DNA from: Fibrobacterales bacterium
GTDB taxonomy: Bacteria > Fibrobacterota > Fibrobacteria > Fibrobacterales > JAOPTW01
Assembly (NCBI GenBank): GCA_051532055.1
Contig: JAOPTX010000038.1
Span: 1-64,000 of the forward strand
Direction of reading: 5' to 3'
Length of the DNA: 64,000 bases
The notes under the pieces were generated by a model. That model was not told where the DNA came from. It made no database searches and was given only the letters and a program-made list of their open reading frames with translations. This document shows, piece by piece, positions 1 through 64,000 of this stretch (within the stretch, counting starts at the first letter, position 1; each line of letters starts with the position of its first letter). Made by a program: the position numbers and the translations under genes.

Positions 1-2
1 TT

Positions 3-1358
3 TCTATTCGTTGGTTAGAGCGATTTCTACAGCAGTGGCCCAATGAGTTTATTCTCATTACCCACGATAGAAAATTTATGGATACTGTATGTACCCATAC
101 CATGGGTATTAACCGAAAGAAGATTAAGAAAATTCTTGGCGGTACGCATAAGTGGCATGAGCAAGTAGCAGAAGAAGAAGAGATATACGAAAAAACTCGT
201 GTGAATGAAGATTCAAAACGTGCTGAAGTTGAGAAGTTTATTGAGCGGTTCCGTGCTAAGGCTAGTAAAGCTCAGGCGGTACAGAGTAAGGTTAAGCTAC
301 TCGAGAAGCAAGGTAAACGAGAAAAGTTAAGTGTTGAAAAAGATCTTAATTTTGCGTTTAGAAAATTTCCGTTTAGCGGAAAGAGATTCCAAAACATTGA
401 AGACCTCTACTTTGGCTATGAGGAAGATAATATTCTGGTAAAAGATATCAGCATGATGATTCACCCAGGAGATCGCATTGCGGTTATCGGGCCAAATGGA
501 AAAGGTAAGTCTACATTTTTAAGCCTCCTTGCCGGTGAGTTAACACCGCTTGGTGGCACAATTACAAATCACGAAGCATTGAAAATCGGTTATTTTGGTC
601 AAACTAATGTAAACCGTCTTGATTTTGAGAGCTCTGTATATGATGAGATTCAATATGCGAACCCAGAACTTAGTATTGCTGAGGGCCGTGGTATCGCAGG
701 ACTCATGATGTTTGAAGGCGACGCTGCTCTTAAAAAAATTGGTGTATTGAGTGGTGGGGAAAAGAGTAGAGTATTACTCGGTAAGATTCTCGCAAGCCCT
801 GTAGGGCTTCTGTTATTGGATGAACCGACGCATCACCTCGACATGCAGTCTGTTGAATCTCTGAAAGGTGCAATTAAACAATTTGAAGGTGCTGTGGTAC
901 TGGTTTCGCACGATGAACTCCTAGTGGGCACTGTAGCAACAAAACTTATTGTCTATGATGATGATACTGTATTTATATTTGATGGGACGTATGATGAGTT
1001 CCTTGAGCAAGTAGGGTGGTCTTTCGAACGACGAGAAGGGACTTCTAAAGTAAAGAAGCCGAAGGCCAATAAAAAAGATCAGCGTAAACAGCGAGCCGAA
1101 CAAAATAGTGAAAAAAATAATGTTCTTGGGCCACTTAAAAAAGAAGTGGAACGTCTCGAACGAGAAGTTACTAATCTCGAAGGGGCGCTTGAGCGTCAAA
1201 ATGAACTTCTTACAGAAGCGAATGAGGCGGGTGACACGAGTACTCTTGCCGAAGTATCTCAAAAAATTGGTGAGCTTCAGAAAAAAATTGATAACAATTT
1301 TGAGGCCTTTGAAGCGGCATCACTTGAACTCGAAGAGAAAGAGAAAGATTTTACATAA
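3..1358 (+). CDS. ABC-F family ATP-binding protein (5' truncated by window edge)
   Basis: Frame is open from position 3 (SIRWLERFLQQWPNEFILITHDRKF, end of first ABC domain). Second cassette has GPNGKGKST, LSGGEK, LLLLDEPT and VSHD, then a C-terminal coiled coil; no TM segments. Confidence 0.92.
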   Translation, partial: SIRWLERFLQQWPNEFILITHDRKFMDTVCTHTMGINRKKIKKILGGTHKWHEQVAEEEEIYEKTRVNEDSKRAEVEKFIERFRAKASKAQAVQSKVKLLEKQGKREKLSVEKDLNFAFRKFPFSGKRFQNIEDLYFGYEEDNILVKDISMMIHPGDRIAVIGPNGKGKSTFLSLLAGELTPLGGTITNHEALKIGYFGQTNVNRLDFESSVYDEIQYANPELSIAEGRGIAGLMMFEGDAALKKIGVLSGGEKSRVLLGKILASPVGLLLLDEPTHHLDMQSVESLKGAIKQFEGAVVLVSHDELLVGTVATKLIVYDDDTVFIFDGTYDEFLEQVGWSFERREGTSKVKKPKANKKDQRKQRAEQNSEKNNVLGPLKKEVERLEREVTNLEGALERQNELLTEANEAGDTSTLAEVSQKIGELQKKIDNNFEAFEAASLELEEKEKDFT

Positions 1359-1377
1359 AAAAGCCCCTTGCGGGGCT
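1357..1377 (-). terminator. Intrinsic terminator (U-tract on minus strand; may be bidirectional)
   Basis: AGCCCC-TTGC-GGGGCT hairpin preceded by A6 on the + strand. Confidence 0.75.
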
Positions 1378-1664
1378 CTATAGGTGTAAAGAAAGAATTA
1401 AAGAGATATGGTGAGAGGCAATCGGTAGATATGGCCTCATAAAGCTAGTGAACAATAATTAAACAATAGTGAGGTTATCAACTTGTCTCTGTTGAAGACC
1501 CCAAAGTACTCTCTCGCATCTGCTGCATTGTTACCCCTCTCGGTGTGTCATGTATCTGAATCAAATGATAGCATATAAAAAGAGCACTCTAAATAGGGTG
1601 CACTTGAAAGAGGTAAAAGAGTGTTCACGCTCTGTGAACAGTAGTGGAATATTTTAATTAATTG

Positions 1665-3224
1665 TTACGGGCAGCCGTCATAAATTGCACAGCAATCAGG
1701 GGCCCCAAAGTCTATAACTCCATCATTATTGATATCTTGAAGTAATTGGCATGTTGAAAGGTCAGTATGAGTTACTTGGCATACAAAGGTATTTTTGCAT
1801 TCTGGTTCGTCGCAATCATTCAGCCCATTATCATCATTGTCGTATCCATCCGAACAGAGTAAGGGGGTCAATTCCATATTTATGTTACAGTAAGACAGAG
1901 GAAGACTATTGTTGATAGAAGGAGGAGTAATGCATTCTATACATCGGGCTTGCGTTGCACAATCAGGGTCAGAGCAATCGTATAATCCATCGCTATCATT
2001 ATCAAATCCATCAATACAAGCATCGGCACTATTTTCTGAAACAAAATAAATATTTGAGAATACATCTTGCTGAGAAAGAGCTGCATCGTATAATCGTATA
2101 TCAGATATAGCACCGTAAAAGAAGTTACTGTTAGTGGTGGTGTCCATAGTTTGAGCGCCCGCAATTGGTTGGTTATTTAAATGTGCCGGAGTGCCATTTC
2201 TCATTCTTTCTTCAATGAGGATACCATTTACTTCCATTGAAATTCGGTCTGGAGTAAGAGTAATGGTGATCATATACCATTGATTTTCCTTAGCTTCAGT
2301 AAATTGAAGTGGGGTATTGTGAGTAACGCCCGTTTGATTTGTCCACTCAAAAGCAATGATATTGTCTTCACTTTTGATAGTATTGAGGGAATATCCCTCT
2401 GTTAATGTACCCATGTCGTCGAAATGTCCCCGATGAAATAATCGGGCTGGAGTGGTGGGGAATGAATCAACTTTGGTAAAAAGACTCAGTGTCATTGTAG
2501 AAGTGTTATGTTTTGCAGTGAATTTAAAACCAATAAACGTAGAATCATGAAAAGAGATTGCTGACTGATACATAAAAAGTTGATTTACCGAAAAATTAAC
2601 TTTACTATTAACATTGTCTCCATTTTTAAAGAGATTTGTTTTGTTGAGAGGGGCGTGAAAAATGAGTTCTCCAGAATGGTCAGTTCCCGATACTTGATTA
2701 AATATATTGGGTATGAAGTGGTTGTCTCCATAGGGTGAAGAGCTGGAGGCTGGAGAGCTACTACTTTCCTGAGAACTATTTGATATTGGCTCTAGAAGCT
2801 CATCAACGGTATCATATCGAGGGGTGATTGGACTTTGGGATACCTCTTTCTTTGCAAGTTGTGTTGGTGAATCTTCATGTACTGTTACACTGTCAACTTC
2901 ACCGATTATGGTGTCATTGAAATAGAAAGCAATGTAATATGTGCCTTCGGGAAGTCGGGAAAAGAGGAACTCCCCTGTGGTTTCAGAGGTGATAGTGAGT
3001 TCTTGAGATTTAACGAGTGTTAAATGAGAAGTGACTTCAAATAAGTGTACAGTAATGTCATCCACAAAGGAATTGTGGCCCTCAGATACCTGAACTTTAA
3101 GAGTAGCGATAGTATTGGTTGTTTGTGTTGCGCCTGCAATACTACCATTATGTTCGTCATCTGGGGAAAGGGTGCAGCCGAAAACGAAAAAGGCAGTACA
3201 TAAGGAGAGTAGAAAAGGGTACAT
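1665..3224 (-). CDS. Lipoprotein with LamG-like domain and C-terminal Cys/Asp-rich CxDGxDNDxxGLxDCxxPxC repeats
   Basis: Lipobox FVFGC, Ser-rich linker, LamG motifs (NQWYMITIT, FFYGAISDIRLYDAALS), and repeats CIDGFDNDSDGLYDCSDPDC and CSDGYDNDDNGLNDCDEPEC. Confidence 0.8.
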   Translation of the reverse strand: MYPFLLSLCTAFFVFGCTLSPDDEHNGSIAGATQTTNTIATLKVQVSEGHNSFVDDITVHLFEVTSHLTLVKSQELTITSETTGEFLFSRLPEGTYYIAFYFNDTIIGEVDSVTVHEDSPTQLAKKEVSQSPITPRYDTVDELLEPISNSSQESSSSPASSSSPYGDNHFIPNIFNQVSGTDHSGELIFHAPLNKTNLFKNGDNVNSKVNFSVNQLFMYQSAISFHDSTFIGFKFTAKHNTSTMTLSLFTKVDSFPTTPARLFHRGHFDDMGTLTEGYSLNTIKSEDNIIAFEWTNQTGVTHNTPLQFTEAKENQWYMITITLTPDRISMEVNGILIEERMRNGTPAHLNNQPIAGAQTMDTTTNSNFFYGAISDIRLYDAALSQQDVFSNIYFVSENSADACIDGFDNDSDGLYDCSDPDCATQARCIECITPPSINNSLPLSYCNINMELTPLLCSDGYDNDDNGLNDCDEPECKNTFVCQVTHTDLSTCQLLQDINNDGVIDFGAPDCCAIYDGCP

Positions 3225-4093
3225 TATTTTTTCTCCACAGTTAAAGGGTATAATTGGATGTTAACATGATAGACACCTTCTGTTTCGGGGTTGTTTTCTG
3301 CGATCTTAAGAAGTTGTGCTTGAAAGTCTTCAATAAGGCGGTTGATCTCGAATAATCCCTGAGCTGATGTACCAATAGTAGTATTTTGAATGTTTCTTTC
3401 ACTAGTGTTAAGTTGATCAAGAGCTGATTTTGCGAGTTCGATAGTTTCTCTCTGAAAATGGTGTACTGCTACCATTCTATTTTCTGGAGGGGTTACTATT
3501 AAGTTGTTGGTAAGCTCATACAAAGTCGGTTTTGATTTGTAGGTGAGGCTCCCTTTTGAAACCTTAGTTTCGATAGCTTTAATGAGTTTGAGGTCGAGTA
3601 ATGTGTTAAATCCAGTTTCAGCTTCTTTTTTTGAAATAGGTGGGTTTAGTTGTTTCCCAAGGAGAGCAAAATCTTTCTTAAAGTCAAAGTAAGTTACTAC
3701 TTCTCTAAGTACAGGAATATACCAGTTATTAAAGTAATCGAATTGTTTTCGCTCAATAATATAGGGGTCGGTAAGGGGGCGAAGGTTTTGAGCAATATCC
3801 CAATAGTAACGTTTTTCGTCAAAGTTTTTACTCTCTTTATAGAGAATAATGGCTTCAAAATACTTCGTTTCTTTTGAATTGAGGTCTAATGCTTTAGCAA
3901 AACTCAGTATCTGTTTTCGTGGAACTTTACGGGTATGATTGAGAATCATTGTAACATAGCTACTTGATTTTAATCCAACCTTTTCTGCAAATGATTTATG
4001 TGAAAAATTTGCGTTGGCCTCTTTTTTAGCATCAAACCATGCATTGAGGTAACGGGTATAATCAATAAAATCATAAATAACAATCTTCTTCAT
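3224..4093 (-). CDS. TIGR02147-family protein (HTH + DUF4423-like)
   Basis: IYDFIDYTRYL...FSHKSFAEKVGLKSSSY HTH, YFNNWYIPVLRE and C-terminal VYHVNIQLYPLT are typical of this Fibrobacter paralogous family. Its stop overlaps the next start (TAATG). Confidence 0.88.
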   Translation of the reverse strand: MKKIVIYDFIDYTRYLNAWFDAKKEANANFSHKSFAEKVGLKSSSYVTMILNHTRKVPRKQILSFAKALDLNSKETKYFEAIILYKESKNFDEKRYYWDIAQNLRPLTDPYIIERKQFDYFNNWYIPVLREVVTYFDFKKDFALLGKQLNPPISKKEAETGFNTLLDLKLIKAIETKVSKGSLTYKSKPTLYELTNNLIVTPPENRMVAVHHFQRETIELAKSALDQLNTSERNIQNTTIGTSAQGLFEINRLIEDFQAQLLKIAENNPETEGVYHVNIQLYPLTVEKK

Positions 4094-4160
4094 AAGCCTT
4101 TCTCTTTGAATACATTTAAAGCTACCTAATCGTTGGAGAAAATGAAATTAAGAACGGTGC

Positions 4161-4286
4161 CCATCACAAAATAGTGATAACAATTTGTGATGGCTTAATA
4201 CCTAATTACTTAATATGTCTATTTAATGCTCAATTAAAGCCCTTTTGTTGGTTATTTTGGTCACAAACTAAAGGTGTATTTTGTGA
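4161..4286. promoter_or_regulatory. Two TCACAAA...TTTGTGA inverted repeats (putative operators) in a divergent promoter region
   Basis: CCATCACAAA-N13-TTTGTGATGG (4161-4193) and TCACAAA-N12-TTTGTGA (4261-4286). Confidence 0.5.
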
Positions 4287-4388
4287 TATTATACATTTGG
4301 TGGACTCTCCATAAGTTATTCCTTGCGGTTTAACCCAATTCATAGGATAATTAGTACATTCATTTATATTAGTGATAACGTGACTCAA

Positions 4389-5063
4389 ATGTTTCATAAA
4401 CAGGCAGAAAATATATATCATACACTCTGTAAAGTGTATCAGGATAGGCACCTGTTACAGGTTGCCGATCTTGCTTTTTTTTCTGAATTACCACAAGATT
4501 TTTATGATGATGTACAGAAAGAACTTATTGATATGCAGTTTTTTCATATAGCAGACTATGAAGATAAAACACTAAATGAATTGGCAGACGATAACCAAAC
4601 TGTTGTTCGTGTTCTGATAGGCCCTGATAACAAAATGTATGCAAATCTCAGTAGCATTTTTAATGTCGAGAAAGGGATTCGAGAGAATATTGTGGATTTT
4701 ACTTCATTTCTCGAGGATGGGACTATTTGTTCAACAGTTAATTCGCTCTCTCCTTCACGACTGACCAATGCTCCAGTAGTTAAAAAAAGATTTTTAGAGG
4801 CTGATACTGAGCTCAATGCTTTAGTTAATGCTCATGAAACACTCTGTTTTGAAGAAGTGTACAAGAGAAAATCTCAATTGGTGATTCTTTCAGGGAGTAC
4901 CGAAGAAGTTTTTAGACAAGCTAATAAAATTCACAAGTCCGAAGCTGAATATAGAGCAACGATCCCCGGTAAACTTTTGTATGATGAATTGCTGAGCTCA
5001 TTTGAATACGACGACCACATTGCCCATACTATGCAGCAGCTTCTGATTCAGCTGGATAATTAA
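4389..5063 (+). CDS. Hypothetical protein
   Basis: Long ORF. ATG at 4389 is preferred over the TTG at 4323. Confidence 0.7.
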   Translation: MFHKQAENIYHTLCKVYQDRHLLQVADLAFFSELPQDFYDDVQKELIDMQFFHIADYEDKTLNELADDNQTVVRVLIGPDNKMYANLSSIFNVEKGIRENIVDFTSFLEDGTICSTVNSLSPSRLTNAPVVKKRFLEADTELNALVNAHETLCFEEVYKRKSQLVILSGSTEEVFRQANKIHKSEAEYRATIPGKLLYDELLSSFEYDDHIAHTMQQLLIQLDN

Positions 5064-5075
5064 GGTCAGCTCAAT

Positions 5076-5522
5076 CTAAGATTTCTTTTTAGGGCCTCTA
5101 AACACAATTGTCTTATAAAGAGTAAATGAGAGAATTGTATAAAATACATTTGCAATTGCTTGGCAGATAAGTGTATGAGTGATAATCCCTTGTATAGACC
5201 TTGGAACATATTTGAACCATACTGTTGGGAGCTCTATGGTGTTCATTGCGACGTTCAGTATCAATAAATTGAGAAAGTAGCAGACCACAAATACAACTAT
5301 AAAAATAGGAAGCTCTTCTTTGTGCGATTTTTCTGTTTTAAAACTCCAAAATTTATTCATAAAGTAAGAGTTTGTTCCGCCTACAATATATCCACTTAAA
5401 TTTGCGATATTGTGATGTACATTAACAAATTCAAGAGAGCGGGCAACAATCAGAAACAAGAGGGTGTTAATAACGCCTACAACAATAAAACGTACAAATT
5501 CACTGTTTAAAACCTTTCTCAT
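5076..5522 (-). CDS. GtrA family membrane protein
   Basis: FVRFIVVGVINT and NSYFMNKFWSF motifs; four hydrophobic helices. Confidence 0.85.
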   Translation of the reverse strand: MRKVLNSEFVRFIVVGVINTLLFLIVARSLEFVNVHHNIANLSGYIVGGTNSYFMNKFWSFKTEKSHKEELPIFIVVFVVCYFLNLLILNVAMNTIELPTVWFKYVPRSIQGIITHTLICQAIANVFYTILSFTLYKTIVFRGPKKKS

Positions 5523-5705
5523 TGGGTAAATCCATTGCCTTTATCTCTCCGGGTCAATGATAAAAAAAAATAATACGAATAGATTAGGCATGATCTATAT
5601 TATTTATTAAATATTTAACGCTGGATTTGTTTTAAGGTCACATCAGGCCAGGTATTCCAGTGGTGGAATGTGGTGTGATACTAGAGGATACCTCTAAAGG
5701 TTAAA

Positions 5706-7235
5706 ATGACAGATATTTACGATCTCATTATTGTAGGCGGCGGTATGAACGGCAGTGCTCTTGCGCGCCTCTCGGCCTTTAATGGGTTAAAGGTACTTTT
5801 ACTCGATCAGAGTGATTTTGCAAGCGGATCAACAAGTAACAACTCAATAGTTGCAAGTGATATGCTCAGTCACCCATCATTTCTTTTTCAAAAAGAGTAT
5901 GTAGAAGAAAAAGAGAATCTCTATAATACCGCCCCAAATGTTGTATGGTTTGAGAAGTTTATATTACCCAGTGTAAAAGAGAATATTAAAGGATCATGGT
6001 TCTCACATCTCATCATTAAGCTCCAGAGTTTTTACTATAGAAATAGATTTTTAAAGCCCGTCTCTAAAATTACCCGTGATACACTTCTCGAAATTGAACC
6101 TCATTTTAGAAATGAAGGTCATAGTGGTGGTTTACAGTATTGGGATTGTATGATACATGATACTCGGCTGGTCATCGAACAGATACTTGATGCCTGTTAT
6201 TATGGTGCTGAAGTACAGAGTTATCACAAAGTTACAGACCTTAAACGGCGTGGAGACATTGTTGAGTTGATTGTCACCGATACGATAAGCGGTATAGAAA
6301 AAGTGTATCAAACTGATGAGCTTGCCTTTACTGCAGGTCCCTGGGTACACAATACCAGTATTCTTGATCGATTTGATGTGGGCCAGACCTCATTTACAAA
6401 AGGAGACCATCTCTTTGTAGAGGGGCTTCCCCTCGATCATTCATTTGTACTTCCGGTACCTGGGATGCGCTACTATTTTCTTATTGTCCCTTGGATGGGT
6501 GGACACCTTGTAGGGAGTATTCAACAAGAGATACAGATGGGCGCTAAACTTACATCAGAGTTTGATTCACATAAAACGATAATGCTCCTTGATTTATTAA
6601 AAGAGTATTTTCCTGGTATACGTCCTCATGTAGTTTGCACTTTTAGCGGACACCGAGAAAATGAGTTTAAATCCTCAGGAGTAAATACTGAATGTATTGA
6701 TGGGCATTACTTTCAAGAACTTGGAGAGGATATTTATTTCGGAACTGGTGGGAAACATCTCTCTCATCGAAGTTTTGCACGTGGATTTCTTCAGTTCATG
6801 TATGATCGTACATTTGCCACCCTCGAAAATAATCGACTTCCAGGGGGTAAAAAATGGGTTACTGGACAAGAGCTATGGGATGAACTCTACTCATATGAGT
6901 CAATTGATGAAGAAACTCTAAAGCATTGGATGTCTATCTATGGATCAAGGGCACTTGATATTATTGCCTTTATTCAGGAGAAGGAGGGAACTCTTGATTC
7001 TTGTGACTACGTCTATTATGAAGCGCTCTTTTGCAAGGAGTTTGAATTTGTACGTAAGCCGGTAGATTTTATGTGTCGTCGGTCAAATTTGGTCTATTCA
7101 AAAAGTGCTGGCCTTGATGTCTACCCTTCAGTGATTAAAGCAATTTGTCCGGAATGTGCGACTGTTGAACTCGATCCAGAAAAGGGGTCATACTACAAAT
7201 ACCTCAGAGAGATCAGACACTGTGCCGTTATATAA
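5706..7235 (+). CDS. FAD-dependent oxidoreductase, divergent glycerol-3-phosphate dehydrogenase (GlpD/GlpA)-like
   Basis: YDLIIVGGGMNG FAD motif, DQSDFASG, HDTRLVI, TAGPWV, KGDHL, GGK and C-terminal PVDFMCRR. Confidence 0.75.
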   Translation: MTDIYDLIIVGGGMNGSALARLSAFNGLKVLLLDQSDFASGSTSNNSIVASDMLSHPSFLFQKEYVEEKENLYNTAPNVVWFEKFILPSVKENIKGSWFSHLIIKLQSFYYRNRFLKPVSKITRDTLLEIEPHFRNEGHSGGLQYWDCMIHDTRLVIEQILDACYYGAEVQSYHKVTDLKRRGDIVELIVTDTISGIEKVYQTDELAFTAGPWVHNTSILDRFDVGQTSFTKGDHLFVEGLPLDHSFVLPVPGMRYYFLIVPWMGGHLVGSIQQEIQMGAKLTSEFDSHKTIMLLDLLKEYFPGIRPHVVCTFSGHRENEFKSSGVNTECIDGHYFQELGEDIYFGTGGKHLSHRSFARGFLQFMYDRTFATLENNRLPGGKKWVTGQELWDELYSYESIDEETLKHWMSIYGSRALDIIAFIQEKEGTLDSCDYVYYEALFCKEFEFVRKPVDFMCRRSNLVYSKSAGLDVYPSVIKAICPECATVELDPEKGSYYKYLREIRHCAVI

Positions 7236-7926
7236 TATTGCACATCGAGGTTTGCACTCAGTGCAACCTGAAAATACACTTGAAGCCTTTTTAGCTGCTT
7301 GGCAGATAGGGGCCCATATGATTGAATGTGATATTCAATTGAGCAGTGATGGGGTGCCGGTTATTTTTCATGACGACACTTTACAACGAATGTGTGGAGT
7401 TAATAAAGCGGTATATGAGTGTACAGCGTTAGAGTTGCAAAGCTATACCATTGGATCTAGTGGTGCTAGGATACCTACCTTATTAGAATTAATGAATATT
7501 GGAGCTGATCGACCGCACTACTTTGAGTTAAAGGTTCCCGATGCTAAAAAAAATGATCATCACTATAAAGATGAGTTGGTGAACAAGGCCTATCACTATT
7601 TTTATGGTTTTAAATGTCTTGAAAAAAGTTTTGTTGCGAGCTTTGATCAAGAACTTTTTCACATTATTCGTTCAAAAAATCTCTTTGATGAAAACTTGGT
7701 TATAACTTTTGAGTATCTTCATGAAGTTGAGACTTATAGAGCCTCTAACGATCACATTAATAATACATCCTACCAATGGAATGGTCTTCTTAAAGAGGAT
7801 ACATCTCTTCTTATTGATTCCCATACTACTTTTGTTTGGGGTGTTGATTCGTCTGAGGAATTACCCGATATAGTTGATTGTGGTATTAGTGGCGTTATTA
7901 CAGATTTTCCAGAAAATATTGTTTAG
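7222..7926 (+). CDS. Glycerophosphodiester phosphodiesterase (GDPD family)
   Basis: IAHRG, PENTLEAF, IECDIQLSSDGVPVIFHD, ELK and GVITDFP motifs. GTG start at 7222 overlaps the end of the upstream gene. Confidence 0.9.
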   Translation: MPLYNIAHRGLHSVQPENTLEAFLAAWQIGAHMIECDIQLSSDGVPVIFHDDTLQRMCGVNKAVYECTALELQSYTIGSSGARIPTLLELMNIGADRPHYFELKVPDAKKNDHHYKDELVNKAYHYFYGFKCLEKSFVASFDQELFHIIRSKNLFDENLVITFEYLHEVETYRASNDHINNTSYQWNGLLKEDTSLLIDSHTTFVWGVDSSEELPDIVDCGISGVITDFPENIV

Positions 7927-7954
7927 AAAAAGGTTGCCTCCAATTAGGCAACCT
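7927..7954. terminator. Hairpin terminator between convergent genes
   Basis: AGGTTGCCT-CCAATT-AGGCAACCT with a flanking A-run. Confidence 0.7.
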
Positions 7955-7982
7955 CAAATAAACTCTCATTATTATGCAATGA

Positions 7983-10900
7983 TTAATTTTGCCCAGTTCT
8001 AATATAGCCAAAACGGTCTCTTCTCACTTTACGAGGAGTTGCCCCACTCGGGTAATGTATTGAGTATTCAAAAATGGAGAGGTAGACACCATTACCTACT
8101 AATCTTCCATCTTCAGAAACAGGGTCCCAGCCAATCCATAGCCAACGATCGACATCAGGATTTGTACAGTCACCATCAAATATCTTATCGGTGCACTCAA
8201 TCATTTTGCGATTCTGAGCGACAAATTCACCTAAGTTACTATAGATTGTCATGCGGTATGAAAAGCTCAGGTGGTCTTTTATTTCATCATCCGGTATTGA
8301 TTTAAATGCCTTTTTATCGATACTTCCTTGAATAATATTCCACCAATTACCTTGAACCAAAATACCGACTTGTTGGTACTTTTTTGAGGTTTCAAGGGCG
8401 AGTGCTTTTGTTGTTTGACCGATACTATCATTTATTATTGTTCTCGCATAAAAAGCAGAACCATTGTTTTGCTCGAAATTATCGAGTTTTTCTTGACCAC
8501 TCACATACTCTTGATAAGGATTAATACCCGCCTCAGGCTCCATTCGTCCTTTGATGACAACCCATGGTGCATTATCTCCTGGGGAATTACCGTGAGCATC
8601 AATGACATAGCGCGTATTAGATCTTAAACGTATTGAGTCAGCAGGGGTAAGACGAAAGGTGTTTGAAGACTTATCGAGATATGTGAGAGTTTGATCTTTT
8701 TGGCTCCAGTCAGAGTCCTCTGCTTCAAGAATAGTAGTAGTCCCCGCTGTGTTACTTTCAGAATCTTTATGTTTAAAAAAGTAATTCTCTCGACCTTTGT
8801 TGATCATATCTTTTGTTTCAACTTCTTCTGAAAAACTTAAGAAGAGTGAATCAATAGGAGCTCCGGTTTTACTGTCCTTCGCGGCGCCTTTAACGAGAAG
8901 GGCGCTTTTAATAACGGGGGACATTTTATCTTCCATGTTTATTGTATCGGTTTTAGTAGTGATTTTAATGTCAGTAGTGTCGAAAGTTGATATTACTATT
9001 GTTTCAACGATAGTATCAAGACTTTCACTGATAAGTGTACGTTCTTGTTCTTTTGTGATAGTGTCGATAATGTAATTAGTGTCAATATTGAAAACTGTAG
9101 CAGTAGAAAATTCCTCATCATAGATGTAGGTCATATATGGTTTTATGTTTAATGATGCCGGGACATTCCAATACATTCGGTATGGGTCTTCTGGGTCTGG
9201 GGTCCAGTCTGAAGAGGTGGGGTGAAGTTCAATAACAGAATTTTCTTTATTTATCCATTGGAAGAGCACATCATTGCCACCAAACTCAGCACTGACTATT
9301 GGCCAACTGTACACAAGACTTATGCGGTCCATGATGCCGTCTTCATTCATATCTAAAAAGTAATGTCCGTATCGGCGTGGAATATTCTCAATAGATATTT
9401 CTTCTACTGGTACTTTAATGTTTGGGTCGCCAGGAATATTTCCCTGTCTATCTTGGAGCCCTGAAAGAGGGTACAGTGAAATACTGTCGCCTTCCACAAT
9501 CGTAAATTGGGAAACATCAATAGTGAAATCCCATATTTCACTTCTTTGGTTATCGATGACAGAAGATACTTGGACAATAGAATCGTTTATGATAAATACC
9601 CAATCTTCAGCCCTGACATTTTCAACAGGTTCACTAAATGTGACGGTCAAGGTGTCTTCTCCATGGCCATCTTCTAATAAAGGATCTTTTTTAATAACCG
9701 TGTGAATAATAACGGGGCCTATCATGTCATCCAGTTCACGCTGACTTTCAAAGCGTTTGCCTCCTTTTTCATAAAAGAATGCATCGGCATAACCACCAAT
9801 ATTGGTAAAATAGCCCGCGTTGGCATAGGTGAAATTTCGAGTAATAACAAGAGTGCTATCTCCAGGAGTGAGTGTGCTCCAGTCGTCAGGAGTGAAGGTT
9901 GTTGATTGACAATCATCATCAGATTTCCCGATGCAAAGAGTAATCTCCTCTGGCTCACCTTGCCAGTTGCCAATAGAGATTACAACACTATCAGCCCAGC
10001 CGTCACTTACAGAGTTAAGCTTGGCTTCTTTAATGTAAGTACCATTATCATAAATTTCTGCAAGTTTGATGTAAGGCCCATCGACTTCGGTAAATGTTAT
10101 TGAAGGGGTGAGAACTGATTGCTCATTGCCTTGATTGGTACCTGTACCATCATAGATTACGGTTAATTTAAGATCATCAATTGAGAGGACGTCGTTATCT
10201 GGTGTTATTTCAAACGAGAATATTCCGTTACTGTATGATTTCTTATAATCTTTAAGTTCAATGGAATTGTTAGGGAGAGATATGGCGTAGGAGTCATCAC
10301 ACTCTGTACATATAAATTCGGTACCATCTGACGTTTTATCCATGATGATTGTGTAGAGTCTCACAGACTCATTAGTAGGAAGAGTGTATGAAGAATCGAT
10401 TGGATTGCCTTCTGAATCAGTAAAAACAATCGAGTAGGGTGGGTATTTGGGGGCAATAAACGCAACAGAATCTAATTGAGGTTTACTCGAAGTTGATGAG
10501 ATGCTCTCATGAATAATGTAGTAGGTACTATCCGCTTTAAGGCCATTGATTTTAGGGACATCTAGAGTGAATTGAAAACCATTCATGTCAATAGATATAC
10601 CTTGATAGTATGTACTTCCTTTTTCTAATTCTTCATCAGTTACATCAACTACTCCATCTCTACTTAAGTAAAACTTTGAAATTTTTGAAATGATAGTACT
10701 TTGTGCCTGGCAGCCATTAGTGGGTTCTTCACCATCTGTTATAGTATACTGAGTACTCGATTTTGTATGACCGTATTTGATAGGTTGATCAAAATCGATA
10801 TCTGTTTGTATCTGAATATTTGATTGTAAAGTATGTCGCTCACAATAGAAAAGGTCAAAGGTGTGGCGTGAGCCAATAGTGTTTGTTCCCTCGCCTGCAA

Positions 10901-11939
10901 GAAACTCATCGAGGCTGAGAGTATCGCTTACCGGTTCGTGAGTACCTCCGATATCAAGAGCAAGAGTACTGTCGACAAAAATCCAGAGGTCGTCATCACC
11001 ATTGAAGATAAACTGTTGCCCTGCGCGATACGTGAATGAAGTCTGGGTTTTCATACAGAAATGATAATTGTGCTGGTAACCTTTTGTAGAATCGACTGCG
11101 TAAGGCTCATTCCATTTCGAACTATAGGCAGAGCCTATGCGGTTTTTATTGTTTATAAAATCATCAAGAGGGAAAAATCCGGTATTGGGGACAAGTGGGT
11201 CAGTTGCGTAGTGAGTATCCCCTGTGTCGAGCACTTCGGTAAATGATGAAAATTCATAATTTCCTGTTACTGTATTAGGTTGCATTTGGATATCTTGACA
11301 ATTATAGTTTGATGAATCGGCGAGAGGCTTGAACCAATCGGTAAGTTTTGATGTCCTACATTCAGCCGCTCTTGGCGAAGCCGCATTAGCCATAGGAAGC
11401 CCTTCACTATTGAGAGATGCTCCAACAAGTCCGATTACTGCACCATTTGCAGTGTTTGTAGTACAGCCCATATTAGGGAATTGAAAAGCACTATCGAGAT
11501 CGTACTCATTCCAGTCAATGAACTCGCCAGGAAGAACAGACTTCAGGCAGTAGCCAGTTGTAGATGGTGTTGGTCGAGTGCTTTGAAAGTCGTAAAAAGA
11601 TTCTGACTTAAAATAGAGGTAGAGGGTGTCTTCAAAGAGAAATTGCTGCTGTCCATCCGTTAGGTAGTCAGTCTTTCCTTTGCCTGATTTTCCATATGTT
11701 TCATCAAACTTATTAGATAAATAAAAGTTTGAAAGTGTAGATGTGGTGCCGGTGTAGCTATACCAACCACATTGAGTTGTATCGGGCTCCATCGCAATAC
11801 TGATACCACTGATCACAATTTGTGGCTGAGTATTACTCCAGGGTGAAAAGAGGACTATTGTCTTGTCGTTTGCAGCAAATGCAACGGTAGATATTGCCGA
11901 CATTAAAATGAGGGCACGAGTAAAAAATGAGTGTACCAT
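7983..11939 (-). CDS. Secreted fibro-slime (PA14-like) domain protein with Ig-like repeats and Fibrobacter-type C-terminal domain
   Basis: Signal peptide; GFFPLD...HNYHFCM...FNGDDDLWIFVD..LALDIGGTH...FYCERHT..SN fibro-slime signature; C-terminal IYSNLGEFVA...WDPVSEDGRLVGNGVYL. Confidence 0.88.
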   Translation of the reverse strand: MVHSFFTRALILMSAISTVAFAANDKTIVLFSPWSNTQPQIVISGISIAMEPDTTQCGWYSYTGTTSTLSNFYLSNKFDETYGKSGKGKTDYLTDGQQQFLFEDTLYLYFKSESFYDFQSTRPTPSTTGYCLKSVLPGEFIDWNEYDLDSAFQFPNMGCTTNTANGAVIGLVGASLNSEGLPMANAASPRAAECRTSKLTDWFKPLADSSNYNCQDIQMQPNTVTGNYEFSSFTEVLDTGDTHYATDPLVPNTGFFPLDDFINNKNRIGSAYSSKWNEPYAVDSTKGYQHNYHFCMKTQTSFTYRAGQQFIFNGDDDLWIFVDSTLALDIGGTHEPVSDTLSLDEFLAGEGTNTIGSRHTFDLFYCERHTLQSNIQIQTDIDFDQPIKYGHTKSSTQYTITDGEEPTNGCQAQSTIISKISKFYLSRDGVVDVTDEELEKGSTYYQGISIDMNGFQFTLDVPKINGLKADSTYYIIHESISSTSSKPQLDSVAFIAPKYPPYSIVFTDSEGNPIDSSYTLPTNESVRLYTIIMDKTSDGTEFICTECDDSYAISLPNNSIELKDYKKSYSNGIFSFEITPDNDVLSIDDLKLTVIYDGTGTNQGNEQSVLTPSITFTEVDGPYIKLAEIYDNGTYIKEAKLNSVSDGWADSVVISIGNWQGEPEEITLCIGKSDDDCQSTTFTPDDWSTLTPGDSTLVITRNFTYANAGYFTNIGGYADAFFYEKGGKRFESQRELDDMIGPVIIHTVIKKDPLLEDGHGEDTLTVTFSEPVENVRAEDWVFIINDSIVQVSSVIDNQRSEIWDFTIDVSQFTIVEGDSISLYPLSGLQDRQGNIPGDPNIKVPVEEISIENIPRRYGHYFLDMNEDGIMDRISLVYSWPIVSAEFGGNDVLFQWINKENSVIELHPTSSDWTPDPEDPYRMYWNVPASLNIKPYMTYIYDEEFSTATVFNIDTNYIIDTITKEQERTLISESLDTIVETIVISTFDTTDIKITTKTDTINMEDKMSPVIKSALLVKGAAKDSKTGAPIDSLFLSFSEEVETKDMINKGRENYFFKHKDSESNTAGTTTILEAEDSDWSQKDQTLTYLDKSSNTFRLTPADSIRLRSNTRYVIDAHGNSPGDNAPWVVIKGRMEPEAGINPYQEYVSGQEKLDNFEQNNGSAFYARTIINDSIGQTTKALALETSKKYQQVGILVQGNWWNIIQGSIDKKAFKSIPDDEIKDHLSFSYRMTIYSNLGEFVAQNRKMIECTDKIFDGDCTNPDVDRWLWIGWDPVSEDGRLVGNGVYLSIFEYSIHYPSGATPRKVRRDRFGYIRTGQN

Positions 11940-12045
11940 AGCTTCCCAATTGAAAAACTAACTCGTGTAAAATAGGGACGCGAATCAGTTAGAACGTACG
12001 TGGCACTAAGATAGGTTAATTGCATACCCAATACAAACAAAGTAA

Positions 12046-12064
12046 TGTAAAAAAAGAGGTAACA
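12046..12064. promoter_or_regulatory. TGTAA-N9-TTACA-type operator (1 mismatch)
   Basis: TGTAAAAAAAGAGGTAACA, 17/19 identical to the copy at 28907. Confidence 0.5.
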
Positions 12065-12164
12065 TAAGGTGGTGTAACGGAGTACTGTCAAAAGGTGGGT
12101 TGTGATGATTTATTGCATACCATTAGAAAAAATTGTTACTTTATGCAAAACTGAGGATAGGAAT

Positions 12165-13061
12165 ATGGAAGAACAGCCAATATCTCAAGAGAACCGCATT
12201 ATTGCCTTTAACCAAGGCTCAGCTGATCAATATGGTGAATTTCGCATTAAAATTCTCTTCCCTGTGGAGCACAAGCAGGAATGTAAGTTTTCTGAGGAGG
12301 TAACCATTGGGAGAGGCTCTTCGAATGATATCATTTTAAAAGATGAGTGGCTCTCTCGATCTCATTGCAAGATTTTTGTAGAAAACCATGAAATTTATGT
12401 AGAAGATTTAGGATCGACTAATGGTACTGTGGTTAATGGAATGGCGGCAACTCATTGTATTAAGCTTAATCGGGGTGATGAAATAGAGTTGGGGCAAATT
12501 ATAATTGTAGTTGAGCCCTGCCTTGAAAGTGTTGTTGAGGAATCTGCCCAAGAAGAAGTTAGTGAGGTGACCGTACTTTCTGGCGTGATGGATAATGAGA
12601 CTTTTTGGGATAGCTTCTGTGAGCAGGTGACTGCAAATGAGAATCAAAAGGCGGGCTCTTCGCTTCTTTGTATCAAAATTGATAAAATAAAAGAATTGAT
12701 GGTGAGTTATGATGAGATCATCAAAGAGTTTTTAATGCTCGAGATTTCACGGTATCTTAATAATGAGAAGCTGTCAGACGAAATTGTGGGGCGCTACGAT
12801 GACTGTTTTCTTTACTATCTACAGGGTGTTGATCAGGATAAGGCTGCATCATTTGCCGAATATATCTGTAAATCTATTAAGCAACACCGATTTATGTATA
12901 ATCAGAGTTCAATAGAACTCACGATATCAATAGGGCTAGCTCACCAAAACCCTGGTGAGCGTCCAACCCCTGAAAATCTCTATAGAGTAAGCCAGCTGGC
13001 TTGTAATCAAGCTCAAGAAGATGGGGGGAATGTGGTGATGGAACAGCCTTGTTATGAATAA
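12165..13061 (+). CDS. FHA domain + degenerate GGDEF domain protein
   Basis: FHA motifs IGRG..NDI, LSRSHC and EDLGSTNGT. GGDEF fold (LTISIGLA, GGNVV), but the active site reads GRYDDCF. ATG at 12165 follows GAGG/AGGA. Confidence 0.82.
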   Translation: MEEQPISQENRIIAFNQGSADQYGEFRIKILFPVEHKQECKFSEEVTIGRGSSNDIILKDEWLSRSHCKIFVENHEIYVEDLGSTNGTVVNGMAATHCIKLNRGDEIELGQIIIVVEPCLESVVEESAQEEVSEVTVLSGVMDNETFWDSFCEQVTANENQKAGSSLLCIKIDKIKELMVSYDEIIKEFLMLEISRYLNNEKLSDEIVGRYDDCFLYYLQGVDQDKAASFAEYICKSIKQHRFMYNQSSIELTISIGLAHQNPGERPTPENLYRVSQLACNQAQEDGGNVVMEQPCYE

Positions 13062-13204
13062 TCGGGTGACTTCATTGTAAATAAGCCCCTCTTTAAGTGT
13101 TAAAAATTCATATTTCTCCACCGGCCATGAGCCTTCGACCTTCAGCCTTGCTATTTTTTTTCCTATCTTTTGCATCAACTTTTCCATCTTAATATGAGAA
13201 TACG

Positions 13205-14476
13205 ATGCTCGATATACGATTAATTAGAGAAGAACCTGAAAAAGTTCAAAAAGGGGTTCGCGAAAAAGGTGTAGAGATTGATGTACAAGACATTCTTACG
13301 CTTGACCAAGAACGTAAAGACTTGCTCTCAGAAGTAGAGTCTTTAAAGGCTCTAAGAAACTCTGCATCAAAGAAAATAGGCGCAGCCAAAAAAGCTGGTG
13401 AAGACGCCGCTACAGCAATCGCTGAAATGAAGAAAGTCGGTGATGATATCGCAACTCTTGATGGGCGGGTAAAAGAGAAAGATGAAGAATTACAAAACAT
13501 CTTGCTTCGATTACCAAACCTTCCGCATGCGTCAACTCCTGAAGGCACGAGCGAAGATGATAACGTTCCAGTGCGGAGCTGGGGAGAGCCTACAGTCCAT
13601 GATTTTGAGGCTAAAGATCATAAAGAGGTGGGGGAAGCTTTAAAAATGTTTGATTTTGCACGTGGTGCAAAAATATCGGGATCAGGATTCCCCGTTTTCA
13701 CTGGCAAAGGCGCTAAACTCGAGCGTGCACTAATCCAGTTTTTTCTTGATCGTCATACAGACACTAATGGATTTACTGAGGTGATCCCTCCATATTTGGT
13801 AAATAGAACAACAATGACAGGAACGGGCCAACTTCCAAAAATGGAAGAAGACATGTATCGGTGCGATAAAGACGATGATCTTTTTTTAATTCCGACAGCA
13901 GAGGTTCCTGTTACAAATCTTCATGCGAATGAAGTGCTTAACCCTAAAGACCTCCCTATATCATACTGTGCCTATTCAGCGTGTTTTAGGAGAGAAGCCG
14001 GTTCTTATGGCGCTGACACTCGTGGATTTTTGCGTTTACATCAGTTCAATAAAGTCGAGATGGTTAAGTTTGTAGAGCCAGAGAACTCTTACGATGTTTT
14101 GGATGAGCTTGTTGGGTATGCTGAATCACTTCTGCAAGAGCTCGGGCTTCATTATCGTGTTCTTGAATTGTGCAGAGCTGACCTTAGTTTTGCCGCTGCA
14201 AAATGCTTTGACATGGAAGTGTGGAGTCCGGTAGAGAAAAAGTGGCTTGAAGTATCTTCTGTATCAAATTTTGAAGATTTTCAAGCGAGAAGAGCTAATA
14301 TTAAGGCAAAAATTGGTGGCAAAAACACTTTTATTCACACTCTCAATGGTTCGGGCCTTGCAACACCAAGAGTTCTCGTTGCACTTATTGATAATTATCA
14401 AAATGCAGACGGGTCGATAACGATACCTGAAGTCTTGCGGCCATATATGGGCGGTATTGACGTAATTACACTATAG
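13205..14476 (+). CDS. serS: Serine--tRNA ligase
   Basis: MLDIRLIR N-terminal coiled coil, LIPTAEVP, FRREAGS, RLHQFNKVE, LNGSGLA. Confidence 0.98.
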   Translation: MLDIRLIREEPEKVQKGVREKGVEIDVQDILTLDQERKDLLSEVESLKALRNSASKKIGAAKKAGEDAATAIAEMKKVGDDIATLDGRVKEKDEELQNILLRLPNLPHASTPEGTSEDDNVPVRSWGEPTVHDFEAKDHKEVGEALKMFDFARGAKISGSGFPVFTGKGAKLERALIQFFLDRHTDTNGFTEVIPPYLVNRTTMTGTGQLPKMEEDMYRCDKDDDLFLIPTAEVPVTNLHANEVLNPKDLPISYCAYSACFRREAGSYGADTRGFLRLHQFNKVEMVKFVEPENSYDVLDELVGYAESLLQELGLHYRVLELCRADLSFAAAKCFDMEVWSPVEKKWLEVSSVSNFEDFQARRANIKAKIGGKNTFIHTLNGSGLATPRVLVALIDNYQNADGSITIPEVLRPYMGGIDVITL

Positions 14477-14477
14477 T

Positions 14478-14930
14478 ATGAATGAATTTTTGAAAAATCA
14501 GCCATTTAAATCTCAGTCTGAAGAAGAGACTGAGCTGTGGGCACGTGAGTTTTCTCGTTATTTAAAGCCTGGTGACTCTATTGCGCTTCATGGAAATCTT
14601 GGGGCGGGTAAAACCGTAGTAAGTCGAGGGGTTTCTCGAGGCTTGGGATATATGGGAAATGTGCACTCACCCACTTACTCTTTGGTGCATGAATATCAAA
14701 ATGACCCTCTTATTTACCATATCGACCTCTATCGTTTACCTGAAGGTGCTGATTTTGATGAAATAGGTGTGGAATATTATAGTTTTGGAAAGGGGGTCAC
14801 CTTAATTGAATGGCCGGAACGGCTTGATGAGCTTAATGTAGGAATTACTCATGAAGTTGTAATAGAGCATTGTGATGAAAGCACCCGTTTAATCACTGTG
14901 ACGGAGGTTAAGTCTCAGAGTAAAAAGTAA
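14478..14930 (+). CDS. tsaE: tRNA threonylcarbamoyladenosine biosynthesis ATPase TsaE
   Basis: LHGNLGAGKT, VHSPTYSLV, YHIDLYRL, LIEWP. Confidence 0.96.
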   Translation: MNEFLKNQPFKSQSEEETELWAREFSRYLKPGDSIALHGNLGAGKTVVSRGVSRGLGYMGNVHSPTYSLVHEYQNDPLIYHIDLYRLPEGADFDEIGVEYYSFGKGVTLIEWPERLDELNVGITHEVVIEHCDESTRLITVTEVKSQSKK

Positions 14931-15070
14931 AATTGCACCAAAGAACTCACCATTTTTTAATAATAATTTGGGTATTTGTGTGACTGAGCGTATATTAAAA
15001 GGTATCTCTATCATATAGACGTTGGTTTTTATTGGGTAGAGTGGGGTATAGATAACACCGGGAGAACTAC

Positions 15071-16720
15071 ATGCAGCATCAATTGCCTCATGTACAGTCA
15101 GTTCGAAAGAAGCAAAGAGAGATTTTCTCTATTTGGGTGTTACGCCGTTTTCTTGTTTGTATAGTTTTCTATTTTCTTGTTGTTCTCATGGGGTGTAGTC
15201 AAGTTGAACGCTCCAATCCATTAGATTCAAAAGGCAAAGAAAATACCCCTGATGGTATAGTTGAGGAGAGTCATGAGAGTTCTGAGTCTCAATTGCCATC
15301 CTCAGAAGATGAAGTTATTTTTGTAGAGCCAATGAGTTCATCTCAGACCAGTTCGTCTTCAACGACAAGTACAAATGAATCATCAGAAGGACGGACAAGT
15401 TCTTCTTCAAGTAGTGAGCCTATTACCATCCCAGTCATCGAGCCATTCACTATTGCCCAAGGCAATGATTTAAATGTGATTATGGATGAGGGTAACGAGG
15501 GGTCTGACCTCTTTTTTAAATTGAATGCAATAAATAGCATCGGTGAAAAAATTAATTGGGGCGTTGCAGATAAACCTTTGGTAGGTGTTGTCAATATTGA
15601 TAAGGTTGGCCATGAAATAGCGGTTAGTTATCAGGTTCCTGCTTATTATAATGGTATTGAATCATTTTTAATTGTTGCAGAGAGTGGTGTTGAAAAAGAT
15701 ACTATTGAAATAAGTGTTACAGTAAGTGCAAAAAACACCCCGCCACAGTTTACAAAAAAAGCCTCAATTACTGGTATTGACAGTGTAAGAAAGACGCTTT
15801 CTGTTTCTGCAGCTGAGTGTGTTGATACTCTTGATGGTGGCGGTACAGTTGTTCCTACATATAGCTGGTATAGAAGCGTTGAAGATGTAGCCTTGAGTGA
15901 TGGAGTTCTCGTTGCTCTTTCAACGGAATATACATTGATAGCTGAAGATAAAGGTCACTATATGTATGTTATAACGAGCTGTGAAGATACTGAGGGTGAA
16001 GCGGTGCATGACACTACAAGGACCTCGAATAGTATAGCGGTTTTTAGGCCCCCATTTCCAGGTAATGCCATGGAATTTAATGGTTCTAATCAATATGTGG
16101 TAATTGATACGATCAAGCCTGTTCTTACAAAGGGCCTCACTTTTGAGCTTTGGGTTAATTGGCACTCCATAGAGCCATGGTCTCGGCTTATTGAAATTAC
16201 GAATGCAGAAGGGGTAGCTTTTAATAATATTTACTTGGCAGCAGGACCTACTGTGGGTGAGCTTAGATTTGATATTTTTAGTGGGAATTGGCTTGATTCT
16301 ACAAAGCATTGTTACGCACATAATTTTATAGAGTTGAATAAATGGATCCATGTAGCTGCATCAGTCGATGCCAATGGGTATGCTCAAATTTATAAAAATG
16401 GTGTAAGGGTTAAAGAGTGCTTTACTCAACCACCGGTTAATACTGATCGTGCGGTAAATTTTATTGGCAAGTCAAATTCTGAGAATGACCCACTGTTTCG
16501 TGGAGCTATGGATGAAGTTCGGATTTGGGGTGATGTTCGAACAACAGATGAGATACTATACTACAAGGATAACCCGCTGGAAGGTGATGAAGAACATCTA
16601 ATACTCTATTATGATTTCTTTGATTATGGCGATGGTAAGTTGACTGACCTTTCCGGCTCTGTTCATGGCACCTATGTTAATATGGTTACCGGTATTGACA
16701 GTGTAGAATCGTTCAGATAG
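15071..16720 (+). CDS. Modular surface lipoprotein 1: Ser linker, tandem-95/Big_9-like Ig, disulfide Ig, LamG
   Basis: Lipobox VLMGC, YQVPAYYNGIESF, C-x-D...YSWY...C Ig module, LamG (AMEFNGSNQYV, NKWIHVA, FRGAMDEVRIW). Confidence 0.82.
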   Translation: MQHQLPHVQSVRKKQREIFSIWVLRRFLVCIVFYFLVVLMGCSQVERSNPLDSKGKENTPDGIVEESHESSESQLPSSEDEVIFVEPMSSSQTSSSSTTSTNESSEGRTSSSSSSEPITIPVIEPFTIAQGNDLNVIMDEGNEGSDLFFKLNAINSIGEKINWGVADKPLVGVVNIDKVGHEIAVSYQVPAYYNGIESFLIVAESGVEKDTIEISVTVSAKNTPPQFTKKASITGIDSVRKTLSVSAAECVDTLDGGGTVVPTYSWYRSVEDVALSDGVLVALSTEYTLIAEDKGHYMYVITSCEDTEGEAVHDTTRTSNSIAVFRPPFPGNAMEFNGSNQYVVIDTIKPVLTKGLTFELWVNWHSIEPWSRLIEITNAEGVAFNNIYLAAGPTVGELRFDIFSGNWLDSTKHCYAHNFIELNKWIHVAASVDANGYAQIYKNGVRVKECFTQPPVNTDRAVNFIGKSNSENDPLFRGAMDEVRIWGDVRTTDEILYYKDNPLEGDEEHLILYYDFFDYGDGKLTDLSGSVHGTYVNMVTGIDSVESFR

Positions 16721-16728
16721 CACCGAAT

Positions 16729-16843
16729 CTTGTAAAGTATTGCTTTACACTAGGTTTTTCTGTGCTCATAAAATTTTCAACTATTTTGGGTGTTTTACCT
16801 GTAATTTTGAGCTATTATAGCTTGTAAAGTCTTAATTTACACT
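16729..16843. promoter_or_regulatory. Two copies of palindromic TGTAAA-N7-TTTACA operator
   Basis: CTTGTAAAGTATTGCTTTACACT (16729-16751) and CTTGTAAAGTCTTAATTTACACT (16821-16843). Confidence 0.65.
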
Positions 16844-16996
16844 CTTCTAATTCCTTAAAAACAGTAGGCTTAGAGGAAATATTCATTTTATTTCACTTTG
16901 ACAAAAAAAGACCATTGCCACTTCCTACATATAACATATATTAGTATAACTGGGGTTATTTCCCGAGTAGTTTTTTAGTCAATAAGGGTCGCTAAA

Positions 16997-19900
16997 ATGA
17001 CAGTTATGAGAGGGTCGATCGTACATGTGTGTACAGTGCTTATTACGTTAAGCTTGTTTCACTGTGCAGAAAGCTTTCCAGTTGTAGCTGCAGTACCTGA
17101 CTCAAGTGATGCATCAACATCTTCTGCTGATGAAATCTCCTCCTCTGAAAATGTAATTGCGCAAGACCTTGAACATACCATAGAAAGAATGGTTCAACTT
17201 TTTGATCAGCTCGATACTTTTGAGCACGTGTATCGTGAAAATTTTGCAACTGATACGAGTATGTCTCTAGAAAAAGAAGCTCTCTTATTACAAATAAAAA
17301 GCACGATTGATTCTTTAGATGTATACAAGGATAAAGCATGGCTCAATTCTGATTTTCTGAATGGTATATCTATAAATGGTGTTACACGAATTGATGTTGA
17401 GGAGCGGGTTCATTTTGTTTCGTCCTATGTAAGTGTTATCAAGAGCTATGAGTATAAATTGCCAAAATCCGAGGGTGAAGATGTTTTTGAAAAATCAGAT
17501 TTTGATGTAGATCCTAATACTGCTCCTGCAGTTGATGGTAATTATTATCCAATCTTTGAAGCGGGACAAAGTAAAGTAGTATACGCGAATGAAGACGAAG
17601 TGTCTTGGATTAACATAATGGTTACGGAATTAAATGATGATATGCTCGAAATGAGTGTGTTAAAACCATTTTCTAATGCACGTTTAAGCTTTACAAATGA
17701 CCCAAGCAGTGAAAATTTAAAACAGAGTGGCAACCGTTGGGCATATGGGATTGAGTTTGAGCCCACTGAAAATTTTAATGGCCTTGATACCTCAATCATT
17801 CAAATAAGTGATGGCGAGTTGAATGACACCTTGCAACTGATATTTGATATTGCACCTCAGAATGATAACCCTATTTTAAAGGGTATAGCTAATATTAATA
17901 ATGTTCACACTGAAGGTGATACTCTCATTGCTAGTTTAGTGTCTGGTGATTGTATCGATCCAAATGATTCTGGGACTCCACCAGAACTTATTTATGCATG
18001 GTATCGAGATGTTGATAATATTAAAAATAATGGCAATGAAGAACGAACGGATGATTTCAAAGACCAGATTGTATTGCAAGAGAGTGATACTGCTTATTAC
18101 TATTATGTGGTAGCAATCTGTATGGATGGTGAAAGTTTTATCTTGTCGGAAAGAGATACTTCACGGTACACAGACAAAGTTCTTCTTAACGACTATGCAC
18201 CAACATTTGTTGATGGTGACCGCAAATATATTGAAGGCTATGAAGATGCGGTTCACACATTTAAAATAGCCGCTGTAGATGATAAAGATTCAATTGATTG
18301 GTGGCCAGTAAATTCTGAATCAAGCCACGGTAAAGTTGTTGTGAAAAAAGATAAAGGGAATATAGCCCAATTCGAATATGAGCCAAATCCAAATTATTAT
18401 GGTGAAGATGAGTTTGAAATTGTTGCCAAAGGTGGTAAACGATCTGATACGGTTACTGTTATTGTGGAGACATATTCTGTGAATGACGCTCCTCAGGTAG
18501 TATTCACTAAAAAGTCTCCTGATGGAGTTGTTGTAGAAAATGAAGCGTTGACGATTGAGGCTTCATGTTCTGATGTTGATGGTAAGAATGATATTGCTCA
18601 ATTGTCTTATAAATGGTATTCAGAGGCTCATAATTCAGGTTATAATGGGGATGAAGTTGGTAAGGATCAAATTTCTTCTGGTTCAGAAGAAAGTAGTTTG
18701 ACTATTGATAGTAATATGGTTAATGCATACGTATATGCTATTGTTGAATGCCAAGACTTAAATGGTGTGATTGCAGTAGATACATCATATTATTCTGATT
18801 ATATATTTGAAGAAGAAAAGGACTGGGCGGATAATGTTTTGGCATTTGATGGTCAAAAAGATTGGATTGACCTGGGTGATATTACACCTAACTTGAATAA
18901 CGGTATTACACTAGAAGCAATGGTGTATTGGGAAGGTAATACTGGGAAAGATAATATCTTGATGTTGAGCGATGAATCAGGTAAGAATAGAGTTTCTCTT
19001 GGCCGCCATAATCAAGATACGTTAGCCATAACCATTGTTAATGATGAAATCTATACTATAGGCGCAGTGAAAGGGTTTATTAATGACAATCAATGGACGC
19101 ATATAGCGGTAACTATTGAAAGTGGTCAACCGGTTAGAGTTTATAAAAATGGATTTTTAGTTTCTGAATCAGATTTAGGTTTCCCTAATGTCGTTCATTG
19201 GACTAAAAATTCTATTGGTAAAGGTTTTGAAGATAATAATGAGATGTTTAAAGGCAAGATAGATGAAATTAGAGTTTGGGAAGATGTTCGTTCTGCGGAA
19301 GAGATAAGAACTTCGATGTTTTCTGAAATGACTGATCAGGTATCACAACTTTATGCTGCATGGGATTTTAATAATGTTGGCGGAGCCATCCTCTGGAATG
19401 TAAAAAGTATACGTCAAAACGGTATATTAGTTGCAATGGATAATAGTAATTGGCTTAAGACAATGAAAAAAATTGATCTTAAAATTTATTCTAATTATAG
19501 TGCAGTTTTGGATACCATGAATGTTACCATTGCTGAGAATATGTTGTTTCCATTGTCGTATACTCCATCAAATGGGTTCGAATTTAAATCTTGGGAACTT
19601 GATCAAAGTAATGGAGTTATTACTGATCCGAATCAACAAATTACCTATTTCACTGGAGTTGAAGATGCATTAATTCAATTAAAGTGTAATGATGTCTGGG
19701 CTCCAGACGCGCCAAGTGGAATTCATAGTGAAAGTCATGATGATGGCTCATTTGTGCTAAAATGGAATAAACCTAATGATAATGTGGGAACAGTAGGGTA
19801 TACAATATATAGAGATGGTGAGTGGTATGGAGAAACTAATACTGAGGAGATGTACTTAAATGTCATTGGATCAGGTACTTATACTATAGACGCCTTTGAT

Positions 19901-20332
19901 CTCGAAGGTAGAAAATCTTTAGTAAGTAACCCACTTGTACATTTTGAAGCAGAAGATTGGTTAAGTGGATTAAATATAGTATCTGACACTATTGATGCTG
20001 TTGGGTTGGTAAAGAGCGTTGATGATGCAAAGGTCAGTATTAGGTGGAATGGACAGTTTTTTGATACTGGTGTACCTGCTGGAGAGTATAATATTGCATA
20101 TAGAATTAAGCCACTAAATACAGGTGATGAATTTGAATCTGAAGTACTGTATAAAGGCGAAAAGAAATTGAGTATATCAGGGCAAAGTATTGATGCGGAA
20201 AATGGTTGGACTTATGTAGTGTCTTCCGATTCGTTCGATTTTGATGGTGATCTTAACTCCCCTTTCTTTTTAGATTTTGATCAAAGTGAATTTATGGTAG
20301 ACTGGATTCAAATGCAACCGATCAACAACTAA
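16997..20332 (+). CDS. Modular surface lipoprotein 2: helical N-region, 2x(Big_9-like + disulfide Ig), LamG, B-repeat-like, FN3, CBM6/35-like tip
   Basis: LSLFHC lipobox; FEPTENFNG and YEPNPNYYG repeats; LamG FKGKIDEIRVW; FN3 LKWNKPNDNVGTVGYTIYRDG; tip FEAED...VDWIQM. Confidence 0.82.
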   Translation: MTVMRGSIVHVCTVLITLSLFHCAESFPVVAAVPDSSDASTSSADEISSSENVIAQDLEHTIERMVQLFDQLDTFEHVYRENFATDTSMSLEKEALLLQIKSTIDSLDVYKDKAWLNSDFLNGISINGVTRIDVEERVHFVSSYVSVIKSYEYKLPKSEGEDVFEKSDFDVDPNTAPAVDGNYYPIFEAGQSKVVYANEDEVSWINIMVTELNDDMLEMSVLKPFSNARLSFTNDPSSENLKQSGNRWAYGIEFEPTENFNGLDTSIIQISDGELNDTLQLIFDIAPQNDNPILKGIANINNVHTEGDTLIASLVSGDCIDPNDSGTPPELIYAWYRDVDNIKNNGNEERTDDFKDQIVLQESDTAYYYYVVAICMDGESFILSERDTSRYTDKVLLNDYAPTFVDGDRKYIEGYEDAVHTFKIAAVDDKDSIDWWPVNSESSHGKVVVKKDKGNIAQFEYEPNPNYYGEDEFEIVAKGGKRSDTVTVIVETYSVNDAPQVVFTKKSPDGVVVENEALTIEASCSDVDGKNDIAQLSYKWYSEAHNSGYNGDEVGKDQISSGSEESSLTIDSNMVNAYVYAIVECQDLNGVIAVDTSYYSDYIFEEEKDWADNVLAFDGQKDWIDLGDITPNLNNGITLEAMVYWEGNTGKDNILMLSDESGKNRVSLGRHNQDTLAITIVNDEIYTIGAVKGFINDNQWTHIAVTIESGQPVRVYKNGFLVSESDLGFPNVVHWTKNSIGKGFEDNNEMFKGKIDEIRVWEDVRSAEEIRTSMFSEMTDQVSQLYAAWDFNNVGGAILWNVKSIRQNGILVAMDNSNWLKTMKKIDLKIYSNYSAVLDTMNVTIAENMLFPLSYTPSNGFEFKSWELDQSNGVITDPNQQITYFTGVEDALIQLKCNDVWAPDAPSGIHSESHDDGSFVLKWNKPNDNVGTVGYTIYRDGEWYGETNTEEMYLNVIGSGTYTIDAFDLEGRKSLVSNPLVHFEAEDWLSGLNIVSDTIDAVGLVKSVDDAKVSIRWNGQFFDTGVPAGEYNIAYRIKPLNTGDEFESEVLYKGEKKLSISGQSIDAENGWTYVVSSDSFDFDGDLNSPFFLDFDQSEFMVDWIQMQPINN

Positions 20333-20351
20333 CATTAAAATTTATAATCCT

Positions 20352-20390
20352 AAAAAGGTTCACTCATTGTTATAATGGGTGAACCTTTTT
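20352..20390 (+). terminator. Intrinsic terminator after lipoprotein 2
   Basis: AAAAAGGTTCACTCATT-GTTAT-AATGGGTGAACCTTTTT. Confidence 0.8.
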
Positions 20391-20536
20391 CTATTCGTAT
20401 TATACTAATATTATTGAGGAATGAGGTTAAAACCCAAATGGCTATTTGAATGGTGTTGGCAGTCGATACTTTTGGATAATAACTTCTATATTTATTTGAG
20501 GTGTTTATAGGGGGACAGGGCAAAAAGAGAGTATAT

Positions 20537-23500
20537 ATGACGAATGTGTTGAGAATATTTTTTTGTATCAATCTGCCTTTACTGGTCCTTTTCTCGAGTT
20601 GTTCAGATACAGTGAATACGCCAGAAATAATTGCAGTAACAGCAAGTAGCTCTGAAGACGAATTTATTAAGAGCGTTACATTGGATTCAATAGATCAATA
20701 TGCTTCAGAAATTTCTTCTTTAATTCAAGAGAAAGAGGCTACAAGTGAGTCCTCACATCAGGATAGCCTTACGAACTTAATTGATTCAAAAATAAATAAA
20801 TTAGAATTGCTTATATTAACTTTTTATGATGCGAGAGAACAAGAGTTTAGTGACGTAGAATATGCAATTGCTATAGCGAAAGCGGAGGGGGTTTCTGAGG
20901 ATGTTAACGTCTCTAATGATCTTCTTGATAGCCTTGTACAGAATCGGGTTGATTCCAAAAATTACATTGAACAGCTAAAAAAAGAATTGGGACTATCAAT
21001 TTCACCAAAGCCTATTATTTTAATATCTAGCTCATCACTATTAGAATCAAGTATTTCAGAAGATGGAGGTATAGCATTATCCGATACCATCTATTATCAA
21101 GCGACGGAAGATTCATTGTATACTTTTACTATTGGACCAACAATTTCTGAAGGGGATACGCTGATTTGGGGTTTTCTTGATGATATTAAAAATGGATTGG
21201 TAGAATTGGAGCCTCGAGTAGACTCTGTAATTATATCATTTAAGGCAAGTCGGAATTATTTTGGACAGGTGTCATTTAGGCTAGAAGTAAGTAATAACGA
21301 TAAGAGTGACACTGTATATGTCGTTGTTCAAGTAGCTCCAATTAATGATATTCCCTCATTTGAAGGGGAAGTATCAATAGCAGGGACTATAATTGAAGGC
21401 CAGAAATTAAAAATTATTACAAAAGCTACTTGTAGTGATCAATCAGATAAGGGGGCACCCACACCAACGTTAATTAACAACTGGTATGGAGATACTGATA
21501 GTATTGGATTTGACGGAGAATTGATTTCTGTTGGACGATCGATGGAGCTATCTGCTGAACATGTGGGATATTATCTTTATGGAGTTGTATTATGTAAAGA
21601 CTACTTCGGTGATATAGTTGCAGATACAACACTTTACACTGATTCAGTAGCGAAATTGAATAGTGCGCCAATAATCGATTCAGGTACAATATTACATGGT
21701 ACTCTTAATGAAGATGATACTATCAGTGGTCTACTTACTGCGATAGACGTAGATGATGATTTAATTCAATGGATGTTAGCTGATAGTACTTCGCATGGCA
21801 CTGTTACGTTTATGGGTACTTTGAATGAAGCAAAGTATAACTATGTGCCTTTTCAACATTATAATGGAGTGGATTCTGCAAAGGTTGTTGCTTTTGCTGG
21901 CATTCATAGTGATACCATTGTATTAGCATTTACTGTAAACCCAATAAATGATTTGCCTTTGATTTATGTAGATTCCGTCATTACAGGGGGGGCTTTATTC
22001 GATAGTGATCTATCAGTTCAAGTAACCTGTACGGATAATATTGATAGCATTCAATCACCTCTAGAAGTAAGGTATCAATGGTTTTCAGACAGAGATACAC
22101 TGAACTATGATGGGGGATTAGTTTCAACTGATTCGGTTTTAACTGTTGTGGACTCACTTGCTCTCAGCTATTTTTATTTGATCACCCAGTGTATTGATGA
22201 GGATAACAGTGTGGTTCAGGATACAAGCCTATATAGCAATCGACTTATCCCTCAAAACTCTTCAGCAACTACACAGAAAACTATGCATTTTGATGGAGTT
22301 GATGACATCATTGATTTAGACCCATTAAACCCTGATGTTGATGATGGCCTAACATTCGAGTTTTTGGTTTTTCTCGACTCATTCCATACTGGTACAGTGT
22401 TAACGCTATCTGAGGATGGGCAAGCGGTTGATTTATCAATTGGCGTTTCTCACGATTCATTAAAGGTTGAAATTGGATCTAATATATTTAGTATACAGGA
22501 ATTTTTCATTGAAGAACACTGGACCCATGTAGCGATATCAGTTGGTTCAGGAGTGGGGAATAATATCCATTTTTATAAAAATGGAATGTTAATTGAGAAG
22601 GGTACCGTTCCAGCCCTTATTACAAATGCATTTGGAGTTTGTAAAATGGGAGCTTCACTACAAAATGTAGATAATTTAAGTGGAACACTTGAAAATGTGA
22701 AAATATGGGAAAGTGTGCGAACCCGAACTGAAATTAAAGACAATATATTTAACGAAAATATTAATCATTCAGATCTATACATTGGGTGGAGTTTTGATAA
22801 TACAAGTACATTTTTTATTCAAAGTACTCAGGGAGAGCACTATGGATCAATGGAGGGAACAAGTGCCACAAGAAGAGATGCTATTAAAAGGAATATTGTG
22901 AGTGTGGTTCCAAATTCAGAAATTACAATAACTATTAATGGTGATACAATAGATGTTGCAACGGACTTTGAACTTGCAGAAACTATGCTATTGAATCTTA
23001 GGGCCTTTCCAGGGATTAGGTATAACTTTGTCCGTTGGATTACTTCAAAGGCATCTGTAATTTTTGAAGGAGGGGGGCAAGGAGATTCTCTGATGAATAC
23101 TGACCTTTCTATAAGTGAAGCTTCTGAATTAAGTGTAGATATAGAACGATATACTCTGGCTGATACTCGAAATAGTGTAACTATGGCTTATCATTATATT
23201 GTTATGGATAGTACAGCTTGGATGGCGGAAAACCTAAAATATTTACCAGAGGTATTTGGTACTGATCAATATTCTGGTATTGAACCACGATTTTATGTGT
23301 ACGGTTATTCTGGTATAGTAGTTGCAAATGCGCTTCTAAATACAAACTATGACAAATATGGCGTATTATATAATTGGAAAGCAGCAAATGATAATGTATG
23401 TCCTTTAGGTTGGAGACTTCCAACTAATGAGGATTGGACAAAGTTACTCGAAGGAGTAAATGATATGTATCCGTCAGAAAATGAAAGTGAAGTGCTCAGA

Positions 23501-23773
23501 GAAAATTGGAGCACCTATTGGGAAAATGACAAGGGAAAGGATTCCATTTTGTTTGGAGCACGCGGTGGAGGCATGTTGTCTGCAGTGGGTACCCCCGCTC
23601 AAGCTCTTTTTGAATACAATAGACAAAAATCCTTTTGGTGGAGTTCGGATGTTGTATTGGGTACTTTAGACTCAGGCTGGTCCTGGGCTCTAAGCGATGT
23701 AAGTACTTCTGTGGAAAATATTCTTCAGGGAAGGGAGGATGCTCTTTCGATTCGTTGTGTACAGGATTTGTAG
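20537..23773 (+). CDS. Modular surface lipoprotein 3: helical N-region, 2x(Big_9-like + disulfide Ig), LamG, Fib_succ_major (FISUMP) tip
   Basis: LFSSC lipobox; LamG HWTHVAI; FISUMP signature WMAENLKY...YGVLYNWKAA..VCPLGWRLPT..DW...FWWSS...SIRCVQD. Confidence 0.85.
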   Translation: MTNVLRIFFCINLPLLVLFSSCSDTVNTPEIIAVTASSSEDEFIKSVTLDSIDQYASEISSLIQEKEATSESSHQDSLTNLIDSKINKLELLILTFYDAREQEFSDVEYAIAIAKAEGVSEDVNVSNDLLDSLVQNRVDSKNYIEQLKKELGLSISPKPIILISSSSLLESSISEDGGIALSDTIYYQATEDSLYTFTIGPTISEGDTLIWGFLDDIKNGLVELEPRVDSVIISFKASRNYFGQVSFRLEVSNNDKSDTVYVVVQVAPINDIPSFEGEVSIAGTIIEGQKLKIITKATCSDQSDKGAPTPTLINNWYGDTDSIGFDGELISVGRSMELSAEHVGYYLYGVVLCKDYFGDIVADTTLYTDSVAKLNSAPIIDSGTILHGTLNEDDTISGLLTAIDVDDDLIQWMLADSTSHGTVTFMGTLNEAKYNYVPFQHYNGVDSAKVVAFAGIHSDTIVLAFTVNPINDLPLIYVDSVITGGALFDSDLSVQVTCTDNIDSIQSPLEVRYQWFSDRDTLNYDGGLVSTDSVLTVVDSLALSYFYLITQCIDEDNSVVQDTSLYSNRLIPQNSSATTQKTMHFDGVDDIIDLDPLNPDVDDGLTFEFLVFLDSFHTGTVLTLSEDGQAVDLSIGVSHDSLKVEIGSNIFSIQEFFIEEHWTHVAISVGSGVGNNIHFYKNGMLIEKGTVPALITNAFGVCKMGASLQNVDNLSGTLENVKIWESVRTRTEIKDNIFNENINHSDLYIGWSFDNTSTFFIQSTQGEHYGSMEGTSATRRDAIKRNIVSVVPNSEITITINGDTIDVATDFELAETMLLNLRAFPGIRYNFVRWITSKASVIFEGGGQGDSLMNTDLSISEASELSVDIERYTLADTRNSVTMAYHYIVMDSTAWMAENLKYLPEVFGTDQYSGIEPRFYVYGYSGIVVANALLNTNYDKYGVLYNWKAANDNVCPLGWRLPTNEDWTKLLEGVNDMYPSENESEVLRENWSTYWENDKGKDSILFGARGGGMLSAVGTPAQALFEYNRQKSFWWSSDVVLGTLDSGWSWALSDVSTSVENILQGREDALSIRCVQDL

Positions 23774-23989
23774 CTGGCATCTGAATCAATTGATTGTTTA
23801 TAAATAATAAGGTGTATGGCTATTTACAATAGCTATACAAATAACTATAAATTCTAAATAATAATGTTTGAGAATGCAGATTATTAGATGAAAGTTTAAT
23901 CTATTTGTTTTGGAGATCATTTTTAGATATATTATTATCTCAATAGGGCGAAAATTTCAATGAAAATAGAAAGCAAAGAGGTATAGTTC

Positions 23990-26491
23990 ATGGTATCAGT
24001 TTTTCAGATATGCGTTGTTTTGGTATGTATACTCTTGATGTTCTGTTCGCGTACAGAAAACACACTTGGTTTAGATGAGTCCCAAGAAGTGTCGGGTGAG
24101 GTATTAGAGGGAACCGTTGAATCTCTGAAGGATACCATACTTCTTTTAGAAGAGCAAAAGGCTCGCGCTGTAGATTCTTTGGTAATTGCAACATATGATG
24201 TTGAAATAGGTAGAATACAAGAGCAAGTAGTCAATATTACTCGTGCAAAAGCCTATGAAGAAGAAAGCTCACTTTCCATTGCACGATCAAATTATGCTTA
24301 TTTATTGGCACAGGGTGCGACCGGAGATACATTACTTCTGGCTCAAGAGCTTGTTTCTCAACTTGAGTCTCTTTCTGATTCTTTGCAAAGAGAATTAGAA
24401 AGTTTAACGGTAAAGTATGGAGATATAGCTTTAAAAGACCCATCCCATACAATGAGCTCATCCAGTACTACCCCGTCGAGTAGCTTCACGCAGGGAAGTG
24501 TAAATAGCTCTAGTGTAATAGAAGGGGGATCTTCAGGTCAACAACCAGGGATAAGTTTTGCGCCACTCAATACTCCGCCTGTTATCGATCAGGGAGACCA
24601 GGTAGCGGTAACAGTCTCCGAAGATGGTTCTCCAAAAGCATTTGAATTGTTGCTGACAGCCACAGATGTTGAACAGTTTGAGCTTTCATGGGAGGTAGTA
24701 AGTCATCCTTCTTTTGGGGTACTGTCTCTTGAAAAAGATGCAAAACAAGTATTGGTAGACTATCAACCTGCACCTAATCATGCTGGAGTGGTGACATTTG
24801 TAATGACTGTAAGTGATAGTGAATTAAGTGATACCATAACGGTGACAGTGACAATTGAGCCAGAGAATGATAGGCCAATATACTTGGGTGAGGCGATATT
24901 AGTAGGTACAACAGTTGAAAACGAAATACTATCTATTGATCAGGGAGGTGCATGTACCGATAGTGCAGATGGTGGTATTTTGCCTATAGTGTCATATATT
25001 TGGTATAAAGATAGTGATAACTCTGAGTATAATGGTATTGCGCAGGTCTCTTCAAATAAACAGAAACAATTGAGTAATGATGATATTGATTTTTATTTTT
25101 ATGGTATAGTTGCTTGTACGGATACACATGGGGCTGCGGTGTATGATACAACTGATTATAGCGCACAAATTGTTCCTGCACAAGCTGGTACGGGCCCCCG
25201 AGCGTTACAATTTAAAGAGGTGAATGATTTTATTGCTCTTCCGGAAATGACTTTAGAAGTGAGTGACGGGTTTACTTTTGAAGCGTTAGTGTATTGGGAT
25301 AAAAATAGTCCAAATAAAGATGGAACGCTCATGGAATTTTCTGATACGAGCGGATTAAACAAATTAGTACTCAAGCGATCACAGGATAAGATACATTTTG
25401 TCTCATCATTGGGAGCTGGTGCATCTCTATTGAAATCACATAAAGGTTTTGTAGAAGAAGGCCATTGGACTCATGTTGCAGTCACTGTGAAAAATGATGG
25501 AACCGCTACATTATATAAAAATGGATTCGCAGATAAAAGTGAAACGTTTTTAATAATGGCAAATAATGTTTCTCGAACTAAAAATGTTCTTGGGAATAGT
25601 GTAGAAGGAGGGAATGCTCATTTGGGGCTCCTTGATAATGTTCATATATGGGAGAGGGTTCTAACGCCAGCCGAAATACAGCAAAGACTGACACAACAAG
25701 TCCAAGGGACTGAAACTGGCTTAAAGGCCGCATGGAATTTTAACTCAATTTCAGGTAAGACCCTTTATGATATCAGCCTTACCTATAATGGAATAGTGAC
25801 AAACATGACCGATGATCAATGGGTTGAGTCCTATGAGGTTAAGACTGTTACTATTGAAACAACAGGGGGGGGCATTACTAATGTTACAGGAGCTGTTTCA
25901 GTTGCAAAAACAATGAAATTCCCAATTACTATAGAAGCAAATGAGGGATATTTATTGGATCAATGGTCTGTAATCTCAGGAGAGGCAGAAATTGGGGATA
26001 AAACTCAGAATGTAACGTGGGTATCGGCTTCAGAGAATGACGCTGTTATATCGGCCTCCTTTACCCGAGATACCATTCATGTTGAATTCGAAGAAAATTT
26101 TAGTTCACAGCCTGACCCACAGGGGCTGCAGTATGAAGATGCACATGGGTCAGTTGGTTTTATTAATAATTCAGGTCAGCGTCTCTTATTTTCAAGGAAT
26201 TTAGTAGCGGGTAAATATGCTATTCGTGTTCAATATTCTGCCTGGACGTGGGTACCTATGTTTCAACCGAAGAAGGTTCAGTTCGCATTTACTCAGTCAG
26301 GTCAAAATATTGTATTCCCACCCCATCAACAGTGTATGTTAAAAACCAATACTAATAATTATTATAATTGGACCACGAGCGATGACGGGTATCTCATTGT
26401 GAATCAATCTGGTGAGTATATGTTAGTGACAGAATTTTGGCTCGACGATTATAATGTTGATTGGTTTGAACTTATTCCTGTTGATGAATAG
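23990..26491 (+). CDS. Modular surface lipoprotein 4: helical N-region, Big_9-like, disulfide Ig, LamG, B-repeat-like, CBM6/35-like tip
   Basis: LLMFC lipobox, YQPAPNHAG, GHWTHVAVT, GYLLDQW; tip VEFEE...NVDWFELIP. Confidence 0.82.
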   Translation: MVSVFQICVVLVCILLMFCSRTENTLGLDESQEVSGEVLEGTVESLKDTILLLEEQKARAVDSLVIATYDVEIGRIQEQVVNITRAKAYEEESSLSIARSNYAYLLAQGATGDTLLLAQELVSQLESLSDSLQRELESLTVKYGDIALKDPSHTMSSSSTTPSSSFTQGSVNSSSVIEGGSSGQQPGISFAPLNTPPVIDQGDQVAVTVSEDGSPKAFELLLTATDVEQFELSWEVVSHPSFGVLSLEKDAKQVLVDYQPAPNHAGVVTFVMTVSDSELSDTITVTVTIEPENDRPIYLGEAILVGTTVENEILSIDQGGACTDSADGGILPIVSYIWYKDSDNSEYNGIAQVSSNKQKQLSNDDIDFYFYGIVACTDTHGAAVYDTTDYSAQIVPAQAGTGPRALQFKEVNDFIALPEMTLEVSDGFTFEALVYWDKNSPNKDGTLMEFSDTSGLNKLVLKRSQDKIHFVSSLGAGASLLKSHKGFVEEGHWTHVAVTVKNDGTATLYKNGFADKSETFLIMANNVSRTKNVLGNSVEGGNAHLGLLDNVHIWERVLTPAEIQQRLTQQVQGTETGLKAAWNFNSISGKTLYDISLTYNGIVTNMTDDQWVESYEVKTVTIETTGGGITNVTGAVSVAKTMKFPITIEANEGYLLDQWSVISGEAEIGDKTQNVTWVSASENDAVISASFTRDTIHVEFEENFSSQPDPQGLQYEDAHGSVGFINNSGQRLLFSRNLVAGKYAIRVQYSAWTWVPMFQPKKVQFAFTQSGQNIVFPPHQQCMLKTNTNNYYNWTTSDDGYLIVNQSGEYMLVTEFWLDDYNVDWFELIPVDE

Positions 26492-26678
26492 GGTATATTT
26501 ACAGTTTAAGTAATTGTAAATTTTAATACACAGAGTGCTGAAAGGGGCCTGTCCTGATGAGGGTGGGTTGTTATCTTCAACTACACTATTGAAACTCCTG
26601 CTATATAAAATATATTAAGGGCAAACGAGGGCTCGTTTGTTGTAGTTTCCCATAGCTATGGGAATTTTGGAGATAGAA

Positions 26679-28898
26679 ATGCATTGGCATGTTAAAAAAG
26701 TAATAGTATTCATTTGTGTTTTATTGTGTATTGGTTGTGGGTCAAATGATGTTACTGATATACAGGTTGAATCTGTTGCATCTTCTGCGCAGAGTGAAAT
26801 GAGCTCGTCTGGAGTTATACACACTTTTATGGATACTCTAAATGCATTTACAGCGTTACATGATACCGTTATTGCTTTAGACTCTTTGATTTCTGCGGTT
26901 GGGGCGTTAGATTCATTAGTTGAAGTGCGTGAAGAATTTGCAACACGCTTAGTAACTGAAGTGGATGCTTTTTTACAACTACAAGATAGCCTCAAAATAG
27001 TAGGACAAACAGAATTAGATTATCAGATAAATACAGGAGGACCTGCTTTTGACCAGGGGGTGGCCCAAATGATAATAATTAAAGCAGATGAAAAGATTGG
27101 GAAGTTAAGTTGGCTCAATGAGGTAGTTCATGCTGATGGTTTTATCGAGAAATATGGGGCTATTACCATTCCCCCGATTTCAGAAGAGACTACTCAACCT
27201 GAACCAGGATTGAGTAGTGCCCTCCTGCTTTCATCATTAGAATCTACACAATTATCAAGCAGTATTGACCTTTCATCTTCGTCAGTAGATAGTACCCCCA
27301 TCGAAGATAGTATTGTCGGAGATTCAATGGTAAATAACGCCCCACAATTTACTAATGCAGCAGAAGCATTCATTTCAGTAAAACCTGGTTCGGAAATAAT
27401 TATTGATATGCTTGGGAGCGATCTTGATGGAGATTCAATTTGGGGAGTAGCTGTTGAAGGCAATATGCCAAGTCAGGGTACACTGGTATTTGATGATGGT
27501 ATTGGGGTGTTTACCCCTCATATTGGATTTCGAGGAGAAGAGGCTTTTAGCGTGGCATTAAATGATGGGAATGGTGGCATCGCTGAGAAGAATATAGTCG
27601 TATTGATACTTCCTGATCATATACCACAAAATAATGCAATTGTATTTGATGGCCTTGATGATAGAGTTTCACTCCCTTTGACGAGCATAGACTTTTCAAC
27701 TGGAGTAACCATTAACTTATGGGTTAAATGGCCTGATGTTAAGGATTCTGGAACAATCTTTGAGCTGGTAACCATTGACAGTACTCATGTTGGTCTGTAC
27801 AGTGAAGGCTCTAGTAATAAACAAGTACGGCTCGAAATCAATAATTTAAATACCAGCAACGAGTTAATTTCCAATATTGATGCAGTGAGATATGGAGAAT
27901 GGACACATCTATCGGTGATCTTTAATGGTGGTGGAGGCGCGGCTATCTATTGTAATGGACAGCTTTGGGGTTTTAAAGACCTTATAGTGCCTCGTGGTGG
28001 TGAGATTCGATCGTTTTCTATTGGAGGTAGTGTCATCTATTCTGATCAATTTTTTAGTGGGAGTATTGATGAGGTCACTATGTGGAATAGCATTTTAAGT
28101 CAGGAAAGTATTGCTCAATCACAATTTGACACGGTGTCTGAAGCACCATTACTCTATGTGCCTTTTGAAGAAAGTGAACCACTTATATCTGTCAATGAGA
28201 AAATTTCAGACACATATGGCACGTTAGTTAATATGGAAGGTACAGAGTGGACCACGTCTTTTACGGGTCCAGAAACACTCACGGTATCAGCAACGGAATA
28301 TGGTAGTGTTGATAATGCAGGCCTCTATCAGGTAGTTCATGGGCAGGAGAAAACTTTTATAGCAGTTCCCAATGATGATGACTTTTTTGATCAGTGGGTG
28401 GTTGTAAAAGGTTCACTTGTGTTGCCTGATAGTTCTGAGCCGGAAATTACTGTGTCAGTTTCAGAAGCAACCCATATAGAGGCTCGGTTTATTGATTTTA
28501 TCACTGATACCGTTACTATTGAGTTTGAGGAAAATATTGATGAGCAAGCAAATAGGGGTAACCTTACGGTAGCAACAGAATCTGGCGTGACTTATGTTCG
28601 TCCTAGCAATCAGTGGTATACGTTTTACTGGTCAAATGTACCCTTGTTGGTTGGTGAATATAAGGTTGTATGCAGGGCCTCATTGGGGAGCGATTCGGAT
28701 GTTCTGCTTCGTTATGCATATGATGATAAATGGACACCTGATTTCAAAAAAACAGGACTCTATAAGAGTTCTACAGAGTTTCAAGAGTTTGATATTGGCT
28801 CAATTTCTGTAAAAAAGGAGGGATCTGCATCCCTTCAATTAACTGTTGGAAGCCTAAACCTAAACTTGGATTGGTTTAAACTAGTGAAAATGGAGTAG
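26679..28898 (+). CDS. Modular surface lipoprotein 5: helical N-region, Big_9-like, LamG, B-repeat-like, CBM6/35-like tip
   Basis: LCIGC lipobox, FTPHIGFRG, FSGSIDEVTMW, FFDQW; tip IEFEE...NLDWFKLV. ATG at 26679 follows GGAG. Confidence 0.82.
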   Translation: MHWHVKKVIVFICVLLCIGCGSNDVTDIQVESVASSAQSEMSSSGVIHTFMDTLNAFTALHDTVIALDSLISAVGALDSLVEVREEFATRLVTEVDAFLQLQDSLKIVGQTELDYQINTGGPAFDQGVAQMIIIKADEKIGKLSWLNEVVHADGFIEKYGAITIPPISEETTQPEPGLSSALLLSSLESTQLSSSIDLSSSSVDSTPIEDSIVGDSMVNNAPQFTNAAEAFISVKPGSEIIIDMLGSDLDGDSIWGVAVEGNMPSQGTLVFDDGIGVFTPHIGFRGEEAFSVALNDGNGGIAEKNIVVLILPDHIPQNNAIVFDGLDDRVSLPLTSIDFSTGVTINLWVKWPDVKDSGTIFELVTIDSTHVGLYSEGSSNKQVRLEINNLNTSNELISNIDAVRYGEWTHLSVIFNGGGGAAIYCNGQLWGFKDLIVPRGGEIRSFSIGGSVIYSDQFFSGSIDEVTMWNSILSQESIAQSQFDTVSEAPLLYVPFEESEPLISVNEKISDTYGTLVNMEGTEWTTSFTGPETLTVSATEYGSVDNAGLYQVVHGQEKTFIAVPNDDDFFDQWVVVKGSLVLPDSSEPEITVSVSEATHIEARFIDFITDTVTIEFEENIDEQANRGNLTVATESGVTYVRPSNQWYTFYWSNVPLLVGEYKVVCRASLGSDSDVLLRYAYDDKWTPDFKKTGLYKSSTEFQEFDIGSISVKKEGSASLQLTVGSLNLNLDWFKLVKME

Positions 28899-28906
28899 AC
28901 GTCTAT

Positions 28907-28925
28907 TGTAAAAAAACAGGTTACA
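28907..28925. promoter_or_regulatory. TGTAA-N9-TTACA operator
   Basis: (T)TGTAAAAAAACAGGTTACA(A). Confidence 0.55.
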
Positions 28926-29106
28926 AAAGGCGTGTTTCTATTTTTTCCCAATATTTTGATTGTTTTTCGGTATACTCACTCCATTAGTTTCCAATATTAG
29001 ATATTAGGCATCTTAAGCAATTGGGGCCTTGGTTGTGATGAGGGCAGAGATCTGCTCATATTTTGAGTGAAATTCCTATATTGATTACTCTGTTTCGGAA
29101 AAGATT

Positions 29107-29940
29107 ATGATACGACTACTAATCATTTTCTCAGTATTAGCACAAATTTGTGCTGCTCAGGTGCGCCCTAAGGTTGCGGTTCTCGACTTTTTCAGTTATG
29201 ACAATGGTAAACGACGTGTTTTAACACATATAGCTGACCTTATTGAAGATGAATTAAAGCAGAGAAATCGCTTTTCTGTTGTTGGCCGTAATCAATTTGA
29301 TGGTATACTTGTAGATAACAATATTGGTTCTCTTAGATATTGTGATTCACTACAATGTGTAATGCAATCAGGAATGATGTATAAGGCAGAGAAAGTTGTG
29401 AGCGGCACTGTTCGTAAAGATGGCCCCCTTCACGTACTCTCTATTGAGCTGATTGATGTTAAAACAGGATTTCCAGATTACATGTTTGAAGTACAAGTCA
29501 ATGGGCCTCTTGCAAAAGCAGAGAATGTTGGATCTATGAAAATTGCAGCTCAGCTTAGCTCCTTCATGGACCAACACGATATAAGCTCGGTACAAAAAGG
29601 AAAGTCGGTTAAGGAAATTGAACTTGAAGTAGGAAGTACTATTGACTTACGAGTGAAGAACTCTAGAACGACAGAAAAAAGTAGACTTCTTCAGGTTGGA
29701 TTGTTTGCTTTGGCCAGTATTGCTGGGGGGAGTGGACTCTGGTATGAACTTAAAGTTTACAACGACTTTGAAAAATATAAAAAACAGAGTAAAAGTAAAG
29801 AAAATGATACTCAGTGGATCAATGAAGATGAGCAAAAATATTGGGATAGAATGGGTAATAATTCTTTAAAAAGAAATGTTTTCTATGGGCTAGCCGGTGC
29901 ATTTTTATTTATGGGTATAACGTATACCATTGCGTTTTAA
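29107..29940 (+). CDS. Exported protein with CsgG/HfaB/TolB-N-like domain and hydrophobic C-terminal segments
   Basis: Signal peptide; KVAVLDF...C-x4-C...KVVSGTV...LSIELIDVKTG; two Gly-rich hydrophobic segments ending in F. Confidence 0.65.
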   Translation: MIRLLIIFSVLAQICAAQVRPKVAVLDFFSYDNGKRRVLTHIADLIEDELKQRNRFSVVGRNQFDGILVDNNIGSLRYCDSLQCVMQSGMMYKAEKVVSGTVRKDGPLHVLSIELIDVKTGFPDYMFEVQVNGPLAKAENVGSMKIAAQLSSFMDQHDISSVQKGKSVKEIELEVGSTIDLRVKNSRTTEKSRLLQVGLFALASIAGGSGLWYELKVYNDFEKYKKQSKSKENDTQWINEDEQKYWDRMGNNSLKRNVFYGLAGAFLFMGITYTIAF

Positions 29941-29949
29941 GGGGGGCAT

Positions 29950-31602
29950 ATGAAATTAGGATATTTAAATTTAATTCTTTGTACACTTATTGCTTTCGGA
30001 TGTAGCGTACCAGAACGTATTGTAAATGGAGGGGTTAGTTCGAACTCTATTAATACTGGGGTATCTTCAGTAGTGTCTTCTGTAAGCTCAAACGAAGGAA
30101 TGAGCAGCGTAGCTCCTAATGGAGACGATTCATTAAAAGTTGACAGTAACAACGTTGACTCTCTTGCGCCTCCAACGTTACAGCAATCATCATCGTCAGA
30201 GGTTGCGAAAGATTTAAGTTCGGATACAATAAACGTTGATTCTATACCTGTCGGAAATAAGTATAAACCTGAGTTTAAGCACGAACCTTTAGCGAGTGAT
30301 ACTGTTTACGTGAGCACGATAGAAGATGTTCCTGAAAAGATAAATGTACTTGTCTCGGATAAAGATAACTCAACTACACTTGTGCTTTCAATATTGGATA
30401 GCGGACACCTAGGAATAATGGAAGTACTCGATAGTAATACGCTTAATTATACTCCACATCCTAACGCGAATGGCGTAGACCTCTTTTTAGTCGCTGTTAC
30501 TGATGGGTTATATAGTGATTCGATATATTTTAAAATTGATATTGAAGCTAGAACTGACGCACCATTAGTAAAAGGGAGCCCCAAGATTAAAGGTGTTGTG
30601 AGGCCTGGATCTACACTGAGCCTTGAGGGAGAGAGAGAGTGTATTAGTCTAGATGGGACTAATCCTGGATTACAAATTAAATGGAAACGAACAAGTGATG
30701 CTGATGAAGCAATTCTTACTGATGTTGGTGGTTCAGAGACATATACCATCAAAAAAGAAGATGTAGGATACTTTTTTTATGTGACGTTACGATGTCATGG
30801 TGAGGGAGAGCTTTCTTCTGCTCTTGGGTTTTCTGATTCTACAGAAATTGTACAAGCGGGGATTACTATTGAAAATGATTCTTTGCAGTTGCCCGATTCC
30901 CTTTCATTGGGGTATACAGTCGATACGTTACGAGCGACTGGAGCATATCAGAATACAGTAAATTATAGTGTTGTGGGAGGGGATAGTTTAGGCATTTTCG
31001 CTATAACTGATTCTATACTTACAATTGCAGATGAGCTGTTGTTTTATGCGGACAATAGCCAGCTTTCAGAAGGGAAAATTCTACTTAAGATTGCAGCAAC
31101 TGATAAGTTTATTTCTGATACTATGACCTATACTGTAGATATCGAAAAAGTATTATATGAAAATGTATTGTGTGGATTTGGCTATGATCATAAAAAATTA
31201 CTTGATATCGAATTTATTCAGTTTGACTCAATTGATCCTTTTAATCCTATTCTCACACTGCAGAAAATTTCAGTTGCTCAGCCTCAAGAACCTCTCTATT
31301 TTATAGAACGAATTGGTGATGAAATTGGATATGTCACAATGGGATTTCCTAATATACTCGATGTAAAAACTGTTACACTCACTGGCTCCCGCACTAAAGG
31401 GGGTGATGTTAGTTATATTGGATTAAAAAGTGGTGGAAAATGGTACTATCAGCCTTATTTAATTCAAGATTATGTGATAAGTGATGTGGATATTTCCATC
31501 GAAGACTTTGGTTTGTCTGAAGTGAAGATTGATTCGTTGGGTATTAAAATAGTTCCGGGTGTTGGTGTCTTAATGGATAGCATTGGCTACTCTAATCATT
31601 AG
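29950..31602 (+). CDS. Modular surface lipoprotein 6: Big_9-like, disulfide Ig, cadherin-like, unknown tip (no LamG)
   Basis: IAFGC lipobox, YTPHPNANG, TYTIKKEDVGYFFYVTLRC, YSVVGGDSLGIFAI; G6 RBS. Confidence 0.78.
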   Translation: MKLGYLNLILCTLIAFGCSVPERIVNGGVSSNSINTGVSSVVSSVSSNEGMSSVAPNGDDSLKVDSNNVDSLAPPTLQQSSSSEVAKDLSSDTINVDSIPVGNKYKPEFKHEPLASDTVYVSTIEDVPEKINVLVSDKDNSTTLVLSILDSGHLGIMEVLDSNTLNYTPHPNANGVDLFLVAVTDGLYSDSIYFKIDIEARTDAPLVKGSPKIKGVVRPGSTLSLEGERECISLDGTNPGLQIKWKRTSDADEAILTDVGGSETYTIKKEDVGYFFYVTLRCHGEGELSSALGFSDSTEIVQAGITIENDSLQLPDSLSLGYTVDTLRATGAYQNTVNYSVVGGDSLGIFAITDSILTIADELLFYADNSQLSEGKILLKIAATDKFISDTMTYTVDIEKVLYENVLCGFGYDHKKLLDIEFIQFDSIDPFNPILTLQKISVAQPQEPLYFIERIGDEIGYVTMGFPNILDVKTVTLTGSRTKGGDVSYIGLKSGGKWYYQPYLIQDYVISDVDISIEDFGLSEVKIDSLGIKIVPGVGVLMDSIGYSNH

Positions 31603-31617
31603 AGGGTTTGAATAGTT

Positions 31618-32496
31618 GTGGTTACTAAAGAGATAGAATCGATTTTAGACAGGGTTGAAGGGGCTTGGCTTGAAAGGCTCTGGCTCTATTGTAAAGAGCA
31701 GTTTTCTTCTGTCTCTATGCCTTCTCATGATCAAATTCATCATCTTCGTGTATGGCAGCGCGCCAAAGAGCTTGTTACAGAGCTAACTTTGGATGGTAAG
31801 GTGTTTACCAGGCAAGAGATAACAAATCTTATCATTGCTATTTTTTTTCACGATGTGGGTCTGACCAAAACCTATGCAAAGCAGCATGGGGTTGTAAGCC
31901 GCAAAATGTGTGTGGATTATTTTCAAGAGTCTCATGAAATTGAGGGTGATGATTTTGCTATTATCCTGGATGCGGTTGAACATCATGATGATAAAGAATA
32001 TAAGAATATGGTGTACTCAAGTACTTCTCAAAAGGCTATCGCTTCAATACTTTGTACATGTGATGACCTTGATGCGTTTGGTGCAATAGGGGTGTTTAGA
32101 TATATCGAAATATATCTTCTCCGGGGTATTGGGGTAGAAGATTTGGCGTCAATGGTTTTAAAGAATTTAGACACACGTTTTGAGAACTTCAAAAAGCTCT
32201 ATAAGCACATCAGTCGTTTTTTTGATGAAGAGTTGAGTAGGTTTAACTACACGGTCCATTGGTTTAGACAACTCGAGAAAGAACTTAAGGAGGGATATAG
32301 TAAATCGATTGAGGGTGGTGCTATAGGAGTTCTTAATGTATTGATGTCTCAGGTAATAGAAGGTGATCAAACAACGGGAACAATATGTGCGCATGTAAAT
32401 TCCACATGTAAGGACCCTTTTGTACATTCGTTCTTTGCTCACTTTAATATTGAAATGAAAAAAGCAGCACACAGAGATTCACTTTACAGAGATTAA
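31618..32496 (+). CDS. HD-superfamily metal-dependent phosphohydrolase
   Basis: HDQIHHLRV, FFHDVG, HG, HH and DDLDAFGAIG motifs. Confidence 0.85.
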   Translation: MVTKEIESILDRVEGAWLERLWLYCKEQFSSVSMPSHDQIHHLRVWQRAKELVTELTLDGKVFTRQEITNLIIAIFFHDVGLTKTYAKQHGVVSRKMCVDYFQESHEIEGDDFAIILDAVEHHDDKEYKNMVYSSTSQKAIASILCTCDDLDAFGAIGVFRYIEIYLLRGIGVEDLASMVLKNLDTRFENFKKLYKHISRFFDEELSRFNYTVHWFRQLEKELKEGYSKSIEGGAIGVLNVLMSQVIEGDQTTGTICAHVNSTCKDPFVHSFFAHFNIEMKKAAHRDSLYRD

Positions 32497-32516
32497 TGTA
32501 AATATTGCGTAAAATA

Positions 32517-32549
32517 GCCCGTTCCTTTTTAAGGTACGGGCAGTTTTTT
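32517..32549 (+). terminator. Intrinsic terminator after the HD gene
   Basis: GCCCGTTCCTT...AAGGTACGGGC followed by AGTTTTTT. Confidence 0.7.
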
Positions 32550-32655
32550 GTCCAAATTTTGAGTGGTATGTTTAACAAAATTTCTATTACTTAAAGTAAT
32601 ATTTGAGCGTTTAATTATTGTTGCGAAGAGTATACATTGGGAGTATATTACTATT

Positions 32656-32734
32656 AGAAACTATATGTTTCTTATATATCTCAATCCCCCAGATTAGAAA
32701 CAGCTCTACTTCGAAAAAGTAGAGCTGTTTTTTT
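32656..32734 (+). ncRNA. Candidate ~79-nt sRNA
   Basis: TTGCGA-N17-TATATT promoter (32621-32649), 5' hairpin AGAAAC/GTTTCT, CCCCC segment and strong terminator AAACAGCTCTACTT/AAGTAGAGCTGTTT plus U-tract; no ORF. Confidence 0.5.
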
Positions 32735-32768
32735 GTCGATTTTAAAGTAGATCTTTTAGAGACTTAGA

Positions 32769-33188
32769 CTATTTGAATGCAAGTACGGCTAATACAAGAA
32801 TAGTTACAATGAAAATTGTCATAATTCGGTTTACTTTACGAATAGCGTATAGAGCAGGGCCCCCATTTTCTTTCTTTGCTTTCTTTAGAAAGCGCATCAT
32901 TAATGAGATGAGGACTAATAAAACAATATAAACAACAATTTTCGCCATAAAGAAATGGTTGAGATGTAGGGTAGAGCCGATAGGAGCAGAGAGAGCGAGT
33001 CCTGTCACGAGGAGTAGCACCATTCCTGATTGTCCAAGTATCGAAAGCTTGAGATACTTCATCATAAATGCTTCACGTTCTTCTTTCTCCATTTTTGCAG
33101 CAATACTTCCAAGAAACCCAAGAGTTATATTGGTGCCAAGACCGAGTGCGAGCCCGATAAAGTGGAGGATTAATAGTGGTTCTCTCAT
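32769..33188 (-). CDS. Four-helix membrane protein (CopD/DUF2269-like)
   Basis: LILHFIG N-terminus, LLLVTG and FMAKI motifs; four TM segments. Confidence 0.7.
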   Translation of the reverse strand: MREPLLILHFIGLALGLGTNITLGFLGSIAAKMEKEEREAFMMKYLKLSILGQSGMVLLLVTGLALSAPIGSTLHLNHFFMAKIVVYIVLLVLISLMMRFLKKAKKENGGPALYAIRKVNRIMTIFIVTILVLAVLAFK

Positions 33189-33303
33189 AGTATGTCCTTT
33201 CTTTAATTAAATACTCTGATTCTAGAAAAATAGTATTTCTTTACTGGAGGTAACAGTCTCAGTATAATCTTGTAGCAGTAAAAACAGCTTTGAAATAGAG
33301 GGA

Positions 33304-34455
33304 TTAAATTCTATTGGCGTAGTGATTATAGGTAAAGCGAGTGTGCTCAATAAATGAGCCGTCTTGTTGAATGGTTCCAATGGAGGGATGTTTAACTCCA
33401 TTAAAATGGTTGGTTTTAACCATAGTGTAGTGGATCATATCTTTAAAAATAATAGTGTCATTAGGCTTTAGTGGTGTTGCAAAGCGATAAAAACCAAGGT
33501 AATCACCAGCCATACAGGTAGTGCCACCTAAGCGGAAGATGGGCTCTATCGAAGTGGTATCTGGTGGCGTCGTCCCAATAAACTCTGCACCTTCGATATC
33601 TGGAAAATAAGGCATTTCGAGACAGTCGGGCATATGTGCAGCAAAAGAGGCGTCAATCATTGCCGTTTTAAAGCGGTTATCAATTATGTCGAGAACCGTT
33701 GTCTTGAGGTATCCTGTATTGAGGCCAATAGCTTCACCTGGTTCGAGGATAACTTGAATATTGTATTGAGTACGGATACGCTTAATAATTGCAATTAAGC
33801 GGCTCTGATCATAACCTTTTCGTGTAATATGGTGTCCGCCTCCCATGTTGAGCCATTTCATGGAGTGTAAAAGTGAGCCGAATTTGTTTTCAAACTGCTC
33901 AAATACTCTCTCTAATGTATCTGATCCTTGTTCGCAGAGAGCATGAAAATGGAGACCTTCAATTCCAGTTAAGTCTGTGTTTTTTAGATTATCTATGGTG
34001 ATGCCAAACCGGGACCCTATGACGCATGGATTATAAATGTCGTGCTCAACTTCGGAGTATTCAGGATTGAGACGGAGGCCACAAGATATGGTATTTTGAG
34101 CACACATGTTTTTATAGCGCCCCCATTCTGTAAGAGAGTTAAAAGTGATATGTGAAGAAAGTGAGATGATTTTTTCAATCTCATCAGGTTGATAGGCGGG
34201 AGCATAGGCGTGGATCTCGCCACCAAAATACTCTGCAGCAAGTTGAGCTTCGTGGAGTGAGCTTGCAGTGGTACCAGGTAAATAGTTTCGAATAAGGGGG
34301 AACGACTCTTTAAAGGCATAACCTTTGAGGGCAACAATAATTTTTCCACCTGATTGTATTTGGATATTATGAAGAGTCTCAATGTTTTTTTTAAGGAGTG
34401 CTTCATCTAAAATAAAACAAGGTGAGGGGATGTGTTGGAGAAGGGTACTATTCAT
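33304..34455 (-). CDS. nspC: Carboxynorspermidine/carboxyspermidine decarboxylase
   Basis: PSPCFILDE, VALKGY (PLP Lys), GLHFHALCEQ, NMGGGHHIT, EPGEA, HMPDCLEMPY, HYTMVK. Start is MNSTLL at 34455. Confidence 0.95.
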   Translation of the reverse strand: MNSTLLQHIPSPCFILDEALLKKNIETLHNIQIQSGGKIIVALKGYAFKESFPLIRNYLPGTTASSLHEAQLAAEYFGGEIHAYAPAYQPDEIEKIISLSSHITFNSLTEWGRYKNMCAQNTISCGLRLNPEYSEVEHDIYNPCVIGSRFGITIDNLKNTDLTGIEGLHFHALCEQGSDTLERVFEQFENKFGSLLHSMKWLNMGGGHHITRKGYDQSRLIAIIKRIRTQYNIQVILEPGEAIGLNTGYLKTTVLDIIDNRFKTAMIDASFAAHMPDCLEMPYFPDIEGAEFIGTTPPDTTSIEPIFRLGGTTCMAGDYLGFYRFATPLKPNDTIIFKDMIHYTMVKTNHFNGVKHPSIGTIQQDGSFIEHTRFTYNHYANRI

Positions 34456-34540
34456 TGAGAGCTCTTTCAAAGGATACTGGTATTGTCGCGCAATCAAAAG
34501 AGGAATTTTGCTTCTGATTGTATAATGTTGGGAGGGTGTA

Positions 34541-35731
34541 TTAAAAAATTGCCCCTTGTTCCTTCCAAGGAAGGCCGTAGAAATTGAGATCATCCATGAA
34601 TGGATCGGGATCAAACTCTTCGACATTAAATACACCGGCGCCTGACCATACACCAGTGAGGAGCATTTTTGCTCCAATCATTGCGGGTACTCCTGTTGTA
34701 TAACCAACAGCTTGTGCTTTTACCTCTGTGTAGCAGGCTGCGTGGTCGCAATTATTGTATACAAAGTAATCCATCGCTTTACCATTTTTAACACCCTTTA
34801 CTTGTACGCCAATACAGGTGAGGCCGGTGTAGTTTTCACCGAGAGATGACGGTTCCGGAAGTACCGCTTTTAAAAACTGGAGTGGTACAATCTTTTGTCC
34901 GTTATATTCAATTGCATCGATACGTGTCATACCTACATTTTGAAGGACACGGAGGTGGGTGATGTACTCTTGACCAAAAGTCATCCAGAAGCGAATACGT
35001 TTAATGTCAGGGAAGTTTTTTACTAATGACTCGAGTTCTTCGTGAAAGAGGAGGTAGCTTTCGCGCTCTCCGATTCCTGGGTAAGTGATAGGCTGATGGA
35101 TTTCCATAGGCTTTGTCACTTTCCAATCGCCATCAAAATATTTGCCATTTTGGGTGATTTCACGGATGTTGATCTCTGGATTAAAATTCGTTGCAAATGC
35201 TTTACCATGATCACCGCCGTTGCAGTCAACAATATCTATGTAGTGCATTTCATCAAAGTAGTGTTTTTTTGCATAGGCAGTATAGACTCCCGTTACACCG
35301 GGATCAAATCCACAACCAAGCAGTGCGGTGAGTCCTTTTTCTTTAAACTTATCTTGATAGGCCCATTGCCATGAGTATTCGAATTTTGCTTCGTCAATTG
35401 GCTCATAATTTGCCGTATCGAGGTAATGAATATTACACTCGAGGCAGGCATCCATTATTGTTAGGTCCTGATAGGGGAGTGCTACATTGATGCAAAGTTT
35501 GGGCTGGTATTTTTTAAAAAGAGCGACGAGCTCTGGTACATTGTCTGCATCGACCTGAGCAGTTGTAACGTCAATATTTAAAGTATTTTTGACATCAGCA
35601 GCAATGGCGTTGCATTTTGACTCTGTTCGACTTGCAAGAATGATATTGGTAAATACATCAGACACTTGAGCACATTTATGTGTGACGACGTTTCCAACAC
35701 CACCTGCTCCGATAATTACAACAGTACTCAT
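34541..35731 (-). CDS. Carboxy(nor)spermidine dehydrogenase (saccharopine dehydrogenase family)
   Basis: IIGAGGVG, NVALPYQDL, YLDTANYE, GCGFDPG, FATNFNPEINIRE; adjacent to nspC. Start is MSTVV at 35731. Confidence 0.93.
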   Translation of the reverse strand: MSTVVIIGAGGVGNVVTHKCAQVSDVFTNIILASRTESKCNAIAADVKNTLNIDVTTAQVDADNVPELVALFKKYQPKLCINVALPYQDLTIMDACLECNIHYLDTANYEPIDEAKFEYSWQWAYQDKFKEKGLTALLGCGFDPGVTGVYTAYAKKHYFDEMHYIDIVDCNGGDHGKAFATNFNPEINIREITQNGKYFDGDWKVTKPMEIHQPITYPGIGERESYLLFHEELESLVKNFPDIKRIRFWMTFGQEYITHLRVLQNVGMTRIDAIEYNGQKIVPLQFLKAVLPEPSSLGENYTGLTCIGVQVKGVKNGKAMDYFVYNNCDHAACYTEVKAQAVGYTTGVPAMIGAKMLLTGVWSGAGVFNVEEFDPDPFMDDLNFYGLPWKEQGAIF

Positions 35732-35790
35732 GAAAACCTCAATGGAAAAAATAGTAGCATAAAGATAAAAATTTGAATGAGTATACAAAC

Positions 35791-35897
35791 AAAAAAAGCT
35801 GCATTTAAGCAGCTTTTTCGTACCCGACCTTTAGATTTCGGAAGACGTTAATATAAGAAGTGGTCAATCAAATAAGCGGTAGTTTCTCAATCACTCT
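35791..35897 (-). ncRNA. Candidate ~107-nt sRNA
   Basis: Minus-strand -10 TATATT (35909-35904) and terminator AAAAAGCTGC-TTAAAT-GCAGCTTTTTTT (35818-35791); no ORF in between. Confidence 0.5.
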
Positions 35898-35930
35898 GAA
35901 ATGAATATATCCATTTTAATCAAAGTTGTC

Positions 35931-35946
35931 TGTGATGGTTGTCACA
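35931..35946. promoter_or_regulatory. CRP/FNR-family binding site
   Basis: Perfect TGTGA-TGGTTG-TCACA. Confidence 0.65.
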
Positions 35947-35952
35947 TTGCTG

Positions 35953-35971
35953 TGTAAATTAAAATTTTACG
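35953..35971. promoter_or_regulatory. TGTAAA-N7-TTTACA-type operator (1 mismatch)
   Basis: TGTAAA-TTAAAAT-TTTACG. Confidence 0.45.
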
Positions 35972-36172
35972 AAACGTAGTGCCATTTCAAAGTAATCCAA
36001 AAAATATTAAGGATAATGCCAATTAAATCTGAACCCTATACCTTTTAGATATGTAGTTCAGTGTAACAAAATGTATCAATTGTGCAAAAAAAAGTATCAA
36101 AGCTTAAATTTTGGTGACACAAAGTAATGGTATATGTGTCTAAGAGATGTAATACAAGGACTGGAGGACAAA

Positions 36173-36283
36173 ATGGCTAAAATAATTAAGCATTCAGTAA
36201 CGAACTTTGTGGATGTACTCAGGAAAACTGTTTTTGGTAGCGCAAAATTTGGGAAAACTTGTTTTCATATACTCGTTGGTTAA
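36173..36283 (+). CDS. Small 36-aa basic protein (below ORF-track cutoff)
   Basis: GGAGG at 36163-36167, 5 nt before the ATG; translation MAKIIKHSVTNFVDVLRKTVFGSAKFGKTCFHILVG*. Confidence 0.55.
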   Translation: MAKIIKHSVTNFVDVLRKTVFGSAKFGKTCFHILVG

Positions 36284-36359
36284 TAGGATCATAAGAGCTT
36301 GCTTTTAAAAGAGTTAAAGTGAGTAAAAGTATTTATATAAAGTAAAATCATTACTAATT

Positions 36360-36376
36360 TATATCTGTTAGATATA
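36360..36376. promoter_or_regulatory. Inverted repeat, likely PadR autoregulatory operator
   Basis: TATATCT-GTT-AGATATA ending 12 nt before the padR start. Confidence 0.5.
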
Positions 36377-36388
36377 TAAGGGCTAGTT

Positions 36389-36940
36389 GTGGCGAAAGAG
36401 AGTCGAACAAAATATGTCATATTGGGTCTACTGGCGAATGGAGCTGAGACAGGATATGATATTAAATGCACCATAGAAAAAAGTATTAGCTTTTTTTGGA
36501 GCGAAAGCTATGGGCAAATTTATCCGGCTCTAAAAAAACTTCAAGAAATACATTGGGTTAAAGAAGCTCAAGGTGAATCAATAAGTAAGCGTGATAAAAA
36601 GACGTATACAATTACTCCAGAGGGATTGGCTGCTCTAGATAACTGGATTGTTTCGAAAACAGAAATGCCAAGCCATCGTGAAGAAGTGTTGTTAAAGCTT
36701 TTCCTTTGCTCACGCTCAGGTAGTGATGCCGCTGAAAAAATTCTACGTGAACACCAAGATCAGTTTGTAGAAAAACGAGAAGAACTTCTGTCGATTGAGA
36801 AGATGCTTATGGAGATGGATCATCCCTCAAAAGAGTTATGGCTTGCGACACTGCGTTTTGGTTTGACGAGCTGTGAACAAAGAGTGAAGTGGAGTCAAGA
36901 CACGATAATACAATTGAGAAAGGCGAATATTATAAAATGA
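36389..36940 (+). CDS. PadR family transcriptional regulator (long, AphA-like C-terminus)
   Basis: ILGLL...GYDI...FFWSESYGQIYPALKKL...KKTYTIT.EG and LLKLF motifs. Confidence 0.92.
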   Translation: MAKESRTKYVILGLLANGAETGYDIKCTIEKSISFFWSESYGQIYPALKKLQEIHWVKEAQGESISKRDKKTYTITPEGLAALDNWIVSKTEMPSHREEVLLKLFLCSRSGSDAAEKILREHQDQFVEKREELLSIEKMLMEMDHPSKELWLATLRFGLTSCEQRVKWSQDTIIQLRKANIIK

Positions 36941-39483
36941 CCTATACCTATGATATAAAGAGACTGTTTTTGATGGTATTTGTTTTTTTCTGTAGTTCTG
37001 TGATTGCGGAAAGTACGACAGATTCATTGGCTCTAAAAAAACCTACAGGGTTTATTTTTACAGGCGTTCTACAGGACTCCCTTTTTATGAAGAGTGATTC
37101 TGTTTCATTAGAAGTGTTGGAGAGTGGTGAGCAAATGTATGTGGTATATGCTACTCCATTTGAACTCATTCTTCCTTTTGATTCCCTTTGGAATATTTGT
37201 TTTAGTGACACCCAGAAAGAAAAATGTTACGAGATTACCCATACAACCACAGATTCTGTATTTCATCAAGCAATAGGTGATGCGGTGAGTAGTGAGATGC
37301 TTTTTGATAATCGAGAAGAGGAAGTAGAACTTACTGCATATATTGATACAACGGCACCAGTAATGGATAGCCTTGAGAATGACCTAAGTAATGATTTGAA
37401 TCAGACAATTGAGAAGCGTACCAAATTACGTAAGACGGTAGTCCGTTTGAGAAAAAGGCCGAAACGAGCCTTAGGTAAGACAACTATTTCGGCTAAGTCA
37501 ATAAGGAGAATGCCGAGTCTAGCAGAGGCTGATGTTATAAAATCAATACAGGCTCTTCCAGGGGTAGTTGCCAGCTCGGACTTCTCCTCAAAACTCTATG
37601 TACGTGGGGCAAGCTCAGACCAAAATCTATTTCTTTTTGACAATGGTATCGTCTATTCACCCATACATTTTTTTGGTCTCTTCTCAACATTTTTAGTTGA
37701 AGGTATTGATGAGGTAAATTTCTATAAAGGTGGCTTTAGCCCAGAGTATGGAAATAGACTCGCATCAGTGGTTGATGTTCATTCACGAAAAGGAGGGAAT
37801 GATTCGGCGAATACCTATTTTACTAACTCAACAGTTAAAATCAGTACCTTTGCAGGTCAACTTCATTGGGAAGGGCGACACGATAATGTGCGTTGGTTAA
37901 TGGCAGGGCGAATGACTTGGTTTAGTTCCATGCTTGATGCATTTAGATGGGTAGGTCTGACCGACCTAGAAATTGATTATGATTTTTGGGACCTTCAGGG
38001 AAATGTTGCGTATGACTTTTCGGAAGATGAAAGTATTATGACGAGCATGTACCGTGGAGAAGATGAGTTAGACTTTGGACCTTTTAAAGTTGGGTGGGGT
38101 AATGAACTCTACGCTACAAATTATATTCATAATAATGTGTATGAAAATGTTAATCTATCTGGGTCTGCGAGTTATAGTAAATTCCACCAGATGTTTGGTT
38201 TACAGGGAATTAGTAGTTTTAAAAATGAGATGTGGGGGGTTGTTCTTAAGGGGGGTGTTCGGTATACTGGAATGAGTGATCAGCAGGTTACCGTTGGTGT
38301 TGAATCGCAACTTCTCGATATTGCCTTTATTCAAGAGTTTAAAGGAGGACAAAGTAATGACTCTGCTGAGAGTGAAGCATCAGATTTTACGAGTATTGAT
38401 CAGTATGATTTTTGGCTTCATTCGACTTTTATAGAAGATAAATATACTGCTGGTGATATAACCATTACACCAGGTCTTCGTGCTTCACTCCATAGTGATC
38501 TGATGAATGTGTATTTTGAACCCCGAATATCCTTTCAATTTCAATTGCCCGCAAAACAGGTTATTGATTTTCATTTAGGACATTATAAACAGTTTATTAA
38601 TAATCTACAGTTTAGTGATCAAGAGAGTATCAATGAATTTTATTATCCGACACGTAAAACGAATTTTACTGAAATGAAACCATCAGAGTCTAACTTACTT
38701 TCACTTGGTTTTTTCAGACCTCAAGTGCTTGGTATGTTTGATGTAACACTTGAAACTTATTATAAAACATTTAAAAACCTCTATGTGTTTGATATTAATG
38801 GGACTGCTGATAGTATTGTGCAAAGTAGAGATAATGTGTTTGGTGATTTCTTTAAGATGGGCGAAGGGTATAGTTATGGATTTGAGGCGCTCATTCGAAA
38901 AGATGCAGGAAAAGTATTTGGTGGTGTGAGTTATACTTATGGCCGTTCAATAGTACAAGACCTTGGCTCTGATGCTACAGGGGATGAAAAACAAGCAGCG
39001 GCATATTCTGCTAATTGGGATCAGACTCATAGTGTGAAAATAGATGCAGGGATAAATTGGAGGGGGAAGGATGGTATATGGAAACACAGTGTACCGGGCC
39101 GGTATTGGAACAGTTCAATAGCGATTAAATATGCTACAGGGCTACCCTATTCTGAAGTTGCAGGTCACCTTGCTACCCATGAAATTGATCAAGGCAATGG
39201 AGTGTCGCCTGGTGGGCCAACTCCTGGTTATGAGAATAATACCTCGGTACCATTGCGCGGACGAAATGAAGCCCGATATCCCCCTTATTTTAGGTTTGAC
39301 ATTAAGCTATTTGATATCGGTAGAGAGGGGAAATGGAATCTCTCATTTACTATAATTAATGTTACAAATCATGAGAATGTATTCCAGTACTTTTATGATA
39401 CCAGCGGTGATATCCCTATACGTGAAGAGTTTAATCAATTGCCCTTTTTACCTGTGTTTCTCAACTACGAATATCGCTTTTAG
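36937..39483 (+). CDS. TonB-dependent receptor
   Basis: Plug motifs DVIKSIQALPGV, LYVRG..DQNLFLFD and YKGGF..EYGNRLASVVD; barrel EPRIS; C-terminal YRF. ATGA overlap with the padR stop. Confidence 0.9.
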   Translation: MTYTYDIKRLFLMVFVFFCSSVIAESTTDSLALKKPTGFIFTGVLQDSLFMKSDSVSLEVLESGEQMYVVYATPFELILPFDSLWNICFSDTQKEKCYEITHTTTDSVFHQAIGDAVSSEMLFDNREEEVELTAYIDTTAPVMDSLENDLSNDLNQTIEKRTKLRKTVVRLRKRPKRALGKTTISAKSIRRMPSLAEADVIKSIQALPGVVASSDFSSKLYVRGASSDQNLFLFDNGIVYSPIHFFGLFSTFLVEGIDEVNFYKGGFSPEYGNRLASVVDVHSRKGGNDSANTYFTNSTVKISTFAGQLHWEGRHDNVRWLMAGRMTWFSSMLDAFRWVGLTDLEIDYDFWDLQGNVAYDFSEDESIMTSMYRGEDELDFGPFKVGWGNELYATNYIHNNVYENVNLSGSASYSKFHQMFGLQGISSFKNEMWGVVLKGGVRYTGMSDQQVTVGVESQLLDIAFIQEFKGGQSNDSAESEASDFTSIDQYDFWLHSTFIEDKYTAGDITITPGLRASLHSDLMNVYFEPRISFQFQLPAKQVIDFHLGHYKQFINNLQFSDQESINEFYYPTRKTNFTEMKPSESNLLSLGFFRPQVLGMFDVTLETYYKTFKNLYVFDINGTADSIVQSRDNVFGDFFKMGEGYSYGFEALIRKDAGKVFGGVSYTYGRSIVQDLGSDATGDEKQAAAYSANWDQTHSVKIDAGINWRGKDGIWKHSVPGRYWNSSIAIKYATGLPYSEVAGHLATHEIDQGNGVSPGGPTPGYENNTSVPLRGRNEARYPPYFRFDIKLFDIGREGKWNLSFTIINVTNHENVFQYFYDTSGDIPIREEFNQLPFLPVFLNYEYRF

Positions 39484-39492
39484 GAGAATAGT

Positions 39493-41346
39493 ATGAATAA
39501 AATTTTTGGATTATTAATTGCGTTATTACTTTTAGGGTGTGAATCGATTCCCGGGCCGTGGGAATATTCCCCAGAAGCAGAGCAACCGTATAATGGCCTG
39601 TATGTTACTGCAACGTTGATTGCGGACAGACCGGTGTCAGAAGTCTATGTAGAAATGCTTCATGAACTGAATGAAGTGCGGACGCTGTACTTTAATTTTT
39701 ATGATTCTGCATCGGTGTCACTTACTCATAATGGAGTACAATATCCTCTTACGCCGAGTAGTGATGCTGCAAATAGTTTTGTGAGTGATTCGAGTCTCAT
39801 TATTTTGCGAGGTGAGCTGTACACTTTGGCTGGATCTATTTGGTGGGATAGTCTTGGAACTCCTGTTGTAACAACGTTTTCAGCAGAAACTCAAGTACCA
39901 TTATCGTTTAACTTAAAAGACACTGCAAATTTGACATTACCCTCACTGGCAGCGAAGCCATCCGATTCGACTCAATATCTTCAATGGTTTGGTTTGCTTG
40001 ATACTCAAATTCAATTAGAATTACTAACCAAGTTTCAAAGTGAATTATTAGTACTATATGCAGACCTTCTACCCCAAATATATGATGATACGGGCCAACC
40101 TGATTTTGAAAAAATACCTCAGCTCCTTCAGCAAAATCCTGAACGGTTAATGCAATTTATGGGGGAAAATATAGATGTACTCTATGATGAAGCGGTAAGA
40201 ATTGATGGGACGTTAGAAAAAGTGAGTTATTACAGTCGAGGTGATACTATTAATTACTTGTATGGCACCCAAAATACCAGCCAGCATATCTATCCAACAG
40301 CATATAGTGATGATGTTGAAGCAGTATTAGTTACTCATGCTTTTGATGATAGTGCATCGACCTTTCCTAAAAATGCATTTGACCTTGAACAGTTTGTGGG
40401 TATACCTTCAAAAGCTGCTGACTACTACTATAATGGGGACTTGAGAAGGCTCATTATATATCCTCAACAGGAGAGCCCGAACGGAGGATTGCTCCTCGAT
40501 AATATCGCAGTGTTTAATGTGTGGTATGTTGGCGGGTATAACAAGGTCTACTTTTATGCCTACGATCGTGAATATTTTAAATATGTTGATGGGACCATTA
40601 GTGCTGAAAGTGATACAAAAACACCGCCAGTTTATAATATAAATGGTGCTCGCGGATTCTTTTCAAGTGCTGTTGTAGATTCATTTGATTTCGTGGTCCG
40701 GATAGATTCTACAGAAGACTTTTTTAGTCGAGATGAGACAATTGTTGATCGATGTAGTAAAGACTGGGGGGACACTCAGCGATGTAGGAATTATCTAGAA
40801 CCCTGGTGTGAATCAATTCGCTTTACTAATGAAGTGTGTCATCCCATTTTTATATCTCAAAAGCTCGATGGATATCTTGATACAATTGAGTTTCCTCAGC
40901 TTTTGAAGGGGTGGGAGCAGGAGCTTGACTCTATTTGGCAAATACCAGTGGATTCGTTAATGACTTTTGACTCTGTAACACAGGCGCTCCCTGAAAATAA
41001 TGAGATTATGGAGCGTAATACTTACTTGATTCAGAATAGCAAATTAGAATTTTCAGTAGAGGAAGGTTTTATGCGTTATTGTCTTTATGAGAATTATCTT
41101 TCACCACTGTGTGATTCCATAAAAATCCAGGCAATGACCAAAAATGAAGATACAAAAGAGAAGGGTCAACTCTTTGATTACTGTAATGATAGAGAATGGG
41201 ATAGAACTCTGTTTCCACAATGTGGGCCAGGGTTGGTTCTCTTTGTTGACCAATTTAAGGATGAAGGAAGATATTCACGGGTGCTCGAAAAAGAGGTGTT
41301 TAAATACTGTTCCGAAAACCCACAACAGACTGTTTGTATACAATAG
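39493..41346 (+). CDS. TBDT-associated lipoprotein (DUF4249-like) with Cys-rich C-terminal region
   Basis: LLLGC lipobox, YNINGARGFFSS motif and multiple (Y/W)C-x8-12-C pairs. Confidence 0.7.
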   Translation: MNKIFGLLIALLLLGCESIPGPWEYSPEAEQPYNGLYVTATLIADRPVSEVYVEMLHELNEVRTLYFNFYDSASVSLTHNGVQYPLTPSSDAANSFVSDSSLIILRGELYTLAGSIWWDSLGTPVVTTFSAETQVPLSFNLKDTANLTLPSLAAKPSDSTQYLQWFGLLDTQIQLELLTKFQSELLVLYADLLPQIYDDTGQPDFEKIPQLLQQNPERLMQFMGENIDVLYDEAVRIDGTLEKVSYYSRGDTINYLYGTQNTSQHIYPTAYSDDVEAVLVTHAFDDSASTFPKNAFDLEQFVGIPSKAADYYYNGDLRRLIIYPQQESPNGGLLLDNIAVFNVWYVGGYNKVYFYAYDREYFKYVDGTISAESDTKTPPVYNINGARGFFSSAVVDSFDFVVRIDSTEDFFSRDETIVDRCSKDWGDTQRCRNYLEPWCESIRFTNEVCHPIFISQKLDGYLDTIEFPQLLKGWEQELDSIWQIPVDSLMTFDSVTQALPENNEIMERNTYLIQNSKLEFSVEEGFMRYCLYENYLSPLCDSIKIQAMTKNEDTKEKGQLFDYCNDREWDRTLFPQCGPGLVLFVDQFKDEGRYSRVLEKEVFKYCSENPQQTVCIQ

Positions 41347-41355
41347 AGGAAAAGA

Positions 41356-42201
41356 ATGAAACGACGTACCATCACTATACCAGCAACTATTTTTGCACTT
41401 TTGGTGTGCTTGAATGTTGAGATGTTTGCTAATAATGCAAATGCAATCGATTCTTTGGAGATGATTAAAAAATCTCTAACGAAAAATATAAAAGAGCTCG
41501 AATCAAAAATTGATCAGACGGATTCATTAAGTCGTATGGAAGAGTCGCGTTTTGCACTTCTTAAGAAAAGATACACTGATGATGTTGTCCGTCGAACTGT
41601 TGAGCTCGAATCAATTCAAACAGAGTTAAATGATGTTCAAAGTGCCATTCAGAAAGAGGTTCAGCAGCAACAATCCCTCGAGGTGAGGATAAAAAATAAT
41701 AAAGCGTATGCTCAATTTTTAACCAAAAAATTGGCAACTTTAGCAGGGACTGTTGAAACGCTTATTGAAGTATCTCTTCCTGATAAAAAAAATGTGCGCC
41801 TTGAAAGAATCGCAGTATTAAAGCGAGATCTTGAGAGTGGAAATGCTACCCCTGAAGAAGGGTTTGGTCGTTTGAAATCAATTCTCGCTGAGGAAATTCG
41901 TTTCGGAGATGAAGTAGTGATTACTACAACATCCATTGTGAGGATAGATGGTGAAGTAGCAAATGTGAAGATGCTCCGCATTGGGAATCAGTGGATGGTC
42001 TACGTCGATGAAGATGAAAAGTTATATGGTGTTTTAAAAAGAAACAGAGCAGAAGGGGCCCTTTCTTATGTTTGGAAAGAGGAGTTGGATTTCTCTGAAC
42101 GTGAAATGGTAAGAAATGCTATTGATGTTAAGCTTGCAAAAAGAGCTCCAGAGATTGTTTCGCTTCCGTTATCACTCTCTCTCATAAGTGAGGTTAAATA
42201 A
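41356..42201 (+). CDS. DUF3450 (TtpB-like) periplasmic coiled-coil protein
   Basis: Signal peptide, long coiled coil, SLP...RLERI, MLRIG; lies upstream of exbB-like genes. Confidence 0.75.
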   Translation: MKRRTITIPATIFALLVCLNVEMFANNANAIDSLEMIKKSLTKNIKELESKIDQTDSLSRMEESRFALLKKRYTDDVVRRTVELESIQTELNDVQSAIQKEVQQQQSLEVRIKNNKAYAQFLTKKLATLAGTVETLIEVSLPDKKNVRLERIAVLKRDLESGNATPEEGFGRLKSILAEEIRFGDEVVITTTSIVRIDGEVANVKMLRIGNQWMVYVDEDEKLYGVLKRNRAEGALSYVWKEELDFSEREMVRNAIDVKLAKRAPEIVSLPLSLSLISEVK

Positions 42202-43697
42202 TGAAAAAGATTATTGGTGTTGTATTAATGGCTTTATTTACAGGATTACCTCTGGGTGCTGCTGAAAAAAATGATGCAGAAATAGAAAAAATTGCACTTC
42301 TCAAAAAAGAGATTACAGCACTTAAGTCCTTAAAAAATGAGAAGCTCAATGTACTTGAAAAAAAGGAAGCCGACCGTTGGAATGCTCGATATAAACAGAA
42401 TATTCAGTCAAAAGAGTTTGAAGATAAAACTCGAATGCTTGAGTCTCGTTATACAAAGTTAGCATCGACAGCAGCTATTAGAAAAGATGAATTGCAGCGA
42501 TTCAAGCGATTTACTGAAGAGGAAGGTGAACGTCTTGAAGTATTAAATGCACGTGCTGAAGGTTTTAAAACAGAAGTAAAGCAGAGTATTGATAAACAAG
42601 CTCAGGACTTAAGTCAGGATATGCCACTCCATATTACCAAACGGACCGCAAAGTTATCAAAGGCTTCTTCTCTTGCAGAATCAAATAATTCAATTCACGA
42701 AGCTATCGAGCTCTATGTTGAAGAACGTACGGCGCGTCTAGAATTGACGGTTACTCAAGAGTTAATTCAACAAAACAGTATTGTGGCTGGAATTGCAGAT
42801 GTTCCAGTGAAACAGCTTCGCTTAGGTACTGTATTTATTGGCGAGTTGGAACGTGGTGGGCAAAATAGAGTGCAAACTCTTCTCAGAACTGGTCAGCTAC
42901 AAGGAAAGATATTTACCTGGAGAAGCAACCTTGAAGAGTCCTATGAGAAAGGGGTGGCCACAGCGATTAGTGCAGCAGTGGGTGCAAAAGTATCGGCGGT
43001 TATTCCAATGGATGTGTTACAGAACAAATCTTTGGGGCGTGGCTTTACTAAAGATGCGAAAAGCGGCTTTTGGATAGAGATACAGACATGGTTTGGTAAA
43101 GGTGGTGTGGTGATGTACCCATTGATTGGTTGCGCAATTCTTGCATTTATACTTGCATTAGAGCGGCTATTACTCTATCGTAAAAGAGGACGTTCTGAAG
43201 AACGGTTTATGAAAACTATTAGACCAATGGTTCGCAAAAAAGACTGGGAAGGAGTTAAAAAAGTGTGTAACTCTAGTAAGTCAAGTTTAAGTTGTGTAAT
43301 CCACGCTATTATGAATAGTGTTCAGGGTAGTAGAGATGGAGCAGAAAAAGCGGTAAAAGAGAATTTGCTTAAAGAGCTCCCTGAACTAGAAAAAAGGTTG
43401 GGGATTGTAGCTGCTCTTGGGGCTTCTGCACCACTTCTTGGTCTTTTAGGGACGGTATCTGGTATGATTACGCTATTCATGGTTATTACAGATGTGGGGA
43501 CCAATGACCCTAAAATACTTGCAGGAGGTATTTCGGAAGCATTGGTGACAACTCAGACTGGTCTTGTGATCGCGATACCTATTCTCCTTATTCATGGTTA
43601 CCTTTCAGAAAAACTAGAATCGATTACGGCAAACCTACAAGGCTATAGTATGGAAGTACTCAATAAAATTTGGCCTGATTCAACTTCGGAGCTGTAA
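42201..43697 (+). CDS. TtpC-like large MotA/TolQ/ExbB proton channel protein
   Basis: N-terminal coiled coil; C-terminal GGVVMYPL, APLLGLLGTVSGMI, AGGISEALVTT. Confidence 0.88.
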   Translation: MKKIIGVVLMALFTGLPLGAAEKNDAEIEKIALLKKEITALKSLKNEKLNVLEKKEADRWNARYKQNIQSKEFEDKTRMLESRYTKLASTAAIRKDELQRFKRFTEEEGERLEVLNARAEGFKTEVKQSIDKQAQDLSQDMPLHITKRTAKLSKASSLAESNNSIHEAIELYVEERTARLELTVTQELIQQNSIVAGIADVPVKQLRLGTVFIGELERGGQNRVQTLLRTGQLQGKIFTWRSNLEESYEKGVATAISAAVGAKVSAVIPMDVLQNKSLGRGFTKDAKSGFWIEIQTWFGKGGVVMYPLIGCAILAFILALERLLLYRKRGRSEERFMKTIRPMVRKKDWEGVKKVCNSSKSSLSCVIHAIMNSVQGSRDGAEKAVKENLLKELPELEKRLGIVAALGASAPLLGLLGTVSGMITLFMVITDVGTNDPKILAGGISEALVTTQTGLVIAIPILLIHGYLSEKLESITANLQGYSMEVLNKIWPDSTSEL

Positions 43698-43699
43698 CT

Positions 43700-44320
43700 G
43701 TGTTGATTGATGCATTATACGAAGCGGTTCAAGCGGGGGGATGGGTCTTGTTGCCAATCTTTTTAGCAGGTGCCTGGGCTTTTTATATTCTCTTTATGCT
43801 CGTTAGAAATATAGGGTATGATATGTATCGGCCCGACACACATGCGATGATAAATGAGATGAGTCATTTGGTACAGCAAAAACGATATACAGAGGCTGAA
43901 CGTTTATTGAAAGCAAATCCTGGAATTATTTCTCGAAATTTACGTCTAGCTATTAAATTTCATCGTTCAAAAGGTGTGGGCCTTAATAATATTTTAAAAG
44001 AGAGGATTGGGAAAAACCTCATTAATATTGACAAAGGACTACAATTTGCTGTGGTACTTGCGGGGCTCGCCCCACTGCTTGGTCTTCTTGGGACAGTTAC
44101 AGGGATGATGAGTACCTTTGATGTAATTACTCTCTATGGAAACTCAAATCCGGGTTTGATGGCAGGAGGTATTTCCGAGGCGTTGATTACTACACAGTCG
44201 GGCCTAGTTATAGCATTTCCACTTGTGTTACTTATACATAGAGTTGAAGACAGAATTCATTGGGTTAAAAAGCAAATTGAGCTTGGTGTAACCCTAATAT
44301 TAAAAGAACTTAATAATTAA
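43700..44320 (+). CDS. exbB: MotA/TolQ/ExbB proton channel
   Basis: APLLGLLGTVTGMM and AGGISEALITTQ. Confidence 0.9.
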   Translation: MLIDALYEAVQAGGWVLLPIFLAGAWAFYILFMLVRNIGYDMYRPDTHAMINEMSHLVQQKRYTEAERLLKANPGIISRNLRLAIKFHRSKGVGLNNILKERIGKNLINIDKGLQFAVVLAGLAPLLGLLGTVTGMMSTFDVITLYGNSNPGLMAGGISEALITTQSGLVIAFPLVLLIHRVEDRIHWVKKQIELGVTLILKELNN

Positions 44321-44329
44321 GGAAGAAGT

Positions 44330-44737
44330 ATGGATCAGTTTGAACTTCCAAAAAGAGAACGTAAAGCGGCCAATATAGATATTGCTCCGATGCTTGATAT
44401 GGTATTTATTCTCTTGATATTTTTTATCGTTACCAGTAGTTTCACAAGGGAAACAGGGGTGGATGTTACTAAGCCTCAAGCAAAATCTGCATCTGAAGTC
44501 AATAAAGAAAATATTATGATTGCTATTACACGTGAAGGAACAGTGCATGTTAACGAACGTCAGGTAGATCTGATAACGTTGAAGGATGTTTTGGGGCAGA
44601 TGATCTCGAAAAACCCCGATCGAGAGGTGATACTTATTGCAGATCAAGATTCTAATACGGGTGCAGTGGTAAATGTTATAGATGTCTGTAATTTGACTGG
44701 GGTTAAGAAAGTCTCTATAGCAGCACTTTCAAAGTAG
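44330..44737 (+). CDS. exbD: Biopolymer transport protein ExbD
   Basis: IDIAPMLDMVFILLIFFIVT and LIAD. Confidence 0.93.
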   Translation: MDQFELPKRERKAANIDIAPMLDMVFILLIFFIVTSSFTRETGVDVTKPQAKSASEVNKENIMIAITREGTVHVNERQVDLITLKDVLGQMISKNPDREVILIADQDSNTGAVVNVIDVCNLTGVKKVSIAALSK

Positions 44738-44743
44738 GCGAAA

Positions 44744-45394
44744 ATGAGTGGAAATAAATCAAATAAAAAAGATCTTGGAACCCGTGTATTATTCGGTTTG
44801 CTCGCTGCTCTGCTCAGTGGGCTATTGATACTTTCAATGCCAATAGTCAGTTCTATTGTTAAGGGAGATCTTTTTAAAGCTAAAGATAAAAAAAATACTG
44901 AACTCGTATTAAAAAAGGTGGATCTCCAAAAGCCGAAACCAAAACCTAAAAAAGAGCGACGTAAACCAAAACGCAATAAACCAAATCATAGGAATGTTAA
45001 GTCAGGACCGCGATTTGCCATGAATTTGGATGTAGCAGGGGCAGGTGGGGCAAGTGTCTCTCTTGACTTAATTAATAAATCTCGAGGTGATGGAGGTGGA
45101 CAGAGTGGTGATGTTGATAGTAAGCCTCGCCCTCTTGCTCAGTGTGAGATGAGTGTACCTGATGCCATAATTGAATCAGAAGTCAATGCATCAGTTACAG
45201 TGAGTTTCTGCATTGATGTATCTGGGGGCGCCTATGAAGTGCGAATATTGAACGAAGAACCTATTGGTATGGGTCTCGGAAATAATAGTATTAGGGCGAT
45301 TCAAGATTGTGCCTTTGAGCCAGCACTCAGAGATAATGAAGCGGTACCCTTTTGTGGTATGGAAAAAGAGTTTGAATTTAGATTTAGCGAGTAA
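44744..45394 (+). CDS. tonB: Energy transducer TonB
   Basis: N-terminal TM, KPKPKPKK linker, TonB-C-like domain ending FEPA...FEFRF. Confidence 0.8.
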   Translation: MSGNKSNKKDLGTRVLFGLLAALLSGLLILSMPIVSSIVKGDLFKAKDKKNTELVLKKVDLQKPKPKPKKERRKPKRNKPNHRNVKSGPRFAMNLDVAGAGGASVSLDLINKSRGDGGGQSGDVDSKPRPLAQCEMSVPDAIIESEVNASVTVSFCIDVSGGAYEVRILNEEPIGMGLGNNSIRAIQDCAFEPALRDNEAVPFCGMEKEFEFRFSE

Positions 45395-45396
45395 TT

Positions 45397-46467
45397 ATGA
45401 GTAAAGTAAATAAGCTATTGTTGATGCTCGTCATGGTGTTGATGAGTCAAATAGGCTATACAGCGCCAGGCAATGTACAAAATAGTGCACAGGTAGTTGA
45501 GCGTGCAAATAAGCTCTACATCAGTGGGAAATTTTATAAAGCAGTTATACTGTATCGAAAAGCTTTATTGCGTGGAGCACCACCTATTGCGACCTCCATT
45601 AATATTGGAAATTGTTATTATCGGCTGCAAAAACTTCCTGAGGCAGCTGCATCATTTCGCAAAGCGGTACGTTATTCTGAGGGCTCGAATACTACTGCGT
45701 TGTTTAATCTTGCAGGGGTTTTGTATCATCTGAAACAATACGGTGAAAGTATTGCAGTGTATCATCGCGCACTTGATCTCGATCCTGAAAATATAGGGGC
45801 ATGGCTTTATATTGCTGAAGCTTATGCAAAGACGGAAGATTTTGTTGGTGCCCAACGTGCTCTTGAAAAAGCACTGAAGCTTGAACCCGAAGATGTTACC
45901 ATTGTATATCAACTAGCTGAAGTTCATGTAAGCTTGCAAGAATTTGAAAGGGCGATTGAATTGGTGAGAGAGGCCTATCGACGCAATCCTGAAGAAGTTG
46001 ATTATCTATATTATATGGGCGACCTTTATCGTATGTCTGGTAATTTGGATCTTGCTGCATCAGTCTATAAAGAAGGCGTTTCAATTGAGCCCGATAATCA
46101 TGAAGTACTTTATAAACTTGCTGATGTACTTACCCGGAGTGAGAAGCCTTTTCTTGCAATGGAGTATCTCCAAAAGGCATTGATAGCTAAGCCAGACTTT
46201 ACCGATGCATCAATTTTCTTGGGCAATCTTGCCTATGATGCTGAGTGGTGGGACCGGGCTGAGGAATACTATATTAAAGCTGCTCCTACTAGTGTTGAGG
46301 GAGTTCAAGGGCTTAAAAATCTCGCATATGAATTTGAAAATAAGGGTGAGCTTGAGGTAAGTTTGAGACTTCTTGAAAAGGCGCTCTCATATGCACCCAA
46401 CGACCGAATGTTGATCAATGAGCTACGGGAGTTCAATGTTCGGAAAAGTGAGTTTGAAGAGGGGTAG
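45397..46467 (+). CDS. Exported tetratricopeptide repeat protein (TtpD-like)
   Basis: Signal peptide and multiple TPRs (ALDLDPEN, ALKLEPED). Confidence 0.88.
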   Translation: MSKVNKLLLMLVMVLMSQIGYTAPGNVQNSAQVVERANKLYISGKFYKAVILYRKALLRGAPPIATSINIGNCYYRLQKLPEAAASFRKAVRYSEGSNTTALFNLAGVLYHLKQYGESIAVYHRALDLDPENIGAWLYIAEAYAKTEDFVGAQRALEKALKLEPEDVTIVYQLAEVHVSLQEFERAIELVREAYRRNPEEVDYLYYMGDLYRMSGNLDLAASVYKEGVSIEPDNHEVLYKLADVLTRSEKPFLAMEYLQKALIAKPDFTDASIFLGNLAYDAEWWDRAEEYYIKAAPTSVEGVQGLKNLAYEFENKGELEVSLRLLEKALSYAPNDRMLINELREFNVRKSEFEEG

Positions 46468-46549
46468 AAAGGGCATTTTTCCTGAAAACAGCTGATTTTT
46501 TTTTGAAATTGTGGTATAATCGGAAGGAACTGTTCATAATGGCCCATCT

Positions 46550-48877
46550 GTGCATTTTTTGCAAAAAAAAGGTTTTCTGAAGTTACTTCTTATGACTCTA
46601 CTTTTAAGTAGTGGAGTGTTTGGGCAGGTTACGTTCTCATTTATCAATAATGAGAACGATTTAATATCAGAGCAAAACCTTTATTTTTATACAGAGCCTT
46701 TAGACAGAATGACAATTAACGATGTGACTCATCTCAGAGACTCATTTCATCGTTTATCTCCGCTTGATATTCCTCGTCACTTGTCGTTGCCCCTTTGGAC
46801 AAAATTCTACTTTCAAAATACAACACTACAAGAGCAAACATTTATACTTCATCGAATTATGGGGAGTGATACTGAGCTTGATTACTACGTAGAACGCAAA
46901 AATAAAACGGTAGAGCACTTTAAATCGGGAGGTGTACTTCCTTACTCTGAACGACAGATTGCAGTTGGAAATGGAATTCGTTTTACGATGCAGGCAGGGG
47001 AAACAGTAACAGTTTTTACCCGAGTTGTAAATCATTATCTATTCAGAGCAGGCTTCATTGTCCATAGTGAGGGCTATGACAAAGTCTTTTTGAATGGTGA
47101 AAGTAAAAAGTATCTCTTTATTTTATCACTTCTTATTGGTGTTCTTCTCGTGAATGGAATTATTGCCTCCATCTTTAGGGCAATGAGATTTGTATTTTAT
47201 CTTGGCGGCATACTGTTGTTTGTTTCCTCCACTATGATATATTCTGGATTTGTGCCTTACTTTATGCCGTATATAAATGGCGGATGGAGCAATGCTCTTC
47301 CAGTATTACAGGCAGGAATGACTATACTCTTCTTGCTTTTCACAAAGCATTTTTTACAAAAGCTTTCGAGTCAAAAGGGGCATGTTTATTTTCTTGTAAT
47401 TACAATATCTCTTTGGTTGGTGACTGCATTAATTGCTCTGACAGAGTCAAGGCAACATCTTTTTTATCCACAACTGATTTTGTCGGTGATCTCTTATTCT
47501 TGGATGATCCTATCTGGATTACTTTATATTAAAATCAATCGATATAATGCAGTACGGTATCTACTTTCAATAGCGTTAATGGCATTTCTCCATCTGTATT
47601 ATTTCGGGCTTCTTCTTGGGTTGTTTCCCTATGGTGAGGTGAATTATTTGTGGGTTGTAGTGCTCCTGGTTGCTCAGGTAACTCTCTTTTCATTCAGTAT
47701 GATCCAGAAAGATATTCGTGATGCGGTAGTAGACATGCAAGCAAAATATGCCCTCAATCGACAACGACAGATGTTTCTTAGAAATATAAGTCATGAACTG
47801 CGTACTCCAATCAATGGGGTTGTTGGAGCTATTGAATTACTTCTTAGAACTAAAAAGACACCGCATCAACATGAGTTACTTGACTCTGCTGATCAGGCCA
47901 TGCAAAAAATAATGTCAGTAGTTAATGACTTTGTTGAAGTCGCCATCAGTGACGGCCGTTTTTTACAGATTAAAAAAGATCCTTATGATTTCTTATACGA
48001 AGTGAGTGGAGTTCTTGGTTCATTGGAGAAGTTAGCTATTGTAAAAGGGCTTCGTTTTGAGAAGCTTCTTCCCAAAAAAGTGGATAATTATTTAATTGGG
48101 GACGCTAAGAGAGTGATGTTTTTAATTACTCGCTTAATTTCCCTTTCGATAAAGTATACCTCACATGGATTCGTAAAATTAATATGCGAAGTTGAAGAAA
48201 CAGTAGATGGATCAATAGAGGTTCATTTTATCATTCAAGATTCAGGTACAACTCCAGCAGGTGAGTTTTTAAGTATCACTAAAGAAAAAAGTACTCATGA
48301 TGAGAGTGATGTTAAAGTGGCAGAGAATTATCTTTTTGTTCAATTAGTTGAATTGGTAAATGCACAGGTCTGGTATGAACCTTTAGATTTTAATGGCGAT
48401 ACTATTGGCACTGAATATCATATGATAATTGAGCAGGGAAAAGGAGATGAGTGCCTGCATGAAGAGTCTCTTATTCATAAGTCTCCTACAATAACAAAAG
48501 GGCTCTCAGTACTCGTTGCTGAAGATGATTTAGTTAATCAAAAAATAATTTCAAAAACCCTCGAAAACTTAAATCACAAATTTCGAATTGTAGGCAATGG
48601 CTCTGAATGTGTTAAAGAGTGGATGCAGAATAAGTATGATCTAATATTGATGGATATTCAAATGCCAGTAATGAATGGCTTTGAGGCGGCTCTAGAAATC
48701 CGACTTCGAGAAAAAAAGTCAGAAGTTTTCAAACATATTCCAATTATCGCTCTTTCTGCACGAGAGGAGTTGTATATGCATAATGAATGTAAACGGAATG
48801 GCATTAATAGTTATCTGCCAAAGCCATTCAAAATGGAACAGCTTGAAGCAGAAATTGAAAGTTTTTTTAAGATGTAA
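46550..48877 (+). CDS. 7TM-DISM hybrid sensor kinase/receiver with degenerate HATPase domain
   Basis: DISMED2-like periplasmic region, 7 TM segments, H-box SHELRTPING, receiver AEDD...DLILMDIQMP...KP; upstream TG-n-TATAAT at 46512-46520. Confidence 0.88.
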   Translation: MHFLQKKGFLKLLLMTLLLSSGVFGQVTFSFINNENDLISEQNLYFYTEPLDRMTINDVTHLRDSFHRLSPLDIPRHLSLPLWTKFYFQNTTLQEQTFILHRIMGSDTELDYYVERKNKTVEHFKSGGVLPYSERQIAVGNGIRFTMQAGETVTVFTRVVNHYLFRAGFIVHSEGYDKVFLNGESKKYLFILSLLIGVLLVNGIIASIFRAMRFVFYLGGILLFVSSTMIYSGFVPYFMPYINGGWSNALPVLQAGMTILFLLFTKHFLQKLSSQKGHVYFLVITISLWLVTALIALTESRQHLFYPQLILSVISYSWMILSGLLYIKINRYNAVRYLLSIALMAFLHLYYFGLLLGLFPYGEVNYLWVVVLLVAQVTLFSFSMIQKDIRDAVVDMQAKYALNRQRQMFLRNISHELRTPINGVVGAIELLLRTKKTPHQHELLDSADQAMQKIMSVVNDFVEVAISDGRFLQIKKDPYDFLYEVSGVLGSLEKLAIVKGLRFEKLLPKKVDNYLIGDAKRVMFLITRLISLSIKYTSHGFVKLICEVEETVDGSIEVHFIIQDSGTTPAGEFLSITKEKSTHDESDVKVAENYLFVQLVELVNAQVWYEPLDFNGDTIGTEYHMIIEQGKGDECLHEESLIHKSPTITKGLSVLVAEDDLVNQKIISKTLENLNHKFRIVGNGSECVKEWMQNKYDLILMDIQMPVMNGFEAALEIRLREKKSEVFKHIPIIALSAREELYMHNECKRNGINSYLPKPFKMEQLEAEIESFFKM

Positions 48878-49109
48878 ATTTACAAAATCAGCAATTTCTT
48901 TGTGGTGTCAAAAATTTAGTCATGCCAAATTTTTATCCACAGACTTTAATTTTACTTAATTCGCAATGTTCCGTTGAGGAATTAATACGCTTAAATAATA
49001 AATTTTATAAATCAATTTATAATGAAATGACTGGGTTGAAATAATCTATTTCTAATAGATAAAGGGATATGAGTTCCCGATAACTGAATGAGAAGCGTGG
49101 GGGCGCATT

Positions 49110-52100
49110 ATGAAAAGGATACTTTTCATAATGATAGGAATACTACTGATAGCAATACCAGCGGATTCATTTGGGAAACATCATAATAGACATGATACAC
49201 ATAGAGAGGCTCATTATGAGTATCAAGAGAATAGTATTACACTCAGAAATTCAAGAGGGTTATTGTTTTCTAAAAAATCAAAACCTGAACTTTGTATTGT
49301 ATTAAATCATAAAAATATAAAACCGGTACTTTGTGTGCCAATTTCACGGAGACATTTTTTGCAACAACGAATCATTAAGATAACTCTTGATGATACTGTC
49401 GCATCGGTATTCAAAGAACACTATAATTCTGAGAATGATTATTATGTTGTTTTCCAAAAGAGGCCATTCAAGAAACATAAAAGAGCCAAGGTGGGGCCAT
49501 GTATTCCTCTTGTTGTTAATGGGTATATTCCAGGTGTGAGCTCTTCGTATGAATCCCCTGAGTCTTCAGATGAGCACCCTTCCAGTAGTCATATATTAGA
49601 GTCTAGTTCGATTTCCTCTTCAGATGCATTTTCCTCATCAAGTGAAGTACCTCCAGTAGCATCAAGTTCTCTTATGTCTTCATCCGTCATCTCCATTTCA
49701 TCGAGTGAGTTGGTTAGTGTATCAAGTAGCGGTGCTATAGAGTCAAGTTCAATGACCTCTTCTGTTGCATTTTCCTCATCAGGTGAAGTGCCTCCAATTG
49801 TATCAAGTTCTTTTATGTCTTCATCCGTTGTCTTCATTTCATCGAGTGAATTGGTTAGCGTATCAAGTAGCGATGCTATAGAATCAAGTTCAATTACCTC
49901 TTCCGTAACGATTATTTCTTCGAGTAGCGCAGTTGTCGAAGTAAGTTCAGGTACGGTATTCTCAAGAGCAGAATCGTCATCTTTCACATCAAGTGCAGCG
50001 AAGCATCCTAAGGAAAGTAGTACATATCAGAAAGTTTCACTTTCTTCAAGTAGTGGGCATAGTGAGGAATTGCAATCTGTTGAGGTCTCCCCCAGCTCAG
50101 TAAGCCAGATTGAAGAACTTATGAGTTCATCAAGTGAAGAAGTGAAACTTTCTTTTATTATTGACTCAGGTGCAACTTGGGTTTCAAATGCACGGTATAA
50201 TGCGTCTCTTGAGAAACTTGTAATTAAATTGTCCCAGCCAATTACTGTTCTTTCACAAAGTGTGCTGGTAGACTTTAGGGGGGAATCGCATAACTTTGTT
50301 GCAATTATGGGTGCCTCCGAGACGTTTTCAGTTAATTGGTACAATAAGTATAGTAGTGAGTGTGTCTATATAACTCAAGATCAAATTAATATTGGTGCAG
50401 ATAATCAGGTGACAGTTCTGTTGAGTAAAGAACAAATTTCTGCTGTAGGAATGAGTGCTCGACGTTTCAATGCCGATTATTTTGAAAATGTAAAACTTTT
50501 TATTCCGCAAGAATCATTTGTATCAGGCAATAAATTGAATGATATAGTGGTTGTGTCGGTAAAAATTGAAGGGACAGTTTCTTTACCTAAGCTGCCACCC
50601 TCGCGACCTCCTGTCATCGATATCATAAGTGGGGAAGGTATAGCCTATTTCGAGGCACAGGATAACTGGAAAGAATTTAAAATACTTACTCGGAAATTAG
50701 CCCAACGTCAAACAGGAACAGGTGCATTTAAAATGTCGAGCATTGCCGAAAATAGTGAAGGTTTTATGCCGTCTGAATTAGAGTATCAGCCTATTGAACC
50801 GGGGAAAGTCACCTATATTCAGGGTGGGTATACCTACTTTATTGCACAAACTCAGGAAGGACTTGGTATGAGTGATCCCATTGTGATAAACTCAGATGAC
50901 TATCCTTCATTAAATATTTCCATAGAACAAAATGGTTCAGCATTTAGGCTTTGGTTCATTTCGGGTGCCCTTGTTGAGTCAGAAAATGTTGTATTTGAAT
51001 TTACCGTTTATGATTTGAAAACAGAAAACATTATACGCACCTCTGATTATTATACCCAATCCTATACCGATTTTTATCCAATGTCACCAGGTACTTATTA
51101 TGTTCATGGAAGTATTGTGAGTCTTGATAATGCACCTGATTTTGATTCAACTCAGTTTATTATTGATACTGTATTTACGGTTGACTCTTTGAATATGCTT
51201 TCACTTAAAAGGGATCAATGGTATATGATGACTTTTGGTGGTGGAGAGTTTGTTCCCAAAGAAAATGGTATTTCTGGGGCGCTATTTAAATGGTGTGAAG
51301 ATGATCGAAGTATCGGAGTATATGAAAAATATCGCACGGGTCAAGAATTGGACATAATTGAGCCAGGGCAAGCAAGTTGGGTAAACACTCTTGCTGATAT
51401 GACATTACACACAGAGTTTGCTCAAGGGCCTATAGACGTGGATCTATTATGGAACGGAACTGGTTGGAATCAAATTGGAAATCCTTACACTTATGATATT
51501 CCTGTGTCTGCTTTTAGTGAAGAACTGGAATTCATTACCTGGGAAAAAGGTCGATATTTCATAGCAAAATATCTAAAGCCAAATGAAGGTTATTGGGTCT
51601 ATACGCGTCATCCACAACGAATTACAATAGATAATAAGCCCTTCTTTGAATCAGATGAATATCTTGTTAAGCATCTTACGTACAAAAAAGGATTTGATAT
51701 TGATGAGTGGAAAATGCAAATTAAATTGACTACGAGTGATGACCTTTTCAGTGATGACCTGAATGAAATAGGCGTTATGCGAGATGCACAAGTTGGTTTT
51801 GATGAGTATGATAAACCAGAAATTCCGTTGCCAATTGGTGATGTTACGTATCTGTCGTTTGCTCGTGAGTCACAATTGCTTCGCACCGATATTCAAACAA
51901 GTGGTCAAGATATATATTATTGGGACTGTATCCTGTCAACGACATTGAGAGGAGGTGTACAAGGCTCCCTGGAGTTCGAAGGGATAGAGTCTGTACGGGC
52001 GTTAGGCTATCGGGTTTATGTGGCTCAATATACGACGCTTACAGAGGTGATGGGGGCACGTTTTGCGTTCTCCATATCTAGCGGACATGCTTATACACTT

Positions 52101-52415
52101 ATTGTGAGTAAACATGCTCTTGATTCCAAAGAGTATCATGATGCCCATGTGGAAAAGGTATACAATTATCCTAACCCTGTTGTGAGTACTACGACAATTG
52201 TTATTCAAACAGCGAGTGATCTGACTGAAAGTACAATGGAATTCAGTATGTATCGGAGTAATGGGGAGAAAGTATACGGAGAGAGACTTCCTTATAGTAG
52301 TACTATCTATTTTGATGTGACACAATACAGACACACACTTAAAGGTGGAAACTATTTCTACGAAATTGTTGTGGGTAACAAATCCTTTACGGGGTATATG
52401 ACTATACTTCCATAA
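49110..52415 (+). CDS. Large secreted protein with Ser-rich repeat and T9SS-type-A-like C-terminal sorting domain
   Basis: Signal peptide, GWNQIGNPY, C-terminal VYNYPNP...NGEKV...GGNYFYEI. Confidence 0.75.
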   Translation: MKRILFIMIGILLIAIPADSFGKHHNRHDTHREAHYEYQENSITLRNSRGLLFSKKSKPELCIVLNHKNIKPVLCVPISRRHFLQQRIIKITLDDTVASVFKEHYNSENDYYVVFQKRPFKKHKRAKVGPCIPLVVNGYIPGVSSSYESPESSDEHPSSSHILESSSISSSDAFSSSSEVPPVASSSLMSSSVISISSSELVSVSSSGAIESSSMTSSVAFSSSGEVPPIVSSSFMSSSVVFISSSELVSVSSSDAIESSSITSSVTIISSSSAVVEVSSGTVFSRAESSSFTSSAAKHPKESSTYQKVSLSSSSGHSEELQSVEVSPSSVSQIEELMSSSSEEVKLSFIIDSGATWVSNARYNASLEKLVIKLSQPITVLSQSVLVDFRGESHNFVAIMGASETFSVNWYNKYSSECVYITQDQINIGADNQVTVLLSKEQISAVGMSARRFNADYFENVKLFIPQESFVSGNKLNDIVVVSVKIEGTVSLPKLPPSRPPVIDIISGEGIAYFEAQDNWKEFKILTRKLAQRQTGTGAFKMSSIAENSEGFMPSELEYQPIEPGKVTYIQGGYTYFIAQTQEGLGMSDPIVINSDDYPSLNISIEQNGSAFRLWFISGALVESENVVFEFTVYDLKTENIIRTSDYYTQSYTDFYPMSPGTYYVHGSIVSLDNAPDFDSTQFIIDTVFTVDSLNMLSLKRDQWYMMTFGGGEFVPKENGISGALFKWCEDDRSIGVYEKYRTGQELDIIEPGQASWVNTLADMTLHTEFAQGPIDVDLLWNGTGWNQIGNPYTYDIPVSAFSEELEFITWEKGRYFIAKYLKPNEGYWVYTRHPQRITIDNKPFFESDEYLVKHLTYKKGFDIDEWKMQIKLTTSDDLFSDDLNEIGVMRDAQVGFDEYDKPEIPLPIGDVTYLSFARESQLLRTDIQTSGQDIYYWDCILSTTLRGGVQGSLEFEGIESVRALGYRVYVAQYTTLTEVMGARFAFSISSGHAYTLIVSKHALDSKEYHDAHVEKVYNYPNPVVSTTTIVIQTASDLTESTMEFSMYRSNGEKVYGERLPYSSTIYFDVTQYRHTLKGGNYFYEIVVGNKSFTGYMTILP
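49599..49906 (+). repeat. 141-bp (47-aa) in-frame tandem duplication, ~2.2 copies
   Basis: Units start at 49599, 49740 and 49881 (ESSS...SSSxAI). Confidence 0.9.
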
Positions 52416-52427
52416 TTAATAACGCTA

Positions 52428-53471
52428 CTATTGTATAGGTGGTAAAATAAGCATTCCATCACCATAGGAAAAAAGTTTCATAGAGTGTTCTATTGCATAG
52501 GCGTAGGCTGCTTTTGTTTTGTCGCTTCCATAAAAAGCCGCGACTAAAAGAACTAATGATGATTTAGGCCAGTGGAAATTTGTGAGGAGGCCAGTGACCA
52601 CTTTCCATTGATACCCTGGATATATATAGGCGTGAGTAATTCCCGAACCAGGCTGTACAATACCATCTGAGTCAGCGACGGTCTCTAGTACGCGGGTACT
52701 TGTTGTGCCGACTGTTATGATACGTCCACCTTTGGCTTTACATTTATTAATGCGGTCTGCGTTTTCAGGGGTGATTTCGTATCGTTCTCCGTGCATGCTG
52801 TGTTTGGTGAAGTCATCGTGTTCTATATTTGAAAAAGTTCCAGGTCCAACATGAAGAGTGACTTCGGCTACTGAGGTCCCCTTTTTTTTGAGCGCCTCCA
52901 TCATCGCGTGTGAGAAGTGGAGGCTCGCCGTTGGAGCGGCCACTGCTCCTTCATGCTTTGCAAAAATAGTTTGGTAACTCTCTTTATCATGGTCTGTTGA
53001 TTCACGATTAATATAGGGGGGGAGAGGGACATGCCCCTCCTCTTGGATGGCTTTTGAAAATGTTTCATAATCCGAGTCAAATGAGAGAATTCGTGAACCA
53101 TCGTCTTGAATGGTTTCAACGCGTGCGGACATGCCGGCTAGGGTAACTTCGGCGCCTTGCTTAAAGGCTTTACCGGGCTTTACCCATGCTTCCCAGCAGA
53201 GACCTTCTCGTTCTGGCTTTGGTTCAATGAGAAGAATTTCGACTTTACCACCACTACTACGCGACCCTTTAAGGCGAGCGGGGATCACTTTAGTATTGTT
53301 TACCACTAAACAATCTTCAGGCTGAATAAACGAGAGTATGTCACAAGCTTTAACAATATGAAGGTCTGTGGAGTTTGAGGTCGCGACTAGTATATTAGAG
53401 GCGCCACGTTCCTGGGCTTCGGTTGCTATTAGTTCTTCGGGGAAGGAGTAGTCAAAGTCACTGAGTTTCAA
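52428..53471 (-). CDS. queA: S-adenosylmethionine:tRNA ribosyltransferase-isomerase
   Basis: FDYSFPEELIA, VNNTKVIPARL, PLPPYI, AAPTASLHF, TLHVGPGTF, TNFH.PKS, FSYGDGM. Confidence 0.97.
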   Translation of the reverse strand: MKLSDFDYSFPEELIATEAQERGASNILVATSNSTDLHIVKACDILSFIQPEDCLVVNNTKVIPARLKGSRSSGGKVEILLIEPKPEREGLCWEAWVKPGKAFKQGAEVTLAGMSARVETIQDDGSRILSFDSDYETFSKAIQEEGHVPLPPYINRESTDHDKESYQTIFAKHEGAVAAPTASLHFSHAMMEALKKKGTSVAEVTLHVGPGTFSNIEHDDFTKHSMHGERYEITPENADRINKCKAKGGRIITVGTTSTRVLETVADSDGIVQPGSGITHAYIYPGYQWKVVTGLLTNFHWPKSSLVLLVAAFYGSDKTKAAYAYAIEHSMKLFSYGDGMLILPPIQ

Positions 53472-54944
53472 TTAGGGTGTCTCTTTTGTTGGTACAGTTT
53501 TAAGCGAATCAACCTCAGTACGGAGTCTCAGAATCTCTACATTGAGTTCTTCTAAACTAAGAGGTTGCTGTAGGGTGTCGGACGGTGTTGCATCATCTGA
53601 CGTGGTGATAGCGGAAATGGTATTATCAATTACTGTAGAGCGATCCATAGAGCCAAGGACTTGTTTGGCAGTCTCAACCACTTGTAAATCACTGTCCTGA
53701 GTCATAGGCTTGATAGCGTTATAGGCACCTCGTGTTCCTATGTGGCTCAGTGCAAAAATCGCCTCACGCTTCACTTCTGTATGAGTGCTGCGTAGTGCTG
53801 CTTTTAGCGGCGGTACAAAGGCTGCTGATTTACTATAGCCAACAATTTTAATAGCATGGATTCTAAAGTCTGGGTCAATAGTTTGTTGTTCAGTTAAGTT
53901 GGTAAGTGTTCGTATGCTTGCATCTTTAAAGCTTAAGATGCTATCCTGTAGTGATTGAATTTTCTTTGGGTCGTAGGCAGGAGATTTGTAGAGTGCAATA
54001 ATTTCTTTGATGATCGACTCAATCTCTTTCTCTTGAATACGCATTTCTTCAGCTTTGGGGCCAACAAGACTGAGGAGCTGTTCTTCTGCTCGATTGAGTC
54101 GCGCCGTAACATTGTCGTTTGTTGTAAGGATCGCTTTTTGTTTTTGTTCTAATTGATCGAGTTGCATAGTCATTGTACTCGTTTCATCTTCTTTCATCCA
54201 GCCTGATATACTAATACTTGCATAGAGTGTGGGGGTATTAAATAGGCTGGTGTTGGTTGGTTCAGCAGAGGTGTAAAAACCGATTTCTTCATTTTGGTAG
54301 AACCACTCTGTTACTTCGGCCATGCCGACTGATATTCTAAAATCATTATGATAGCGCCATGAAAGTCCGAGACTTTGATGCCATTTTTCTTTACGTTGAT
54401 AGGCTTCGATATCAATGCTGAAACCACTGAGAAGTGTCTGTTCTACGCCGACATACATGTCTGCACTCCCCTGATTGAGATCGGGGGCTATAGTTACACC
54501 AGTATGAAATTTAGTCATACCTAATATGTTTTTGGTAAGTGCGACAAATACTTGGCCTTCGAAGTCATTATGTACTGAATCAGGTACACCATAGAAATGA
54601 GCCTCTCTTGATGCCAGTACATCTTGTGCGCCGAAAGAGAGTGAAGGTAAAAAGGTCTCTTCGCGTAGAATTTGGGCTTTTAAAAAGAGTGATACACTTC
54701 GTCCATAATTTATACCCACTTCACCACGATTGAAAAGGCCAAAATAGACGCCGGTATTGTAAGGATAGATTGTTTCATCATTCCCTTCCTTATTGATAGT
54801 ACCATAAGAGAGTTGCCCTTTTACCTGATACATTCCGTGCCCCAAGAGCTCAGCTGTTGGGATATTGGGGAGCGCAGTCTCCATAGATGCCCAGAGACTT
54901 TGTACCAGAATTAGAACTACACTAGCGTAGCTGTACCATTTCAT
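53472..54944 (-). CDS. Exported protein: predicted beta-barrel (YjbH-like) + coiled coil + HEAT repeats
   Basis: Signal peptide, NIPTAELL, amphipathic beta-strands, and HEAT-like RIHAIKIVG and VKREAIFALSHIG. Confidence 0.65.
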   Translation of the reverse strand: MKWYSYASVVLILVQSLWASMETALPNIPTAELLGHGMYQVKGQLSYGTINKEGNDETIYPYNTGVYFGLFNRGEVGINYGRSVSLFLKAQILREETFLPSLSFGAQDVLASREAHFYGVPDSVHNDFEGQVFVALTKNILGMTKFHTGVTIAPDLNQGSADMYVGVEQTLLSGFSIDIEAYQRKEKWHQSLGLSWRYHNDFRISVGMAEVTEWFYQNEEIGFYTSAEPTNTSLFNTPTLYASISISGWMKEDETSTMTMQLDQLEQKQKAILTTNDNVTARLNRAEEQLLSLVGPKAEEMRIQEKEIESIIKEIIALYKSPAYDPKKIQSLQDSILSFKDASIRTLTNLTEQQTIDPDFRIHAIKIVGYSKSAAFVPPLKAALRSTHTEVKREAIFALSHIGTRGAYNAIKPMTQDSDLQVVETAKQVLGSMDRSTVIDNTISAITTSDDATPSDTLQQPLSLEELNVEILRLRTEVDSLKTVPTKETP

Positions 54945-55626
54945 ACAACACCTTCACTTCTGAGTCGGTCAGTGGTCGACACTTCCGCTCTTCGAGGTCC
55001 CGTAGCTCAATATTTCCATATGAGACACGTTTCAAATCTATAACTTCATACCCAACAGCGCTCATCATTCTACGGATTTCACGCTTTTTTCCCTCTCTTA
55101 GTATCATTTCGACATTTTTGCCCTGAAACTTTACCTCTGCGGGACGGGTCTTCTCGTTTTCATCAATTAAAACACCATTTTGGAGCTTGTGTGCAGAGCG
55201 TTCATCAAATATTTTATCGAGACGTACTTCATAGGTACGAGGAATATCATATGAAGGGTGAGTAAGTCGGTGTATCAATTCACCATCACTACTCAGGAGC
55301 ATGAGGCCCCGACTATTAAGATCGAGACGTCCGATGTAGTTAAAATCTTTATACTCTAGGGGTAACAAGTCAAATATTGTTGGCCTGCCATGGGTATCTT
55401 TTTTGGAACAAACATAATTCTCTGGTTTATTAAAGAGAATAGTTCCAGTAATCTCGGTAGGGGTGAGCTGTTTACCATCCACAGTGACAATATCATCGGC
55501 TTTAATTTGCACTCCAGGTTCCGTTACAACTTCTCCATTAAGAGTGACGCGACCTTCTGTAATTAAGATGTCTGCGCCTCTTCGACTAGCGCTACTAGAC
55601 TGAGCTATATATTTATTAATTCTCAT
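54922..55626 (-). CDS. Pseudouridine synthase, RsuA/RluB family (S4 domain)
   Basis: MRINKYIA..SRRGAD, FNKP, GRLD, EGKKREIRRM. Confidence 0.93.
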   Translation of the reverse strand: MRINKYIAQSSSASRRGADILITEGRVTLNGEVVTEPGVQIKADDIVTVDGKQLTPTEITGTILFNKPENYVCSKKDTHGRPTIFDLLPLEYKDFNYIGRLDLNSRGLMLLSSDGELIHRLTHPSYDIPRTYEVRLDKIFDERSAHKLQNGVLIDENEKTRPAEVKFQGKNVEMILREGKKREIRRMMSAVGYEVIDLKRVSYGNIELRDLEERKCRPLTDSEVKVLYEMVQLR

Positions 55627-55629
55627 AGT

Positions 55630-56511
55630 TTACAAACTCTTAAGTAATGCACCATAGCGAAGGCCAAGTGTCGATATGGTTGCGGTATCAATGTCAAGTG
55701 CTTTGTAGCATCGCTCAATTACCTTTAGTCCGGGAATTATAATTTCGGATCGGCTGTCATCGAGTCCAGGGAGTTGCTCGCGAATATCATTTGACATATT
55801 ACCTAATGTGGTAATAAGATCTAATATTCCGCGTCGATTACACTGGTGCCCTTCGACACTTTCCATTTTAAATTCTGTCTGACCTTTTTCAATCATGGCA
55901 AGCGCCGTTGCGGTGCCCCCGATTAAAAAGAGTGGCTTTTTTTTATAGGCTTCTAATTCTTGGCCAGTGAGAATTGCGTCGATAAATTCTTTAATGTCAT
56001 CAGTCGGTATTTTTCCAAAGCGGTTTTTAAGATCCAGTGCTCCGAGTGGGAGTGAGAGTGCTTGTGTTCCATCGCACAGTTCAGTACTACCTGCGCCAAT
56101 ATCGAGCGAAATAAAATCTTCTATCTCATAGTGATTACTGATAGACTCCCATGTCCAGAGAGCTTCATCTTCACCTGAAAGGATGTCTGGCTCAAACATT
56201 AGAGTTTCTCGGACAGCAGAGAGGATTTCTTCTTTGTTTTTTGCTCTGCGGGTCGCTTCAGTTAATACAACTTTTACGAGTTTTGCACCAACATTGTGTA
56301 TTGTTTGGCGAAACTGAGTGAGTACTTTACGAGTTTGAGCAATACTTTCTGCAGTAGCCTTATCGGCACCACTTTGAACACCTTGTCCTAAACGACAGGT
56401 GCCAATTTTTTGAATCTTTGCTTCGAGTTTACCCTCGATTACTGTAGCAATCAGCAATAAAGCAGAGTTGGACCCAATGTCGATTGTGGCATACAGAGGT
56501 TGGCTACTCAT
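55630..56511 (-). CDS. Ppx/GppA phosphatase family protein (short form)
   Basis: ATIDIGSNS, LSGEDEA, LDIGAGSTE, GGTAT, GLRYG. Start is MSSQP at 56511. Confidence 0.88.
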   Translation of the reverse strand: MSSQPLYATIDIGSNSALLLIATVIEGKLEAKIQKIGTCRLGQGVQSGADKATAESIAQTRKVLTQFRQTIHNVGAKLVKVVLTEATRRAKNKEEILSAVRETLMFEPDILSGEDEALWTWESISNHYEIEDFISLDIGAGSTELCDGTQALSLPLGALDLKNRFGKIPTDDIKEFIDAILTGQELEAYKKKPLFLIGGTATALAMIEKGQTEFKMESVEGHQCNRRGILDLITTLGNMSNDIREQLPGLDDSRSEIIIPGLKVIERCYKALDIDTATISTLGLRYGALLKSL

Positions 56512-56839
56512 TAGCCGAGTCTTCTTTGTTAAAGAGGCGTTTACCAATTTCGGCGACTAAATCTTCTGGTTTTAAAATAAATTCTCTGGCATAGCCAACA
56601 ATTTCTTCAATAAACTCTGGGTAAAAGTCGGTACTTAATTGTTTTATAAATGGTCCACTTTGGGTGCCTGGGGCATTGCCCTCTTTGAGTTCTTTTGCCA
56701 TGATAAGGGCAAGTTTTATACCGAAGTTATAGGCCGAAGGCTCTTTCACATTGGCAAGAAGTTCATCAACTCGGGCGATTTGATCATCTATTGACTCTTT
56801 TTGAAGTGAATGTCGATATTCTTCTGGGATCTCCTGCAT
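56504..56839 (-). CDS. Hypothetical protein, first gene of the ppx-pseudouridine synthase-queA operon
   Basis: 111-aa ORF overlapping the next start by 8 nt; GAGAGAG upstream. Confidence 0.7.
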   Translation of the reverse strand: MQEIPEEYRHSLQKESIDDQIARVDELLANVKEPSAYNFGIKLALIMAKELKEGNAPGTQSGPFIKQLSTDFYPEFIEEIVGYAREFILKPEDLVAEIGKRLFNKEDSANE

Positions 56840-56953
56840 GCTCTCTCTTGTGATTTGTTTTTTATAAATATAGCTAATTAGAGAGTAGTTTCACGGAGTG
56901 ATTGTTGATCTATTATTGGGGGCCTCAAATGAGGCTCCCAAAGGGATAGAGAG

Positions 56954-58870
56954 TTATCGTGAGTGTATATGTTCTCCCAAAGAACCGGTAATTATCTCAT
57001 CTACAACCAGTGGGTCAAGAAGAGTTGAGGTGTCGCCAAGGTTACTTGTATCACCTTCGGCAATTTTTTTAAGAATTCTCCTCATAATTTTTCCTGATCG
57101 AGTTTTAGGAAGTCCAGAAACTATCTGAATCCGGTCTGGTTTTGCAATAGGGCCAATAATTTCGCTCACTTTTGCGAGGATTTCGGCTGCAAGTGTTTCT
57201 TCGTTGATATCGACAGAGTCGGCTATGACATAGGCATAGATGCCTTGTCCTTTGATATCATGCGGGAATCCTACAACTGCAGACTCTATAATGGCGCTAT
57301 GTTCATTGATAGCGCTTTCAACTTCGGCAGTGCCCATTCTGTGTCCCGATACATTAATAACATCGTCAACACGACCGGTAATACGGTAATAGCCATCCTC
57401 ATCCCTTTTACAGCCATCTCCTGTAAAATAGAGGCCTTTGTATGTTGAAAAGTAGACCTGTTTACACCGTTCATGGTCACCATAGGTTGTTCTAATCATA
57501 GAAGGCCAGGGGAACTTTATACAGAGATTACCTGTAACATTGTTGCCGGTAATCTCATTGCCTTCGCCATCTACTAATATTGGCTGAACGCCCGGTAGGG
57601 GAAGGGTTGCATAGGTTGGTTTCTCACTGGTGATTCCCGCAATAGGGGTGATCATAAATCCACCCGTTTCAGTTTGCCACCATGTATCTACAATAGGGCA
57701 CCGCTTATTACCAATGTTATCGTGATACCAGTTCCATGCTTCAAGGTTGATAGGCTCTCCTACGGAGCCAAGTACTTTAAGGTTACTGAGGTCATGCTTT
57801 TTAACATAATCAAGGCCATGGGCTTCAAGTGCTCGAATTGCTGTTGGGGCAGTATAAAAAATGTCTACCGCATGCTTTTCACACACCTCCCAAAATCGAC
57901 CTGCATCAGGATAGGTGGGGATGCCTTCAAACATCATAGTGGTTGCACCAGCAAGGAGTGGCCCATAAATTATATAGGAGTGGCCAGTAATCCAGCCAAT
58001 ATCGGCTGTGCACCAAAAAACCTGCCCCTCTTTATATTGAAAGGTATTACGGAAGGTGTAGTCGGCGTAAACCATGTAGCCACCAGTGGTGTGTACGACT
58101 CCTTTGGGTTGACCTGTAGAGCCTGAAGTGTAAAGGATGAAGAGCATGTCTTCTGAATCCATAACCTCTGCAGCACAGGTTTTAGCTACATACTGAATTT
58201 CATCATGCCACCAGTGGTCTCTATCCACAGTCATTGAAACAGGGTCGCCAGTACGTTGATATACAATACATGATACTACTGTTGGGCAGGTTTTTAATGC
58301 TTCATCAACAATGTTCTTGAGGGGTATTGGTTTTGCCCCTCGGTGAGCACCATCCGCTGTAATAACAATTTTTGCCGCAGCATCATTAACTCTGTCAGAG
58401 AGGGCATTTGAAGAAAAGCCTGCAAATACTACTGAATGCACCGCTCCGATACGGGCTGTAGCAAGACAGGCGATTGCGAGCTCAGGAACCATTGGCATAT
58501 AGAGGCAGACACGGTCCCCTTTTTCTACTCCATGGGCCTTCAGTACGTTTGCAAACTGACAGACGCGTTCATGGAGTTCGCCATAGGTTATGCTAATCGA
58601 AGCTTCAGTGGGGTCATTAGGTTCCCAAAGTATTGCAGTTTGATTTCTTCGACTGAGAAGGTGGCGGTCAAGGCAGTTTTCGGTAATGTTAAGTTTGCCA
58701 TTGATAAACCATTCAGCATGCGCCTCTTTAAAGTCCCATTTAAGAATTGAGTCCCAGCGTTTTTTCCAAGTGAATTTTTCAGCCTTTTCTTCCCAGAAAG
58801 CCTCTGGGGTTTGAACGCTTTTTTGGTATTCGCGGGTGTAATCTTCAAATGAGGTGATGTCAAGTGCCAT
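56954..58870 (-). CDS. acs: Acetyl-coenzyme A synthetase
   Basis: [45 protein letters not shown]. Confidence 0.97.
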
Positions 58871-58916
58871 AGATATGCCTTACACAGTTTTGGGAACATC
58901 TAATGAATGTAGTTTT

Positions 58917-58930
58917 GTAACATGTGTTAC
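58917..58930. promoter_or_regulatory. Palindromic GTA-N8-TAC operator upstream of acs
   Basis: GTAACA-TG-TGTTAC beside a minus-strand -10-like TACATT (58911-58906). Confidence 0.5.
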
Positions 58931-58995
58931 GGTAAGCGGTGGCCTTAAAAGTACAACTATGAATTAAACTTTAAGCTTTTAGTGTAAAGTGGATG

Positions 58996-59032
58996 TAAAA
59001 GAGGGTGTTTCGCTAAAAAACACCCTCTTTTA
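58996..59032 (-). terminator. Intrinsic terminator after the radical SAM gene
   Basis: TAAAAGAGGGTGTTT...AAACACCCTCTTTTA. Confidence 0.8.
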
Positions 59033-59060
59033 ATGAAAATTCAAGCGTGACAAAATCACG

Positions 59061-61613
59061 TTAAAAAACTATGGCACTCTTGCAAATTGAAAGTTCCCGT
59101 GCGTCATCATAAGAAATTTCTAACAGTCCAGAGAATACTGCAAAGGGGCTGATGGCATTGCCATTACTGTTGGTGGTCAATACCACTTCGAGCGCTCCTT
59201 CACTGTTGGTCGAAATTGACTGGATTTCTGGTTGAATAGCAATACGACGCCCTTTATGATTAGTTATGATAGGAAGGGACTGGCTATTAAATCGCGAAAT
59301 AATGTCACTATGATCACAGGGGGTACTGTAGGTATAGGAAATAGTTTGTGCGAAAGCCATCTTTCGATCCAGGCGTTTCTCTATCGAGTGAATTGCAATT
59401 CCTTTAGGGAACATTTTATTGAGTTCGTCAATGTAAGCTTCATCTGTTGGAATCTCTTGAGTGAACTCGATAATTACAAATTCACAATGGGAGTGGAGGC
59501 CAAGGGGAAGTGCACCACCATTTTGAATTTTTGGTCGTTGATTGTACCCTTTTGAATACCGGAGAGGAGCATCGACTCGCATAAATGCTTTTTCGATAAA
59601 CTTCATAGTATTTTGGTGGGGTAAAAAGCGTGCAAGGTCGCTCTTATTAAAGAGAACTATGTAACTATGTACATCATCAATCTCTTCTTTTAAGTCCTCA
59701 TGCTTTTTAAGAATTTCTTCTTTTGTCAGTGAAGGAGCACCCGCGTATTTATCAGGAGCAGTGGCCATAACGGTATCATCACCAGTGCCAGGTATACCAC
59801 AACTTTGACAGTTGCCTTCCCATTTGCAGTTAGGTACTTCAGGGGATTCAGGCTCAAACATTTTCTTATACTCACGTTTGAGATAGCCTTTGTTGACACC
59901 GGCATGTATGACATCCCAAGGAAGGAGTTCATCTAAATTTCGTTCGCGCTGTATGTTGGCTACAGGATAATTGTGTTTATCCCATATCTCTTCCCAAGTG
60001 TCGTGATCAAAGAACTCATTAAATGATTCAAAAATTAATCCTCGCTCATACGCCTCATAAATCATAGGGGCAATGGAGCGATCCCCCCTACTATAAAATG
60101 ATTCTAAGTGTGCGGTTTCCCAGCTACTCCAAGAGATTCGGACATTGCGGTTTCTATAAAAGTGATTTTTTACTTTATAGATGCGCTCAAGAGCTTCCTC
60201 TTTGCCAACAAATCCAACCCATTGCATTGGTGTAAAAGTCTTGGGTATAAGGATGCCGATACTTGCATGAATAGAAAAATTCTGTTTGTATTTTCTTCCT
60301 ACAGTGACGAGATTTTCGATGAGTTCAATAAATTCATCCATGTCGTCAATTGTCTCAGTGGGGAGACCAATCATAGTGTAGAGCTTAATATTGTTGTAAT
60401 CGCCACTAAATACATGATGGGCAGCATCAACCATGTTTTGATTGGTAATAGTTTTATTGATCACTTTGCGGAGGCGATCGCTACCGGTTTCGGGGGCAAA
60501 GGTCGCTGATCGACTTGAGCTAATGGCGCTTGTTTTTTCTGCGAGTTCTTTCCCAAATGCATTTACTCTGAGGGAAGGGAGTGACACATCAGTTTTGCTA
60601 AAGTCATCTTCGTTAATCAACACATCAGTGAGGGGTTCAACCTGACTATAATCTGCAGTCGAAAGCGAAAGAAGCCCGAGTTCATTGCAACCAGTAGCTT
60701 TTATGCCTTCTTTTGCAAGATCGACAATGTCATCAGCACCGAGTTCACGTGAAGGCCGATACCAATAGCCTGCTTGACAAAAACGGCACCCTTGGGTACA
60801 GCCGCGCATTACTTCAACAGCATAACGGTCATGGATAGGGCGAATATTGGGAATTAAATTTTTGATGGGGTAGAGTGTTGGATCAAGGCTTTCCATCCAA
60901 GTACGCTTGATCCCTTTATGGTTTTTAAAACCGCGTTGTTGTATATCAACAGGGGCCATCTCGCCTAAAAAGTTTGGTTCCATTGGGATAAGAGAGGGCA
61001 CATAAATACCTTGAATTTCAGAGAGAGCTTTTAAAATGGATTCGCGTTTTTCACCTGCTTTACGCATGGTGCCAACCATTCTAACAATATCAGGAGTCAC
61101 AAGTTCTCCATCACCTATCACAAAAGCGTCATAAAAGTCAGCAACCGGCTCGGGATTTGCCATGGCAGGGCCGCCACCAATTACAAAGGGGTGGCTCTCG
61201 TTGCGATCTTTACTCCAGGCAGGGATGTTTCCGAGCTCTAGTACATAAGGGACATTGGTAAAATTGAGCTCTGTCTGGAGTGAAATGCCGACACAATCAT
61301 ACTCCGCAATACTTCTATAGCTTTGATGGGTGTAAAGCGGAATCTCTTCTCTTCTGAGGAGTTCACTCATGTCTATCCATGGAGCAAAAGAGGTTTCAGC
61401 AAGGAGGTCCTCTTCACGATTCACTACATGGTAGAGTATTTTTAGACCATTATTAGACATGCCCACTTCATAAGTGTCGGGAAAAACAAAGGCAATGGTT
61501 CCACTGCAGGTGTCAAAATCTTTATAGACACTGTTTGCTTCAGATCCGATATATCGGCCGGGATTGTCCACTTGGGAGAGGACTTTTTCAAGTTTTTCGC
61601 GTATTTCTACCAT
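59061..61613 (-). CDS. B12-binding radical SAM protein (TIGR03960-like) fused to DUF2344/TIGR03936-like domain
   Basis: PGRYIGSE, FPDTYEVGMSN, RGCTQGCRFCQ (CxxxCxxC), FAPETGS; C-terminal YSKGYNQRPK...ALPLG. Confidence 0.9.
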   Translation of the reverse strand: MVEIREKLEKVLSQVDNPGRYIGSEANSVYKDFDTCSGTIAFVFPDTYEVGMSNNGLKILYHVVNREEDLLAETSFAPWIDMSELLRREEIPLYTHQSYRSIAEYDCVGISLQTELNFTNVPYVLELGNIPAWSKDRNESHPFVIGGGPAMANPEPVADFYDAFVIGDGELVTPDIVRMVGTMRKAGEKRESILKALSEIQGIYVPSLIPMEPNFLGEMAPVDIQQRGFKNHKGIKRTWMESLDPTLYPIKNLIPNIRPIHDRYAVEVMRGCTQGCRFCQAGYWYRPSRELGADDIVDLAKEGIKATGCNELGLLSLSTADYSQVEPLTDVLINEDDFSKTDVSLPSLRVNAFGKELAEKTSAISSSRSATFAPETGSDRLRKVINKTITNQNMVDAAHHVFSGDYNNIKLYTMIGLPTETIDDMDEFIELIENLVTVGRKYKQNFSIHASIGILIPKTFTPMQWVGFVGKEEALERIYKVKNHFYRNRNVRISWSSWETAHLESFYSRGDRSIAPMIYEAYERGLIFESFNEFFDHDTWEEIWDKHNYPVANIQRERNLDELLPWDVIHAGVNKGYLKREYKKMFEPESPEVPNCKWEGNCQSCGIPGTGDDTVMATAPDKYAGAPSLTKEEILKKHEDLKEEIDDVHSYIVLFNKSDLARFLPHQNTMKFIEKAFMRVDAPLRYSKGYNQRPKIQNGGALPLGLHSHCEFVIIEFTQEIPTDEAYIDELNKMFPKGIAIHSIEKRLDRKMAFAQTISYTYSTPCDHSDIISRFNSQSLPIITNHKGRRIAIQPEIQSISTNSEGALEVVLTTNSNGNAISPFAVFSGLLEISYDDARELSICKSAIVF

Positions 61614-61782
61614 GGAATCTGGGGCTGAATTTTGAGCAAATCTATATTAAGCCTGAGCTTATCGCAATGTATTGGGATGCTTATTTACACAATTTGAGTT
61701 TTTGTTACTAAGTGGGACTCTATAATCTGAGGCATAATATAAAGAGGATGGGTCAAATTACTAAAAAATGATTCATTGCACT

Positions 61783-61809
61783 TAATTTTTTAGGGAGGGG
61801 TGCCGATAG
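61783..61809 (+). promoter_or_regulatory. Sigma28 (FliA)-like promoter
   Basis: TAAT-N15-GCCGATAG versus consensus TAAA-N15-GCCGATAA. Confidence 0.6.
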
Positions 61810-61889
61810 ACTAAAAGGTGGTCAAACGTTTGCGGCCAAACCAAAAATATTATATGTTATAATAGAGAACAAAGGGATGTGTTACTATT

Positions 61890-62207
61890 ATGAGTATTGG
61901 ATACGACAGAGAAGTATTGAATCGTTTGATGAGTGACTCTGCATATCACTATGACATGCATTTTAAAGACTTTGCACGGCTCTATAAACACTATTCTGAA
62001 GAGCCGTTCGATCAAGGACGTGCCATAATAGGATATGGTGGTCAGGCAACTGCACCTCAGGCTGCACCAGAGCTCTCCACAGAAGAAATGTTGGCTGGTG
62101 TTGATGGCACTGCTGATATTCCTACAAGTTCATCCGGTGGTGGCGATGCAGGTGAAGAGCTTCTCGAACAGGCGGATATCGACGCCCTCCTTGCTCAGAT
62201 GCAGTAA
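61890..62207 (+). CDS. Small hypothetical protein with C-terminal QADIDALL motif
   Basis: 105-aa ORF with an AGGGA RBS-like site; C-terminus LLEQADIDALL resembles the FliM/FliY N-terminal LSQxEIDALL peptide. Confidence 0.75.
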   Translation: MSIGYDREVLNRLMSDSAYHYDMHFKDFARLYKHYSEEPFDQGRAIIGYGGQATAPQAAPELSTEEMLAGVDGTADIPTSSSGGGDAGEELLEQADIDALLAQMQ

Positions 62208-62309
62208 TTTTCATTTTAAACGGCGCACTACGGCGTTATATTTCATTCGGTGTACACTAAGGACGCTTTCATAAAACATGCCTTGTACTGCACCATTTAA
62301 ATTGAAAAT
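62207..62309. repeat. ~103-bp imperfect palindrome, ERIC/MITE-like element
   Basis: Left arm ATTTTCATTTTAAACGGCGCACTAC--GGCGT versus reverse complement of right arm ATTTTCAATTTAAATGGTGCAGTACAAGGCAT. Confidence 0.6.
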
Positions 62310-62390
62310 CATATCTATTCGTTGAGTTTTGCTTAGCATTACTTACTTTGCTCTTGTGCTCGGCTTGCTTTACAAACCATTGCATTCTTT

Positions 62391-63509
62391 TTATTTGCAG
62401 CAGCGGAAGCCTACGAATTGGTATTGATTTTGAGGGTAAAAACTGTATTTCGCTTCTTGGCAGGTTGAGGCATCTTTACTTGAGTAGTTGCCTCCAGAGA
62501 CGTAGTAGAAGGATGCTCGTTGTTCATGTGGGGTGGATGTCCACTCCCAGATGTTGCCCGACATATCGTAGTGGCCGTAATATGAACGGCAATCTTTTGC
62601 GTGACCGGATCGTTTTGATTTTGTCTCTGTTGTGACACATTGGGCGGGATTGTAGTCTGACCCATAGGGGTAGTCGGTGTTGAGTTTACCAGAGCATGAG
62701 GTTTGCCACTCTTCCTTACTACAGAGGCGTTTGCTTAATGAGCTACAAAGGGCGCTTGCCTCTTTGTGGGAAACAAAAACTTTTGGGGTTTCGTTGAGAG
62801 TATTTGGCCATTCATACAGATCCATGCAGATTGAGGTCCCATCCTTGAGGGGTACGGGAGACATGTTGTTTGGGCAGGGTGGAATCTTTTGTTTAAACTC
62901 ATAACTACGAGTGATGGTGTCGGAATGATTACCTGCTGAGTCAATTGCAAAGAATGTAAGGGTGCTATTGGTTTCAATGCTTAAAGGAGTATTGAAAGAG
63001 GAGTATTGCTCAGTTGTACTATACATAACACTGCACTTTGATTCACTACAGCGAGCTTTAATACTTATGGGTTCATAGTATCGACCGGTGGGTGGGCTCA
63101 CCTGTATTTTTGGGGCTATGGTGGCAGTTACAATACTCTTTTTTTTCAGGGAACGTTGTATTGCCCTTCGTGCCTTCTTGGCGGCGTTTGCTTTGTTTTG
63201 TGCGTTTTGCGCTTTTAGGACAGAATCCTGAAGTTGCCGAGCTTCTTCTTCAGCAATCTGTTGTCGAAGAATAGAGTCTTGTTTGCGGAGGAATGCTATA
63301 GAGTCAAGGAGAGTTTTTTGTTCTTCGAGCTCAGCAAGAAGCTTTTCTTTTGCCAAGAGTGATGCTTCTGCGGCACTTCGAGCTTCTGCCTCCCCTTTCA
63401 TTTGTGCTAGTTTATATTGCCAAAAAATAAGGAGGAGTAAAATGAGTAATATAAGGAGTGGTATAAGAATGCGTTTTTTGGAACGCTTTTTTGAAGATGC
63501 TGTTGTCAT
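62391..63509 (-). CDS. Membrane-anchored protein: coiled coil, Fn3-associated/CHB_HEX_C-like domain, SUMF1/FGE-like C-type lectin-fold domain
   Basis: N-terminal TM; PPTGRY...FFAIDSAGNHS; CMDLYEWPN, KRLC..EEW, YPYG, YDMSGNIWEW, VGFRCC. Confidence 0.82.
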   Translation of the reverse strand: MTTASSKKRSKKRILIPLLILLILLLLIFWQYKLAQMKGEAEARSAAEASLLAKEKLLAELEEQKTLLDSIAFLRKQDSILRQQIAEEEARQLQDSVLKAQNAQNKANAAKKARRAIQRSLKKKSIVTATIAPKIQVSPPTGRYYEPISIKARCSESKCSVMYSTTEQYSSFNTPLSIETNSTLTFFAIDSAGNHSDTITRSYEFKQKIPPCPNNMSPVPLKDGTSICMDLYEWPNTLNETPKVFVSHKEASALCSSLSKRLCSKEEWQTSCSGKLNTDYPYGSDYNPAQCVTTETKSKRSGHAKDCRSYYGHYDMSGNIWEWTSTPHEQRASFYYVSGGNYSSKDASTCQEAKYSFYPQNQYQFVGFRCCK

Positions 63510-63510
63510 G

Positions 63511-63999
63511 TTACTGGTCCTGAGTCTCTTCGATGATAGCGTGAATTTTTTCTTCTATCTGTTTGCTCGAGATATTGAGAAGAAGTTTGTTGCGGTAGGC
63601 GAGAGAAATATATCCGGTCTCTTCTGAAACAATCACTACTACAGCGTCACTCTCATTAGTGAGTGCTTTAGCTGCTTTGTGTCGCATGCCTACTTTGTTA
63701 GATATTTGGCTATCTTCTTGGATCGTTATAATGGGAAGTGTACAACCTGCTGCACGAATGCGGTCACCGTGGATTATTACGGCGCCATCGTGGAGGGGGG
63801 TGTTAGGAAAAAATATTGTTTTTAGAAGTTGAGATGTTACAGCGGCATTCATTTTTATGCCAGTATCGGTGTAATTTTTGAGCCCCACATTTTGTTCTAT
63901 AACCATGAGAGCACCAAACTTTTTGAGCGAGAGGTCTTCCGCTGTTTCAATGATCTCTTTAATCACATCGTGATAGGTATTTGGGTGAAAAAATATTTT
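63511..63999 (-). CDS. cdaA: Diadenylate cyclase (DisA_N/DAC domain, CdaA-like), 5' truncated
   Basis: GALMVIE, IFFPNTPLHDGAVII, GCTLP, GMRHKAA, VSEETG; frame stays open to the window edge. Confidence 0.9.
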   Translation of the reverse strand, partial: KIFFHPNTYHDVIKEIIETAEDLSLKKFGALMVIEQNVGLKNYTDTGIKMNAAVTSQLLKTIFFPNTPLHDGAVIIHGDRIRAAGCTLPIITIQEDSQISNKVGMRHKAAKALTNESDAVVVIVSEETGYISLAYRNKLLLNISSKQIEEKIHAIIEETQDQ

Positions 64000-64000
64000 A

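Follow-up and report, generated by a model that had tools for sequence, protein, structure and literature searches.

The window analysed here, 64,000 nucleotides of a Fibrobacterales contig (JAOPTX010000038.1), carries a series of genes for exported and surface proteins, whose domains include fibro-slime (TIGR02148) and FISUMP (TIGR02145). Many of these proteins are rich in the tripeptide D-(S/T)-(A/I/L/V/M/T), the sequon of general O-glycosylation in Bacteroidota (Table 1). A recount with 2000 whole-protein shuffles per protein reproduced exactly the hand counts of an earlier note on this DNA; the open reading frame at 20501-23773 comprises 1090 residues, the 1078 of that note being counted from a later ATG. 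The 20 predicted exported proteins of the window hold 143 sequons versus 49.3 expected, the 16 cytoplasmic proteins 15 versus 13.1. The control motif E-[ST]-hydrophobic gives 30 versus 46.9 in the exported set. SerS and QueA contain no sequon, Acs two and the radical SAM protein one (sum 3 versus 6.6 expected). For the full motif the enrichment is 2.9-fold in the window versus 1.9-fold in the genome. Exported proteins are not uniformly enriched, as the product of 49110-52415 has 4 sequons versus 3.8. In the TonB-dependent receptor seven of the ten sequons lie at residues 45-160, within an N-terminal extension ahead of the plug (residues 198-290), and in the FGE-sulfatase-like protein three sequons (DSI, DSI and DSV at residues 69, 78 and 95) occupy a helical stalk.

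Table 1. Features of the window and candidate enzyme genes, with sequons counted, sequons expected (shuffle mean or from composition) and number of 2000 shuffles reaching the count.
Feature	Position	Strand	Sequons	Expected	Shuffles	Remark
GtrA-family gene (PF04138, E 8e-19)	5076..5522	-				not needed for sequon signal
Fibro-slime domain protein, signal peptide	7983..11939	-	20	7.4	0	putative substrate
Predicted lipoprotein	15071..16720	+	7	2.0		
Predicted exported protein	16997..20332	+	9	5.3		
Lipoprotein, Big_9/tandem-95 + LamG + FISUMP domains	20501..23773	+	26	6.4	0	putative substrate
Predicted exported protein	23990..26491	+	8	3.6		
Lipoprotein, Big_9 + LamG + InlB B-repeat	26658..28898	+	12	3.6		putative substrate
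Lipoprotein, Big_9 domain	29950..31602	+	16	3.3	0	putative substrate
TonB-dependent receptor	36889..39483	+	10	2.9	4	
Lipoprotein without Pfam match	39493..41346	+	12	2.2		adjoins TonB receptor
FGE-sulfatase-like protein, N-terminally anchored	62391..63509	-	5	0.8	1	
TMEM260-like GT117 (PF11028/DUF2723)	G000:C12:4578-7469					candidate transferase, 963 aa
YfhO-like GT-C	G000:C56:12769-15252					candidate sequon-reading transferase

Enrichment, specificity and conservation of the sequon

Genome-wide counts were made on repeat-masked sequences against local 24-residue shuffles, with proteins localised by a home-made heuristic, not SignalP. In the 1248 proteins predicted to be exported, D[ST][ILVT] occurs 3780 times versus 1866 expected, a 2.03-fold enrichment (1.88-2.16) with a Glu control of 0.90. 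In cytoplasmic proteins it occurs 1715 times versus 1362, which is 1.26-fold (95% interval 1.19-1.34) with a Glu control of 1.12, partly because the heuristic misfiles some exported proteins. The full motif gives 4263 versus 2283 (1.87) and 2113 versus 1715 (1.23), respectively. The earlier note had placed the enrichment in exported proteins only; it is strong there, and 'only' is slightly too strong a word. A split of the proteins by T9SS tail caught eight proteins. Neither Glu nor Asn substitutes for Asp in the enriched motif, D[ST]polar stands at 0.78-0.80 and reversed motifs at 0.90-0.98. At +1 the enrichment follows the order L (2.8-3.1) > I (1.9-2.4) > V, T (1.3-1.9) > A, M (0.7-1.3), resembling the order L, I, V, T, A, S, M of the Bacteroidota glycoproteome (PMC12871550), with A and M near 1.0 here. 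Since 20 different Asp-Ser/Thr codon pairs encode the motif, it is not a DNA repeat.

Among exported orthologues of the same genus, Ser/Thr of the sequon is kept in 269 of 296 cases. Where Asp is lacking the figure is 1287 of 1583 (p 2.5e-5), and for Ser/Thr following Glu it is 59 of 79; cytoplasmic orthologues reveal no effect of Asp on Ser/Thr retention (93/106 versus 1158/1280). All nine sampled relatives are enriched, 1.8- to 4.2-fold. Small samples are noisy, as seen from one relative (G190) which moved from 29 versus 29 in its first 100 kb to 1.99-fold in 400 kb. Enrichment of the motif at the level of the phylum is not new, since a 2025 review has reported it for Fibrobacterota (PMC12871550). 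Small samples of Bacteroidales were not enriched (Parabacteroides 32 versus 38, Prevotella 19 versus 16), nor was an earlier Bacteroidota positive-control count (14 versus 24.8). The Bacteroidota control stretches were rich in SusC/SusD-type genes. Porphyromonas gingivalis O-glycosylates proteins, but its surface proteins are reported to avoid modification; such avoidance, together with the SusC/SusD-rich sampling, may account for the failed control. As the system is proven in Bacteroidota, enrichment and glycosylation are not coupled one to one. The E. coli control, at nine exported proteins too small to be of use, gave 13 versus 12.4.

Candidate enzymes of a proposed sequon-directed pathway

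Sequon O-glycosylation after export, carried out by the enzymes proposed below, is in our estimate the best explanation as a whole, with a probability of about three in four; Fibrobacterota thus probably hold a further member of the known Bacteroidota-type system. To this extent the proposal of such a system in the earlier note is partly supported: it is the best reading, and the excess survives the controls which that note had put forward for its refutation (composition, E-[ST]-x, D-[ST]-polar and Ig-fold position). On the Bacteroidota pattern, periplasmic, lipoprotein and outer-membrane proteins would be O-glycosylated after Sec export on Ser/Thr of D-(S/T)-(L/I/V/T), at sites that selection would have accumulated and maintained. 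The sugar, probably mannose, may be loaded on undecaprenyl phosphate by a dolichol-phosphate-mannose-synthase-like GT2 (G000:C12:2920-3639), by an ArnC-like neighbour or by both. An LPG_synthase_TM (PF03706) protein would flip the loaded lipid, and a GT-C enzyme would pass its sugar to protein on the periplasmic side. If the system exists, we lean slightly towards the YfhO-like GT-C as its sequon-reading transferase; the TMEM260-like GT117 is a possible second candidate, and another enzyme is improbable.

The YfhO-like gene is present in 192 of 194 genomes, the two without a match even by profile being G219 (99% complete, 60 contigs) and G041. It encodes about 820 residues with about ten membrane helices, and its neighbours are a GT2, a PF03706 flippase-like gene and two methyltransferases. 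The predicted model has a GT-C fold and best matches AftD, an enzyme that extends glycans, which counts against an initiating role. Similarity to P. distasonis YfhO covers the full length (22% identity over 808 columns, E 3e-30), and a relative 91% identical is annotated as a YfhO family protein; Fisuc_0305 (P0325) is a named Fibrobacterota orthologue. We use the name 'YfhO-like' because the curated PF09586 cut-off is not reached (20.4 versus 28.5 bits, C-terminal part only); it is exceeded in four of eight genomes. By sequence, the YfhO profile found no solved homologue. YfhO of B. subtilis reportedly acts in lipoteichoic acid glycosylation. For Bacteroidota, a 2026 preprint has proposed YfhO in silico as the OTase and reports it absent from the O-glycosylating P. 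gingivalis (bioRxiv 10.64898/2026.07.27.740950).

A natural gene loss favours the YfhO-like enzyme. G241, a single-contig relative of 1.6 Mb of which half was read, keeps the YfhO-like gene, two GT2s and the PF03706 gene, and searches for GT117, PMT_2, Wzy_C, STT3 and GtrA in it found none. Even so, over 800 kb it is enriched 2.01-fold (157 versus 78; 1.63-2.42) with a Glu control of 1.12, its first 400 kb giving 1.79 with a Glu control of 1.44. Its D/E ratio of 1.79 is the lowest among ten genomes, and its sequons are retained in 29 of 90 cases versus 13 of 70 controls (p 0.07). GT117 as the sole enzyme, with G241 as negative control, failed on this enrichment.

The same system might instead be initiated by the TMEM260-like GT117, transferring mannose from undecaprenyl-phosphate-mannose onto the sequon, with the YfhO-like enzyme adding later sugars or serving another envelope polymer; we hold this to be doubtful. 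The protein scores 182 bits against PF11028 (curated cut-off 24.2); a named DUF2723 protein of Fibrobacterota is P0054, and its closest named relative is a Fibrobacterales bacterium protein (84% identical). Its model (pLDDT 93.8) has a GT-C fold with PglB, STT3 and AglB as top fold matches; TMEM260 was not among the fold-search results. The sole PDB sequence match is the human protein O-mannosyltransferase TMEM260 (9rql, E 4.9e-13), whose D52, H67, R355 and catalytic base D441 align with D36, H51, R489 and D576, while R321/Y324 is assigned to the RxxY motif by its spacing, which is that of human R264/Y267. All six residues are kept in 19 of 20 aligned homologues, three Bacteroidota included, the twentieth being a fragment. 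Dolichol monophosphate mannose synthase (5mlz, E 1.9e-26) is the best match of the second gene downstream of GT117, and 12 of 16 nusB-linked loci have such a gene no more than about 8 kb downstream; one GT117 cluster (L039) contains an RmlD-like gene. The family occurs in 289 of 296 genomes, B. thetaiotaomicron is the only one of 14 control genomes to have it, and mannose is given in the literature as the linking sugar of Bacteroidota. Against an initiating GT117, however, its GT-C part is untraceable in the enriched G241, where the profile search gave matches to the TPR region only and an Ig-repeat gene comes next after nusB. The sequons of this single genome could be relics of recent GT117 loss, but their retention equals that of GT117-positive class-mates (29/90 versus 18/60). 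Another genome without a GT117 match (G012, 93% complete) is enriched 4.2-fold, three Bacteroidota GT117 loci have no mannose-synthase neighbour, and human TMEM260 recognises a long IPT-domain signature that lacks this Asp. More doubtful still is the wider conjecture that a bacterial TMEM260 counterpart, fed by an adjoining polyprenol-phosphate-mannose synthase, is the sequon reader of FCB bacteria, so that O-glycosylation in Fibrobacterota and Bacteroidota would start as eukaryote-like O-mannosylation with YfhO acting afterwards. Our literature search found no paper proposing a TMEM260 counterpart in this role.

Other enzymes were set aside. STT3/PglB-type enzymes occur in none of ten genomes. 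Wzy_C/PglL-type (4 matches) and PMT_2-type (3 matches) enzymes are found in G000 but are missing from the enriched G241 and therefore rank low. GtrA, named in the earlier note as a possible contributor by a weak link, is absent from three of ten enriched genomes and thus dispensable; we rejected it as a component.

Readings other than glycosylation, and comparison with known systems

Two readings dispense with glycosylation, and we regard both as very unlikely. An extracytoplasmic factor that is not a glycosyltransferase might recognise the motif (for a different modification, or as a chaperone or sorting signal), or the motif might be the relic of a defunct ancestral FCB system. The statistics indeed reveal selection on the motif and not chemistry, and the strong enrichment of surface lipoproteins in this organism contrasts with P. 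gingivalis, which spares its surface proteins. Yet motif and +1 order match the proven glycosylation sequon, the genome holds two GT-C enzymes of near-universal occurrence as well as a synthase for lipid-linked sugar, and the purifying selection within the genus is current, which speaks against a relic. Alternatively, D-(S/T)-hydrophobic might be a structural or lineage habit of secreted beta-rich proteins, found at strand starts, helix caps and calcium-binding turns. This would fit the cytoplasmic excess and one of four non-FCB Ig-repeat proteins, which alone reaches 2.48 for D[ST][ILV] (29 versus 11.7, repeats unmasked). It would also fit the lack of enrichment in the loops that 43 inner-membrane signalling proteins expose to the periplasm (20 versus 17.1), a result that counts against the main reading as well. 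However, fold-matched Ig/tandem-95 segments give 191 versus 82.0 here and 45 versus 44.9 (1.00) in pooled non-FCB homologues, and the excess is greater in helix-rich stretches (exported 3.09 versus cytoplasm 1.39) than in strand-rich ones (2.18 versus 1.28). The demand for Asp, the varied codons and a conservation confined to exported proteins likewise argue against such a habit.

If sequon O-glycosylation holds for Fibrobacterota, general O-glycosylation would be older than the split between this phylum and Bacteroidota. Surface proteins of these fibre degraders, such as fibro-slime proteins and Ig-repeat lipoproteins, would be dense glycoproteins, with a bearing on adhesion, proteomic coverage and heterologous expression of Fibrobacterota enzymes. 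Our analysis puts forward two named genes as candidates, defines candidate active-site residues for them and describes a natural gene loss that separates the two.

Human TMEM260 (GT117; PMC10214176; bioRxiv 10.64898/2026.03.17.711096; PDB 9rql) has in common with the bacterial GT117 the PF11028 domain, the GT-C core, C-terminal helical repeats and a Rossmann-like part on the luminal side. Substrates of the human enzyme are IPT domains, recognised by their long signature. The YfhO family (PF09586) of the Bacteroidota preprint agrees with the YfhO-like protein in length, helix number, GT-C fold and near-universal occurrence; its sahH/luxS neighbourhood differs from the GT2, PF03706 and methyltransferase genes of Fibrobacterota. 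In Bacteroidota the core glycan is mannose-rhamnose(-glucuronic acid), and the enzyme that starts it is still unidentified in the literature. The outer glycan is made by the LFG locus (metG, wzx, glycosyltransferases), which according to the review is not conserved across Bacteroidota (PMC12871550); a motif look-up for metG gave no match, and an LFG-type locus was not identified in Fibrobacterota. The general O-glycosylation of Bacteroidota is proven in that phylum, whereas in Fibrobacterota it is predicted from sequences. In Fibrobacterota, Ala and Met show hardly any enrichment at +1, surface lipoproteins are heavily loaded with up to 26 sites, and a mannose-phosphate synthase-like gene belongs to the same gene run as GT117, which is not so in the three Bacteroidota loci. 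Common to both are the three-residue motif, Asp instead of Glu, the preference for Leu, Ile and Val, the restriction to exported proteins and, between Bacteroidales and Fibrobacterota, both candidate GT-C families.

Sequon excess in exported proteins

An earlier note had proposed, from hand counts, that the Bacteroidota O-glycosylation motif D-(S/T)-(A/I/L/V/M/T) (the sequon) is enriched in exported proteins only. All its counts were reproduced, both for five exported proteins (see table) and for the cytoplasmic SerS, QueA, Acs and radical SAM protein (0, 0, 2 and 1). Counted over the whole window, the motif occurs 143 times in 20 proteins predicted to be exported (expected 49.3) and 15 times in 16 cytoplasmic ones (expected 13.1).

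For the source genome (5.17 Mb, 181 contigs, 94% complete), a hexamer-scored ORF caller gave 3741 genes, localised by a hydrophobicity and lipobox heuristic rather than SignalP; expected counts came from shuffles in which repeats were masked and residues permuted inside 24-residue windows. With membrane and ambiguous classes excluded, D[ST][ILVT] occurs 3780 times in 1248 exported proteins against 1866 expected (2.03-fold, bootstrap 1.88-2.16) and 1715 times in 1782 cytoplasmic proteins against 1362 (1.26-fold). The Glu version gives 0.90 and 1.12, respectively. Three further control motifs are flat as well: D[ST]polar at 0.78-0.80, the reversed forms at 0.90-0.98, and D[GANKQ]-hydrophobic at 1.09-1.12. 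All nine relatives sampled (80-800 kb and 8-99 exported proteins apiece) are enriched 1.8-4.2-fold, with a lower bound above 1 in eight, and their cytoplasmic sets give 0.90-1.57. Bacteroidales samples showed no enrichment (32 vs 38; 19 vs 16).

Features of the window and of glycosyltransferase loci
Position	Strand	Feature	Details
7983-11939		fibro-slime protein	20 sequons, shuffle mean 7.4
20501-23773		lipoprotein	26 sequons, shuffle mean 6.4
29950-31602		lipoprotein	16 sequons, shuffle mean 3.3
36889-39483		TonB receptor	10 sequons, shuffle mean 2.9
62391-63509		FGE-sulfatase-like protein	5 sequons, shuffle mean 0.8
15071-31602	+	consecutive paralogous genes for exported proteins, lipoproteins in most cases	helical N-termini, Big_9/tandem-95 repeats, LamG, FISUMP (Pfam run on three proteins)
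36889-46467	+	TonB-dependent receptor, then lipoprotein, coiled-coil protein, two ExbB/MotA-like, ExbD-like, TonB-like, TPR genes	receptor plug alone Pfam-confirmed, remaining labels from sequence reading
49110-52415	+	exported protein with very Ser-rich region	not sequon-enriched (4 vs 3.8); T9SS-like C-terminal domain (TIGR04183, 22.2 bits, slightly below cut-off 23)
C12:4578-7469		GT117, 963 aa	TMEM260-like GT-C (PF11028/DUF2723)
C56:12769-15252		YfhO-like GT-C	then methyltransferase, GT2, PF03706 gene, second methyltransferase
C36:90693; C34:58403; C34:61085		PMT_2 GT-C genes
C120:987; C7:234016; C25:30452; C24:16612		Wzy_C genes
L209:2565-6482		Big_2 repeat protein of relative G241	15 repeats

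Fold controls and selection

The motif is selected, Asp-specific and export-specific. In orthologues from 20 stretches of a genome of the same genus and one further locus (225 pairs kept from 260 genes), 66 exported pairs, 80% identical, keep Ser/Thr at 269 of 296 sequons and at 1287 of 1583 sites without Asp (p 2.5e-5, a value overstated since sites inside one protein are not independent). Ser/Thr is kept at 59/79 sites after Glu and 96/129 before a polar residue; Asp itself is kept in 265/296 sequons vs 456/573 elsewhere. The 110 cytoplasmic pairs show no difference in retention (93/106 vs 1158/1280).

Ig-fold position was considered as a cause, and the excess survived fold matching. Ig/tandem-95-homologous segments of 44 proteins hold 191 D[ST][ILV] against 82.0 (2.3-fold); the matching non-FCB segments, from four proteins of Roseobacteraceae and Priestia plasmids, hold 45 against 44.9 when pooled, one of the four reaching 2.48 alone. 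D[ST][FYW] in such segments is 4.2-fold in the non-FCB set and at chance (0.95) here. The excess is found in helix-rich (3.09 exported vs 1.39 cytoplasmic) and strand-rich stretches (2.18 vs 1.28) and is spread over 20 codon pairs. Evidence on the other side comes from 43 signalling membrane proteins (periplasmic loops 1.17, tails 1.34); in a wider sample, 69 two-helix proteins, the loops reach 1.95 and the tails 1.35.

Two conserved GT-C loci

Two conserved GT-C loci are present. The YfhO-like gene occurs in 192/194 genomes at least 90% complete, and PF11028 in 289/296 genomes of the phylum (170/172 high-quality ones), both tallies counting genome G253 as one row, with no conclusion depending on that genome by itself; among 14 control genomes PF11028 is found in one, B. 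thetaiotaomicron. The YfhO-like protein is homologous end to end with P. distasonis YfhO, and its model has a GT-C fold nearest to AftD, then STT3 and PglB. In two genomes (G345, G400) the YfhO-like gene is the immediate upstream neighbour of the mannose-synthase-like gene; in two others (G012, G043) a paralogue lies inside or beside the GT117 cluster. Drawing on HHpred, conservation, essentiality and topology, a preprint (10.64898/2026.07.27.740950) predicts that YfhO is the Bacteroidota sequon-reading transferase (OTase); by the Pfam cut-off it gives YfhO as absent from P. gingivalis. Since our YfhO-like copy also scores below that cut-off, this absence may be a threshold effect.

GT117 stands in a co-directional order of ribBA-ribH-nusB, GT117, an ArnC-like GT2, a 239-aa GT2 (top match, dolichol monophosphate mannose synthase) and accA; the cluster at locus L039 adds GT4, PF03706 flippase-like, RmlD-like and another GT2 genes. 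The predicted structure of GT117 is a confident GT-C fold, and its PDB sequence matches are to human TMEM260 only. Residues shown to be essential in a TMEM260 structure preprint map to D36, H51, R489 and D576, and putatively R321/Y324, conserved in 19/20 homologues. Within the literature that could be searched, DUF2723 is mentioned in PMC10214176 alone, which goes no further than noting distant bacterial homologues.

Relative G241 (1.6 Mb, single contig, 98% complete) changed the reading of the enzyme question, as it is enriched without GT117, which family, protein and profile searches did not find. Its 99 exported proteins in 800 kb read give 2.01-fold (1.63-2.42; Glu 1.12, cytoplasm 1.30), including proteins with 9 motifs within 267 residues, and it keeps our sequons no less often than GT117-positive class-mates do (29/90 vs 18/60). 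Family searches found no PMT_2, Wzy_C, STT3 or GtrA; with half of the genome read, the YfhO-like gene is the sole GT-C gene kept among families searched, alongside both GT2s and a PF03706 gene. An Ig-repeat gene follows nusB. G241 has several long Big_2 repeat proteins, and one such gene occupies the relatives' GT117 position.

Elsewhere, G012 has 35 PMT_2 matches vs 0-3 in four relatives, a large membrane-glycosyltransferase expansion. PF11028 occurs in 151/151 genomes of the phylum of G296, mostly with 2-8 matches; this phylum includes G297 (locus L046), titled Zixiibacteriota. Two record titles look wrong: Bifidobacteriales for L033, with Fibrobacteria-type gene order, and Ignavibacteria for L045, whose phylum list contains a Zixiibacteriota-titled genome.

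Proposed glycosylation and comparison with Bacteroidota

We put the probability that exported proteins are glycosylated at sequons at roughly 80%. A sugar would be carried on a lipid, the lipid-linked sugar flipped, and the sugar transferred in the periplasm onto the motif Ser/Thr. Given glycosylation, the YfhO-like protein is a somewhat better than even candidate for the OTase, GT117 a rather unlikely one, and some other enzyme improbable. A two-step scheme using both would fit all the findings but those from G241, and those as well if GT117 was lost there recently.

The review PMC12871550 maps the sequon ratio across the bacterial tree, calls Fibrobacterota enrichment similar, and describes core flippase, OTase and ligase as still undiscovered. 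The phylum-level signal is already in print; the present analysis adds controls for selection and for fold, and narrows the choice of enzyme. Our literature search, with subscription journals mostly outside its reach, found no site-level glycoproteomics for Fibrobacterota. The +1 residue order in the source genome, L > I > V, T > A, M, is near that given for the Bacteroidota glycoproteome in the same review (L, I, V, T, A, S, M), and near the preference of P. intermedia for DS(L/I/V).
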